A stretch of 45,434 nucleotides of DNA. Origin: Gammaproteobacteria bacterium. Lineage in GTDB: Bacteria; Pseudomonadota; Gammaproteobacteria; UBA9214. Where the stretch lies: the NCBI GenBank assembly GCA_049664445.1, contig JBATFE010000064.1, positions 1-45,434 of the forward strand. The letters are read 5' to 3'. Every line of letters starts with the position of its first letter. Within the stretch, counting starts at the first letter, position 1. The notes beneath the pieces were generated by a model that was not told the origin of the DNA, ran no database searches, and saw only the letters and a list, made by a program, of their open reading frames with translations. Positions 1 to 45,434 of this stretch are shown in pieces. Position numbers and translations under genes: made by a program.

Positions 1-1475
1 AATCCGCACTGCAGGGCAGCGCGCTGCCGGAGACTGAATTACTGAAAACGGCCCAGTATATAGTGGTTGAAACGGACCTCTTTAATGTCAGGATTGACAC
101 CACCGGTGGTGATTTGCGGCAGGCCGACCTGCTTGCCTATCGTGCGACGACTGAAGCCGATTCCCCGCCGTTTCGTCTCTTGAATGATGAACTGCCGAAC
201 CTGTTTGTTATTCAGTCGGGGTTACGCGCCAGTGTCGGCACCGAGCCCACGCATCACGTCGTCTTTACTCCCGAACAGACAAGCTATCGCATGGGCGAGG
301 CGGATGATACGCTGGTGGTACCCATGACCTGGCGCAGTCCGGAAGGTGTCAAGGTCACCAAGCGTTACGTCTTCCACCGCGGCAGTTATGCCATCGACCT
401 GCAGCACGAGGTACACAATCAAAGTGGCGCAGACTGGCACGGCCGGCAGTACCGCCAGTTGCAGCGCACCCAGGTCGCGGAGACCGGTCAGAGCACGTTT
501 ATCTACACCTATATGGGCGGTGTGATCTACAGCCCGGAAGAAAAGTACGAAAAAATCAAATTCGATGACATGGTCGACAGCGATCTCGACCGTACCATTA
601 CGGATGGCTGGGCGGCGATGTTGCAGCATTACTTCCTCGGTGCGCTGATACCTGCACGCGGTGAAGCGGACCGCTATTACACCAAGACCCTCAGCAATGC
701 CCGTTATGTCATCGGCATGATCTCCCCGGGCCAAACGGTTGCAGCCGGTGATGCTGCCCTGTTCGAAACACAAATCTTCATCGGACCAAAACTGCAGGAC
801 GAGATGAAGCAGGTAGCGCCCGGACTGGAACTGACGGTCGATTACGGCCTGCTGACGGTGCTGGCACAACCGCTGTTCTGGTTGCTGAAGACCATCCATG
901 GCCTGGTCGGCAACTGGGGCTGGGCCATCGTACTGGTGACGGTGCTGATCAAGCTGGCGTTCTACAAGCTCTCGGAAACCAGCTACAAATCCATGGCCAA
1001 CATGCGCAAGCTGGCACCCCGCCTGAAGACGCTGAAGGAACGGTACGGTGACGATCGCCAGAAGCTGAATACGGCGATGATGGATCTCTACAAGAAGGAA
1101 AAGATCAACCCACTCGGTGGTTGCTTGCCCATCGTGGTACAGATCCCGGTGTTTATTTCCCTTTACTGGGTATTGCTGGAAAGCGTCGAATTGCGGCACG
1201 CGCCCTTTATCCTCTGGATCACGGACATGTCCTCCCCGGACCCCTACTACATCCTGCCGTTGTTGATGGGTGTCACCATGCTGATTCAGCAGAAACTGAA
1301 CCCGGCACCAATGGACCCCATCCAGGCCAAGGTGATGATGGCCCTGCCGGTTGTATTCACGGTGTTCTTTGCCTTTTTCCCGTCCGGACTGGTGCTCTAC
1401 TGGGTGGCCAACAACACCCTCTCCATTGCCCAGCAATGGGTGATTACGCGGCGCATCGAGCGCGGCGGGAAATAG
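1..1475 (+). CDS. yidC: Membrane protein insertase YidC, 5'-truncated by the window edge
   Basis: The frame is open from nt 3 to the stop at 1473-1475, with no stop upstream of the tracked GTG at 63. A periplasmic domain is followed by the conserved TM core (KLSETSYKSMANMRKLAPRLKTLKERYGDDRQKLNTAMMDLYKKEKINPLGGCLPIVVQIPVFISLYWVL). mnmE follows directly, as in most Proteobacteria. Confidence 0.93.
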   Translation, partial: SALQGSALPETELLKTAQYIVVETDLFNVRIDTTGGDLRQADLLAYRATTEADSPPFRLLNDELPNLFVIQSGLRASVGTEPTHHVVFTPEQTSYRMGEADDTLVVPMTWRSPEGVKVTKRYVFHRGSYAIDLQHEVHNQSGADWHGRQYRQLQRTQVAETGQSTFIYTYMGGVIYSPEEKYEKIKFDDMVDSDLDRTITDGWAAMLQHYFLGALIPARGEADRYYTKTLSNARYVIGMISPGQTVAAGDAALFETQIFIGPKLQDEMKQVAPGLELTVDYGLLTVLAQPLFWLLKTIHGLVGNWGWAIVLVTVLIKLAFYKLSETSYKSMANMRKLAPRLKTLKERYGDDRQKLNTAMMDLYKKEKINPLGGCLPIVVQIPVFISLYWVLLESVELRHAPFILWITDMSSPDPYYILPLLMGVTMLIQQKLNPAPMDPIQAKVMMALPVVFTVFFAFFPSGLVLYWVANNTLSIAQQWVITRRIERGGK

Positions 1476-1490
1476 CCCCGGTCCACGCGT

Positions 1491-2846
1491 GTGGTCACAA
1501 CGACCACGGACACCATTGCAGCAATCGCGACCCCGCCCGGTCCTGGCGGGGTGGGTATCGTGCGCCTCTCCGGCGCGGATACCCCGGCCATTGCGCAACA
1601 ACTGCTGGGTCGCTTGCCACGGCAACGGCGCGCCGAATTCCACCGCTTCAGGGAAGGCGATGGCACCCTGATTGACGAGGGCCTGGTGCTGTATTTCAAG
1701 GCGCCCGCCTCGTTCACCGGCGAACACGTGCTCGAATTGCACGGTCACGGTGGCCCGGTGGTCATGGACAGTCTGCTGCGCCGGGTATTGGCACTGGGCG
1801 CGCGCCCTGCCCGTCCCGGTGAATTTTCCGAGCGCGCCTTCCTCAATAACAAACTGGACCTGGCACAGGCAGAGGCCATAGCCGACCTGATCGAAAGCGC
1901 CACCACCGCGGCTGCGCGTGCGGCCGCGCGTTCCCTGCAGGGTGAGTTTTCCAGTCGGGTGCACGCCCTGGTGGAGCGCCTGACGCGGCTGCGCATGTAC
2001 GTGGAGGCCGCGATAGATTTCCCGGAAGAGGAAATCGATTTCCTCTCGGATGACACCATTACGCAGATGCTGGCGGCAGTGCGTGCCGAGTTTGATGACA
2101 TGCGCGCGCGCGCCCGGCAGGGCCAACTGTTACGCGATGGCATGACGCTGGTGATTGCCGGTCGCCCGAATGCCGGAAAATCCAGCCTGCTGAATGCCCT
2201 AACCGGCCATGATGCTGCGATCGTCACCGAGATTCCCGGCACCACCCGTGACGTGTTGCGTGAACATATCCAGATCGACGGCCTGCCACTGCATATCATC
2301 GATACCGCCGGTCTGCACGCAAGCGACGACCCGGTGGAACTGGCCGGCATGCAGCGTGCCCGCATGGCGCTGGAACAGGCCGACCGGGTGTTGCTGGTGA
2401 TCGATGACCCGACAGGTTTTACGGCTGCCGATGCGGCCATTCTTGATGCCTTGCCGCAGGGTGTCCCGCATACCCTGATATTCAACAAGATCGATCTGAG
2501 CGGGCGCGCCGCGGCTGTCAGTGAGCATAACGGGCATCCCTCGATCGCGCTCTCCGTGCTCAGCGGTGCCGGTCTCGAACTGTTGCGCCAGCACCTGAAA
2601 CAATGTGTCGGTTACAGCGATCAGGCCGGCGGCAGCTTTACGGCACGCCGCCGCCATGTGGAGGCCCTGCGACGCGCCTATGAACATGTTGAAGCCGGAC
2701 AGCGGCAACTTGAACAACAGCGCGCCGGCGAATTGCTTGCCGAGGAACTGCGCCAGGCACAACAGGTGCTGGGTGAAATTACCGGCGAGGTCAGCAGCGA
2801 TGACCTGCTGGGCCGCATCTTCAGCAGTTTTTGTATTGGCAAGTGA
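1491..2846 (+). CDS. mnmE: tRNA modification GTPase MnmE/TrmE
   Basis: GTG start 16 nt after the yidC stop. N-terminus [21 protein letters not shown]-domain motifs [18 protein letters not shown] and NKID. C-terminal CIGK tetrapeptide typical of MnmE. Confidence 0.95.
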
Positions 2847-2922
2847 GTGGCAGCCGGCTGTCGGCCCTCGGCAGTCGCTGTGCCCTGCCCTGCAGCACCT
2901 GATTTTATAACTATCAATAGTT

Positions 2923-2950
2923 TGATAGATCCCTATAAAAATATATAACC
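2923..2950 (+). promoter_or_regulatory. Candidate sigma70 promoter, TTGATA-16 nt-TATAAC, upstream of the 3001 methyltransferase
   Basis: Hexamers read directly at 2923-2928 and 2945-2950 in an AT-rich intergenic stretch about 50 nt upstream of the ATG at 3001. This is a motif match only. Confidence 0.3.
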
Positions 2951-3000
2951 AATTGTTATTATTGCACTAGTAGATTCCTGGCCGTTGAGAAGAGTACGCG

Positions 3001-3885
3001 ATGCCTGATAACGAAAAGATGTCTTCCCGGGAACTCGGACTGGTGCTGGCGCAACAGATACTGGCTGTGGAGGACCTGCACTACGGCCTCTGGGACCCGG
3101 ATCTGGAGCTCTCACTCGGCAATGTTGCCCTTGCCCAGCAGCGCTATACCGACCGGGTGCTGCAGCAGGTTGATGCGCTGCTGGCCGACTGCCCTGCCCC
3201 GCGCATCCTCGACGTTGGCTGTGGCACCGGTCATATGCTGCAGTTGTTGCTCGAGCGCGGTTATGCCGTCGATGCCGTCAATCCGTCTGCCGAGTTAAAC
3301 CGGCAGGTGCGCGCCCGCCTGGCGGCCATGGAACCTGCAGACTGCACGCTGTTCGCATCCGATTTCGAGTCCCTGCCCCTGTCGACCTGCCAACACCGCT
3401 ATGACCTGTTGGTATTCAGCGAAAGCTTTCAGTACATCCCGCTGGCGGAGATCTTTGCAAAGAGCCCGCTGCTGCTGAAACCCGGTGGACAGTTGCTTAT
3501 TAGTGATTTTTTCAAGACACCGGCGCATGGAGACGGGGCTGCGGGCGATCACAGTTTCAGTGGCGGTCACCTCCTCGGTCTTTTTTATGACGGCGTCTCG
3601 GCCTCGCCGTTCAGCCTGCGCCAGGATGAGGACCTCACCCCGCGTATCAGTCCGAATATCGCGTTACTGGACGAGTGGTTAATGCAACGCTTGTTGCCGG
3701 CATCGAGGTCGATCGACCGCTTTCTGCACGACCGCTACCCGCGGCTGACCCCGCTCATCAAATGGCTGGCACGACACAAGCTGGAACGTTTGCACTACAA
3801 GTACTTTTCAGGCTACCGCAGCCAGGCCGTCTTTGAGAAATACAAAAGTTACCGCTTGCTGGTGTTGCAACTGGAAACACGCTAA
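3001..3885 (+). CDS. Class I SAM-dependent methyltransferase, substrate unknown
   Basis: 294 aa with SAM-binding motif I ILDVGCGTGHMLQLLLERGY and the downstream pattern of class I methyltransferases. No finer family recognised. Confidence 0.8.
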   Translation: MPDNEKMSSRELGLVLAQQILAVEDLHYGLWDPDLELSLGNVALAQQRYTDRVLQQVDALLADCPAPRILDVGCGTGHMLQLLLERGYAVDAVNPSAELNRQVRARLAAMEPADCTLFASDFESLPLSTCQHRYDLLVFSESFQYIPLAEIFAKSPLLLKPGGQLLISDFFKTPAHGDGAAGDHSFSGGHLLGLFYDGVSASPFSLRQDEDLTPRISPNIALLDEWLMQRLLPASRSIDRFLHDRYPRLTPLIKWLARHKLERLHYKYFSGYRSQAVFEKYKSYRLLVLQLETR

Positions 3886-4202
3886 TGGCAAGGCTGCAGC
3901 GGATAGCAACAGGTATTAAATAAAGTAAGCATTATATTTGAGGTTGTATTGAGAATTAGTAAGAGGCAAAATGCCATCATATAATGCTTTAATTAGTGAA
4001 GTGCCTAAAATTACCACTAACTTTAAAAAAATAATACATTGATATAATTGAGATATTCAGTACGCAGGGCCTGACTGGAGGTAAAAAATGGTTCAAAATA
4101 TCCGTCCAAGGGTCAATCCCTATAAAAACTGTGTGTTTTCCAGGGGATAGTAAGCCATTCAGTCGGAATTTTATAACCCCTTGTTTAAATGTTATTTTTA
4201 TT

Positions 4203-4218
4203 TATACTGCAAAGTATA
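4203..4218. promoter_or_regulatory. 16-bp palindrome TATACT-gcaa-AGTATA, a candidate TetR operator overlapping a -10-like hexamer
   Basis: Perfect 6-bp inverted arms with a 4-bp spacer, 22-37 nt upstream of the TetR ATG (4240). TATACT is itself -10-like. The AT-rich context raises the chance expectation. Confidence 0.35.
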
Positions 4219-4239
4219 TTTTTAGGGTAGGCTTTATTG

Positions 4240-4905
4240 ATGTCCAGTCCAACACGCCCCTCATTGCGCGAGCGCAAGTTTGCCAAGACCCGCCTGGCAC
4301 TGGCCGAGGCAGCCTCACACCATCTCGAGGCGGCTTCCTTTGAAGCGCTGTCGGTCAAGTCACTGTGTGAGCGGGTACAAATATCAGAGGCAACCTTCTT
4401 CAATTATTTTCCGAAGAAAGAAGACCTGATTGTGTACCTCGATCGTCTATGGACACTGGAGCTTAACTGGTATGGTCAGCAGGCGATGCGGCAACACCAG
4501 GGCCTGGCCGTTATCGACGCGCTGTTTCGCTACACCTCGATACAGATCCAGAAGAAACCCGGTTTGGTGGGCGAGATCATTGCCCACGAAGCGCGCAGCC
4601 GTACACGACATCAGGGACCGGCCATCACCGTTGCGGAACGCATGCTGGCCTTTTCGGATCTGGATGGCATAGTGGACACGCCGGATGACAGTCTCGAGGG
4701 TTTGTTGCGCGATTCATTGCAGACGGCCATCGAGCAAGGGGAATTGCCGGAAAATATCGCGATGTCGGCCGCCATGGTGGGTCTGGTATCGATCTTTTAC
4801 GGCGTACCGCTGGCGCTGCAGCATAGTAACCCGGCGGCCATTGCGGCCATGTACCGTCAACAGCTGGAACTGTTATGGAAGGGCTTGCGGGTGGCTGCAG
4901 GGTAG
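4240..4905 (+). CDS. TetR/AcrR family transcriptional regulator
   Basis: N-terminal TetR-type HTH (FEALSVKSLCERVQISEATFFNYFPKKEDL) followed by a helical ligand-binding-like C-terminus. The ATG at 4240 is preferred over the adjacent TTG at 4237. Confidence 0.85.
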   Translation: MSSPTRPSLRERKFAKTRLALAEAASHHLEAASFEALSVKSLCERVQISEATFFNYFPKKEDLIVYLDRLWTLELNWYGQQAMRQHQGLAVIDALFRYTSIQIQKKPGLVGEIIAHEARSRTRHQGPAITVAERMLAFSDLDGIVDTPDDSLEGLLRDSLQTAIEQGELPENIAMSAAMVGLVSIFYGVPLALQHSNPAAIAAMYRQQLELLWKGLRVAAG

Positions 4906-4959
4906 GGTGCAGGCAGTGGTTACAGTCGGGGCCCTTGTCTTACAGGCCGTCGTAAAAAA

Positions 4960-5580
4960 TCAGTGACGGCGCTGGCCACGGGCCTTGTCGAGGGATTCAT
5001 GCCAGGCGGCCATGAAGGCTTGCCACCAGTGCGGTTGACTATCCAGCCACCAATGCCGGTAGGACTCGTTGAACGCCGCCAGTATTGCGGGCGCTGTTGT
5101 TGATTTTAATTTTGCATAGCCTTGCTTGAGCGCGACTTTCAACGTGGGCTTGGCCATCATCTGCAACATGTTGTACTCACGTTGTTTGGCGGCCCACAGT
5201 TCATTGTTTATGTTGTGCTCCAGCAATTTCATGCGCTGTTTGAGCTTTTCGAGGTCGCGTGCGGCCACCTCATCACCGAGTACCTCGGTACGGGCCTTGA
5301 TACGCTGCTCCAGCACCTCGATGCGCTGCTGCAACTGCTCCAGGTCGATCGGTTTGCGGAGCACTGCAGGCGTAACCGTGGATTTGAGCGGGTAGACCCT
5401 GGCCTTTTTGAGTGGCGCACGGTTTGTCCTGGGTGTCCGGCTGGTGGCCGGAGCGGGCGGGGAGGGTGCCCTGGCGCTTTCAGGAACCTTGAAGGGTTTT
5501 GCGGCATCGGGTCGCGATTGCTGCCTGGTCGGGACAGGATTGGCCCCGCCTTCATCAAGGCCGAACTCAAGAAGTCTCAT
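4960..5580 (-). CDS. Hypothetical protein with a Pro/Arg-rich N-terminus and a central coiled coil
   Basis: 206-aa ORF with heptad-like IDLEQLQQRIEVLEQRIKARTEVL...LEKLKQRMKLLEH and a Trp-rich C-terminus (HWWLDSQPHWWQAFMAAWH). No family recognised. The coding call rests on length and on its position between flanking genes. Confidence 0.5.
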   Translation of the reverse strand: MRLLEFGLDEGGANPVPTRQQSRPDAAKPFKVPESARAPSPPAPATSRTPRTNRAPLKKARVYPLKSTVTPAVLRKPIDLEQLQQRIEVLEQRIKARTEVLGDEVAARDLEKLKQRMKLLEHNINNELWAAKQREYNMLQMMAKPTLKVALKQGYAKLKSTTAPAILAAFNESYRHWWLDSQPHWWQAFMAAWHESLDKARGQRRH

Positions 5581-5735
5581 ACCTGATACCTTATGTTGTG
5601 TGTATCGTCGAATACTAACACAATATATTCCAATTCATAGTCTTGAAGAGCAGTTTTTTCAGGTACTTGGGGAGTGATTGCCCCGCTTTTGGGCAGCAGC
5701 GTAAACTCAGCTTATTTTTTATCGGGTGAAACAGG

Positions 5736-7628
5736 ATGTCGGACAGCGCCAAACAATATGATGTCATCGTCGTCGGTGGCGGCCATGCCGGTACCGAGGC
5801 CGCACTGGCTGCCGCGAGGGCAGGGGCGCGTACGCTGCTGTTGACGCATAATCTGGAAACGCTGGGGCAGATGAGTTGCAACCCGGCGATCGGCGGCATC
5901 GGTAAAAGCCATCTGGTGAAGGAAATCGATGCCCTTGGCGGTCTCATGGCACGGGCCGCGGACCAGGCCGCCATACAGTTGCGGGTGCTGAATGCCAGCA
6001 AGGGCCCGGCTGTGCGCGCGACGCGTGCCCAGGCCGACAGGGTGCTCTACCGGCGGGCGGTGCGGCGCGTACTGGAGAATCAGCCCGGTCTGCAGTTGTT
6101 CCAGCAGGAAGTGGCCGATCTGATTGTGGACGGTGAGCGGGTGTCGGGTGTGGTCACGGGCATGGGGCTGAAATTTCATGCCGCGGCAGTGGTCCTGACC
6201 GTGGGCACCTTTCTCGGTGGTCGCATCCACATCGGGCCAAGCAACTATGCCGGGGGGCGTGCCGGTGATCCGCCGGCCACTGCGCTGGCAGCGCGCCTGC
6301 GGGAGTTACCGTTACGTGTCGAGCGCCTGAAGACCGGCACACCGCCGCGGCTGGACGGTCGCAGCATCGATTACAGCCAGTTGCAGGCGCAGCCGGGCGA
6401 CCAGCCGTTACCGGTGATGTCGTTTCTCGGCAGCGCCGCCGACCATCCGCGCCAGGTGGATTGCCATATCACCCGCACCAATGAACGCACGCACGAAATT
6501 ATTGCCAGCGGCCTGCACGATTCACCCCTCTACAGTGGCGCGATTGCGGGCACCGGTCCACGTTACTGCCCGTCCATTGAAGACAAGGTGGTGCGCTTTG
6601 CCGACAAGTCCTCGCACCAGATATTCGTCGAGCCGGAGGGGCTGGATACCCATGAGGTGTATCCCAATGGCATCTCCACCAGCCTGTCCTACGCCGTGCA
6701 ACAGTCGCTGGTGCATTCCATTGCCGGTTTTGAAAACGCCCATATCACACGGCCCGGCTATGCCATTGAATACGATTTCTTTGACCCGCGCGATTTACGC
6801 CATTCACTGGAAACCAAGCTCATCCTGGGGCTGTATTTTGCAGGACAGATCAACGGCACGACCGGTTACGAGGAGGCGGCCGCACAGGGCCTGCTGGCCG
6901 GGCTGAATGCCGCACGCCAGGCACAGGGCCAGCCGCCCTGGTTGCCGCGCCGTGACGAGGCCTATCTCGGTGTACTGGTCGATGACCTGGTGACCTGTGG
7001 CACCAGCGAACCCTATCGCATGTTCACCAGTCGTGCCGAGTACCGCTTGCTGTTGCGCCAGGATAATGCCGATTTACGCCTCACTGCGGTTGGCCGCGAG
7101 CTGGGACTGGTCGACGAGCGGCGCTGGCGACGGTTTTGCGCGCGGCGTGAGGCCATTGAGCATGAGCAGCAGCGGCTGGCGTCCCTGTGTGTGCAGCCGA
7201 ACTCGGCACAGGCAGAGGCGCTGGCGGAGATACTGGAAAAGCCGCTGCAGCGGGAGTTGCGTGCCAGCGAGTTATTGCGTCGACCGGAGATGGATTACCG
7301 CTCACTGACGGCGATTGCCGGTATCGGACCCGGGGTCGATGAGGAAGACGTCGCCGAGCAGGTCGAGACACAGGCGAAGTATGCCGGCTACCTCGATCGG
7401 CAGCACGCGGAGATAGTTCGCCAGCAACGACACCAGGATCAACCATTGCCAGTGGATTTCGATTACACTATGGTGCGGGGGCTCTCCAATGAAGCGTGTG
7501 AAAAACTGCAAGTGGTCAGACCGGAAACCATTGGCCAGGCGGCACGCATACCGGGAATTACACCAGCAGCCGTGTCATTGTTGCTGGTACACATAAAAAA
7601 ATTCAAGACAGCACGCCTGAGTGCTTGA
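5736..7628 (+). CDS. mnmG: tRNA uridine 5-carboxymethylaminomethyl modification enzyme MnmG/GidA
   Basis: FAD-binding N-terminus [21 protein letters not shown]. 630 aa, with GidA-like sequence along the whole length. rsmG lies immediately downstream. Confidence 0.97.
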
Positions 7629-7657
7629 CGCGGGTACTTACATTTAAATGACAAGTC

Positions 7658-8350
7658 ATGCACACCGGACTCTATAACCGTAACCGCAAGGGACGCGGTC
7701 ACAACTTTGTCGATCCGGCGGAGTTGCTGGAGGACGGCATCTACGAGCTTGAACTGGAGGAACGTCTGGGCGGTGATGAGCTGCTGATGGATTATGTCAC
7801 CGAACTGATGAACTGGAACCGGGTCTATAACCTGACATCGGTACGCAAACCCACCGATATCGTCACCCGCCATATTCTCGATAGCCTCACCATTCTTCCC
7901 TACCTGCACGGCGATCGTATCCTGGACATCGGTACCGGTGCCGGATTGCCCGGTATTCCACTGGCGATCGCCTGCCCGGAACGCGAGTTCGTCTTGCTCG
8001 ACAGCAGCAGTAAAAAACTGCGCTTTGTGCAGCAGACACTCGCTATTCTGAAGCTTGAGAATGTCGCGCTTGAAGACAGCCGGGTCGAGGAATTCCAGCC
8101 CGAGGCGTTGTTTGATACCGTCATCTGCCGTGCCTTTTCCGATTTGCCTGATTTTTACCGCTATGCCGCGCGGCTCTGCAATGAAGGTGGCAAGCTGCTG
8201 GCCATGAAGGGTGTCTACCCGATGACCGAGGTGGAATGTCTGGATGACAAAGCGGTGATCGATGAGGTGGTGTCATTGAAAGTACCGGGGCTGGATGCCG
8301 AGCGGCACCTGGTCATCATGCATGTGGCAGAGCGTTCACAGGGTAGCTGA
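7658..8350 (+). CDS. rsmG: 16S rRNA (guanine527-N7)-methyltransferase RsmG/GidB
   Basis: Motifs NWNRVYNLTSVR, HILDS and ILDIGTGAGLPGIPLAI. The N-terminus is about 18 aa longer than E. coli RsmG as I remember it, so the true start may lie downstream of 7658. Confidence 0.9.
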   Translation: MHTGLYNRNRKGRGHNFVDPAELLEDGIYELELEERLGGDELLMDYVTELMNWNRVYNLTSVRKPTDIVTRHILDSLTILPYLHGDRILDIGTGAGLPGIPLAIACPEREFVLLDSSSKKLRFVQQTLAILKLENVALEDSRVEEFQPEALFDTVICRAFSDLPDFYRYAARLCNEGGKLLAMKGVYPMTEVECLDDKAVIDEVVSLKVPGLDAERHLVIMHVAERSQGS

Positions 8351-8352
8351 TC

Positions 8353-9192
8353 ATGGGACATATACTCGCAGTGACCAACCAGAAGGGCGGGGTAGGCAAG
8401 ACCACGACCAGTGTCAACCTGGCGGCGTCATTGACCGAGACCGGCCGCCGGGTATTGCTGGTTGACCTGGATGCCCAGGGTAATGCCACCATGGGCAGCG
8501 GCATCGACAAGTATGAGGTGCAACAGACCGGCTATGAACTGCTGATGGGGCACGCCAATATCCGCGATGTGATTGTCTATGCCGAGGATGCCGGTTATGA
8601 CCTGCTGCCGGGTAACAGTGACCTGACGGCGGCGGAAGTCGAACTGCTGGGGAAGGATGACCGCGAACGCCGACTGCGTGCGGCGTTGAGTTATGTACAG
8701 AATGACTATGACCTGATAGTGATTGACTGCCCGCCTTCCCTGAGCATGCTCACGGTGAATGCACTGGCCGCTGCCCACAGTGTACTGATTCCCATACAGT
8801 GTGAGTATTATGCGCTGGAAGGTCTGTCGGCCTTGCTCCACACCATCGAGCAGGTGCGCGCCAGCATCAATCCGGAGCTGGATATCGAGGGCTTGCTGCG
8901 CACCATGTACGATGCGCGCAACAATCTCTCGAATGACGTGTCGGCGCAGCTACAGGAACACTTTGGTGACAAGCTCTACCGCACCATTATCCCGCGTAAC
9001 GTGCGTCTCGCCGAGGCGCCCAGCCATGGTCTGCCGGTGCTGCGTTATGACAAGAGTTCACGCGGTGCTATTTCCTACCTCGCGCTGGCCGGTGAGTACC
9101 TGCGGCGGCATGCGCCGGCGGTGCCTGCAGAAACCAGCGAAACGGACGTGGATCGGGCAGAGCAGCCGGCGCCACAACGCTCACATCTTTAG
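8353..9192 (+). CDS. parA: Chromosome partitioning ATPase ParA/Soj
   Basis: Deviant Walker A in ILAVTNQKGGVGKTTTSVNLA. ATG 3 nt after the rsmG stop. parB follows. Confidence 0.95.
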   Translation: MGHILAVTNQKGGVGKTTTSVNLAASLTETGRRVLLVDLDAQGNATMGSGIDKYEVQQTGYELLMGHANIRDVIVYAEDAGYDLLPGNSDLTAAEVELLGKDDRERRLRAALSYVQNDYDLIVIDCPPSLSMLTVNALAAAHSVLIPIQCEYYALEGLSALLHTIEQVRASINPELDIEGLLRTMYDARNNLSNDVSAQLQEHFGDKLYRTIIPRNVRLAEAPSHGLPVLRYDKSSRGAISYLALAGEYLRRHAPAVPAETSETDVDRAEQPAPQRSHL

Positions 9193-9223
9193 AATACAGT
9201 GACAGACAAAAACGGTAACTGAC

Positions 9224-10162
9224 ATGGCAGCAAAGAAACGTGGATTGGGTCGGGGCCTGGATGCATTGCTGGGTTCGGCAGCACGGAGTGCGCCGGCAGC
9301 GGACAACCCGGCCGTGGCGGCGCCGCCGGAACTCCGCTCGGTGCCGACCTCGAATACGCCGGCAGTGGCAGCAACGACGTTGGCGGACGGTGCGCTGTGC
9401 ATGTTGCCGGTGGATGTGATCCAGCGTGGCAAGTACCAGCCGCGTCAGGACATGCACCAGGAATCACTGCAGGACCTTGCTGATTCCATTGCTGCGCAGG
9501 GCGTCGTACAGCCCATCGTGGTACGTGCGATTGCCGAAGGCCGTTACGAAATTATTGCCGGTGAGCGTCGCTGGCGCGCGGCGCAGCTGGCCGGTTTGCA
9601 CGAGATCCCGGCGGTGGTGCGGGAAGTGGAAGACCGTGCGGCCATTGCCATTGCCTTGATAGAAAACATCCAGCGCGAGGACCTCAACCCGCTGGAAGAG
9701 GCGAGGGCGCTGGAGCGCCTCATCAAGGAATTCGAGCTGACGCACGAACAGGCAGCGGAGGCCGTCGGTCGATCACGCGCCGCCGTCTCCAACCTGTTGC
9801 GTCTGCTGGATCTCGAGGGCGCCGTCAAGCAACTGGTCGAGAAGGGTGAGCTGGAGATGGGACATGCCCGCGCATTGCTGGCGCTCAGTGGTAAACAACA
9901 GCTGGAGGCCGCACGCCAGGTCGTCAGTCGCGGATTGACGGTGCGCGCCACCGAGGGGCTGGTGAAGTCGCTGCAGCGGCCGGCCCCGGCAAAGCCGGCC
10001 AGGGTTAGCAAAGACGTCAATATACAGCGCCTTGAAACCGACCTGACTGACACACTCGGTGCCCGTGTGGCCGTGCGACAGGGCCGTGGCGGCAAGGGCA
10101 AGCTGGAAATCTGTTACAACAGCCTTGATGAACTGGACGGTATCCTCGCGCATATCCGCTAA
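9224..10162 (+). CDS. parB: Chromosome partitioning protein ParB/Spo0J
   Basis: ParB box GERRWRAAQLAG and an HTH region (LTHEQAAEAVGRSRAAVSNLLRLL). Located directly downstream of parA. Confidence 0.95.
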   Translation: MAAKKRGLGRGLDALLGSAARSAPAADNPAVAAPPELRSVPTSNTPAVAATTLADGALCMLPVDVIQRGKYQPRQDMHQESLQDLADSIAAQGVVQPIVVRAIAEGRYEIIAGERRWRAAQLAGLHEIPAVVREVEDRAAIAIALIENIQREDLNPLEEARALERLIKEFELTHEQAAEAVGRSRAAVSNLLRLLDLEGAVKQLVEKGELEMGHARALLALSGKQQLEAARQVVSRGLTVRATEGLVKSLQRPAPAKPARVSKDVNIQRLETDLTDTLGARVAVRQGRGGKGKLEICYNSLDELDGILAHIR

Positions 10163-10237
10163 CTGACGGTTTGCACCGGCTGCTGTTGCCGAGGCAGGCC
10201 GACATAAGGGAGAGGCTGCCAGCCTCGATTGCCGGCC

Positions 10238-10246
10238 TGTTATAAT
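10238..10246 (+). promoter_or_regulatory. Candidate extended -10 promoter element TGtTATAAT upstream of the PLD lipoprotein gene
   Basis: TG at 10238-10239 and TATAAT at 10241-10246, about 36 nt upstream of the ATG at 10282. No good -35 was seen. Confidence 0.3.
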
Positions 10247-10281
10247 TTGCCGTCAAGGTCAGCTATTTTCTGGAACATTAC

Positions 10282-11853
10282 ATGCTCGAGTCACACTCTC
10301 TGCTACGCACGGCGATGCTGCTGGGCCTGCTTGCACTCGGCGGCTGTGCGGTGCTGCCCGAGAACAGTGAGCGCACAGCATCACAGCACTACACAGACAC
10401 CGATGACACCGCGCTTGGCCAGCTGGTAGAGGAAAGACTGCCAGCGCATGCCCGCGGACAGTCCGGCTACCTGTTGCTGCCCGATGGCCTCGATGCCTTT
10501 GTGGCGCGTGCCGTGCTGGCGCAAAGGGCAGAGCGCAGTATCGATACCCAGTACTACATGTGGCATGACGACGAGGTCGGCAACCTGCTGGCCTACCAGT
10601 TGCTGATGGCCGCCGATCGCGGCGTACGGGTGCGCTTGTTACTGGACGATATCGATGAAGGCGGGCGCGATATAGATATCGCGGTATTTGACAGTCACCC
10701 GAATATCGAGGTGCGCATCTTCAACCCCTTCGGCCGCAATACCGGCCGCACCCTGCAGTACGTCACCGGCTTCGGCAAGCAAACACGGCGTGCGCACAAC
10801 AAGTCCTATACGGTCGATAATCAGGCCACTATCCTCGGTGGCCGCAACATCGGTGATGAGTATTTCAGCGCCGATCCGAACCTGGCGTTTGCCGACCTGG
10901 ATGTGCTCGCCATCGGCCCGGTAGCGCAGCAGGTGTCGCGCTCGTTCGATGAATACTGGAACAGTGCACTGAGCTACCCGATTACCACGCTGCTGGATGC
11001 ACCCCCCACCGGGGCAGATATTCAGCTGTTGCGGCAGGAAGTGACTGATTTTACTGCTGCTGAAAAGGATACTGCCTACCTGCAGCGCCTGGCGAACTCG
11101 GACCTGTCAAACAGTATCAGAAATAAAAGCGTTGAGTTTATCTGGGGTGACGGCAGGGTGTACGCGGACCCGCCGGAAAAGCTCGGTGAAAGCACCGGTG
11201 ACCGCGATTACCAGATGTGGACCGACATCAAGCCGTACATGGCCGCTGCACAGCAGGAGGTGATTATTCTGTCGCCCTATTTTGTGCCGGGCAAGTCCGG
11301 GGTGGCATTCCTGAAACAATTACGCGAACGTGGTGTACGCGTGCGTATCCTCACCAATTCGCTTGCCTCGACGGATGTCAGCATTGTGCACGCGGGCTAT
11401 TCCCGTTATCGCGAAGACCTGTTGCGTGCGGGTGTGGAGCTCTATGAGCTAAACGAGATTACCAGCAAGGACGAGCGTCGTGCCTGGTCAAAGGGCGAGA
11501 TCGAGCGTGCCAAGTCGAGTCTGCATGCAAAATCGTTTATCGTTGACCGTGAAACCGTCTTTATCGGTTCGCTCAACCTGGATCCGCGCTCCGTGGTGCA
11601 AAATACCGAAATCGGGGTGGTCATGGAATCACCTGAAATTGCCGGCCGCGTGGCTGACAATTTTGACCAGCATATTGATGAAGTGGCGTTTCGCCTGATA
11701 CTGGAGGAAACCGGGCAGGGGAGCGAGCAGTTGCGCTGGTACGGCCTGGTGAAGGGTGAGCCGGTGACCTTTTCCGCAGATCCCAACACCAGCTTCTGGC
11801 GGCGAGTTGGTATCGGTTTTATGAGCCTGCTGCCGATCGAATCACAGATTTGA
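10282..11853 (+). CDS. Phospholipase D superfamily lipoprotein with two HKD motifs
   Basis: Lipoprotein signal MLLGLLALGGC with lipobox LGGC. Two HKD motifs: HNKSYTVDNQATILGGRNIGDEY and LHAKSFIVDRETVFIGSLNLDPRS. Confidence 0.85.
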   Translation: MLESHSLLRTAMLLGLLALGGCAVLPENSERTASQHYTDTDDTALGQLVEERLPAHARGQSGYLLLPDGLDAFVARAVLAQRAERSIDTQYYMWHDDEVGNLLAYQLLMAADRGVRVRLLLDDIDEGGRDIDIAVFDSHPNIEVRIFNPFGRNTGRTLQYVTGFGKQTRRAHNKSYTVDNQATILGGRNIGDEYFSADPNLAFADLDVLAIGPVAQQVSRSFDEYWNSALSYPITTLLDAPPTGADIQLLRQEVTDFTAAEKDTAYLQRLANSDLSNSIRNKSVEFIWGDGRVYADPPEKLGESTGDRDYQMWTDIKPYMAAAQQEVIILSPYFVPGKSGVAFLKQLRERGVRVRILTNSLASTDVSIVHAGYSRYREDLLRAGVELYELNEITSKDERRAWSKGEIERAKSSLHAKSFIVDRETVFIGSLNLDPRSVVQNTEIGVVMESPEIAGRVADNFDQHIDEVAFRLILEETGQGSEQLRWYGLVKGEPVTFSADPNTSFWRRVGIGFMSLLPIESQI

Positions 11854-11930
11854 TGCAGCCAGTGCTGTTTGCACACACCGGCAGGAAACACCATAATCCC
11901 GTCTCCCGGCCGCAGATGCTGACAGAGAGA

Positions 11931-12098
11931 ATGACCATGAAAAAACTACTACTGGTTTTGTGTGTGGCGCTGAGTGCCTGCAGCACTGATAACTATATCA
12001 AGGAAGATGGCACCCAGGTGACGATCAAGAAGGCCGCCGGGGTCCCCTATGTGGTGGAAGAGGAAAAAACAGAAGTGGTGCCCATGGGCTCGTACTAG
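11931..12098 (+). CDS. Small putative lipoprotein of 55 aa
   Basis: MTMKKLLLVLCVALSAC with lipobox LSAC, starting at ATG 11931 (or 11937). The tracked start at 11850 overlaps the end of the PLD gene and adds a non-signal-like extension, so it was rejected. Confidence 0.5.
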   Translation: MTMKKLLLVLCVALSACSTDNYIKEDGTQVTIKKAAGVPYVVEEEKTEVVPMGSY

Positions 12099-12123
12099 GC
12101 AGGTATGTCGCAGTGTCTGCGGT

Positions 12124-12151
12124 GCGCCACGGGTTCAGTGGGGCATTTTTT
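12124..12151 (+). terminator. Candidate rho-independent terminator after the small lipoprotein gene
   Basis: Stem GCGCCAC (12124-12130) pairs with GTGGGGC (12138-12144) at 6 of 7 positions. The loop is GGGTTCA, followed by ATTTTTT (12145-12151). Confidence 0.5.
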
Positions 12152-12163
12152 CAGCCACTGTTG

Positions 12164-12193
12164 TTGACCCCCGCTAGCGCCGCTCTTTATAAT
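12164..12193 (+). promoter_or_regulatory. Candidate sigma70 promoter of the atp operon, TTGACC-18 nt-TATAAT
   Basis: -35 TTGACC at 12164-12169 and -10 TATAAT at 12188-12193, about 110 nt upstream of atpI. Confidence 0.5.
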
Positions 12194-12305
12194 CCCGGGC
12201 TGCCTGTCGGCTGTTCCATACCTGTTCAGCATCACAACAGTGCGTTCCGTCGGCACATGGGCCAAGCGTAACTTACTGAATTAATTAGGGATTACGGCGA
12301 ATACT

Positions 12306-13510
<1,205 letters not shown>

Positions 13511-13542
13511 TTTTTGTTTAAACAGCTCGTTATATTTTTTAG

Positions 13543-13794
<252 letters not shown>

Positions 13795-13828
13795 TACGCG
13801 CAGCTGATCAAGACGCAGAGGTTCTGAC

Positions 13829-14299
13829 ATGAATATCAATGCCACCCTGATTGGCCAGGCAATCGCCTTTTTCCTGTTCGTCGTGTTCTGCATGAAATAT
13901 GTGTGGCCGCCGATCCTGCATGCGCTGGAAGAACGCAAGAAAAAGATTGCCGATGGTCTGGCGGCAGGCGAACACGGCAAGCGCGAGCAGGCACTGGCCG
14001 AGGAGCGTGCCAAGGAACTGTTGCGCGAGGCCAAGGAACAGGCGGGCGAGATCATCACCCGTGCCGACAGGCGCGCCGCTGAGATTGTTGACGAGGCCAA
14101 GGACGACGCCAAGGCGGAAGGTCAGCGCCTGATGACGTCAGCCCGGGCTGAAATCGAGCAGGAGGTCAACCGCGTCAAGGAAGGCCTGCGTGGACAGGTC
14201 GTATCCATTGCACTGGCCGGCGCCGGCAAGGTGCTGGGGCGTGAAGTGGACGAGAGCACACACGACGAGCTGTTGAAGAAGCTGGCGTCTGAAATCTAG
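13829..14299 (+). CDS. atpF: F0F1 ATP synthase subunit b
   Basis: Single N-terminal TM ([22 protein letters not shown]) followed by a long charged helix. Operon position fits. Confidence 0.93.
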
Positions 14300-14309
14300 G
14301 TAAAGACAC

Positions 14310-14846
14310 ATGGCCGAAGCAATTACCGTGGCACGTCCCTATGCACAGGCAGCCTTTCTGTTTGCCAGCGAGCAGCAACTGTTGAAGGACTGGTCCGGGA
14401 TGCTGTCCCTGCTGGCGGCGATTGCCAACGACGACAGCATGCATGAGTTGATCGACAGCCCGCATGTTACGAATACACAGCTGGCTGACCTGTTTATCCA
14501 GGTCGGCGGCGAACACATAAACGAGAAGTGTGCCAATTTCATCCGCGTTCTCGCGGCCAACGGGCGCCTCAAGCTGCTACCGGAGATTGCCACATTGTTC
14601 GAGATCAAGCGTCGCGACGCCGAGGGTACCGTGCAGGCGCAGCTGATAACGGCGTATCCCGCCAGCGAGGCACAGCAGGCGGAAATTATCGCCAGCCTGC
14701 GCAAGCGCCTCGGTCGCGAGGTCGAGCTGAGCTGTTCTACCGACGCCGAGCTGCTGGGTGGCGCCATCATCCGTGCCGGAGACCTGGTTATCGATGGTTC
14801 CGTGCGCGGCAAACTGCAACGGCTGGGCACGGCGCTGCTGCACTGA
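14310..14846 (+). CDS. atpH: F0F1 ATP synthase subunit delta
   Basis: 178-aa OSCP-like protein ([12 protein letters not shown]...) located between atpF and atpA. Confidence 0.9.
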
Positions 14847-14889
14847 GTGCACCATTTTTCAAGATAAAGGCTTATTCAAGGTAAACACT

Positions 14890-16431
14890 ATGCAACTCAA
14901 TCCGACTGAAATCAGCGAACTGATCAAGAGCCGCATCGAGCAATTCGAGGTCGTGTCCGAGGCACGCACCGAGGGTACGGTGGTCAGTCTGACTGACGGT
15001 ATCACGCGTATCCACGGCCTTGCCGATGTGATGCAGGGGGAAATGCTGGAGTTCCCGGGTAATGTTTTCGGCCTGGCGCTCAACCTGGAGCGCGATTCCG
15101 TGGGCGCGGTGATCCTCGGTGATTACAAATCCATCACCGAGGGCGACAGCGTCAAGTGCACCGGCCGCATTCTCGAGGTGCCGGTGGGTGAAGCCCTGCT
15201 GGGACGCGTGGTCGACTCTCTTGGTAATCCCGTTGACGGCAAGGGCCCGATCGAGGCAACCGAGACCTCGCCCATTGAAAAGATTGCGCCGGGCGTGATT
15301 GCCCGCCAGTCGGTGAATGAGCCGCTACAGACGGGTCTGAAATCCATCGACGCCATGGTGCCGGTTGGCCGCGGGCAGCGCGAGTTGATTATCGGTGACC
15401 GCCAGACCGGCAAGTCCGCGGTGGCCATCGACGCCATCATCAACCAGAAGGGCACCGGCGTGAAGTGCATCTATGTCGCTGTCGGCCAGAAGAATTCCTC
15501 GATTGCGACCGTGGTCCGCAAGCTGGAAGAGTTCGGCGCCATGGAACATACCATTGTCGTGGCAGCCGCCGCGGCCGAATCGGCCGCCATGCAGTACATC
15601 GCACCCTATGCCGGCTGTTCCATGGGCGAATACTTCCGCGACCGCGGTGAGGACGCCCTCATTATCTACGACGATCTCACCAAGCAGGCCTGGGCCTACC
15701 GCCAGGTGTCGCTGCTGCTGCGGCGTCCGCCGGGCCGTGAGGCTTATCCGGGCGATGTCTTCTACCTGCATTCACGCCTGCTGGAACGCGCCTCGCGCAT
15801 CAATGCCGACGAGGTGGAGAAACGCACCAACGGCGCGGTCAAGGGCAAGACCGGTTCCCTGACAGCGCTGCCGATCATCGAAACGCAGGCCGGCGACGTG
15901 TCGGCCTTCGTGCCCACCAACGTGATCTCCATTACCGACGGCCAGATCTTCCTCGAGTCCGACCTGTTCAACGCCGGTATTCGCCCGGCCATCAACGCCG
16001 GCCTGTCGGTGTCGCGCGTCGGTGGCGCGGCGCAGACCAAGATCATCAAGAAGCTCGGTGGCGGTGTGCGCCTGGCGCTGGCGCAGTACCGTGAACTGGC
16101 GGCGTTTTCGCAGTTTGCCTCGGACCTCGACGAGGCCACCCGCAAGCAGCTGGAGCGCGGTCAGCGCGTCACCGAGCTGATGAAGCAGAAGCAGTATTCG
16201 CCACTGTCGGTTGCCGAGATGGCGGTGTCGCTGTTTGCCGCGGATCAGGGTTACCTGGATGACGTTGAAAACGAAAAGATTGTCGACTTCGAGCATGCGA
16301 TGCATGGTTACATGCGAGCCAGCCAGTCGGCACTGATGGACAAGATCAACGACTCCGGTGATTACAACGATGAAATCGAGGCCGGCCTGCGTGCCGCAAT
16401 CGAGGACTTCAAGGCCACCGGTACCTGGTAA
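14890..16431 (+). CDS. atpA: F0F1 ATP synthase subunit alpha
   Basis: The canonical N-terminus [19 protein letters not shown] starts at ATG 14890. Walker A GDRQTGKS. The tracked start at 14758 overlaps atpH and was rejected. Confidence 0.97.
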
Positions 16432-16478
16432 CGCGCAGCGTAATCCGATGACACACATGAGCATCACAGGATAGAGAC

Positions 16479-17339
16479 ATGGCAGGCGCCAAAGAAATCC
16501 GCACCAAGATTGCGAGCATCAAGAACACGCAGAAGATCACCAAGGCGATGGAGATGGTGGCTGCCAGCAAGATGCGCAGGGCACAGGAGCGCATGCTGGC
16601 GACGCGCCCCTATGCGGACAAGATCCAGACCGTGGTCTCGCACCTGTCGCAGTCGCACCCGGAGTACCACCATCCCTACCTGCAACAGCGCGAGCCGAAA
16701 CGCGTTGGCCTGATCATTATCTCTACCGATCGTGGCCTCTGCGGCGGTCTCAACATTAACCTGTTCAAATCTGTCATCACGGCCATGAAGGAATGGGATG
16801 CGGCCGGACTGGACATCGATCTGACCCTGATCGGCACCAAGAGTAATGCCTTTTTCAAGCGCCTCGGCGGCAATATCACCGCGAGCGCCGGCCACCTCGG
16901 CGATGCACCGTCGATTGTCGAGCTGATCGGCACCGTCAAGGTAATGCTGGATGCCTATGAAGCGGGCACTATCGACCGGCTCTACCTGGCGCATAACGAG
17001 TTCGAAAACACCATGACCCAGAACCCGGTGTTGAAGCAGTTGATACCGGTAGCGGGTGAAGCGGACGAGCAACTCAAGGATCACTGGGACTATATCTACG
17101 AGCCCGACTCAAGGCCGGTCATGGATGCCCTGATGATCCGCTATATAGAGTCACTGGTGTACCAGGGCGTGGTGGAAAATGTCGCCTGCGAGCAGGCGGC
17201 ACGCATGGTGGCGATGAAGTCGGCCACAGACAATGCGGGTGACCTGATTGACGAACTGCAACTGATCTACAACAAGGCACGGCAGGCGGCGATTACCCAG
17301 GAGATCTCCGAAATCGTCAGTGGTGCCGCGGCGGTTTAG
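16479..17339 (+). CDS. atpG: F0F1 ATP synthase subunit gamma
   Basis: N-terminus [36 protein letters not shown] and C-terminus [15 protein letters not shown]. Confidence 0.95.
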
Positions 17340-17417
17340 CAGAGGAAATATAAATTTATTTCTGCATGAGCGCTTTGTTTATGCCCGGCGATCAATCGGG
17401 TGCAAGCGCGATTGTAA

Positions 17418-18869
<1,452 letters not shown>

Positions 18870-18881
18870 CGGATTGTATCA

Positions 18882-19301
18882 ATGGCCATGACACTGCATG
18901 TTGACGTCGTTAGCGCCGAGGCAGAAATTTTTTCTGGCACGGCGACGATGGTATTTGCACCTGCCGAGATGGGCGAGGTGGGTATCGCGCCGCGCCACGC
19001 GCCGCTGGTGACCCGCCTGAAGCCCGGTGAAGTGCGGGTACAAACGCAGCAAGGTGAGGAACTGTCTTTCTTTGTTTCCGGCGGCCTGCTGGAAGTGCAG
19101 CCGCATGTCATCACGGTGCTGGCCGATACCGCCATTCGTGCTGCCGACCTCGATGAGGCGCAGGCACTGGAGGCCAAGGGGCGCGCAGAAAAAATGCTTA
19201 CCGACAAGAGTGCCGACATCGACTATGCCAAGGCACAGGCCGAGCTTGCGCAGTCTATTGCACAGCTGGCGGCAATCAAGAAGCTGCGCGACCGTAACTG
19301 A
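18882..19301 (+). CDS. atpC: F0F1 ATP synthase subunit epsilon
   Basis: 139 aa with N-terminus [15 protein letters not shown]... It is the last canonical gene of the operon. Confidence 0.95.
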
Positions 19302-19789
19302 TGACCGGGCAGTTCGTCGAAAAGAACAAGGTGGTGTCATTCACCTACTCGATTGTCGACACGAAAGGCGAGTTGCTGGAGCAGTCCGATATCCCGATCA
19401 GTTACGTCCATGGTGGCAAACATGACCTGTTTGAAAAGGTCGTGGAGGAACTGGATGGCAGCGTCGTTGATGATACCGTGGAGGTGTTGCTGACGCCGGA
19501 AGAGGCGTTCGGCCCACATGACCCGGACCTGACCTATACGGATGACCTTGCCAATGTCCCGCCTGAATTTCACCGCGTTGGTGCACTGGTGGAAATGATG
19601 AATGACAAGGGCGATGCCAAAACATTCACCGTGACCCGTATCGAGGACGGCAAGCTGACTGTCGATGGCAACCACCCGATGGCCGGCAAGGTCATCACGT
19701 TCCGAATCAAGGTAACCGACATCCGCGATGCCACGCCGGAAGAGCTGGAAAAAGGCGTTGAGGCAATGCAGGCACCGGTGCTTCACTGA
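19301..19789 (+). CDS. slyD: FKBP-type peptidyl-prolyl cis-trans isomerase, SlyD-like and lacking a His-rich tail
   Basis: Pattern VVSFTYSIVDTKGELLEQS...YVHGG...VDGNHPMAGKVITFRIKVTDIRDATPEEL matches SlyD/FkpB-type FKBP plus insert-in-flap architecture. Its ATG shares the A of the atpC TGA (TGATG at 19299-19303). Confidence 0.8.
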   Translation: MTGQFVEKNKVVSFTYSIVDTKGELLEQSDIPISYVHGGKHDLFEKVVEELDGSVVDDTVEVLLTPEEAFGPHDPDLTYTDDLANVPPEFHRVGALVEMMNDKGDAKTFTVTRIEDGKLTVDGNHPMAGKVITFRIKVTDIRDATPEELEKGVEAMQAPVLH

Positions 19790-19883
19790 ACCGCCAGCAC
19801 GTGGTCGTGCTATGCTCGCACGCATTCCAGATTGACAAATTAATGCCGTTAACTTCGCGTATTGATTTGATGTGTTATCCCGC

Positions 19884-21254
19884 ATGAAGCTGAGCATTAT
19901 CATTCTGGCCGCAGGCCAGGGCACCCGCATGAATTCCGCGCGTCCAAAAGTGCTGCACCCGCTGGGTGGGCGGCCGCTGCTGGCGCATGTGCTGGATACT
20001 GCACGCTCGCTGCATGCCATGGATATTCATGTCGTCATAGGTCATGGCGCCGCGCAGGTGCGTGAGCTGCTGCCGGAGTCCGATATCCACTGGGTCGTGC
20101 AGGAGCAGCAACTGGGTACTGGACATGCCGTGGCCCAGGCGCTGCCGGCCGTGCCGGATGAAAACACGGTGCTGGTGATGTACGGCGATGTGCCGCTGAT
20201 CAGCAAACAGACACTGGAGCCGCTCTGCCAGATAGCAGGGCAGGGGATGGCGGCATTGCTGTCGGCCGAGCTGCAACACCCCGCCGGTTATGGCCGCATC
20301 CTGCACCATGCCGACGGCAGCATCTGTGGCATCGTGGAAGAAAAGGATGCCACCCCGAAACAGCGTGCCATACAGGAAATCAATACCGGTTTTCTGGCTG
20401 CACCGGCCGTACGCCTGCGCGGCTGGCTGGCTGCGCTGGATAACAACAATGCACAGGGCGAGTTTTACCTGACAGACGTTATCGCGCGTGCCGTTACCGA
20501 GGGCACCAGCGTGCGTGGTATCACGACCGACAATATCGATGAAGTCATGGGAATCAATGATCGCAAGCAGCTGGCAGCACAGGAGCGCTGTTTCCAGCAG
20601 CGTCAGGCCGATGCCTGTCTGCAGGCGGGCATTACCCTGATCGATCCGGAACGTTTTGATCTGCGCGGTCACCTCGATGCCGGGCAGGATGTGGTGATCG
20701 ATATCAATGCGATACTGGAAGGACAGGTGACCCTCGGCGACCGTGTCAGTATCGGTCCCAATGTCACCCTGCGGAATGCCACGGTGGGTGATGATGTGAG
20801 CATCCTCGCAAACTGCGTCATCGAGGACGCGGTCATCGGTGCCGGCAGTCGCATCGGTCCGTTTGCACGGCTGCGCCCGGAGACCATACTGGCGGCCGCG
20901 GCACACATCGGTAACTTTGTCGAGATCAAGAAATCCGAGGTCGGCGAAGGTTCCAAGATCAATCACCTCAGCTATATCGGCGACACCACCATCGGACGCG
21001 GTGTCAACATCGGGGCCGGCACCATTACCTGCAACTATGACGGCGCCAACAAGCACCGCACCCTGATTGGCGATGATGTCTTCATTGGTTCGGATACCCA
21101 GCTGGTGGCACCGGTCGAGATACAGGACGGCGCCACTATCGGCGCGGGTTCAACCATCACGCATGATGCGCCGGCTCACGAGCTGACCCTGAGTCGTGCG
21201 CCACAGAAAACCCGCAGCGGCTGGAAGCGGCCGGTGAAGAAACCAAAGGGATAG
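19884..21254 (+). CDS. glmU: Bifunctional UDP-N-acetylglucosamine pyrophosphorylase / glucosamine-1-phosphate N-acetyltransferase
   Basis: N-terminus MKLSIIILAAGQGTRM from ATG 19884, with left-handed beta-helix hexapeptide repeats in the C-terminal half. glmS follows. Confidence 0.95.
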   Translation: MKLSIIILAAGQGTRMNSARPKVLHPLGGRPLLAHVLDTARSLHAMDIHVVIGHGAAQVRELLPESDIHWVVQEQQLGTGHAVAQALPAVPDENTVLVMYGDVPLISKQTLEPLCQIAGQGMAALLSAELQHPAGYGRILHHADGSICGIVEEKDATPKQRAIQEINTGFLAAPAVRLRGWLAALDNNNAQGEFYLTDVIARAVTEGTSVRGITTDNIDEVMGINDRKQLAAQERCFQQRQADACLQAGITLIDPERFDLRGHLDAGQDVVIDINAILEGQVTLGDRVSIGPNVTLRNATVGDDVSILANCVIEDAVIGAGSRIGPFARLRPETILAAAAHIGNFVEIKKSEVGEGSKINHLSYIGDTTIGRGVNIGAGTITCNYDGANKHRTLIGDDVFIGSDTQLVAPVEIQDGATIGAGSTITHDAPAHELTLSRAPQKTRSGWKRPVKKPKG

Positions 21255-21258
21255 ACTC

Positions 21259-23094
21259 ATGTGCGGAATTGTGGGTGTTGCAGCGCAGCGAAATGTTGTG
21301 CCGTTGCTGATAGACGGCCTGAGGCGACTTGAATACCGCGGCTACGATTCCGCCGGTGTTGCCGTGCAGAGTGAACAGTCGCTGCTGGAGCGGGTACGCA
21401 AGGTCGGCAAGGTTGCCGAACTGGTGCGGGCGCTGCAGGAAAACCCGATCAGCGGGCACACCGGTATCGCACATACCCGCTGGGCAACCCACGGCGAACC
21501 CAGTGAACGCAATGCCCACCCGCATGTTTGTCATGAACGGGTGGCGGTGGTGCATAACGGCATTATTGAAAATCACGACACCCTGCGGACGCAGCAGCAA
21601 CAGCAGGGTTTCCGCTTTACCTCGCAAACCGACACCGAGGTCATCGTGCACCAGATTGACCATTATCTCGGCCAGGGGCAGGACCTGCTGGCAGCGGTCA
21701 GTTCGGCGGTCGCCGACCTGGAAGGTGCCTTTGCGCTCGGCGTCATCAACAAGGACGAACCCGGCCGCCTGATCGCAGCGCGGCGTGGCAGTCCACTGGT
21801 GATCGGTGTCGCTGACGGTGAAATGCTGATTGCCTCGGATATCGCGGCGCTGATAGCGGAGACCCGGCAATTCGTGTGTCTTGAAGACGGTGATATTGCG
21901 GATATCAACTACCGCGGCATGGTGATCCACGACGCCAGCGGCAATGTGGTGCAGCGGCCGCTACAGACCTCCAAGGTGACAGTCGATGCCACCAGCAAGG
22001 GCGACTACGCCCACTACATGCTCAAGGAAATCTTCGAACAGCCACGCGCCATTGCGGATACCCTGGAGGGCAGGATAGGCGCTAACCGGGTCATCGAAGA
22101 GGCCTTCGGCGCCGCTGCCGGGGAGATTTTCGACAAGGTTGCCGGCGTGCACATTATTGCCTGCGGTACCAGCTACCATGCCGGCATGGTCGGGCGTCAC
22201 TGGCTGGAGTCCATCGCCGGTATCCCCTGCAGCGTCGAGGTTGCCAGCGAATTTCGCTACCGCCACCCGGTGGTGCGCAACAACTCGCTGATCGTTACCC
22301 TCTCCCAGTCCGGCGAAACCGCGGACACGCTGGCGGGCCTGCACGAGGCCAAGCGGCTCGGCTATGGACATTCACTGTCCATCTGCAACGTCCCCGAGAG
22401 TTCGCTGGTACGTGAATCCGACCTGGTACTGATGACCCACGCCGGCCCGGAAATCGGCGTGGCCTCGACCAAGGCCTTTACCACGCAGCTGGTCGCGATG
22501 CTGTTATTGACCATCGTGCTGGGGCGGCGCCACCGCATTACAAGTGAAACCGAGGCCTTGCTGGTGAACGAGTTGCGCAGTGTGCCGGGCAAGGTGGAAC
22601 ATGCCTTGAACCTGAATGAGCAGATCAGGACGCTGGCCAGGGAGCATTTTGGTGACAAGCAGAATGCCCTGTTTCTCGGCCGGGGTGCCCAGTTTCCGGT
22701 GGCCATGGAGGGTGCACTGAAGCTCAAGGAAATCTCCTATATCCATGCCGAGGCCTACCCGGCGGGCGAGTTGAAACACGGACCGCTGGCACTGGTGGAC
22801 AAGAACATGCCGGTGGTGGTGGTTGCGCCGAACAATGAACTGCTGGAAAAGCTCAAGTCCAACCTGCAGGAAGTACGCGCCCGGGAGGGCGAGCTGGTGG
22901 TGTTTGCAGATGCAAAACTCGGCATGATCAGTTCGCCTGGATTTACCACCCTTCCGGTTGCACCGACAGAGGACAGTATTGCGCCGATTATCTTTTCGGT
23001 GCCGCTACAGCTGCTGGCCTATCACGTGGCAGTCATCAAGGGTACCGATATTGACCAGCCGCGTAATCTCGCCAAGTCGGTCACCGTCGAATAA
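21259..23094 (+). CDS. glmS: Glutamine--fructose-6-phosphate aminotransferase
   Basis: N-terminal nucleophile MCGIVG, two SIS domains, and C-terminus NLAKSVTVE. Confidence 0.97.
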   Translation: MCGIVGVAAQRNVVPLLIDGLRRLEYRGYDSAGVAVQSEQSLLERVRKVGKVAELVRALQENPISGHTGIAHTRWATHGEPSERNAHPHVCHERVAVVHNGIIENHDTLRTQQQQQGFRFTSQTDTEVIVHQIDHYLGQGQDLLAAVSSAVADLEGAFALGVINKDEPGRLIAARRGSPLVIGVADGEMLIASDIAALIAETRQFVCLEDGDIADINYRGMVIHDASGNVVQRPLQTSKVTVDATSKGDYAHYMLKEIFEQPRAIADTLEGRIGANRVIEEAFGAAAGEIFDKVAGVHIIACGTSYHAGMVGRHWLESIAGIPCSVEVASEFRYRHPVVRNNSLIVTLSQSGETADTLAGLHEAKRLGYGHSLSICNVPESSLVRESDLVLMTHAGPEIGVASTKAFTTQLVAMLLLTIVLGRRHRITSETEALLVNELRSVPGKVEHALNLNEQIRTLAREHFGDKQNALFLGRGAQFPVAMEGALKLKEISYIHAEAYPAGELKHGPLALVDKNMPVVVVAPNNELLEKLKSNLQEVRAREGELVVFADAKLGMISSPGFTTLPVAPTEDSIAPIIFSVPLQLLAYHVAVIKGTDIDQPRNLAKSVTVE

Positions 23095-23110
23095 GCAAGA
23101 ATATCAGGAC

Positions 23111-23199
23111 CTTGCGGTAGGGGCGCCGTCCCCGGCGCGAATCGGTAATACTTGTCGCCATAAGATCAATCGCGTCGGGGACGGCGCTCCTGCCGCAGG
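23111..23199 (+). repeat. REP-like inverted repeat pair forming a ~29-bp stem with a 31-nt loop in the glmS 3' region
   Basis: Arm A (23114-23139, gcggtaggggcgccgtccccggcgcg) matches the reverse complement of arm B (23171-23196) at 23 of 26 positions. All three mismatches are G-U wobbles on the + strand RNA. Pairing extends 3 more bp outward. Each arm also holds its own small hairpin (GCGCCG-tccc-CGGCGC). Confidence 0.55.
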
Positions 23200-23257
23200 A
23201 TTCCCGCGCACGACAAAAGCCCTGCACAGACTAAGCATTTGATATTTAAAGTATAGT

Positions 23258-23286
23258 TTGCGCCGGATCAGGCATTGTGGTAGAAT
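23258..23286 (+). promoter_or_regulatory. Candidate sigma70 promoter TTGCGC-17 nt-(TGg)TAGAAT for the small Cys-containing ORF
   Basis: -35 at 23258-23263. Extended -10 with TG at 23278-23279 and TAGAAT at 23281-23286. Confidence 0.35.
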
Positions 23287-23344
23287 TCCATGTTTTACTG
23301 AATAGAGCCCGTTTGTTGCTATCGGGCAACACAGGAGTAGAGAT

Positions 23345-23614
23345 TTGGACACGGATTCAATGTTTTACTGCGTTCCCCAGCAGGCCTACATGAGTGTCAC
23401 CACTTGCAAGAACCTGCGCGAACGCCCGGTTGGCAAGGCACCCGCAGGCGCCCCGCCGAAGCTGATTGCCTGCGAAAAGTGTCAGATGCACCCGCTGGTC
23501 GATATGGCCCAGATACCGGTGGTGACCCTGGAGGCCTACCTGGGAGGCTCCAAGCCAAGAACCGTCAACCTGAATTCCCCGAAGAACAGGAAATTACTGG
23601 CACAGGTCGCCTGA
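23345..23614 (+). CDS. Small hypothetical protein of 89 aa with 4 Cys including a CxxC
   Basis: TTG start at 23345 sits 7 nt after AGGAG (23333-23337). There is an alternative in-frame ATG at 23360. Cys residues at positions 9, 21, 43 and 46 (ACEKCQ). No family recognised. Confidence 0.45.
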   Translation: MDTDSMFYCVPQQAYMSVTTCKNLRERPVGKAPAGAPPKLIACEKCQMHPLVDMAQIPVVTLEAYLGGSKPRTVNLNSPKNRKLLAQVA

Positions 23615-23621
23615 TTACGTC

Positions 23622-24080
23622 TCAGTGCGTGTGATTGTTCCAGCTATCGACGCGCCGCCGGTTCTTGTGTGACCGGCGGTCAGGCTTGTCCATCTCAAAA
23701 CGTACCTCAACGCGGCGCTCTTCAAACTTGCGCCGATGCTGTGTGCGTCTGTTTTTCAGGCCCTTGAACTGACAGTTACACATGGCGGAAGTGCAGCCCT
23801 CCAGTGGCAGCCGCGGCGCTTCCTCAAAGGTATATTGCTGGTCCAGTAACGCCATCGCCGCTTCACAGCCAGGCTGGCCCATTTCCACACCCCAGAAGAG
23901 GGGGTTATTTTTTAATTTTTCCAGGCCGCCGAGGTGCGCCCGGGGGTCATCGCTGGCCTCGAGTTCCACGTATTTATGCAAACCGGTGCGGCGGTGGCCA
24001 ACGGGCTGCCTGCTACGAACCATCCATATCAGCCCGGCAACGATACCGACGATCAGCAGCAGAATCAGAATGGTTGTCAT
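23622..24080 (-). CDS. Hypothetical membrane-anchored protein with a highly basic C-terminus
   Basis: N-terminal TM helix MTTILILLLIVGIVAGLIWMV, a Cys cluster CTSAMCNC, and an Arg/Lys/His-rich tail (RRTQHRRKFEERRVEVRFEMDKPDRRSHKNRRRV). No family recognised. Confidence 0.5.
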   Translation of the reverse strand: MTTILILLLIVGIVAGLIWMVRSRQPVGHRRTGLHKYVELEASDDPRAHLGGLEKLKNNPLFWGVEMGQPGCEAAMALLDQQYTFEEAPRLPLEGCTSAMCNCQFKGLKNRRTQHRRKFEERRVEVRFEMDKPDRRSHKNRRRVDSWNNHTH

Positions 24081-24270
24081 GGATGCTCCATCATCAGTCC
24101 ATCTTTCCAGCAGGCAATAAGCAATGGGTTTCCCGGGAAATTATATGACCAGAAAAAATCCCCGTAGCCATGCGCACAATATGTATCAGAATCATTCCCC
24201 TATCGCAAGATATACCCAAAGTGTATGGCATATGGCCGGAGAATACCGGCACACGGTCACAGCGGCGATT

Positions 24271-24279
24271 TGCTAGAAT
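24271..24279 (+). promoter_or_regulatory. Candidate extended -10 element TGcTAGAAT immediately upstream of the uvrD ATG
   Basis: TG at 24271-24272 and TAGAAT at 24274-24279. The ATG at 24288 is only 9 nt downstream, and no Shine-Dalgarno lies in between. Confidence 0.3.
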
Positions 24280-24287
24280 CGCCTGCC

Positions 24288-26459
24288 ATGGATGTCTCCC
24301 GAATTATCGAATCACTGAATGACGCCCAGCGACAGGCGGTGTGTGCGCCCGCGGACCCCTTGCTGGTACTGGCCGGTGCCGGCAGTGGCAAGACACGGGT
24401 GCTGGTACACCGTATTGCCTGGCTGATCGATGTCGAGGGCCTGTCGCCGTATGCGCTGCTTGCGGTGACCTTTACCAACAAGGCTGCCGGTGAAATGCGT
24501 GCCCGCATCGAGACCATGATCAATGCGCCGGCATCCGGCATGTGGGTCGGTACCTTTCACGGGCTGGCGCACCGCCTGTTGCGCAGTCACTGGCAGGAAG
24601 CGGGATTGCCACAGGGTTTCCAGATTCTGGATTCACAGGATCAACTGCGGCTGGTGAAACGTGCCATGCAGGGCATGGACCTGGATGAGGCGAAGTGGCC
24701 ACCGAAACAGATGCAGTGGTTTATCAACAGCTGCAAGGATGAAGGCCGTCGACCACAACATATCGAACACCGCAATGACCCTTACCTGAAGCGCCAGCTG
24801 GAGATCTACGCCGCCTATGAGGCGCTCTGCCAGCGCGCCGGGCTGGTCGACTTTGCCGAGTTGTTATTGCGCTCCCACGAGCTGTGGCTGAAGCACCCGG
24901 CGTTGCTGGACCACTACCGGCAGCGTTTTCACCATATCCTGGTGGACGAGTTCCAGGACACCAATGCCGTGCAGTATGCCTGGTTGCGCATGCTCGCCGG
25001 TGATGCCGCCAATATCACGGTCGTCGGTGATGATGACCAGTCAATCTATGGCTGGCGCGGCGCGAAGGTCGAAAACATCCTCAGCTACCAGAAAGATTTT
25101 AAAAATACGCGTGTCGTCCGGCTGGAACAGAATTACCGTTCCACGGCCAATATCCTCAATGCCGCCAATGCCGTGATCGAAAACAATGCCGATCGCATGG
25201 GCAAGCAACTGTGGACGGACGACAACGACGGTGAGCTGATCCAGCTCTATACCGCCTACAATGAACAGGATGAAGCGCGTTTTGTGGTCGGCCGTATTGA
25301 AGACAGCATTGACAAGGGCGGTGTCCGCAGCGATGTCGCGATCCTGTATCGATCCAATGCCCAGTCACGCGTGTTTGAAGAGCGCCTCATGCAATGCGGT
25401 ATTCCCTACCGTGTCTACGGCGGTCTGCGGTTTTTCGAACGCGCGGAAATCAAGGATGCGCTCGCCTACCTGCGGCTGATACGCAACCGTGATGATGATG
25501 CGTCCTTTGAACGGGTGGTCAATCAGCCGCCGCGTGGCATTGGCGGACGTACCGTTGAAGCCATTCGCCAGCAGGCCAGGGATGACAACAGTTCCCTGTG
25601 GCAGGCGGCCATTACCGTGGTCAACGAGAAACTGATCGCGGCGCGCGCCAGTAACGCCATCCTGGTGTTCCTGCAACTCATTGATGAACTGTCTGCAGGG
25701 GTCGGCAAGCTGCCACTGGGTGAGCAGGTCGAACACGTCATGCACCCCAGCGGTCTGCTCGATCACTTTGCACGTGAGAAGGGTGAGAAGGGGCAGACAC
25801 GCCTGGAAAACCTGCAGGAGCTGGTGAATGCTGCCCGGGAATACGAGGCGGACCCGGATAGCGGCATGGATGCCATGTCCGAGTTTCTTGCACACGCCTC
25901 GCTGGAAGCGGGCGAGGGACAGGCGGATGCCTGGGAAGACTGTGTGCAGTTGATGACGCTGCATTCTGCCAAGGGACTGGAGTTTCCGCTGGTATTTTTA
26001 TGCGGCATGGAAGAAGGCCTGTTTCCGCACCAGCGTTCCGTTGCCGATCCGGGGAAGCTGGAGGAAGAGCGCCGCCTTTGCTACGTCGGTATTACCCGCG
26101 CACGACAACAGCTGGTGCTGAGTTGTGCTGAACGGCGGCGCCTGTTCGGTTCCGAGACCTATTGCCTGCCGTCGCGCTTTATCGATGAGATTCCCAAGGC
26201 ACTCATTGACGAGGTCCGCCCGCGTCCCGGTGTCAGCATGCCACGCGAGTCGCGGCCGGCTGCACCGTTTACCCAGCGCACCGCCACGGCGGGTGGCTTG
26301 CGCCTCGGGCAGCATGTTCGTCACCAGAAATTCGGTGACGGCGTGATCACCAACTGCGAGGGTCAGGGCAGCCATGCCCGCGTGCAGGTCAATTTCTCAA
26401 GCGCCGGCAGCAAGTGGCTGGTACTGGCCTATGCCAACCTGGAAAACGTCGGTGCCTGA
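24288..26459 (+). CDS. uvrD: DNA helicase II (UvrD)
   Basis: From ATG 24288 the N-terminus MDVSRIIESLNDAQRQAVCAP...LVLAGAGSGKTRVLVHRIAWL parallels E. coli UvrD as I recall it. 723 aa. SF1 motifs are present (DEFQDTN, TLHSAKGLEF, YVGITRA). The tracked start at 24225 was rejected. Confidence 0.95.
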   Translation: MDVSRIIESLNDAQRQAVCAPADPLLVLAGAGSGKTRVLVHRIAWLIDVEGLSPYALLAVTFTNKAAGEMRARIETMINAPASGMWVGTFHGLAHRLLRSHWQEAGLPQGFQILDSQDQLRLVKRAMQGMDLDEAKWPPKQMQWFINSCKDEGRRPQHIEHRNDPYLKRQLEIYAAYEALCQRAGLVDFAELLLRSHELWLKHPALLDHYRQRFHHILVDEFQDTNAVQYAWLRMLAGDAANITVVGDDDQSIYGWRGAKVENILSYQKDFKNTRVVRLEQNYRSTANILNAANAVIENNADRMGKQLWTDDNDGELIQLYTAYNEQDEARFVVGRIEDSIDKGGVRSDVAILYRSNAQSRVFEERLMQCGIPYRVYGGLRFFERAEIKDALAYLRLIRNRDDDASFERVVNQPPRGIGGRTVEAIRQQARDDNSSLWQAAITVVNEKLIAARASNAILVFLQLIDELSAGVGKLPLGEQVEHVMHPSGLLDHFAREKGEKGQTRLENLQELVNAAREYEADPDSGMDAMSEFLAHASLEAGEGQADAWEDCVQLMTLHSAKGLEFPLVFLCGMEEGLFPHQRSVADPGKLEEERRLCYVGITRARQQLVLSCAERRRLFGSETYCLPSRFIDEIPKALIDEVRPRPGVSMPRESRPAAPFTQRTATAGGLRLGQHVRHQKFGDGVITNCEGQGSHARVQVNFSSAGSKWLVLAYANLENVGA

Positions 26460-26619
26460 TCACGGACACGGTCTGCACCTGCAGCTGCACAAACTGGCGT
26501 AGCAGCGCTTTGCATGCGCGTTTCATTTTCCTGGCCATTCAGGCTGGGTACCGGGATCAAGCCGCTGCTTGCCATACCGAAGCAGGTATTCTGCAGATAC
26601 AGGGGCATAAAGGGGGAGG

Positions 26620-27585
26620 GTGTCATTCACTGTGAACAGTTTGCTGCCCAGGGGTATGGCCCTGCATCTTGTGCTGCTGCTGGCCATGGTGCCGGCCAGT
26701 TCGTCATTTGCAACGACATCAGAAGGCAAGCAAGCGGACACTGTCGCAGCGGCCGGCTTGAACTGGCGTAGCCTCGAGTTGCAGGACTCCGGGTTGACCG
26801 GTTCGGTGACCACCCGAATCGAGCTGGGAACATACCCGGAGGCAGAGGTGCAATCCGTCCTCGTTGACGCACCGGACACGGTGTCGCAACGGGCCGCAGG
26901 CACCCGCCTGGTGGAACTGGGGGTCGCCAGCTCGATTCGCTCCTTGCCGGGTGTCAGGATCGAAAACCAGACGCGTCTCTGGTTCAATGCCGATGACGGC
27001 TTGCCGATCCAGCTGATGCGGCTACGTCTGGGGAGCAAACCCTCACAAAAACTCTACCGCTTTGGCAGCCGCCAGGTCTACCGGCAGCGCAGGCAGCCGG
27101 CGGACAAGGCGGAGAGGGAGCAGCCTGCCGGGCACTGGCGCGAGGTCAGTGAAGCCTATTATCCCTTGCCGGGTCAGGACGAAGCATGCCCGATTATCCT
27201 GGAATCATCACAACTGCTCTATGTGTTATCCCGCCAGGACACCGTACTCAGCGAGAGTGGCGGAGAGTTTTGCGTATTCGACCGCAAGCAGGTCTACCGG
27301 GTGGGATTCCGGGTGCTGGGGCGGGAGCCGCTTGCTGTCGATTACCTGCAGCTCGGTGACAATCAGGAAACCCGGGTGAAACGCACGCTGCAGGCTTCAC
27401 GTGTTGCACTCACCAGCCGACCGCTCGAAGGGGCAGCAGGTGATATGCAGCCGTTTTCGTTTCTTGGCCTCGATGACGACATTGAACTGCTGCTCTCGGA
27501 ACCCGGCCGTATCCCGCTTCGAATCCGTGGCCAGGTGTCAGGGTTCGGGACCATTGACCTGGAGTTGAAAAAGCTGGCGCGGTAG
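26620..27585 (+). CDS. Hypothetical exported protein
   Basis: Signal-peptide-like N-terminus (LLPRGMALHLVLLLAMVPASSSFA|TT). The start is ambiguous among GTG 26620, GTG 26632 and ATG 26656, downstream of a GGGGGAGG run. The remainder looks beta-rich. No family recognised. Confidence 0.6.
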   Translation: MSFTVNSLLPRGMALHLVLLLAMVPASSSFATTSEGKQADTVAAAGLNWRSLELQDSGLTGSVTTRIELGTYPEAEVQSVLVDAPDTVSQRAAGTRLVELGVASSIRSLPGVRIENQTRLWFNADDGLPIQLMRLRLGSKPSQKLYRFGSRQVYRQRRQPADKAEREQPAGHWREVSEAYYPLPGQDEACPIILESSQLLYVLSRQDTVLSESGGEFCVFDRKQVYRVGFRVLGREPLAVDYLQLGDNQETRVKRTLQASRVALTSRPLEGAAGDMQPFSFLGLDDDIELLLSEPGRIPLRIRGQVSGFGTIDLELKKLAR

Positions 27586-27633
27586 GCAGGGCTTGCAGGC
27601 ATTGTTGCAGGGACATGGGGGTGTTCATGCGCC

Positions 27634-29007
27634 TCATCTTGCAGGCGGGTCTATGCGGTACACGTGGCGTGACGTCTGCCGGATTCGTATACCACTGAAG
27701 CGTCCGGTCAATGCCCCGAGGCGGTCGATACGCCGCTGTAGCTCCATGATGCTGATGGGGGGAAAGCGGTGGTCGTGATAGCGCACGTTGTTACGGTGAC
27801 CCGGGCGATGCATGTTGATGCGCTTCTTCACGGTGCGTATTCTGGTGTGCAGCCATCCCTGCAAATAACCGGACAGGGGCACTGGTGGCGGCTGCCGTTG
27901 ATCATATCCCGCGGCGACCAGCACGCCCACCATGCGTTCCGCCGCAAACGGACCGCTCAAGGCCGCGATGTTACGGGCCAGCAACTGTTGCTGCTGTTCC
28001 GGCTGTCCTGCGCCGGGATCGTCGCCCGTCAGGAGTGCGTTCAGGGTGCTAATGACGTCATCAATGCGCACGGCGGGATAACCGAACTGCTGGGGCAGGG
28101 GATCCTCGAGTCCGGGCTCGGACACGGGTTTGAAGTTGACGGCGGGCAGCCCCAGCACGGCCGCTTCTATGAGGGTGGTGCAGCCATTGGCCACCAGCGC
28201 GCGTGCAGCCAGCAGCCACGGAACCACACTGCCCTCGTTGATCACGTGCAGATTGGGATGCTCAGCTGCTATTGCCTGCCAGGGCTCATGGCTCTCGGAC
28301 GGATGCGGACGCAGCACGATCGCCTGTTGCGGAAAGGCCTCGCAAAGGACCGGCAGCATGGAGAGAAAGGCTTCGAACAAGCGGACCTTCATGCGACCCC
28401 GACCCACATCGAAGGGATTATCCGCATCCGGACCCCGCCCCTCGACAGCCGCCTTCATCTCGCCGAGGTCGGAGTAGAAGTGATTGATCTGGCCGAAATT
28501 GGTATTGATGAGCAGAAAGTCCCCGTAGCGTTCCCTGATACGCTCTGCGTCCGGGCGGTAAAATTCGCGCAGTTCAGGCCGCATCAGGTCTACCCGGGGA
28601 TTGCCCGTGATATGGATGGGCGCGCCATGGTAATGAGGATACTGTCGCAGGGCATTGGCGTTGTCCTCGCCCCATGCCATCAGGTGAGCGACCTGGCGAA
28701 TCGCCGTCGGCGAGAGCCTGCGCCGGTAATACTCCTCGCCCGCGAAACGTACCAGCCCTTCCTCGTCCCAGGCCACGATCTCGTGTCCCAGCTCGCGCAG
28801 GATGCGGAACATGCGGTTGCTCAGCTTGCGCATACTCTTGGCCAGATAGACCCCTCGCGGGATGGAGGCCACCCGGTAATGGACGAAGGCGCGTGAGCCC
28901 AGCACGACGGGGAAGCCGCGCTCCGCGGCGACGCCGGAGAGAAACAGTTTGGCATCCAGCTCGCGGACCTGGTTTTCCACGGGGATGATCAGGGTCGAGG
29001 CGCTCAC
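27634..29007 (-). CDS. Uncharacterised surface-carbohydrate biosynthesis protein, candidate sialyl/nonulosonate (or Kdo-type) transferase
   Basis: A GTG at 29007 overlaps the neuA stop (GTGA) and lies 5 nt after GGAG, so it is preferred over the tracked start at 29040. The protein carries a D/E-D/E-G-type motif (WDEEG, nt 28756-28767) about 150 aa before an HP motif (VLRPHPSE, nt 28300-28305). Bacterial sialyltransferases show these two short motifs in this order. No other family signature recognised. Confidence 0.6.
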   Translation of the reverse strand: MSASTLIIPVENQVRELDAKLFLSGVAAERGFPVVLGSRAFVHYRVASIPRGVYLAKSMRKLSNRMFRILRELGHEIVAWDEEGLVRFAGEEYYRRRLSPTAIRQVAHLMAWGEDNANALRQYPHYHGAPIHITGNPRVDLMRPELREFYRPDAERIRERYGDFLLINTNFGQINHFYSDLGEMKAAVEGRGPDADNPFDVGRGRMKVRLFEAFLSMLPVLCEAFPQQAIVLRPHPSESHEPWQAIAAEHPNLHVINEGSVVPWLLAARALVANGCTTLIEAAVLGLPAVNFKPVSEPGLEDPLPQQFGYPAVRIDDVISTLNALLTGDDPGAGQPEQQQQLLARNIAALSGPFAAERMVGVLVAAGYDQRQPPPVPLSGYLQGWLHTRIRTVKKRINMHRPGHRNNVRYHDHRFPPISIMELQRRIDRLGALTGRFSGIRIRQTSRHVYRIDPPAR

Positions 29008-29717
29008 CCTGGCTCCTGTTGCAGCAGGAATTCCGCCCACGCCAGGTCGAGCGGCTCATCGATATTGACCACCGGGCGCTCTATGGGGACGGCGAGGGTA
29101 TCGTCCTGAATGATACTGCCCTGGTCCAGCAGGCCTTCCCGGGTCACCGCGTAAGCCAGACCGTTGCGGTAGTAATAGGCGCCGATCATCTGCCGGGAGG
29201 TGTAGCGCAGACCCTCTGCCAGGTAGGGTTTCAGATGGCCCTGGTCATCGATACAGAGGGTTCGTTCGGGGGTAAAGTGGGCCGGCGTCTGGCTGACCGT
29301 AACCGCAGAGCTGTTGCCGCTGTCTACCAGCAGGCGCACCGTCTTCAGGACATCATCCGGGCATCGCAGTGGACTGGTGGGTTCCAGCAGCACCGAGATA
29401 TCGATGCGGGTGCCGTAAGCCGCCTCGCTGGCATGCCAGGCATGCTGCCACATGTCCACGGCCGTGGCGCGGTCACCGGCCAGTTCCGGCGGGCGCATAA
29501 AGGGCACCTGCAGGCCATAGCGGCGACCCTCGGCCGCGATCTCCTCATCGTCTGTCGAGAGGATGCTGAAGTCCAGCCAGTCCAGCCCGGCCACCACATC
29601 GGCGGCCCGCGCAATCAGGGAGCGGCCGCCTATCCTCGACAGGTTCTTGCGCGGAATGCCCTTGCTGCCGCCGCGGGCGGGGATCACCGCGAGCACGGTT
29701 TTGTTCTCAAAACTCAT
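29004..29717 (-). CDS. neuA: Acylneuraminate cytidylyltransferase (CMP-sialic acid synthetase)
   Basis: N-terminal signature VLAVIPARGGSKGIPRKNL. About 237 aa, a CTP_transf_3-like layout. Confidence 0.9.
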   Translation of the reverse strand: MSFENKTVLAVIPARGGSKGIPRKNLSRIGGRSLIARAADVVAGLDWLDFSILSTDDEEIAAEGRRYGLQVPFMRPPELAGDRATAVDMWQHAWHASEAAYGTRIDISVLLEPTSPLRCPDDVLKTVRLLVDSGNSSAVTVSQTPAHFTPERTLCIDDQGHLKPYLAEGLRYTSRQMIGAYYYRNGLAYAVTREGLLDQGSIIQDDTLAVPIERPVVNIDEPLDLAWAEFLLQQEPG

Positions 29718-29989
29718 CTGTAGCTACCCGTAGCCATGTAGAGACTGTTGCACGTGCAATGATACGCTCTTTGGTCAACCGACCGCTCCAGGAAGAGAGC
29801 ACTGATGCAAGCAGCATTCCTGTATCCTTGCCACTGGTCATGTTCAAGCAACTCTCGTCAGGTGTAAACTTGGCGCACCCGGGTACATTCAGGCTGTCCC
29901 CGCCTTGACCAGGGCGGATGAAGCAGCATACAACACCGGGTCAACCATCCCGTGGATGGTACATGCAAGCTATCAACAAAGGCTCAGCT

Positions 29990-30934
29990 ATGACAATCAA
30001 GGTTGTATTCACCGGTCCACAGGAGGCGACGGCCTGGCTGGAAGAGGTGCTCGGCAGCGGTTTCGCCGTGATTCATGTCGCGGCGGAGCCGGAATCGGTC
30101 GCCCGTGGACTGCAGCAGGCGGATGTCTTTCTCGACGCCTCCATGAAGGTCCCGTTGACCGCTGCCATGATCAATGCAGCACACTCACTGCAACTGCTCA
30201 TTACCGCGACCACCGGGGCAGATCATATCGATACACAGGCGCTCGAGGCCCGTGGCATCCCGCTGAAAACACTGCGCGGGCAGGGCGAGTTTCTGCGCAA
30301 CATCACGCCGGCAGCGGAGCTGACCTGGCTGTTGCTGATGACCTGTGCCAGGCGTCTGCGTGGCGCCATCCAGCATGTGCAGGGTGGAGGCTGGGACCGC
30401 CAGCAGTTTCCCGGCATGATGCTGCATGGCCGCACGCTTGGCCTCATCGGTTGTGGCCGCATCGGCACCTGGGTATCCCGCTATGGCCAGGCCTTCGGGA
30501 TGCAGACGATCGGTTACGATCCCTTTTTGCAGCAGTTCCCGGAGACCATTGAGCAGCGCACCCTGGAGCAGGTGTTTTCCGAGGCCGACTTCGTGGCACT
30601 GACACTGACCTTCAGTGAAGCAACCCGGGGGCTGGTCACTGCCACGGAGCTGCAGCAGATGAAGCCGGGCGCGGTGCTGATCAACACATCACGGGGCGCC
30701 ATCGTGCGCGAACAGGACCTGCTGGAGGGTTTGCAGCAGGGGCGGCCGGCGTTCTACGGTACCGATGTCCTCGAAGGTGAACCCGATATCGGGCAGAGCC
30801 CCATCTGGCAATACGCCCGGGATCACGACAATGTCGTCATCACGCCGCATATCGGGGGATTCAGCCCCGACGCCCTGAAGCGGGTATTGCGCTTCACGGC
30901 GGAACGTATCGTCGCGTTTCTCGACCAGGGTTGA
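29990..30934 (+). CDS. D-isomer-specific 2-hydroxyacid dehydrogenase family protein, NAD-binding
   Basis: GRTLGLIGCGRIGTWVSRYGQAFGMQTIGYDP (GxGxxG plus the acidic end of beta-B) and the catalytic-His region VVITPHIGG. The ATG at 29990 (MTIKVVFTG) is preferred over the tracked 29918. Confidence 0.85.
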   Translation: MTIKVVFTGPQEATAWLEEVLGSGFAVIHVAAEPESVARGLQQADVFLDASMKVPLTAAMINAAHSLQLLITATTGADHIDTQALEARGIPLKTLRGQGEFLRNITPAAELTWLLLMTCARRLRGAIQHVQGGGWDRQQFPGMMLHGRTLGLIGCGRIGTWVSRYGQAFGMQTIGYDPFLQQFPETIEQRTLEQVFSEADFVALTLTFSEATRGLVTATELQQMKPGAVLINTSRGAIVREQDLLEGLQQGRPAFYGTDVLEGEPDIGQSPIWQYARDHDNVVITPHIGGFSPDALKRVLRFTAERIVAFLDQG

Positions 30935-30943
30935 TGCCGCGCA

Positions 30944-32494
30944 ATGTACCAGCAATTTGCCGCTGATTTCACCACGAGCGGGGGCCAGCTGGCCTTTGGC
31001 ATCACCGGCAGTGGACCCAGCCTGAGCCTCATCGATGCCCTGGAAAAGCACGGTGCGACGTTTATCACTACCGGTCACGAGAGTACCGCCGCATTGATGG
31101 CCGGCGCCTGCGCCCGCCTGGCGGGCAAGCCGGCACTGGCCCTGAGTATCAAGGGACCCGGTTTCATGAATATGCTGCCCGGGCTGCTGTGCAACGCCTA
31201 TGAGGGGCTCCCCTCGCTCTCGCTGGCCGAATCCTATCCACAGGGGCATGCAGACGCACGCTGCCACAAGTGGCTCGATCACCGCGCCGCCGCTGCCGAG
31301 TTCCTTAAGCAGCAGCGCTTCTTCGATCCCGGCCAGGGTTTTCTCGGGCACTGCTGGGCGAGTGCCCGGGAGGAGTTTCCGGGCCCGGTGCACATCGACC
31401 TGGGTGCTGGCGAGAATATTGCGACGGTGGCCGCTGCGGAGGCGCCGGACAGCCCCGATTTCGAACAACTGGCGAACCGCATCGCGCAATGCAGCCGGCC
31501 GGTCTTGATCGTCGGCTCACTGGGACTGCGCGCGCCCTGGGGCAGTGATCTGCAACACCTCGCTATCCCCGTTTTTACCACCCCGGCCGGCAAGGGTGTG
31601 CTGGATGAATCCCTGGCAATGGCCGCGGGCGTCTTCACCGGCGCCGGTAAACCCGACACCCCTGAAAAGCGCTTGCTGCCGGCGGCCGATCTGCTGGTGA
31701 TGCTGGGCGTGCGTGCCGGGGAGATACTCAATCCGGCGTTCGACCGGCCTGAAACCCTGCAGATCGATACCCTTGCGGCAAGCGGCGGGCAACTGTTTCC
31801 GGCCCGCAGCCTCGGCGAACAGCATATTCTCAGCGAGGCACAGATCGGGCAGCTGCTCGGTCTGCTGCAGCAAAAGCCGTGGGGTGAGGAGCGGATTGTC
31901 GCTGCCCGCGGGCATCTCGATGTGCTCGCCGAACAGTTTGGCTGGAGCCCGATAACCGCCATGCGGGTGTTACAGGCGGTTCTGCCCGGGGCCACCCACG
32001 TCCTCGATACCGGCAATTTTACCGTGCTGGGAGAACACTTCCTGAAGGCGACCACACCCAGCAGCCTGCTGGGTACGCCCAACGGCCGTTACATGGGGGC
32101 GGGGCTCGGCTACGCGCTTGGTGCAGCTTTCGCCTTGCCGGATACACCGGTCGTGCTGTGGATCGGCGACGGTGGCATCCGTTCACTGCTCGGTGAACTG
32201 GCGCTGGCGGCCGATCACAACCGCAAGCTGCTGGTGATGGTCATGAAGGATGGCTATTTCGGCAGCATTCGCGGCAGCGCCCTCAGCAATGGCCTGACAC
32301 AGAACCCGGTCAAGTTGTCCAAGCGCTCGCTGCTGCGCATCGGCGAGGCGCTCGGGTTGCATACGCTGGCGGCCGGCAGCGAAAGCCAGCTGCACAGCGT
32401 GCTCGATGGCTGGCGGCGGAATCCGGTGACAACACTGTGCGAATGCCCGCTGGAACCCGACCGTTACATCGAACTCACTGCGCGACTAAGGTGA
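30944..32494 (+). CDS. Thiamine-pyrophosphate-dependent enzyme, acetolactate-synthase-like fold
   Basis: N-terminal Pyr domain (AFGITGSGPSLSLIDAL...TGHESTAALMAGACARLAGKPALALSIKGPGFMN) and a C-terminal TPP-binding motif (IGDGGIRSLLGELALAADHNRKLLVMVMKDGYFGS). 516 aa. Confidence 0.85.
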   Translation: MYQQFAADFTTSGGQLAFGITGSGPSLSLIDALEKHGATFITTGHESTAALMAGACARLAGKPALALSIKGPGFMNMLPGLLCNAYEGLPSLSLAESYPQGHADARCHKWLDHRAAAAEFLKQQRFFDPGQGFLGHCWASAREEFPGPVHIDLGAGENIATVAAAEAPDSPDFEQLANRIAQCSRPVLIVGSLGLRAPWGSDLQHLAIPVFTTPAGKGVLDESLAMAAGVFTGAGKPDTPEKRLLPAADLLVMLGVRAGEILNPAFDRPETLQIDTLAASGGQLFPARSLGEQHILSEAQIGQLLGLLQQKPWGEERIVAARGHLDVLAEQFGWSPITAMRVLQAVLPGATHVLDTGNFTVLGEHFLKATTPSSLLGTPNGRYMGAGLGYALGAAFALPDTPVVLWIGDGGIRSLLGELALAADHNRKLLVMVMKDGYFGSIRGSALSNGLTQNPVKLSKRSLLRIGEALGLHTLAAGSESQLHSVLDGWRRNPVTTLCECPLEPDRYIELTARLR

Positions 32495-32738
32495 GCCTCG
32501 GCACGCAACGCATCATCAGGGGAGGGCACAGCGACAGAGGAACAGTCAGCCACAGATACTGGTCGTCGGCAGCGGTTCCGCGGGACAACGCCACGGCAGG
32601 AATCTTCGCGAACTCGGTTGCAGCATTAGCTATTTCGACCCGCGCGCCGACCGGGTCGAGCAGGCGGCGGCTACAGATGCAGCGGCCGGCCGCTTCACGG
32701 ACCTGGATAGCGCCATCGGCAAGCGTGCCTGGGACGGC

Positions 32739-33539
32739 GTGGTGATTGCCTCGCCACCCAATTTCCACGTGCAGCAGATACTGCAAATTCTGCATGCCCA
32801 GGCCTGCCCGGTGCTCAGTGAAAAGCCCCTGAGTATCGATGCGTCATCGGCGGCACGACTGCTAGAGTATTCCTCCCGCATCCTGCTGGGTTACACCTAC
32901 CGCTGGTGGCCGCCACTGGCAGAGTATCGACGCAGGCTGCAGGCGGGTGTCATCGGCAGTATCCGCAACATGCGTTTTGTCATGAGCGCCCACCTGGCGG
33001 ACTGGCACCCCTGGGAGCCCTACCAGGACTTCTTCATGGCCCAGAAAGGTCTGGGTGGCGGTGCCTTGCTGGATGAGAGTCACTTCATCGACCTGATGCT
33101 GTGGTTCCTCGGCTGGCCGCATAGCGTCTATGCCCAGGTCGACAAGATCTCGGACCTCGAGATCGACAGCGACGACAATGTCGACATCCTGGTGCGCTAT
33201 ACATCCGGCGAACGGGTCAATCTGCACCTTGACCTCATCGGACGGCCGCACGAGCGCAGCATCACGGCCGTGGGAGAGAAGGGCACCCTGGTCTATTCAT
33301 ACGAGGACAATGCCATTCTCCACGGCACCAGCGGGGAAAAGCTCTGGGACAGGCAAACCTTCGAATGCGAACGCAACGACATGTTCATGGGGGTTGCCCG
33401 CGACTACCTCGACATGATCAACGGCAGCCTGGTTGACAAGTGCTGCGCGGTGGAAGACGGTGTCGCCGCGCTGAAGATCGTGGATGCCTGTCGTCAGAGT
33501 TCCGCCACAGGGCGATCGGTCGCGCTTGGGGGCCAGTGA
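32739..33539 (+). CDS. Gfo/Idh/MocA family oxidoreductase; the tracked ORF lacks the Rossmann domain, which is encoded in-frame upstream without a canonical start
   Basis: The tracked ORF starts inside the conserved DGVVIASPPNFH...VLSEKPL segment. The same frame stays open back to 32490 and encodes ILVVGSGSAGQRHGRNL (GxGxxG) at 32556 onward. See the related finding. Confidence 0.75.
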   Translation: MVIASPPNFHVQQILQILHAQACPVLSEKPLSIDASSAARLLEYSSRILLGYTYRWWPPLAEYRRRLQAGVIGSIRNMRFVMSAHLADWHPWEPYQDFFMAQKGLGGGALLDESHFIDLMLWFLGWPHSVYAQVDKISDLEIDSDDNVDILVRYTSGERVNLHLDLIGRPHERSITAVGEKGTLVYSYEDNAILHGTSGEKLWDRQTFECERNDMFMGVARDYLDMINGSLVDKCCAVEDGVAALKIVDACRQSSATGRSVALGGQ

Positions 33540-33555
33540 ATAACCGCCGGCGATT

Positions 33556-34680
33556 GTGTCATGGCCCTTGCAGGGCATTGTCTCTTTATTGTGCCAGCGG
33601 GTTTTTAAAGTGAACGGCAAGCCAGCAGACAGCGCCTCGAACTTCACGCCTTACTTCGGCGGTCCGGATCTTCCGCGCGGCTGCCTGCGTGATGTGCTGG
33701 CGCAACGGGTGGCGGCCGTGCCGGCAGGCGGTGAGATCGACTGGGTCACCTACTATTTTCGTGACCGGCGACTGGCACAGGATTTACTCGATGCCCGCCG
33801 CAGGGGTGTCAGGGTGCGCGTGACGCTGGATGCAAAGCCACGTACCGGACATGCCAGCGAACGGGTCGTGGCCATGCTGTCAGGGCCCGATGGCCTGGGT
33901 CCTGATCTGCGCACCGTGCAGCACAGACCGTACCCCGGCTCCCGCAGGAAACCCCGCCTGCATGAGAAACTCTACTGTTTCTCCCACCCGGTTCCCGAGG
34001 CACTGCTTGGTTCGTTCAACCCGTCAGGCGATGATCCGGAAGAACAGCCGGATATCATCGACGAGATCCTGGACCAGGACCGGGGGCATAATTTTCTGGT
34101 GGCCATCAACGATCCGCAGTTGGTCAACGGACTGTTGCGGCATGCGCGCCATATCCACCGGGGCCGCCACGGGTTGCTGGAGCGTTTCGATCCGGCCATG
34201 AACAGGCGGCTCAGCAGCGGGGATACCACGATACACTTCTGGCCGCGCATTTTGCCCAACCCCTATTCGCACCTGCTGCAACGCTTTGGCAGCGGCGCCC
34301 TGGTGCGGGTGGCGGCCTCACACATCAAGGGGCCGGGTGGTGTACGTGATCTTGTCGGCCTGAGGCGTCGTGGCGCGCGGGTGGAGGTACTGGCGGAGAG
34401 TACCCACCGGCGCGTGCCTCCGGCAATCGAGACCACGCTGCTGCGGGCAGGGGTAAGGCTGCGGCGTTTTGAGCATCCCGAGGGACTGCCCATGCACAAC
34501 AAGTTCGTGCTGGTCGAGGACGGCAACGCGTGCCGGACCCTGTTCGGCAGCTGCAACTGGACATCCCGCTCCCGCTGGCTGAATCACGAGATTGGCGTTA
34601 TCACCCGAAATCGTGCCCTGTTCGAGACATTCTCACAACGCTGGGATACTATGCTTGGCCAGTTCACCATCCATGATTGA
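33556..34680 (+). CDS. Phospholipase D-like (two HKD motifs) protein with no signal peptide
   Basis: HKD motif 1 is RLHEKLYCF...GSFNPSGDD (His codon at 33961). HKD motif 2 is MHNKFVLVEDGNACRTLFGSCNWTSRS (His codon at 34495). The start is uncertain, GTG 33556 or GTG 33610. Confidence 0.75.
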   Translation: MSWPLQGIVSLLCQRVFKVNGKPADSASNFTPYFGGPDLPRGCLRDVLAQRVAAVPAGGEIDWVTYYFRDRRLAQDLLDARRRGVRVRVTLDAKPRTGHASERVVAMLSGPDGLGPDLRTVQHRPYPGSRRKPRLHEKLYCFSHPVPEALLGSFNPSGDDPEEQPDIIDEILDQDRGHNFLVAINDPQLVNGLLRHARHIHRGRHGLLERFDPAMNRRLSSGDTTIHFWPRILPNPYSHLLQRFGSGALVRVAASHIKGPGGVRDLVGLRRRGARVEVLAESTHRRVPPAIETTLLRAGVRLRRFEHPEGLPMHNKFVLVEDGNACRTLFGSCNWTSRSRWLNHEIGVITRNRALFETFSQRWDTMLGQFTIHD

Positions 34681-34692
34681 TCCAATATCCAA

Positions 34693-35739
34693 GTGACCGA
34701 TAGCTGGCTGCACAATCCACGTAACGCGGCGCCCTGCACCATTATTGCCGAGGTCGGCCAGGCCCACGACGGCAGCCTGGGTATGGCGCATGCCTTCATC
34801 GATGCGGCCGCGACGGCGGGCGCTGATGCCATCAAGTTCCAGACCCACATCGCCGCCGCCGAGAGCACCCTCGCCGAGCCCTGGCGAAAACGCTTCAGCC
34901 TGCAGGACGAGACGCGTCTCGATTACTGGCGCCGCATGGAATTCAGCGCCGAGCAGTGGGCCGGCCTGCAGCGCCACAGCCATGAACGCGGGCTGCTGTT
35001 CCTGAGTTCGCCCTTTTCCATGGAAGCACTGGAATTGCTGGAGCGCATTGGCGTGGCCGGCTGGAAGATTCCCTCCGGAGAGATCAACAACCCCCGGCTG
35101 CTGGAGGGCATGGGGCGTAGCGGACGTCCGGTGATGATTTCCACCGGCATGAGTCCCTGGCCCGAGATCGACGCGGCGGTAGAACGCGTGCGCGCTTTCA
35201 AGGTGCCGCTGGCGGTGCTGCAGTGCACCTCCATGTATCCCTGTCCGCCGGAACAGGTCGGACTGAACGTCATCGAGGAATTCAGGGCGCGTTACCAGTG
35301 TGCCGTGGGGCTGTCAGACCACTCCGCGAGCATTTATGCGGGGCTTGCTGCAGCCAGCCAGGGCATCGAGGTGCTGGAGGTGCATATCACACCCAGTCGC
35401 GAGCTTTTCGGGCCCGATATACCGGCGTCGGTGACAACCGCCGAACTGCGACAGCTGGTAACGGGCGTCCGGGCCATCGAAACCATGCGTGCCAACCCGG
35501 TAGACAAATCGGCACCGCCGGATGCGGTGACACCGCTCAGGGATATTTTCATGAAGAGCGTGGTTGCCAGCCGTGACATGGTCGCCGGTACGGTGCTGCA
35601 GACCGAACACCTGACCACCAAGAAACCGGGCTGCGGCATCCCCGCAGAGCAGCTGGAGTCATTGATAGGACTGCGTACACGCAGGGCAATCAGCCGGGAC
35701 AGCCTGATTTCAATGGATGACCTGGAGGGCAGATCATGA
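34693..35739 (+). CDS. neuB: N-acetylneuraminate (nonulosonate) synthase family protein
   Basis: IIAEVGQAHDGSLGMAHAFIDAAATAGADAIKFQTH (NeuB/PseI/LegI-type TIM barrel N-terminus) with a C-terminal SAF/antifreeze-like domain. GTG start. Confidence 0.88.
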   Translation: MTDSWLHNPRNAAPCTIIAEVGQAHDGSLGMAHAFIDAAATAGADAIKFQTHIAAAESTLAEPWRKRFSLQDETRLDYWRRMEFSAEQWAGLQRHSHERGLLFLSSPFSMEALELLERIGVAGWKIPSGEINNPRLLEGMGRSGRPVMISTGMSPWPEIDAAVERVRAFKVPLAVLQCTSMYPCPPEQVGLNVIEEFRARYQCAVGLSDHSASIYAGLAAASQGIEVLEVHITPSRELFGPDIPASVTTAELRQLVTGVRAIETMRANPVDKSAPPDAVTPLRDIFMKSVVASRDMVAGTVLQTEHLTTKKPGCGIPAEQLESLIGLRTRRAISRDSLISMDDLEGRS

Positions 35740-36896
35740 GTATTCGTAAAGTGTGTGTGGTGATTACAGCACGGCCCAGTTATTCCCGGGTGCGCTCGGT
35801 GCTGACCGCTATTCGCGAGCACCCCGAACTGGAACTGCAGCTGGTGGTGGCCGCATCGGCCCTGCTGGAGCGTTACGGCAATGCCCACCTGGTGATGGAA
35901 CAGGAGGGTTTCCACATCGACCGTCGTATCTACATGATCGTCGAAGGGGAGACGCTGGTGACTTCCGCCAAGTCCACCGGCTTTGGACTGGCTGAAATGG
36001 CCACCACGCTCGATGACCTGAAACCTGACATGGTGATCACCATCGCGGACCGCTTCGAAACCATCGCCACGGCGATTGCGGCGGCCTATCTGAATATCCC
36101 GCTGGTTCATCTGCAGGGCGGTGAGGTCACCGGCTCGATCGATGAAAAGGTACGACATGCCGTTACCAAGCTGGCTGATATCCACCTGGTGGCCAGTGAT
36201 CAGGCGGCCACCCGGGTGATACGCATGGGTGAAAAGGAAGACCGGGTGTTCGTCACCGGCTGTCCCTCCATCGATGTCGCGGCCAGCGCCATTGCGGACG
36301 ACACCATCAGCCTGGAAACGATCATCGACCGCTTCGGTGGCGTTGGCGAGCGGGTGGACCTGAGCCCGGGTTATATTGTGGTGATGCAGCACCCGGTGAC
36401 GACCGAATACCGGCAGTCGCGCCGCCATATCGAGGAGACCCTGTACGCGGTCGCCGCGTCGAAATTACCCACCCTGTGGTTCTGGCCAAATGTGGACGCC
36501 GGTTCCGACGGCACCTCCAAGGGTATCCGTGCCTTTCGCGAGGCCCATGAACTCCCTAACATTCACTTTTTCAAGAATCTGCCACCCGAGGATTTTCTCA
36601 TGGTGCTGCATCACAGCCGCTGCATTGTCGGCAATTCCAGCGTGGCGGTACGCGAGTGTGCCTTCCTCGGTGTACCGGCAGTCAATATCGGCAGCCGCCA
36701 GAGTGGCCGCGACCGCGGCAGGAATATCATCGATGTGGATTATGAGCGCGAGCAGATCAGCGCCGCCATTGAACACCAGATCAACGCCCCGCGTCCACAG
36801 CAGGACCTGCTGTATGGTGACGGTCATGCAGGCGTGCGTATTGCGGAGGTGTTGACCACGGTACCGCTTGGAATCGAAAAGCAGCTTCCCTACTGA
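35736..36896 (+). CDS. neuC: UDP-N-acetylglucosamine 2-epimerase, hydrolysing NeuC type
   Basis: KVCVVITARPSYSRV..., GGEVTGSIDE, and CIVGNSSVAVRECAFLGVPAVNIGSRQSGR. The ATG overlaps the neuB stop (ATGA at 35736-35739). Confidence 0.88.
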   Translation: MSIRKVCVVITARPSYSRVRSVLTAIREHPELELQLVVAASALLERYGNAHLVMEQEGFHIDRRIYMIVEGETLVTSAKSTGFGLAEMATTLDDLKPDMVITIADRFETIATAIAAAYLNIPLVHLQGGEVTGSIDEKVRHAVTKLADIHLVASDQAATRVIRMGEKEDRVFVTGCPSIDVAASAIADDTISLETIIDRFGGVGERVDLSPGYIVVMQHPVTTEYRQSRRHIEETLYAVAASKLPTLWFWPNVDAGSDGTSKGIRAFREAHELPNIHFFKNLPPEDFLMVLHHSRCIVGNSSVAVRECAFLGVPAVNIGSRQSGRDRGRNIIDVDYEREQISAAIEHQINAPRPQQDLLYGDGHAGVRIAEVLTTVPLGIEKQLPY

Positions 36897-36908
36897 GGGT
36901 GGCTGGAT

Positions 36909-36940
36909 GCTGAAGCTGCAGGTATTTCAGCCCGCTTTTT
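36909..36940 (+). terminator. Candidate terminator hairpin after neuC
   Basis: GCTGAA (36909-36914) pairs with TTCAGC (36926-36931) around an 11-nt loop, followed by CCGCTTTTT. The stem is short and the T-run is not immediately adjacent, so this is weak. Confidence 0.3.
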
Positions 36941-37143
36941 GCACCAGTATCCCGGAGGCTGGCACAACAGGTTGTACACGCAGTCAGTGCAACCGCATTC
37001 ACGGCTGTTAATCTCAGGGCGGTAAATGAAAATATGTTGCTCTGATCCCGCCAGTTGGGTGATGTACAGGAATCAGACGGCATACCGGACATTCAGCATT
37101 CTCCATCGTAGCGGATGCCTCGGGAAAAATATCAACAACATAT

Positions 37144-38037
37144 TTACTTCCGGCCCGGTTTTTTCAGCAAGAGTTTCTTGAAGTGTTGCAAGGCATCACC
37201 TTGCAGGGACTCCACGTCGGTAGAGTAACCGAATAGTCGGGCTCCCGGTTCGAGCTGAGTCAGGATCCTGTCCCGGTAACGATTTTTACGAAATTGATTT
37301 TTGATAAAGAAATAATTCTTCTGTGACTTCCGGGGGAGGGTAATGGCATGTAAATGATAATCGGGGTCCGTAAGCCCAAGAAAATCGAACAATTTCTTGA
37401 CCGTCGTATCAGGCTCGGCGACGAGTTCCTCGTAGCGGCACAACACCCAGTTTTCATTATGGTATTTTTTGTAGGCGTCGCATGCCGCTCGCCAGGAATG
37501 CGCAGCCTTGAGCAACAAGTCGTCGGGAAGACTGTCGAAATCCGCGGTTCGCAAGAGAAAGCTGGCTTTCTGCTTGATCGTCATAGACTGCAAGGTATGC
37601 CAGGGATGACGGATACAGAAAACGTATTGAGCGTTGGGAAACATTTCCTGAAGCAGATTGACTCGCAATACGTGCAGAGGATTCTTTATCACCAAACGGA
37701 AAGTCCTGGCGTGATTGAGATACGCTTGTCGTACCCGCTGCACCGCGTCTGCATCGTAGATTGGAACGTCAATGCTGTGTCGCTTGCCATTCAGTGCGTA
37801 GGAGGAAAACGTGAAGTGCTGACACCAGATATCGTCATCTACAACACCGGAACGATCTTCAGGGCAGGATCGGCGCTTGTTTTTGAGCGAGTGTTCCGTG
37901 ATCAGGAAATTGCCCGGATAACCACCCAGGATACGGGACGTTAATAGTGTGCCCGATCGAGGGCATCCCAGAATTATTATAGGAGACCGATCGTCTGCAA
38001 CGCGATCGCTCGATAAAGCGTTGGTCGAGTCATTCAT
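37144..38037 (-). CDS. Sulfotransferase family protein, PAPS-dependent type
   Basis: 5'-PSB loop IIILGCPRSGTLLTS and the downstream LVIKNPLHVLRVNLLQEMFPNAQYVFCIRHPWHTLQS pattern typical of bacterial Sulfotransfer_3-like enzymes. Local GC is clearly lower than the surroundings. Confidence 0.85.
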   Translation of the reverse strand: MNDSTNALSSDRVADDRSPIIILGCPRSGTLLTSRILGGYPGNFLITEHSLKNKRRSCPEDRSGVVDDDIWCQHFTFSSYALNGKRHSIDVPIYDADAVQRVRQAYLNHARTFRLVIKNPLHVLRVNLLQEMFPNAQYVFCIRHPWHTLQSMTIKQKASFLLRTADFDSLPDDLLLKAAHSWRAACDAYKKYHNENWVLCRYEELVAEPDTTVKKLFDFLGLTDPDYHLHAITLPRKSQKNYFFIKNQFRKNRYRDRILTQLEPGARLFGYSTDVESLQGDALQHFKKLLLKKPGRK

Positions 38038-38178
38038 TGGGAGGTGGCGAGATTAATCGAGAAGTACGGCCTTCTTATTGACATACGAAGCATAACCTTC
38101 CCGTTTCGCGGGAATCAACCTGAACGGCCGTCGCAAACACACCTCCACGGCTGAATCGCTGACTCCCTGGCACGATAC

Positions 38179-38937
38179 CTAGAGAGTAGGTCGGAAATGT
38201 GAAGATCCTAGAAAGCGGCGGCTGTGTTTGAAGGCCTTCTGTCTTTCGTCGTGCAGGGCTTTCAACTCGTCGCCGTTACAGCCATCCAGCAACCCCTGGT
38301 CGCGAAAGACATCGAAGCGGAATCGGCGACCAAAGATCTGTTGGAGCACGTAACAAGTACGCAAGCGGGTTTCTACAATCGCCGAGACGCTCTGCCTGGA
38401 GTTGTTCACAACATGGACGAGGTCAAGGTCGCAGGTTTTGACACCATCCGATGGTGCCAGGGTAGACGGCCCGTCGACGAAGACGAACGAGTAAGGGCGA
38501 TCCGGCAGGTCACGGTAGCGCATGCCCCGGAACAGCCAATAATGGGTTTCCACGGTTGGGGACAAACGCAGGTCCACGTACTCACTCAGCGAAGCAGGAA
38601 ACAGTTCACCTGCCATTTCATACCAGCCCTGGTGCTCCTCCATCGAGGTTACCCGACCGGGTTCACTCCCTTCTCGGGCGTTTTCGGCTAACGCATAAGC
38701 GATCACTACGGTGGAGACGCCTGTACCGCACTCCAGTACTTCACGGGGCCGCAAAGTCCGTATGCGCCGATACAGCGTCGCATAGTCGGACCATGAGCAG
38801 CCAGTTGATTCGGTCCTGGACAGGTAGGTGCGCAGCAGCCGAGGAAGTTCTCCGGCAGATTCAATAAAGCGGCGGTCGCCTGTAGTGACCAACCTCTTGC
38901 CTATCGAGGTCAGGGCACGTCGCGCCGAATAAGTCAT
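38179..38937 (-). CDS. Class I SAM-dependent methyltransferase-like protein
   Basis: Motif I VLECGTGVSTVVIAYAL and a later FVFVDGP motif. The ATG at 38937 with GAGGA 8 nt upstream is preferred over the tracked GTG at 38988. Confidence 0.7.
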   Translation of the reverse strand: MTYSARRALTSIGKRLVTTGDRRFIESAGELPRLLRTYLSRTESTGCSWSDYATLYRRIRTLRPREVLECGTGVSTVVIAYALAENAREGSEPGRVTSMEEHQGWYEMAGELFPASLSEYVDLRLSPTVETHYWLFRGMRYRDLPDRPYSFVFVDGPSTLAPSDGVKTCDLDLVHVVNNSRQSVSAIVETRLRTCYVLQQIFGRRFRFDVFRDQGLLDGCNGDELKALHDERQKAFKHSRRFLGSSHFRPTL

Positions 38938-39021
38938 GTTCCTGTCCTCATCCAGTACTTTCGCCGTTATTCTCTTTGCCGTAAACACAACGAGCTATTG
39001 TTCCCGCCCCAACATTCACAG

Positions 39022-40761
39022 TCAATCACGGCCAGCAATATCCTTCACCAGCAGCACATGTCCGTCCTGCAAGCGGTAGGCCCGCTCGGCGGCGTCCAGC
39101 ATGGCAGGTTGGTGCGAGATGGCCAGGATGGTATGCGTACCCTGCAATGTGCGCAGGGTTTCGCAAATGGCCGCTTCACTCTTCGGGTCGAGTGCCGAGG
39201 TTGCCTCATCCAGTATCAGCAGCCGCGGACGGTGCACCAGGGCACGTGCAATCATGACGCGCTGCCGTTGACCGCCGGAGAGTTTGCCGCCGCGTTCACC
39301 GACGATGTGATGGATGCCCTCGGCCAGCTTCTCCACGAACGCCCAGGCGCCGGCTTCCCGGAGTGCCGAAATGACATCGGTTTCACTGATCCCGGGGTCT
39401 CCCAGTGCCACATTGTTGAGTACCGAATCGTGCAGCAGAACGGTTTCCTGCGGCACGTAACCGATGATGCTGCGCCAGCGGTGCAGATCGAGTTCCATCA
39501 GCGGAACCCCGTCGACCAGCAGTGTGCCACTATCCGGTTGCAACAAGCCGATGATCAGGTCCAGGCTGGTGGTCTTGCCCGACCCCGAGGGCCCGATCAG
39601 GGCGGTAAAGGAACCGGCCGGGATGCTGATGTTTATCTGCTCGAGTATTTTTTTCTCTGCATAGGCGAAACTGACATCCCGCAACTCGATGCCCTGCTCG
39701 AGGGTTGGCGTGCGCTCGCCCCCCAGGTCTTCGCGTGCGCGTTCAGCCCTGTTGATGGTTTTCTGGATCGACCAGTAGGCAGACTCGGAGACTGCCGTCT
39801 TCTGGTAGCTGCGTTGTACCTGGCCGGTCCTCTTCAATATCCTGGAGAGCAGAAAACCGAGTACCATCACCGTCGCAATCGGCAGTTCCCACTTCACCAG
39901 CGTGACATAGATACCGATTACCAGCACCAGCGCGAACAGTATCTCCTGTCCGGCTGACAGTAATTCGCTGCTCACCACTTCCCGGCGCAGGGCGCGGTTG
40001 ATATTCTTTGTCTCCGATACCAGCACGGTATCCACCAGGCCTTCGCGTCCCATCGACTTGAGTGGCTTCACCGACAGCAGGGTGTCTGTCAGGCGTGCAA
40101 TCATCAGCTTGGTATACAGTGTCTGGCGCCTGCCGGCCTTGCGTGCCATTTTGACCAGGCGACCCAGCGCCAGATAGATAAGCAGGCCCATCAGAAAAGA
40201 AAACAGCGCGGCCTGCCACATCACCAGGGTGGCGATGATGACGTAAACCAGCGCCTGTATAAGTTGTGATATCAGCGTAGCGCCATGCAGGTAGGCATTG
40301 GCTGCCCTGACTGCCTCGATCGACATGGAGTTGGTCAACTGTCCAAGCGGTTGATGCAGAAAGTATTCCCAGCGCGAGGCCAGCATTGCACGCAGCATCG
40401 ACAGGCGCAGGTCGGTGGCGACGTGGGCAACAATGTAGCCAACCTTTTTCTTGGCCAGCAGAATGAGACCGCCCTTGACGATCGCTCCAGCGACAATGAC
40501 CAATAGCAGCAACTCGACACTCGGTGACAACCCCACGGCCTCGATACTGCGGAGCACTGTATCGCCGACCCCGGAGTCGGAGCCGGCTTCAAGCGCTGCC
40601 GTATCATCACCGGGCGCACCCGGTTTCACCAGGACACGGTTCAGCAGTGGTAGCAGGGCGGTCAGACTGAGACCCTCGACCAGACCGGCCACCAGCAGTG
40701 CAATCAGCATGATGGCACTCTGCAGCGGGTAGGCTCGGGCAAAGGTCTTCAACAGGTGCAT
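39022..40761 (-). CDS. ABC transporter with fused permease and ATPase, MsbA-like lipid exporter type
   Basis: N-terminal six-helix TMD followed by an NBD with Walker A GPSGSGKTT, signature LSGGQRQR and Walker B LLILDEATSALD. 579 aa half-transporter. Confidence 0.92.
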   Translation of the reverse strand: MHLLKTFARAYPLQSAIMLIALLVAGLVEGLSLTALLPLLNRVLVKPGAPGDDTAALEAGSDSGVGDTVLRSIEAVGLSPSVELLLLVIVAGAIVKGGLILLAKKKVGYIVAHVATDLRLSMLRAMLASRWEYFLHQPLGQLTNSMSIEAVRAANAYLHGATLISQLIQALVYVIIATLVMWQAALFSFLMGLLIYLALGRLVKMARKAGRRQTLYTKLMIARLTDTLLSVKPLKSMGREGLVDTVLVSETKNINRALRREVVSSELLSAGQEILFALVLVIGIYVTLVKWELPIATVMVLGFLLSRILKRTGQVQRSYQKTAVSESAYWSIQKTINRAERAREDLGGERTPTLEQGIELRDVSFAYAEKKILEQINISIPAGSFTALIGPSGSGKTTSLDLIIGLLQPDSGTLLVDGVPLMELDLHRWRSIIGYVPQETVLLHDSVLNNVALGDPGISETDVISALREAGAWAFVEKLAEGIHHIVGERGGKLSGGQRQRVMIARALVHRPRLLILDEATSALDPKSEAAICETLRTLQGTHTILAISHQPAMLDAAERAYRLQDGHVLLVKDIAGRD

Positions 40762-40828
40762 GGCAGTTACCGTGTCTGAAGGGGGGCGGGCAGGTTAACC
40801 TGGGGTACAGAACTATCCGGGCGTGTGC

Positions 40829-42031
40829 TCAGGCGGTCGTCTGCAGTTTTTCCGTGAAAAGCGAAAAGGCGTCCAGAATGGCCTCGATCTGCACCTGGCT
40901 ATGGGCCGCGCTGAGACTGCAGCGCAGCAGCGGTTTGCCGCCCGGGGTAGCCGGCGGGAGGACCAGATTGACATAGATGCCCTGTGACAGTAATTCATTC
41001 CATAGTGCGGTTGTCTCCCCGACGGTTGCGGGCAGTCGCACCGCTATCACCGGGCTGATCTCCGGGCCGAGCTCAAAACCCATGGCCGCCAGGCCCTGGT
41101 ACAGTTGTGTGGCGTTGTCCCAGAGTTTTTTCCGCAGTGCGCTGCTACGGCTGAGGATCTCCAGGGCTTTACGGGTCGAGGCAATCAGGGACGGTGAGGA
41201 GGATGCGGTGAATATGTAGGGACGCATGGCATAGCGCACAGTTTCCAGCTGCGGCCAGCGGCTGACACAGAAGCCACCGATAGACCCCAGGCTTTTACTG
41301 AAGGTGCCGGTAATGAAGTCCACCCCGGACTCGACACCGAGCTCTTCAGCCAGCCCCCTGCCTTGCTCGCCGAGCACGCCCAGCGAATGGGCCTCGTCTA
41401 TCAGCAGCGATGCGCCATAGCGGTTCTTGACGTCTACAATCTCGCGCAACGGTGCCCGGTCACCGAGCATGCTGTAGATCCCTTCCACCACCACCAGGGT
41501 GTTGCCGGCACGGTCACCCAGTCGTTGCAGGCGCTTTTCCAGATCCGCCGGGTTGTTGTGCTGAAAACGGATCACCTGGGCGCTTCCGAGACGGGTGCCA
41601 TCGTAGATACTGGCATGACAATCGGCGTCCAGCAGGATGACATCCTCGGAACCCGTCAGCGTCGAGAGTATCGCCAGATTCGCGATGTAGCCGGTTGAAA
41701 AGACAATTGCAGCGGGACAGTTGAAAAAGGCCGCCAGTTCGTTCTCCAGCGCCACGTGCGCGGCATAGCTGCCGTTCGCCATGCGCGAGCCCGTGGTGCC
41801 GGTGCCCTCTTCACTGACCGCCCTGCAGGCTGCTGCGACGCATTCCGGATCGAAGGTGAGTCCCAGATAGTTGTTGGTGCCGGCCATGATCACCTTGCGG
41901 CCATTGATGATCGCTTCTGTGGCCGACACCACGCGCTCTACGACGACATGAAAGGGGTCCACGCCACTGTCGGCAACCAGCCCGGCACGCGTTTCCTCAA
42001 GGGGCCGGAATTTATCGAAAAGGCTTGCCAT
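40829..42031 (-). CDS. spt: Serine palmitoyltransferase-like alpha-oxoamine synthase, PLP-dependent
   Basis: PLP-lysine motif GTFSKSLGSIGGF (Lys codon at 41294-41296). The N-terminus LFDKFRPL...GVDPFHVVVERVVSATEAIINGRKVIMAGTNNYLGLTFDP and the central DEAHSLG resemble the Sphingomonas SPT sequence as I recall it. The start lies 3 nt after the ACP stop. Confidence 0.85.
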   Translation of the reverse strand: MASLFDKFRPLEETRAGLVADSGVDPFHVVVERVVSATEAIINGRKVIMAGTNNYLGLTFDPECVAAACRAVSEEGTGTTGSRMANGSYAAHVALENELAAFFNCPAAIVFSTGYIANLAILSTLTGSEDVILLDADCHASIYDGTRLGSAQVIRFQHNNPADLEKRLQRLGDRAGNTLVVVEGIYSMLGDRAPLREIVDVKNRYGASLLIDEAHSLGVLGEQGRGLAEELGVESGVDFITGTFSKSLGSIGGFCVSRWPQLETVRYAMRPYIFTASSSPSLIASTRKALEILSRSSALRKKLWDNATQLYQGLAAMGFELGPEISPVIAVRLPATVGETTALWNELLSQGIYVNLVLPPATPGGKPLLRCSLSAAHSQVQIEAILDAFSLFTEKLQTTA

Positions 42032-42034
42032 CTG

Positions 42035-42283
42035 TCAGCTCTCTTTCAGCAATTCCTGCAATTGTTCTGCCAAATCTCCAAGGCTGTTTACCCTGGGAAG
42101 GATATTCAGGGGCACAGAGATATCGAAATGATCCTCGATCTGCGTCATCAGTTCCATGACCTTCACTGAATCCAGGCCCACCTCATTGATGAGGCCGGTC
42201 TCTTCACCGAGCTCGATCGGTTCCTTGGCGTAAGGACGAACCAGTGCGTAGAGTTGATCAAGGATTTCCTGTTTGCTCTGCAT
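42035..42283 (-). CDS. Acyl carrier protein, stand-alone
   Basis: Phosphopantetheine attachment site GLDSVKVMEL. The ATG at 42283 (MQSKQEILDQLY) with GGAGA about 10 nt upstream is preferred over the tracked start at 42334. Confidence 0.85.
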   Translation of the reverse strand: MQSKQEILDQLYALVRPYAKEPIELGEETGLINEVGLDSVKVMELMTQIEDHFDISVPLNILPRVNSLGDLAEQLQELLKES

Positions 42284-42388
42284 CTTTGTCCGGTCTCCAT
42301 AATTGTATGGATGCGGCTGGCCGACATCCAGCATGCACGTTATCGGTCATCAGCCTGATACGCAATTACACTTTGCTGACAGGCCGTC

Positions 42389-43336
42389 TCATGCCGCACG
42401 CGCGGGCCCACCCCAGCCCATGGTACGCTGCAGGCCCTCTTGCAGGGAAAATCCCGGCTGCCAGCCGATAGCGGCAGTCAATGCCGCGTTATCCGCTACC
42501 CAGTCGGGATGCCGCAGCTCGCGTACCTTTCCCGGTGTCAGCATGGGAGCATAACCGATCAAGCGTGCAGTGGTGGCATTCACGGCAGCAAGCGAGCGCA
42601 ACAACGCTGACGGCAAGGGTAGCCGGATGATGCGTTTGCCGCGCAGCGCCGAGATAATGGCGATGATGTCATCCCAGCTGTAACCACCGGCCCGGGTATC
42701 GTTCAGTTCGTAAATTCCGCTACGGCACTGTCCGGCATCAAGCCACATGAGCACAGCGGCGCACAGGTCTTCGACATACAGCAATGACACCCGGGCATCC
42801 GCTGCCCCCAGTACCGGCGCAATGCCACGCCCCATCCACTGGAACAGCGGCAGCATTTCCCTGTCCCCCGGGCCGTATACGGCGGGGGGGCGGAATGCAG
42901 CCCACTCCATATCATCTGCCATGCTGGCCAGGGCATCTTCCCCCTGGCGCTTGCTGGATGCGTAATGGGAGAGCTGCGGTGCACGCGCTGCCAGAGACGA
43001 GAGCGACAGAAATCTGGGTCTGGGTGACTGCGCGAGTGCGGCCTGCACCAGCTGTTTCACAGCGTCGACATTGACGGTGTTGAAATCGTCAGCCGTCACG
43101 CCACGAACGGCGCCGGCACAGTGCACCACGGCTTCGGCACCCTGCAGCAAGCGCTGTAGTGTCAGGCGATCGTGCAGAGAACCGATTACGGTTTCAAGCC
43201 CGGTCAACTCCGGGAGTTTATGGGCGGAACGGGGACGCGTCAGTGCTTTTACATGCCAGCCGGCGCTCAGCAGGTGTTTCGTCAGCATGGCGCCGATGAA
43301 GCCGGTGGCGCCGGTTACGGCAATGGTTCGTGACAT
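42389..43336 (-). CDS. NAD-dependent epimerase/dehydratase family (extended SDR) protein, candidate CerR-like ketoreductase
   Basis: N-terminal IAVTGATGFIGAMLTKHL Rossmann motif, 315 aa. It lies between the acyl-ACP synthetase and the ACP, as the epimerase-like reductase does in the Caulobacter ceramide cluster. Confidence 0.85.
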   Translation of the reverse strand: MSRTIAVTGATGFIGAMLTKHLLSAGWHVKALTRPRSAHKLPELTGLETVIGSLHDRLTLQRLLQGAEAVVHCAGAVRGVTADDFNTVNVDAVKQLVQAALAQSPRPRFLSLSSLAARAPQLSHYASSKRQGEDALASMADDMEWAAFRPPAVYGPGDREMLPLFQWMGRGIAPVLGAADARVSLLYVEDLCAAVLMWLDAGQCRSGIYELNDTRAGGYSWDDIIAIISALRGKRIIRLPLPSALLRSLAAVNATTARLIGYAPMLTPGKVRELRHPDWVADNAALTAAIGWQPGFSLQEGLQRTMGWGGPARAA

Positions 43337-43362
43337 GAAGAACCAGCGGCATCTGCGGGTTG

Positions 43363-45144
43363 TCAGCCGGCCTCTTGCTGTGACAGGCCGGTCGTCGCTT
43401 CCCTCTGTCGCTGCACAGCGATCGGTTTGAGCGGGTGCGCGTCGATGTAATTCTGTCTTGCCTTGGATCGGGACAGCTTGCCCGACGAAGTCCGCGGCAG
43501 GGTGTGTAGCGGCGCCAGCTCGATGTGGCAGTCGACGCCCACCTCGGCATGGATCAGTCCCTGCAGGTGCCTGATCAATTCCGCGCGCTTGTCACTGTCC
43601 TTGTCGCGGTACTGCACCACCATCACCGCTACGTCCGCGCCATCCGTACCCGGCACTGCAAATGCAAGGGCGTCTCCCGGACGCACATCCGGCTGCTGCT
43701 CCGCAAGCTGCTCCAGATCCTGCGGCCAGATATTGCGGCCGTTGATGATGATCAGATCCTTGCTGCGACCTGTGATCATGATGCTGTCACCTGCCCGGTA
43801 GCCGATGTCACCCGTGTTCAGCCAGCCATCCGCCGAGAGCGTCTCGGCCGTGATAGCCGGTTCGTTGAAGTAACCCGACATGACACTTGGCGCACGCACG
43901 TGGAGTACACCGATATGCCGTTCCGGCAGCACCTGTCCCGCGGCATCCCTTACCTCGACTTCAAACGACGACAGCGGTACACCACAGTTCACAAACTCAC
44001 TCAGGCGCCCGTTGACCGCCTCCGCCGCCGGTCGTGCATGATCCAGCAGTGCCAGGTGATCCGCATCCACACGGTCCACCGCCAGCCCGCCACCCAGTGG
44101 CGCAAAACTCACCGCCAGTGAACACTCCGCCATGCCGTAACAGGCCAGAAATGCCTTGCGATCAAATCCGCTCGGGGCAAGTGTCTCTGCAAAGTCACGC
44201 AGAACCTGTGGCCGGATCGTCTCCGCACCCACGCCCGCGACACGCCAGGCGCTCAGGTCAAACGTTTCAGCCTCACCTTCACGCAGTCGCCGGTTGCACA
44301 GTTCATAACCAAACGGCGGACTGAACGAGATAGTCGCCTTGTTGCGTGACACCAGCGACAACCACTGGCGCGGGCGCATCGCAAACTCGCGCGTGCCGAG
44401 ATAGTCCACCGACAACTGCGAGGCCAGCGGTGCCAGCACCAGGCCGACCAGGCCCATGTCATGATAGAAGGGCAGCCAGGAGACGCAACGGTCCGTTATC
44501 CTCATTTCCATACCTTCGGTGATGATCCCCGAAAGGTTGTTCAATACTGCCCGCTGGGTAATCATCACACCCCGTGGAAAACGGGTACTGCCCGAGGTGT
44601 ACTGCAGATAGGCAAGCTCATCAGCCTGCATTGGTTGCAACACGCCGGCCTGCTGTGACAGTGCGTCATAGTCTTGCGGCGTGCCGACAAACGTCAGCTC
44701 CAGCCCCGCGGTCGCACCTGAAAGCAGATCTGAATAATCTGTCGGCGCCATCGCCAGCGATGCCTGGCAGCCTTGCGTCATGGCGCGTATCTGCGCGACA
44801 TACGCCTTGTGACTGCCCGGGTTATGGGGAATAGGTAACGGTACCGGAACCAGGCCCGCGTACTGACAGGCAAAGAAAAAACGCAGAAAATCGGGATGGG
44901 TGTCCGCAACGATGACCATGCGCGCGCCGCGCGCGGTCCCCAGACCACGCAGCCGTCGCGCCAGACACTGTGCCTGATCTCTCAGTTCCGCATAGGTCAG
45001 CACCGCATAGAGCTCGCCGCGACTGGTATAGAAGTTACACCCTGTTCGCCCCAACGCAGCATAATCAAGGGCCGCTGCAAGATTCGGAAAATCCGCAGCC
45101 CTCAATGGCAGGTTGTTACCAGTTTTAGTTGCTTCCAAACCCAA
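43363..45144 (-). CDS. Fatty-acyl-AMP ligase / acyl-ACP synthetase, AMP-binding superfamily
   Basis: Adenylation core YLQYTSGSTRFPRGVMITQ, later GWLNTGDIGY and a C-terminal SSGKLSR. The TTG start at 45144 lies 7 nt after GAGGAG. Confidence 0.9.
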   Translation of the reverse strand: MGLEATKTGNNLPLRAADFPNLAAALDYAALGRTGCNFYTSRGELYAVLTYAELRDQAQCLARRLRGLGTARGARMVIVADTHPDFLRFFFACQYAGLVPVPLPIPHNPGSHKAYVAQIRAMTQGCQASLAMAPTDYSDLLSGATAGLELTFVGTPQDYDALSQQAGVLQPMQADELAYLQYTSGSTRFPRGVMITQRAVLNNLSGIITEGMEMRITDRCVSWLPFYHDMGLVGLVLAPLASQLSVDYLGTREFAMRPRQWLSLVSRNKATISFSPPFGYELCNRRLREGEAETFDLSAWRVAGVGAETIRPQVLRDFAETLAPSGFDRKAFLACYGMAECSLAVSFAPLGGGLAVDRVDADHLALLDHARPAAEAVNGRLSEFVNCGVPLSSFEVEVRDAAGQVLPERHIGVLHVRAPSVMSGYFNEPAITAETLSADGWLNTGDIGYRAGDSIMITGRSKDLIIINGRNIWPQDLEQLAEQQPDVRPGDALAFAVPGTDGADVAVMVVQYRDKDSDKRAELIRHLQGLIHAEVGVDCHIELAPLHTLPRTSSGKLSRSKARQNYIDAHPLKPIAVQRQREATTGLSQQEAG

Positions 45145-45254
45145 GAGTAGTCTCCTCTTAAACTAGCAGACAGCTACAGTGTTAGAACCATCTGCAGGGC
45201 TGTAGTGAACATCGTTAAAATGTGCCCAGGCCCAGAAAACTATAACCTTGGAGT

Positions 45255-45272
45255 CAGGGATTCATATCCCTG
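45255..45272. promoter_or_regulatory. 18-bp inverted repeat CAGGGAT-tcat-ATCCCTG upstream of the lipid operon, a candidate operator
   Basis: Perfect 7-bp arms, about 110-130 nt upstream of the acyl-AMP ligase start, in a lower-GC non-coding stretch. Confidence 0.25.
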
Positions 45273-45434
45273 TACAGGTATCCTTCACAAGTATATGACC
45301 TGAAAAGAAATCGACCCCAAAATCACAACATAGGCAAATACTTATGCATTCTCCAAGATTTCCGTACAAACCGCAACCCGCAAAAGAGATTTATACCTGA
45401 CTAAAATGATGGCGCGTTTCGGATTGGAGCAGGG

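Follow-up and report, generated by a model that had tools for sequence, protein, structure and literature searches.

The genes for nonulosonic acid and for sphingolipid synthesis in this uncultured gammaproteobacterium are not neighbours by accident, a conclusion supported by their co-conservation in relatives. On balance we favour a locus product in which a ceramide bears a nonulosonic acid and is flipped over the inner membrane by an ABC exporter, although this reading is without lipid chemistry. We also lean towards regarding the locus as one case of a bacterial sphingolipid cluster type that is widespread and undescribed. Such a cluster would combine a ceramide core (a fatty acyl-AMP ligase, FAAL; an acyl carrier protein, ACP; serine palmitoyltransferase, SPT; an SDR; and, in relatives, a cerS-like GNAT) with an MsbA/PglK-like ABC exporter, a head-group pair formed by a PLD-like enzyme and a TIGR04396 protein, and an exchangeable module supplying CMP-activated nonulosonic acid. 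Its product would then probably be an undescribed bacterial "ganglioside-like" membrane lipid. The initial annotation knew of no characterised cluster of this combination, and no prior description was found in the literature searched. The annotation also suggested a ganglioside- or sulfatide-like mimic; mimicry of a host has no support here, the bacterium being an environmental one.

Gene content and layout of the locus

The window, meaning the whole stretch of DNA analysed, is a complete MAG contig of 45,434 bp, and the locus is therefore cut at its right end by the contig boundary. All 16 reading frames proposed in the initial annotation are present at the coordinates it gave, and the family call for every one is backed by Pfam/NCBIfam (Table 1). 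Recalculation from the coordinates gave the same intergenic gaps for unit 1 (26, 105, 3, 67, 84 and 141 nt) and the same gene overlaps, ATGA and GTGA. The grouping into three transcription units rests solely on strand and spacing, and promoter and terminator scans of the window gave signals no better than shuffled sequence. As claimed, the window's annotated ORFs include no Wzx, Wzy or KpsMT; they also include no initiating phosphoglycosyltransferase. The accompanying claim that ordinary GT-A/GT-B glycosyltransferases are lacking needs qualifying, as the TIGR04396 protein itself has a GT-B fold.

Table 1 Features of the locus and the families supporting them
Feature	Position	Strand	Family evidence or content
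Unit 1	45144 to 37144	-	FAAL, SDR, ACP, SPT, ABC half-transporter, Methyltransf_24, Sulfotransfer_3
FAAL / acyl-ACP synthetase, aasR-like	43363..45144	-	NF006624, Pfam AMP-binding
SDR, NAD-dependent epimerase family, cerR-like	42389..43336	-	Pfam Epimerase/3Beta_HSD/NmrA
Dedicated ACP, acpR-like	42035..42283	-	PF00550 PP-binding, E = 6.8e-10
SPT	40829..42031	-	NF047599 equivalog
ABC half-transporter (TMD + NBD), MsbA/PglK/HepA-like	39022..40761	-	Pfam ABC_membrane + ABC_tran
SAM-dependent methyltransferase (Methyltransf_24)	38179..38937	-	PF13578, E = 7e-6
Sulfotransferase (Sulfotransfer_3)	37144..38037	-	PF13469, E = 2.6e-28
Unit 2	29990 to 36896	+	2-Hacid_dh, TPP enzyme, Gfo/Idh/MocA, PLDc_2 x2, NeuB, NeuC
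D-isomer-specific 2-hydroxyacid dehydrogenase (2HADH)	29990..30934	+	2-Hacid_dh_C, E = 5.7e-49
Acetolactate-synthase-like thiamine-diphosphate (TPP) enzyme	30944..32494	+	TPP_enzyme N/M/C domains
Gfo/Idh/MocA oxidoreductase	32490..33539	+	Pfam; intact frame, canonical start codon lost
Two-HKD PLD-superfamily enzyme	33610..34680 (alternative start 33556)	+	PLDc_2 x2
NeuB-family nonulosonate synthase	34693..35739	+	PF03102 + SAF
NeuC, hydrolysing UDP-GlcNAc 2-epimerase	35736..36896	+	TIGR03568
Unit 3		-	CTP_transf_3 (NeuA-like), TIGR04396
CMP-nonulosonate synthetase, NeuA-like	29004..29717	-	PF02348 CTP_transf_3
TIGR04396 'surface carbohydrate biosynthesis protein' (g1)	27634..29007	-	TIGR04396, GT-B fold

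Co-conservation in related genomes

Co-conservation of the neu and lipid genes in relatives was the test named by the initial annotation, and when run it showed them to be co-conserved. In 9/9 informative contigs (independent related contigs long enough to judge), the PLD/TIGR04396 pair is next to sphingolipid genes or embedded among them, so the alternative of an accidental juxtaposition was not borne out. The positive contigs span Gammaproteobacteria, the cultured betaproteobacterium Nitrosovibrio tenuis (L123) and Thermodesulfobacteriota. Two relatives share the layout of the window, SPT-ABC / neuC-neuB-PLD-Gfo-TPP-2HADH / neuA-TIGR04396: L114, whose g1 is 85% identical to the window's, and the Sedimenticolaceae MAG L006, whose SPT is 74% identical. 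The pair shares a gene run with SPT and the ABC exporter in L078, L081, L117, L118, L120 and L125, lineages that are distant where taxonomy exists. The order is SDR-ACP-SPT-ABC-PLD-TIGR04396 in L120 and SDR-SPT-ABC-PLD-TIGR04396-Gfo-NeuB in the Dissulfuribacterales MAG L117, with L118 similar; in L081 it is ABC-FAAL-SDR-ACP-SPT-TIGR04396-PLD, followed by Tam41-like, DAGK, CDP-OH transferase, LptF/G, two NTases and cerS.

In L084, L115 and L123 the neighbours of PLD/TIGR04396 are ceramide-kinase-like, CDP-alcohol-transferase, LptF/G and cerS-like genes. L084 at first appeared negative; within 8 kb of its PLD gene lie ceramide-kinase-like, Tam41-like, CDP-OH transferase, LptF/G and cerS-like genes. 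On L122, TIGR04396 and nonulosonate genes were seen without SPT, which was predicted to be further upstream on that contig; the prediction held, L125 showing one run that begins FAAL-SDR-ACP-SPT-ABC-PLD-Gfo-NeuB. The pair accompanies spt, often in a single co-directional run with 30-60 nt gaps, even where SPT is just 62-64% identical to the window's and gene orders differ. No nonulosonate genes lie within 10 kb of PLD/TIGR04396 in L081 and L120, and most SPT clusters (L012-L050) are without the PLD/TIGR04396/nonulosonate module.

A first rival gives the two modules separate functions. The slot that separates uvrD from spt-ABC would be a hypervariable island for surface glycans, with nonulosonic acid destined for LPS core/O-antigen, capsule or protein, and the sphingolipid genes would be mere envelope-locus neighbours. 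In its favour, slot contents differ among the close relatives L001-L004, L072 and L113, and g1 relatives in Tannerella glycosylate proteins (PMC5420450). The sugar could also go to an LPS-like acceptor, since genes of LPS type occur in some related clusters: L123 has Wzy_C/O-antigen-ligase-like and GT2-GtrA-PMT_2 genes, L084 a Kdo hydroxylase, L121/L122 Lip_A_acyltrans and L003 a WaaS/CpsH GT. In close relatives other head-group genes (GT4, WaaS/CpsH GT, TagF-like, pyruvyl transferase) occupy the slot, as fits a strain-variable lipid head group. Against the rival, simple island adjacency does not predict the pairing with spt in divergent lineages, varied orders and co-directional runs; sphingolipid genes are missing from none of the contigs long enough to judge; and the window is without undecaprenyl-phosphate machinery or a capsule exporter. 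We consider it unlikely and retain the ceramide-linked reading.

The probable ceramide core

The SPT-like enzyme had been read as a maker of a sphingoid base, which is favoured, by inference from family, by its score of 616 bits on the NF047599 equivalog (cutoff 500), against 324 bits for bioF and 309 bits for Kbl. The ACP gene lies 3 nt upstream, and a FAAL gene neighbouring SPT is an arrangement kept in about 50 loci. Membership of the FAAL family is shown (NF006624, 786 bits vs cutoff 600); that the enzyme charges the dedicated ACP with a fatty acid is an inference drawn from Caulobacter. The SDR is conserved together with SPT and is a putative ceramide reductase; its equivalent position in the Caulobacter cluster is held by CC_1164 (PMC11324152). 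Caulobacter CerR is reportedly periplasmic, which complicates a purely cytoplasmic assembly order (PMC11087976).

The window itself is without cerS, the ceramide synthase gene lying beyond the contig end. In relatives a cerS-like GNAT comes next, just past the point matching that end, and the spacer preceding the cerS-like GNAT, NTases and LptF/G in L001-L004 has its homolog at the right end of the window. A rival in which the enzyme makes no sphingoid base, and the lipid is something other than ceramide, draws on the functional breadth of the alpha-oxoamine synthase family: FAAL-ACP-AONS-SDR sets can yield other amino-lipids or signalling alpha-hydroxyketones, models for bioF, Kbl and CqsA-type enzymes give SPT a score as well, and cerS is outside the window. 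We regard it as very unlikely given the exceeded equivalog cutoff with other models far lower, the homology to the pre-cerS spacer, and the relatives' cerS-like GNAT, two NTases and LptF/G, which are ordered as in the experimentally defined Caulobacter cluster (PMC11324152).

Nonulosonic acid supply

NeuC passes its equivalog cutoff (TIGR03568, 372 bits vs 236), whereas NeuB and NeuA can be assigned at family level only. NeuB is, at that level, nearest to Neu5Ac synthases (TIGR03569 313 bits, under the cutoff of 400; PseI 195 bits), and the NeuA-like protein reached 109 bits on the PseF model, under its cutoff of 206. The reading of a sialylated sphingolipid is supported by the co-conservation, but both Neu5Ac as the sugar and its attachment to ceramide remain inferred, with no chemistry. 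Supply genes vary among relatives, from NeuC/NeuB/NeuA as in the window to Pse/Leg-like sets and a NeuB-cupin fusion with a HAD phosphatase.

The TIGR04396 protein, the PLD-like enzyme and the exporter

g1 scores 357 bits on TIGR04396 (cutoff 125) and matches only weakly, far under the cutoff of 200, the BFO_1060 family (46.6 bits, E = 2.5e-12) of genetically proven Pse/Leg transferases (PMC5420450). Its WDEEG and RPHP motifs are maintained in a set of 31 homologs. The AlphaFold model (pLDDT 87.8) and Foldseek give a GT-B fold, placed among generic GT-B proteins (2-epimerases, LpxB, GT4) and not specifically sialyltransferases. The neuA stop overlaps the start of the g1 gene (GTGA). We infer glycosyl transfer from the fold, the D/E-D/E-G-type and HP motifs, the distant Pse/Leg-transferase homology and the translational coupling to neuA, making g1 a candidate nonulosonic-acid transferase of unknown acceptor.

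In the PLD-like enzyme both HxK...GSxN motifs are invariant, and its AlphaFold model (pLDDT 87.9) is a bilobed PLD fold with TM 0.6-0.66 to PLD3, PPK1 and PssA. The annotation of an identical protein gives it 356 aa. The gene adjoins TIGR04396 in most PLD-anchored related metagenome contigs, and we propose, by inference, that the enzyme forms or exchanges a phosphodiester on the lipid head group. The ABC gene directly follows SPT in L001-L006, L078, L114, L117, L120 and L125; its product, whose top NCBIfam matches (HepA, MsbA, PglK) are all below cutoff, is the putative flippase of the decorated lipid.

Instead of a simple sialyl-ceramide, the product could be a polymer anchored on a sphingolipid, or a head group joined through a phosphodiester. 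In this rival TIGR04396 would be a TagF-like phosphotransferase or a polymerase and the PLD enzyme would join the chain to ceramide phosphate; the ABC transporter would then export a teichoic-acid-like or polysialic-like capsule with a ceramide anchor. Supporting it are Pfam Glyphos_transf (TagF-like) matches in some TIGR04396 members (best E = 1.1e-6), the TagF-like capsule polymerase 8a0m among g1 fold matches, two TIGR04396 paralogs in many related clusters, phosphodiesters as the substrates of PLD enzymes, and the CDP-alcohol transferases, ceramide-kinase-like and Tam41-like genes flanking the pair in L081, L084, L115, L123 and L124. Methyl or sulfate at the terminus could also cap such a chain, as happens in ABC-dependent O-antigen systems. 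However, the window has a single TIGR04396 gene, the Glyphos_transf matches are confined to 2/31 members, the motifs and the CMP-nonulosonate synthetase coupling indicate glycosyl transfer, and no chain-length or carbohydrate-binding domain was seen in the exporter. This rival, too, appears unlikely.

Proposed pathway

For the favoured nonulosonic-acid-bearing ceramide, FAAL, ACP and SPT would make a long-chain base that cerS and the SDR convert to ceramide; the families are shown and the chemistry is inferred from Caulobacter. NeuC, NeuB and NeuA would provide a CMP-sialic-acid-type donor. At the cytoplasmic face, the TIGR04396 enzyme is predicted to transfer nonulosonic acid to the ceramide head group, and the PLD enzyme may make or exchange the head-group phosphodiester, perhaps from CDP-activated ceramide phosphate; PssA, which uses CDP-diacylglycerol, is a suggested parallel. 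The methyltransferase and sulfotransferase may then decorate the lipid in the window strain before the ABC exporter flips it, and Lpt-like paralogs, seen in relatives, would carry it to the outer membrane.

Accessory genes

The initial suggestion of a sulfated or O-methylated product calls for adjustment. GC content is 0.50 for the sulfotransferase and 0.57 for the methyltransferase, against 0.60-0.64 for neighbours of the sulfotransferase. The sulfotransferase has no homolog in 125 related loci and no DNA homolog in relatives; a methyltransferase homolog separates ABC from PLD in L106 (54%), and another adjoins 2HADH in L115 (35%). We conclude that the two genes are a low-GC strain-specific insertion and, since this is absent from L114 and L006, that sulfation and methylation are optional decorations outside the conserved system.

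The 2HADH/TPP/Gfo trio could possibly make a substituent or acceptor alcohol, its role being unresolved. 2HADH is co-conserved with the TPP enzyme, which scored far below cutoff on every NCBIfam model and accompanies the module in its NeuC/NeuB form in L006, L076, L103, L114 and L115. The GTGA at 32491-32494, initially taken as the Gfo start, was rejected because it is out of frame with the conserved Gfo body (open from 32490 to 33539). That frame has no ATG, GTG or TTG before 32739, the ATG of the closest ortholog, in L114, being AGG in the window (32538-32540). The encoded protein is nonetheless 86% identical over 330 aa to this intact 333-aa ortholog.

A sphingolipid backbone of the Caulobacter type

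All sixteen reading frames that the initial annotation had placed in the locus held, each family call being backed by Pfam and NCBIfam, and the intergenic distances and ATGA/GTGA overlaps were confirmed when recomputed from the coordinates. The serine palmitoyltransferase (SPT) is recognised by the equivalog model NF047599 (616 bits, cutoff 500) and the fatty acyl-AMP ligase (FAAL) by NF006624 (786 bits, cutoff 600), while a PP-binding ORF 3 nt upstream of spt supplies a dedicated ACP. The CerR-type candidate, putative and assigned by family and position alone, is an Epimerase-family SDR in the place syntenic to CC_1164. An exact look-up found no identical copy of the SPT on record. In view of its equivalog score and the gene order shared with the Caulobacter-type cluster, this SPT-like enzyme is unlikely to make anything but a long-chain base.

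The ceramide synthase gene, cerS, is absent from the window, which is an entire MAG contig of 45,434 bp that truncates the locus 290 nt beyond FAAL. The final 335 bases match, at 72-83% identity, the spacer that lies upstream of FAAL in four relatives (L001-L004), and beyond that spacer the relatives encode a 417-aa, cerS-like protein with a weak GNAT match, two nucleotidyltransferases and LptF/LptG. The cerS-like protein was found again in 31 loci; no NCBIfam model recognises it or the unknown proteins of the related islands.

In Caulobacter crescentus, the cluster CC_1152-CC_1168 makes ceramide phosphoglycerates and encodes a ceramide kinase, a CDP-DAG-synthase-like protein, a CDP-alcohol transferase, two nucleotidyltransferases, additional copies of LptC/F/G and a candidate flippase (PMC11324152; Stankeviciute et al. 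2022). It has in common with the window an aasR-like FAAL, a cerR-like SDR, acpR and spt, and with the window's relatives a cerS-like GNAT protein. Two nucleotidyltransferases, a second LptF/G, a candidate flippase, a ceramide-kinase-like DAGK_cat protein and a CDP-alcohol transferase likewise recur in relatives (L081, L084, L115), and both systems are predicted to yield an anionic outer-membrane sphingolipid. In contrast, NeuB/NeuC/NeuA and a TIGR04396 protein are missing from the Caulobacter cluster as PMC11324152 describes it, and no head-group enzyme there is called PLD-like. Its lipids bear phosphoglycerate as head group, or hexose/hexuronic acid when phosphate is limiting, rather than a nonulosonic acid, and in the window, as a further difference, an ABC exporter directly follows spt. 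The loci studied here combine a Caulobacter-type backbone with a PLD-like enzyme, a TIGR04396 protein and a CMP-nonulosonate module, the added three being undescribed in PMC11324152.

Nonulosonate and sphingolipid genes are linked across phyla

We compared related loci from other genomes and metagenomes. In an SPT-anchored scan limited to one genome per species (70 loci), the FAAL-SDR-ACP-SPT run is kept in about 50 loci, and in the closer ones the ABC exporter follows SPT. Between the exporter and uvrD, the closest relatives carry a variable slot, which holds GT4, WaaS/CpsH-type glycosyltransferase and TagF-like genes in L003 and L004, and a TagF-like gene, a pyruvyl transferase, a TIGR04396 paralog and a cytidylyltransferase-HAD fusion in L001. 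The exact layout of the window, minus sulfotransferase and methyltransferase, is found in a Sedimenticolaceae MAG (L006) whose SPT is only 74% identical. A second scan, anchored on the PLD-like enzyme, gave 42 metagenomic loci, and PLD adjoins TIGR04396 in most of the contigs long enough to show adjacency.

Gene order in representative related loci (2HADH, 2-hydroxyacid dehydrogenase; TPP, thiamine-diphosphate enzyme; Gfo, Gfo/Idh/MocA oxidoreductase; NTase, nucleotidyltransferase)
Locus	Source	Arrangement
L078		FAAL-SDR-ACP-SPT-ABC-orf-PLD-TIGR04396
L081		ABC-FAAL-SDR-ACP-SPT-TIGR04396-PLD on one strand; then Tam41-like, DAGK_cat, CDP-alcohol transferase, LptF/G, two NTases, cerS-like
L114		Window layout with Gfo intact, without sulfotransferase or methyltransferase; TIGR04396 protein 85% identical
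L115		neuC-neuB-PLD-Gfo-TPP-2HADH block beside two CDP-alcohol transferases, LptF/G, NTase, DAGK_cat and ABC gene
L117	Dissulfuribacterales MAG	SDR-SPT-ABC-PLD-TIGR04396-Gfo-NeuB/cupin
L118		Same components as L117
L120		SDR-ACP-SPT-ABC-PLD-TIGR04396
L123	Cultured ammonia oxidiser Nitrosovibrio tenuis (Logan SRR4235513 contig)	PLD, two TIGR04396-like genes, NeuB and cytidylyltransferases beside DAGK_cat and CDP-alcohol transferase

Sphingolipid genes accompany the module in all nine independent contigs long enough to judge. Outside this tally stand the ambiguous L124, a Myxococcales MAG, and two contigs of the window's own lineage in which SPT is expected beyond the fetched flank. The initial annotation had allowed that a sialylation island and a lipid island might simply have come to lie side by side. 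The comparison came out against such an accident: neu-type and lipid genes co-occur across lineages, and their order varies between lineages while the association persists, as is predicted by selection for linkage and not by accidental adjacency. The association is strong and crosses phyla.

The linkage also had predictive value in one case. L122 showed TIGR04396 and nonulosonate genes without SPT, and SPT was predicted upstream on the same contig; the extended locus, L125, reads FAAL-SDR-ACP-SPT-ABC-PLD-Gfo-NeuB and onwards in one co-directional run. L084, with no SPT within 10 kb, was considered as a PLD context lacking sphingolipid genes. This was rejected after annotation, since ceramide-kinase-like, Tam41-like, CDP-alcohol transferase, LptF/G and cerS-like genes all lie no more than 8 kb from PLD. 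Separately, the Nitrosovibrio contig also has Wzy_C and GT2-GtrA-PMT_2 genes nearby.

The sugar-supply genes are exchangeable

NeuC, the hydrolysing UDP-GlcNAc 2-epimerase, scores 372 bits against TIGR03568 (cutoff 236). The NeuB family is clear (PF03102 plus SAF), with 313 bits for the Neu5Ac synthase model TIGR03569, under its cutoff of 400, and 195 bits for PseI; the NeuA-like cytidylyltransferase matches PF02348, its best NCBIfam model, PseF, giving 109 bits (cutoff 206). Both identities are firm at family level only, with scores under the equivalog cutoffs.

Sugar-supply genes are exchanged among related clusters, and three types were distinguished. NeuC/NeuB/NeuA with 2HADH, TPP and Gfo occurs in the window, L006, L076, L103, L114 and L115. 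A Pse/Leg-like set is found in L072. The third type, a NeuB-cupin fusion with a HAD phosphatase and one or two cytidylyltransferases (L113, L117, L118, L121, L125), might represent a Kdn-like route via a phosphorylated intermediate. Such fusions, of about 507 aa, take the place of NeuC/NeuB in many clusters. The NeuC/NeuB version is accompanied by a co-conserved 2HADH/TPP/Gfo trio of unassigned chemistry; for the TPP enzyme, all NCBIfam models score far under cutoff.

Coordinates of features in the window and in related loci
Feature	Sequence	Position	Strand	Comment
Locus under study	Window	27634-45144		16 reading frames
TIGR04396 gene	Window	27634-29007	minus	
PLD-like gene	Window	33610-34680	plus	
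Conserved Gfo frame	Window	32490-33539		Open throughout
GTG proposed as Gfo start	Window	32491		In another frame
AGG in place of Gfo ATG	Window	32538-32540		ATG in L114 ortholog
ATA	Window	32556		Possible non-canonical Gfo start
CTG	Window	32559		Possible non-canonical Gfo start
Next canonical GTG in Gfo frame	Window	32739		Beyond Rossmann GxGxxG motif
First ORF over Gfo	Window	32437-32745		Frame differs from second ORF
Second ORF over Gfo	Window	32739-33539		
Segment between neuC and ABC gene	Window	36897-39021		Sulfotransferase, methyltransferase
Second PLD-superfamily gene	Window	10282-11853		523 aa
Conserved hypothetical gene (hyp321)	Window	26620-27585		321 aa
Region downstream of glmS	Window	23100-24220		Short ORFs only
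Short ORF	Window	23622-24080	minus	
Short ORF	Window	23782-24120	plus	
NeuB-cupin fusion	L113	1-394		With HAD phosphatase
NeuB-cupin fusion	L117	8027-9550		With HAD phosphatase
NeuB-cupin fusion	L118	3716-5239		With HAD phosphatase
NeuB-cupin fusion	L125	12248-13771		With HAD phosphatase

The TIGR04396 protein is a putative nonulosonic-acid transferase

The protein g1 matches TIGR04396 with 357 bits (cutoff 125), and the start of its gene overlaps the stop of the CMP-nonulosonate synthetase gene. TIGR04396 is a large, uncharacterised family (about 1,270 clusters at 50% identity, E <= 1e-30), and homologs about 55% identical to g1 occur in Thermodesulfobacteriota. Against the BFO_1060-family model NF046086, g1 scores 46.6 bits (E = 2.5e-12), and so falls outside that family, whose cutoff is 200. 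Across 31 homologs, E82 and E83 of the WDEEG motif (residues 80-84) are invariant, as are R and both P of RPHP (residues 233-236), with H kept in at least 90%. The AlphaFold model (pLDDT 87.8) shows two Rossmann-like domains in a GT-B fold, with Foldseek matches to GT-B proteins at E of about 1e-7. The initial annotation had excluded ordinary GT-A/GT-B glycosyltransferases, and this held only in part: the locus does contain a GT-B-type enzyme, yet one outside the Pfam GT families. The Foldseek matches are to generic GT-B proteins, and sialyltransferases are not singled out, so the fold alone leaves the donor undetermined; a PDB sequence search with the g1 profile returned chance matches only.

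In Tannerella forsythia, BFO_1060-family members are needed to add pseudaminic or legionaminic acid derivatives and carry D/E-D/E-G and HP motifs (PMC5420450). These proteins (Tanf_01245 / TFUB4_00887 / BFO_1060) resemble g1 in being GT-B/TagB-like, about 445-460 aa long and encoded beside nonulosonate genes, and differ from it in completing a protein O-glycan, not a lipid, and in having no PLD partner (PMC5420450). On the basis of the GT-B fold, the WDEEG/RPHP motifs, the distant BFO_1060 homology and the overlap with the CMP-nonulosonate synthetase gene, we read g1 as a likely nonulosonic-acid transferase; transfer from a CMP donor, to an undetermined acceptor, is inferred from sequence and fold. 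It is conceivable that the sugar goes to LPS, capsule or protein instead. In favour of this, some related clusters contain LPS-type genes (Wzy_C, a Kdo hydroxylase and a lipid A acyltransferase-family gene), and the Tannerella relatives of g1 act on a protein glycan.

Many related clusters (L074, L086, L092, L094, L113, L115, L118) have two TIGR04396 paralogs, 35-43% identical to g1, where the window has one. Such pairs may reflect two successive transfers or a polymerising step.

Role of the PLD-like partner and predicted assembly

The PLD-like enzyme has two PLDc_2 matches, and its H118/K120...GSFN and H296/K298...GSxN motifs are invariant in 31 homologs. Its bilobed fold gave Foldseek TM values of 0.6-0.66 to PLD3, PLD, PPK1 and PssA and lies equally near the phosphatidylserine synthase PssA and PLD3 or PPK1; a PDB search with the PLD profile reached only Zucchini/MitoPLD and Nuc. 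In relatives, its neighbours include genes for ceramide-kinase-like and Tam41-like proteins and for CDP-alcohol transferases. An inferred role, and the most economical one, is that PLD would make or exchange a head-group phosphodiester, possibly from CDP-activated ceramide phosphate. The PLD homolog of the Myxococcales MAG (L124) is 61% identical; two CDP-alcohol phosphatidyltransferases and an NTase lie on its flanks, and TIGR04396 is missing, a context which points to a phospholipid-type role independent of the sugar transferase.

No signal peptide or membrane segment is evident in g1 or PLD. This topology fits a scheme in which the head group would be assembled on the cytoplasmic face and then flipped by the ABC exporter. 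The exporter accompanies the PLD/TIGR04396 module and is missing from the many SPT clusters without it. A ceramide-anchored polymer or phosphodiester-linked head group is a possible variant of the main idea; weak TagF-like matches, the duplicated TIGR04396 genes and PLD chemistry give it some support.

Relation to known lipids and implications

The main idea, a ceramide carrying a nonulosonic acid, can be compared with several known systems. Vertebrate and echinoderm gangliosides and a glycosphingolipid of the alga Emiliania huxleyi are ceramides with a sialic-acid-type sugar, and echinoderm gangliosides carry O-methyl and O-sulfate sialic acids. Eukaryotic gangliosides are made in the Golgi by GT29 sialyltransferases acting on a hexose core. 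The enzymes of the present system are unrelated to these (bacterial SPT, cerS, CerR, GT-B TIGR04396 and PLD), and the window has no hexosyltransferase. In Kdo2-lipid A and group 2 (Kps) capsules, as in the proposed route, a membrane lipid receives a CMP-activated ulosonic acid at the cytoplasmic face before ABC flipping or export and then Lpt delivery to the outer membrane; polysialic capsules are also lipid-anchored. Unlike those systems, the window lacks WaaA, KpsC/KpsS and KpsMT, and the predicted anchor is ceramide, not lipid A or lyso-phosphatidylglycerol. Among the ORFs annotated across the window, none has a Pfam match to KpsM/KpsT, KpsC/KpsS, Wzx flippase or Wzy polymerase, in line with the initial claim that Wzx/Wzy and KpsMT are missing. 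GSL-1 to GSL-4 of Sphingomonas and Caulobacter (Sgt1/Sgt2) likewise place an acidic sugar near the lipid on ceramide and replace LPS functions; however, their sugars are hexoses and either glucuronic or galacturonic acid, which enzymes of GT4/GT2 type attach, with no nonulosonic acid reported.

Bacterial complex-sphingolipid clusters with head-group enzymes and a transport route are already known; the head-group module and its predicted product are new. Described bacterial head groups comprise hexoses, uronic acids, phosphoglycerate, phosphoethanolamine and inositol phosphate, and sialic-acid sphingolipids (gangliosides) are held to be a eukaryotic feature. The literature searched contains no description of TIGR04396 or of a bacterial nonulosonic- or sialic-acid sphingolipid; coverage was incomplete, and this is absence of evidence only. 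If correct, the ceramide-CMP-nonulosonate link would add a class to the known bacterial outer-membrane lipids, place two large uncharacterised families, TIGR04396 and its PLD-like partner, in a functional context for the first time and point to a lipid that may carry nonulosonic acids in environmental bacteria. The prediction is directly testable because cultured Nitrosovibrio tenuis carries the module.

A bolder reading, which taken as one joint claim could as readily prove wrong as right, is that many environmental Gram-negatives make 'bacterial gangliosides': ceramide with a lipid-adjacent nonulosonic acid added via PLD and TIGR04396, flipped by the MsbA-like exporter and delivered by the duplicate Lpt proteins, a sphingolipid counterpart of Kdo-lipid A. 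Under the same claim, sulfur oxidisers among the Gammaproteobacteria, ammonia-oxidising Nitrosovibrio and relatives of sulfate reducers would be candidate producers; the sugar would differ from strain to strain (Neu5Ac, Pse/Leg or Kdn-like, methylated or sulfated) as O-antigen serotypes do; and the lipid would be the carrier for part of the environmental nonulosonic acids.

Probable inserted decorations, a lost start codon and flanking genes

The sulfotransferase (GC 0.50) and methyltransferase (GC 0.57) differ in composition from their neighbours (0.60-0.64). Relatives otherwise sharing the layout contain no DNA homologous to the segment between neuC and the ABC gene. None of the 125 fetched loci encodes a homolog of the sulfotransferase; homologs of the methyltransferase are present in L106 and L115. 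We infer from sequence that the segment is probably a recent horizontal insertion encoding optional decorations.

The claim that Gfo starts at a GTGA overlap with the TPP gene failed, as that GTG lies in another frame. Over 330 residues, the product of the conserved frame shares 86% identity with the intact, 333-residue L114 ortholog, whose ATG is AGG in the window. A frameshift, suspected from two ORFs in different frames, was rejected: the conserved frame is uninterrupted and the defect is the lost ATG. Gfo may be a pseudogene or may use a non-canonical start, or the MAG consensus may be in error, each of which is possible.

The left 27 kb of the window is origin-proximal chromosome (yidC, mnmE, mnmG, rsmG, parAB, a cardiolipin-synthase-like PLD gene, the atp operon, glmU, glmS, uvrD and a conserved hypothetical gene). 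Scanning 26400-45434 for promoters and terminators gave results that did not rise above shuffled sequence and are therefore uninformative on operon boundaries. The cardiolipin-synthase-like gene, between parB and the atp operon, is a second, unrelated PLD-superfamily member (PLDc_2 twice plus PLDc). The conserved hypothetical gene, hyp321, has a signal-peptide-like N-terminus and no Pfam or NCBIfam family, and in relatives (L003, L004, L072, L113, L114) always lies between uvrD and the variable island; as a candidate for a diverged Tam41-like CDP-ceramide synthase it was rejected on an hhalign probability of 0.2. The region of about 1.1 kb downstream of glmS contains no family matches, and its position is the usual insertion site of Tn7-like elements.

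Follow-up and report, generated by a model that had tools for sequence, protein, structure and literature searches.

The window, the whole stretch of 45,434 nucleotides (nt) that we analysed, derives from an uncultured gammaproteobacterial lineage represented by a MAG, so that any pathway proposed here is read from genes. Near its end lie four co-directional genes, all on the minus strand and present as the first-pass annotation had described them, followed by a short terminal region:

43363–45144, minus strand: ligase gene, aasR-type fatty acyl-AMP ligase/acyl-ACP synthetase (593 residues, TTG start)
42389–43336, minus strand: cerR-type, NDUFA9-like extended SDR, predicted ceramide/3-keto reductase (315 residues)
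42035–42283, minus strand: acpR-type dedicated acyl carrier protein (ACP; 82 residues; the maximal ORF extends to 42334)
40829–42031, minus strand: spt, serine palmitoyltransferase (SPT), an alpha-oxoamine synthase (AOS) (400 residues)
45145–45434, no strand assigned: region upstream of the ligase gene and last stretch of the window, without an ORF, presumed to be the promoter region

The TTG start of the ligase gene is immediately preceded by AAGAGGAGA, and the encoded protein contains the motif YLQYTSGSTRFPRGV. The SDR carries VTGATGFIG, in which GATGFIG is the nucleotide-binding motif, and the AOS enzyme carries GTFSKS, the lysine of which is K246; these three motifs were all located in the ORFs to which they had been assigned. 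The ACP contains GLDSVKVMEL with its DSV serine motif, as initially read, but comprises 82 rather than 83 residues from its ATG start, which has a GGAGA Shine–Dalgarno sequence. The intergenic gaps along the ligase, SDR, ACP and spt genes are 26, 105 and 3 nt, with the ACP stop codon 3 nt ahead of the spt start. No terminator-like site was found in the gaps between these genes, although the total count of such sites equals the shuffle expectation; promoter-like and terminator-like sites occur at that expectation across the scan, which is uninformative beyond the terminator-free gaps. Rfam and tRNA searches of the window returned no matches.

We assigned the AOS enzyme to a family using curated hidden Markov model (HMM) cut-offs and a ranking of PDB matches. 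It scores 616.2 bits on the serine palmitoyltransferase equivalog model NCBIfam NF047599 (cut-off 500), and falls below the curated cut-offs for BioF (324 versus 426), Kbl (309 versus 460), ALAS (227 versus 339) and the CqsA type (216 versus 428). The PDB ranking is headed by the SPTs of S. wittichii (2x8u, 434 bits) and S. paucimobilis (404 bits), in agreement with the early impression of a likeness to the latter, and places Kbl (231 bits) and two cysteate-C-fatty acyltransferase entries (216 and 204 bits) well below. All these families share one fold and give significant HMM matches, as would be expected if the protein belonged to BioF, Kbl, ALAS or the CqsA type and had no connection with sphingolipids; yet every one of those models stays under its cut-off while the SPT model passes, and SPT leads the ranking by about 200 bits, leaving that assignment almost no credence and bearing out the original SPT call.

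A closer competitor is an enzyme that condenses cysteate rather than serine, so that the block would produce a capnine-type sulfonolipid, an option that the first-pass annotation had considered inseparable by sequence. Alistipes finegoldii SulA, a cysteate-C-fatty acyltransferase, shares the AOS fold and the acyl-ACP donor with the SPT of the window. The conserved residues of the latter are N53, H139, D212, H215, K246, A276 and R370, of which H139, D212, H215 and R370 align with S. paucimobilis H159, D231, H234 and R390, and N53 with N53 of SulA. Since Spt and SulA have most active-site residues in common as well as the fold, sequence is not absolutely decisive between them, and a sulfotransferase gene nearby (below) indicates some sulfur-related chemistry in the locus. 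The cysteate enzymes nevertheless have a lysine (Lys281) at a position where Spt has an alanine (PMC9304779). In the window, this position, equated with Lys281 by equal spacing and a conserved motif, is Ala276 of the FTAS motif, 30 residues past the PLP lysine; the active-site comparison of serine and cysteate recognition that had been proposed as a check thus gives an Spt-like residue, and the protein does not group with SulA/CapB on this diagnostic position. In addition, the solved cysteate enzymes score about half the bits of the SPTs, the curated SPT model is passed, and the companions AasR, AcpR and CerR, joined in relatives by bCerS and LptF2G2, are genes of ceramide loci. As judged from sequence, the cysteate alternative is now unlikely, and with the companion genes taken into account we give it a very slight chance. 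One substitution at first seemed of concern: S. paucimobilis Arg378 is replaced by Leu in the SPT of the window. We dropped this concern because the same Leu occurs in E. coli Spt, an enzyme active with serine.

The companions of spt fit the same assignment. The ligase scores 786 bits on the fatty acyl-AMP ligase model NCBIfam NF006624 (cut-off 600), and its top PDB match is the Fatty Acyl-Adenylate Ligase 3pbk (550 bits). The SDR has the Pfam domains Epimerase, NAD_binding_10 and 3Beta_HSD and matches NDUFA9 and a complex-I-type epimerase subunit in the PDB, consistent with the description of CerR as NDUFA9-like (PMC11087976). The ACP matches Pfam PP-binding (E = 6.8e-10). Identities to the proteins of the E. 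coli spt cluster are 57% for SPT, 46% for the ligase, 48% for the SDR and 35% for the ACP, and it is from orthology to tested enzymes that we infer the roles of the four proteins in ceramide synthesis.

The four families and their order are those of Caulobacter crescentus CC_1165 (aasR), CC_1164 (cerR), CC_1163 (acpR) and CC_1162 (spt), a comparison made through the E. coli homologues and the published order (PMC9386255); the first-pass annotation had already drawn this parallel, which extends to the dedicated ACP directly before spt. In close relatives of the window, bCerS, two NTP-transferases and LptF2/LptG2 adjoin the block, resembling the CC_1152–1156 part of the Caulobacter locus. No homologue of the Wzx-like CC_1166 was seen here; an ABCB-type exporter follows spt instead. 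The gammaproteobacterial cluster of E. coli B/BL21 runs from yghO (ECD_02850) to spt (ECD_02854) and comprises a divergent yghO, FAAL, epimerase, ACP and spt. There, the Spt and the AcpR/AasR system have been assayed, and Spt uses acyl-AcpR (PMC9386255). Unlike the window, the E. coli cluster has lptG/lptF paralogues and a 'lipopolysaccharide biosynthesis protein' after spt in place of an ABCB exporter, and has no sialic-acid-type island. Azotobacter vinelandii and Pseudomonas luteola have contiguous ceramide/CPG2 clusters with the five ceramide genes and LptF2/G2 but without orthologues of CC_1166–1168; their published description, through which we compared them, mentions neither an ABC exporter nor nonulosonic-acid genes (PMC11324152). 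The four-gene core is therefore ordinary, and the novelty initially assumed for it falls away, given that it has already been reported in gammaproteobacteria, namely E. coli B, Azotobacter and Pseudomonas luteola (PMC9386255, PMC11324152). It adds one further lineage to a pathway described since 2021–2022, and little is learnt from the core by itself.

Among genome loci encoding an SPT at least 50% identical to that of the window, 41 of 57 have ligase, SDR, ACP and SPT genes colinear within 4 kb. Because the same colinear order recurs in these 41 loci, the arrangement is not due to chance. Many of the loci surveyed in this work were drawn from a small number of related sediment projects, and locus counts are therefore not counts of independent events. 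MAGs carrying the labels Ectothiorhodospiraceae, Gammaproteobacteria and Sedimenticolaceae are the closest relatives, which supports the earlier view of a gammaproteobacterial-looking chromosome. We consider it highly probable (roughly 0.88) that the block represents the core ceramide operon of proteobacteria, of the Caulobacter type; to this reading we add the exporter, Lpt and head-group steps that gene context suggests, proposed below.

This pathway calls for the N-acyltransferase bCerS (CC_1154), of which yghO is the E. coli homologue (PMC9386255). tblastn searches with E. coli YghO and the bCerS of a relative found no homologue in the 45 kb window, as the first-pass annotation had stated. 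An exact-protein look-up of the ligase retrieved only two short Logan contigs, from which no more than 794 nt of sequence past the window could be recovered; this stretch (contig L001) also has no bCerS homologue, and a second TIGR04396-family gene reaches into it with its 3′ end. These absences are what would be seen if the genome had no ceramide synthase and the pathway stopped at a free long-chain base or fed another amino lipid. However, a protein 50% identical to YghO is encoded upstream of the ligase gene, accompanied by NTP-transferases and LptF2/G2, in nine relatives' loci (L003, L005–L009, L056, L080 and L081), and wherever the sequence of a close relative extends far enough upstream, bCerS lies 1.2–3.8 kb from the ligase. 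One of these relatives, L081, shows gene-by-gene correspondence with the window on either side; its bCerS is located about 2.5 kb ahead of the ligase, and its gene sited between the two is 72% identical to the L001 fragment. A pathway ending at the free base is accordingly improbable. Given its position in the best syntenic relatives, the bCerS gene of this genome most likely lies just past the window's end, at a predicted distance of about 2–3 kb, as had been guessed at the outset.

By orthology, the AasR-type ligase would adenylate a free long-chain fatty acid and load it onto the dedicated carrier AcpR, and SPT would condense acyl-AcpR with L-serine to 3-ketodihydrosphingosine. The GNAT-type bCerS/YghO predicted past the window would then N-acylate this product, and the CerR-type SDR would reduce the 3-keto group, yielding dihydroceramide; two laboratories disagree on whether acylation or reduction comes first. 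Gene context suggests three further steps: the ABCB-type exporter may carry ceramide or a decorated ceramide over the inner membrane, LptF2/LptG2, beside bCerS in the closest relatives, may extract the lipid towards the outer membrane, and a strain-variable island, comprising sialic-acid-type sugar genes, TIGR04396 transferases, a methyltransferase and a sulfotransferase, may provide the head group.

A gap of 67 nt, free of terminator-like sites, separates spt from the downstream exporter gene, which appears to be co-transcribed directly after spt:

39022–40761, minus strand: ABCB-type (MsbA/PglK/HepA-like) half-transporter, candidate sphingolipid flippase/exporter (579 residues)

The protein comprises the Pfam domains ABC_membrane and ABC_tran and six transmembrane (TM)-like segments, and its PDB matches are ABCB4, PglK and MsbA. 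It resembles MsbA and PglK in being a half-transporter with six TM segments and one ATPase domain and in its significant sequence similarity, and differs from them in genomic partner, which is spt here and lipid A or N-glycosylation genes there. An MsbA orthologue it is not, given 226 bits versus a cut-off of 602 on TIGR02203 and 183 versus 867 on NF008381, so that MsbA denotes its fold class only; on the PglK model it reaches 203 versus 1000. When only the exporter was used as the seed of a scan, 60 of the 64 informative loci had sphingolipid genes (spt/acpR or LptF2G2) adjoining it; these loci fall into two arrangements, which correspond to two exporter clades with 48–56% and 72–98% identity to the exporter of the window. 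Both laboratories working on the pathway describe the inner-membrane crossing step of bacterial sphingolipids as unknown (PMC11087976; bioRxiv 10.64898/2026.04.12.717747). Judging its substrate from adjacency, the exporter is a candidate for this flippase. That it has kept its place beside spt or LptF2G2 in dozens of loci despite rearrangements makes it a concrete and testable candidate for the inner-membrane step.

Beyond the exporter lies the strain-variable sugar island:

38179–38988, minus strand: strain-specific methyltransferase (269 residues; Pfam Methyltransf_24)
37144–38037, minus strand: strain-specific sulfotransferase of low G+C (297 residues; Pfam Sulfotransfer_3, 100 bits)
29918–36896, plus strand: convergent cassette of 2-hydroxyacid dehydrogenase, TPP enzyme, GFO/IDH/MocA oxidoreductase, PLD-like protein, NeuB-like synthase and NeuC
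29004–29717, minus strand: CMP-sugar synthetase-like cytidylyltransferase (PseF-like, 109 bits)
27634–29040, minus strand: TIGR04396 'surface carbohydrate biosynthesis protein' (357 bits versus a cut-off of 125)

In the cassette, NeuC scores 372 bits on TIGR03568 (cut-off 236), the NeuB-like protein scores 313 bits on TIGR03569, under the cut-off of 400, and Pfam matches include PLDc_2 and GFO. L011 and L081 have this cassette after their ABC gene as well, at 63–91% identity. The methyltransferase has no homologue in any fetched locus and is missing from L011 and L081, which are otherwise syntenic; the sulfotransferase likewise has no homologue in any fetched locus, and its G+C content is 0.50 compared with about 0.61 in its neighbours. 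The AlphaFold model of the TIGR04396 protein is a confident one (pLDDT 90.8), has a generic GT-B fold and matches only generic GT-B enzymes, namely UDP-GlcNAc 2-epimerases (TM 0.45–0.6), and a sequence search of the PDB gave no match to this protein.

We tentatively propose, as a possibility that we hold with considerable doubt, that in a large group of mostly sediment-dwelling, uncultured gammaproteobacteria the exporter is the missing sphingolipid flippase, a non-orthologous replacement of the Wzx-like CC_1166, and that the island decorates ceramide with a sialic-acid-type sugar, here also with methyl or sulfate, to give a ganglioside- or sulfatide-like glycosphingolipid that is strain-variable like O-antigen. 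A literature search of incomplete coverage returned no paper tying an MsbA-like exporter or nonulosonic acid to bacterial sphingolipids. If the island does decorate ceramide, these bacteria would make sialylated or sulfated glycosphingolipids, a kind of lipid linked to date, to our knowledge, with animals.

A serious contender, to which we would give a little less than even odds, keeps the ceramide operon as described but assigns the exporter and the sugar island to LPS, O-antigen or capsule, their adjacency reflecting the clustering of surface-lipid genes. Lipid A and undecaprenyl-linked glycans are known substrates of MsbA/PglK-type exporters, members of the TIGR04396 family occur widely in bacteria without known sphingolipids, and the stretch from uvrD to the exporter is wholly different among relatives whose SPTs are 92–98% identical, in the manner of an O-antigen island. 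By contrast, the association of the exporter with sphingolipid genes persists across both clade-specific arrangements, and the island encodes no polytopic membrane protein and hence, by that test, no Wzx, Wzy, WaaL or initiating phosphoglycosyl transferase. Moreover, in L081 the bCerS and ligase genes have a TIGR04396 paralogue in line between them, and such a paralogue is also present in this genome.

The first-pass annotation had proposed a Caulobacter-type ceramide block at 40829–45144. Its four open reading frames (ORFs) were all found on the minus strand with the coordinates that it gave, and each of the four motifs that it quoted was present in the translated ORFs.

43363–45144, minus strand: AMP-binding ligase, 593 aa, with a TTG start preceded by a AAGAGGAGA ribosome-binding site
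42389–43336, minus strand: ORF for an extended SDR, 315 aa
42035–42283, minus strand: small ACP whose ATG start has a GGAGA site and gives 82 aa; the maximal ORF extends to 42334
40829–42031, minus strand: ORF for the alpha-oxoamine synthase (serine palmitoyltransferase, SPT), 400 aa

The gaps within this ligase–SDR–ACP–SPT block are 26, 105 and 3 nt, and a site scan, in which the overall frequency of terminator-like sites equalled chance expectation, found none of them in these gaps. The window is an origin-proximal chromosome segment (yidC, mnmE, mnmG, rsmG, parAB, the atp operon, glmUS and uvrD), and the nearest relatives of its SPT come from MAGs labelled Ectothiorhodospiraceae, Gammaproteobacteria and Sedimenticolaceae. 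A 523-aa PLD-family, ClsB-like protein is encoded between parB and the atp operon (10282–11853, plus strand); it is one of two PLD-family genes in the window, the other being that of a PLD-like protein at 33556–34680.

The SPT scores 616.2 bits on NCBIfam NF047599 (serine palmitoyltransferase, equivalog; cut-off 500), and stays below the cut-offs of the sister families BioF (324.5 versus 426), Kbl (309.3 versus 460), ALAS (226.5 versus 339) and CqsA-type synthase (215.8 versus 428). Against solved structures, its matches run from the SPTs of S. wittichii (434 bits), S. paucimobilis (404) and S. multivorum (278), through Kbl (231), a cysteate-C-fatty acyltransferase (216) and the Alistipes finegoldii SulA entry 7u7h (204), to BioF (about 161–185) and, lowest, CqsA (131). 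The PLP lysine is K246, and in the alignment the catalytic residues of S. paucimobilis SPT have their counterparts in H139, D212, H215 and R370. Cysteate enzymes and Spt are reported to differ clearly at a single active-site position, which is Lys281 in the cysteate enzymes and alanine in Spt (PMC9304779); this position lies 30 residues past the PLP lysine, where the window SPT has Ala276, inside a conserved FTAS motif. Arg378 of S. paucimobilis SPT is replaced by a leucine that is common to E. coli Spt. We give this apparent anomaly no weight, because E. coli Spt, with the same leucine, makes 3-oxo-sphinganine from serine (PMC9386255). The ligase exceeds the cut-off of the fatty acyl-AMP ligase model (786 versus 600 bits), and its top solved relative is 3pbk, deposited as 'Fatty Acyl-Adenylate Ligase' (550 bits). 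The SDR matches NDUFA9 and a complex-I-type epimerase subunit, and CerR has been described as having this same relationship (PMC11087976).

In Caulobacter crescentus, CC_1162 is spt, CC_1163 acpR, CC_1164 an epimerase/dehydrogenase gene and CC_1165 aasR, and spt co-occurs with the other three genes in alpha-, beta- and gammaproteobacteria (PMC9386255). The annotated E. coli cluster (locus L079) comprises a divergent yghO followed by genes for a fatty acyl-AMP ligase, an epimerase, an ACP and spt, to whose products the window proteins are 46% (ligase), 48% (epimerase), 35% (ACP) and 57% (Spt) identical; PMC9386255 gives yghO (ECD_02850) as the homologue of CC_1154, the bacterial ceramide synthase (bCerS). 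In an SPT-seeded scan of one genome per species, counting loci with an SPT at least 50% identical (n = 57), the order ligase, SDR, ACP, SPT was colinear within 4 kb in 41 of the 57 loci. The four-gene arrangement is thus a conserved operon rather than a coincidence. We assign a probability of about 0.88 to its being a ceramide-synthesis operon. The core block belongs to the proteobacterial ceramide cluster already described and has every testable defining feature, bCerS aside. The first-pass interpretation was right. The accompanying estimate of novelty was too high: the four-gene core is ordinary, and the cluster had already been reported in the gammaproteobacteria E. coli B (PMC9386255), Azotobacter vinelandii and Pseudomonas luteola (PMC11324152).

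By orthology with tested enzymes (PMC9386255, PMC11087976), the ligase would put a free fatty acid on the dedicated ACP, SPT would condense serine with the acyl-ACP, bCerS would attach the second acyl chain and the SDR would reduce the 3-keto group. The Klein and Geiger laboratories disagree on the order of bCerS acylation and SDR reduction (PMC11087976, PMC9386255).

As the first-pass annotation had noted, no bCerS homologue was found in the window, nor was one found in the 794 nt past its end that are covered by an overlapping Logan contig (L001). Wherever a close relative has enough sequence upstream (loci L003, L005–L009, L056, L080 and L081; SPTs 86–95% identical where measured), it carries a gene for a 384-aa GNAT bCerS, about 50% identical to YghO, 1.2–3.8 kb upstream of the ligase gene on the opposite strand, with two NTP-transferase genes and LptF/LptG paralogues after it. 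The window genome is best modelled by L081, which shares the window's genes on either side of the operon, except for two genes inserted in the window. In L081, bCerS is separated from the ligase by a 142-aa gene and by a TIGR04396-family gene of 497 aa, and the L001 fragment just beyond the window end is 72% identical to the C terminus of the 497-aa protein. From this synteny with relatives, L081 above all, we infer that the bCerS gene probably lies about 2–3 kb past position 45434.

Nucleotides 1–564 of L001 are the 3′ end of this second TIGR04396-family gene, directly upstream of the ligase gene and co-directional with it; its L081 counterpart is full length (497 aa), L080 has it broken into two non-contiguous pieces, and L003 retains a remnant of 36 aa. 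L080 (6633–7892) and L103 (1137–2483) have a gene, located between the ligase and the bCerS side, for an EPSP-synthase/MurA-family enolpyruvyl transferase, which may be another head-group enzyme. The 142-aa protein (L081 4590–5018) has a weak HIT-domain match and is kept beside the bCerS or NTP-transferase genes in many distant sphingolipid loci, at 46–61% identity.

Compared with described ceramide loci, the window locus has a conserved ABCB-type exporter fused to the operon and an adjoining variable sugar island, and it is therefore more than another member of the cluster.

39022–40761, minus strand (that of spt): ABC half-transporter, 579 aa, beginning 67 nt after spt

The exporter has six TM-like segments and resembles ABCB4, PglK and MsbA; orthology with MsbA itself was ruled out (226 bits versus a cut-off of 602). 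In a scan of metagenome contigs seeded with the exporter only, core sphingolipid genes adjoined it in 60 of the 80 loci kept (48–98% identity); the loci are not independent of one another, since a few related sediment projects supplied many of them. The window's arrangement, with spt immediately upstream of the exporter, occurs in 23 loci (72–98% identity), and a second arrangement, LptF2-LptG2-ABC-(ELM1-family gene)-ACP-SPT (type B), in 37 (48–56%). Sixteen of the remaining loci had no flanking sequence on the relevant side, leaving only 4 informative loci without sphingolipid genes. The linkage between exporter and sphingolipid genes is retained across two divergent clades whose arrangements differ. 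According to both groups that study the bacterial sphingolipid pathway, no flippase has been identified (PMC11087976; bioRxiv 10.64898/2026.04.12.717747); for Caulobacter, the Wzx-like CC_1166, described as 'quite different from MsbA', is a candidate only. A literature search of incomplete coverage found no paper tying an MsbA-like exporter to bacterial sphingolipids. The exporter is a testable lead on an acknowledged question; the joint reading, with the exporter as the sphingolipid flippase and ceramide as the target of the island's decoration, is tentative and on balance rather unlikely.

Directly after the exporter, L096 (9136–10412) and L103 (8822–9403) carry genes passing the curated LptA model, joined in L096 by one passing the curated LptB model; these are either second copies or housekeeping genes. 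The exporters of both loci are about 74–75% identical to that of the window, and a distant GNAT gene follows the Lpt genes. A 2026 preprint reports having found no duplicates of lptA or lptB in sphingolipid loci. The type B locus L012 has two ELM1-family genes (PF06258; 3250–4323 and 8510–9676), both on the opposite strand, one just upstream of LptF2-LptG2-ABC and the other between the ABC gene and the ACP–SPT pair; other type B loci have a gene-sized gap between ABC and ACP–SPT, where the ELM1 annotation comes from L012 only. In L003 (SPT 95% identical), the exporter is broken into three ORFs (11424–13007), through either frameshift errors or pseudogene formation, and the island downstream of it differs, with Glyphos_transf and pyruvyl transferase genes.

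The island occupies the space between the exporter and uvrD.

37144–38988, minus strand: methyltransferase and low-G+C sulfotransferase (G+C 0.56 and 0.50 versus about 0.61 nearby)
29918–36896: convergent cassette of 2-hydroxyacid dehydrogenase, TPP enzyme, GFO oxidoreductase, PLD-like protein, NeuB-like synthase and NeuC
27634–29717: CMP-sugar synthetase-like gene and TIGR04396 'surface carbohydrate biosynthesis' gene

The methyltransferase and sulfotransferase genes sit between the exporter and NeuC, are missing from the syntenic L081 and L011, and have no homologues in about 160 fetched loci; the pair looks like a recent strain-specific acquisition. The convergent cassette recurs beside the exporter in L011 and L081, and some of its genes are closer to L081 than SPT is (NeuC 91% versus SPT 86%). 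Relatives with SPTs 92–98% identical carry wholly different sugar genes at this position, and the island therefore behaves as a hypervariable surface-glycan island. A minimal sialic-acid-type pathway is present in 27634–36896, comprising NeuC, a NeuB-like synthase (below the curated cut-off) and a CMP-transferase-like gene. No polytopic membrane protein was found encoded in the island, which by that test thus has no Wzx, Wzy, WaaL or initiating phosphoglycosyl transferase. The second TIGR04396 gene is in line between bCerS and the ligase, and a confident structure model of the TIGR04396 protein has a generic GT-B fold and nothing more specific. This content fits direct decoration of ceramide, and equally well that of LPS or of a capsule encoded elsewhere in the genome.

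The gene for the GFO/IDH/MocA oxidoreductase (32490–33539, plus strand) has no ATG, GTG or TTG before the Rossmann motif. Its frame is open from 32490, and AGG stands at the codon aligned to the first methionine of the L081 homologue, which may reflect loss of the start codon, use of a non-canonical one or an error in sequencing.
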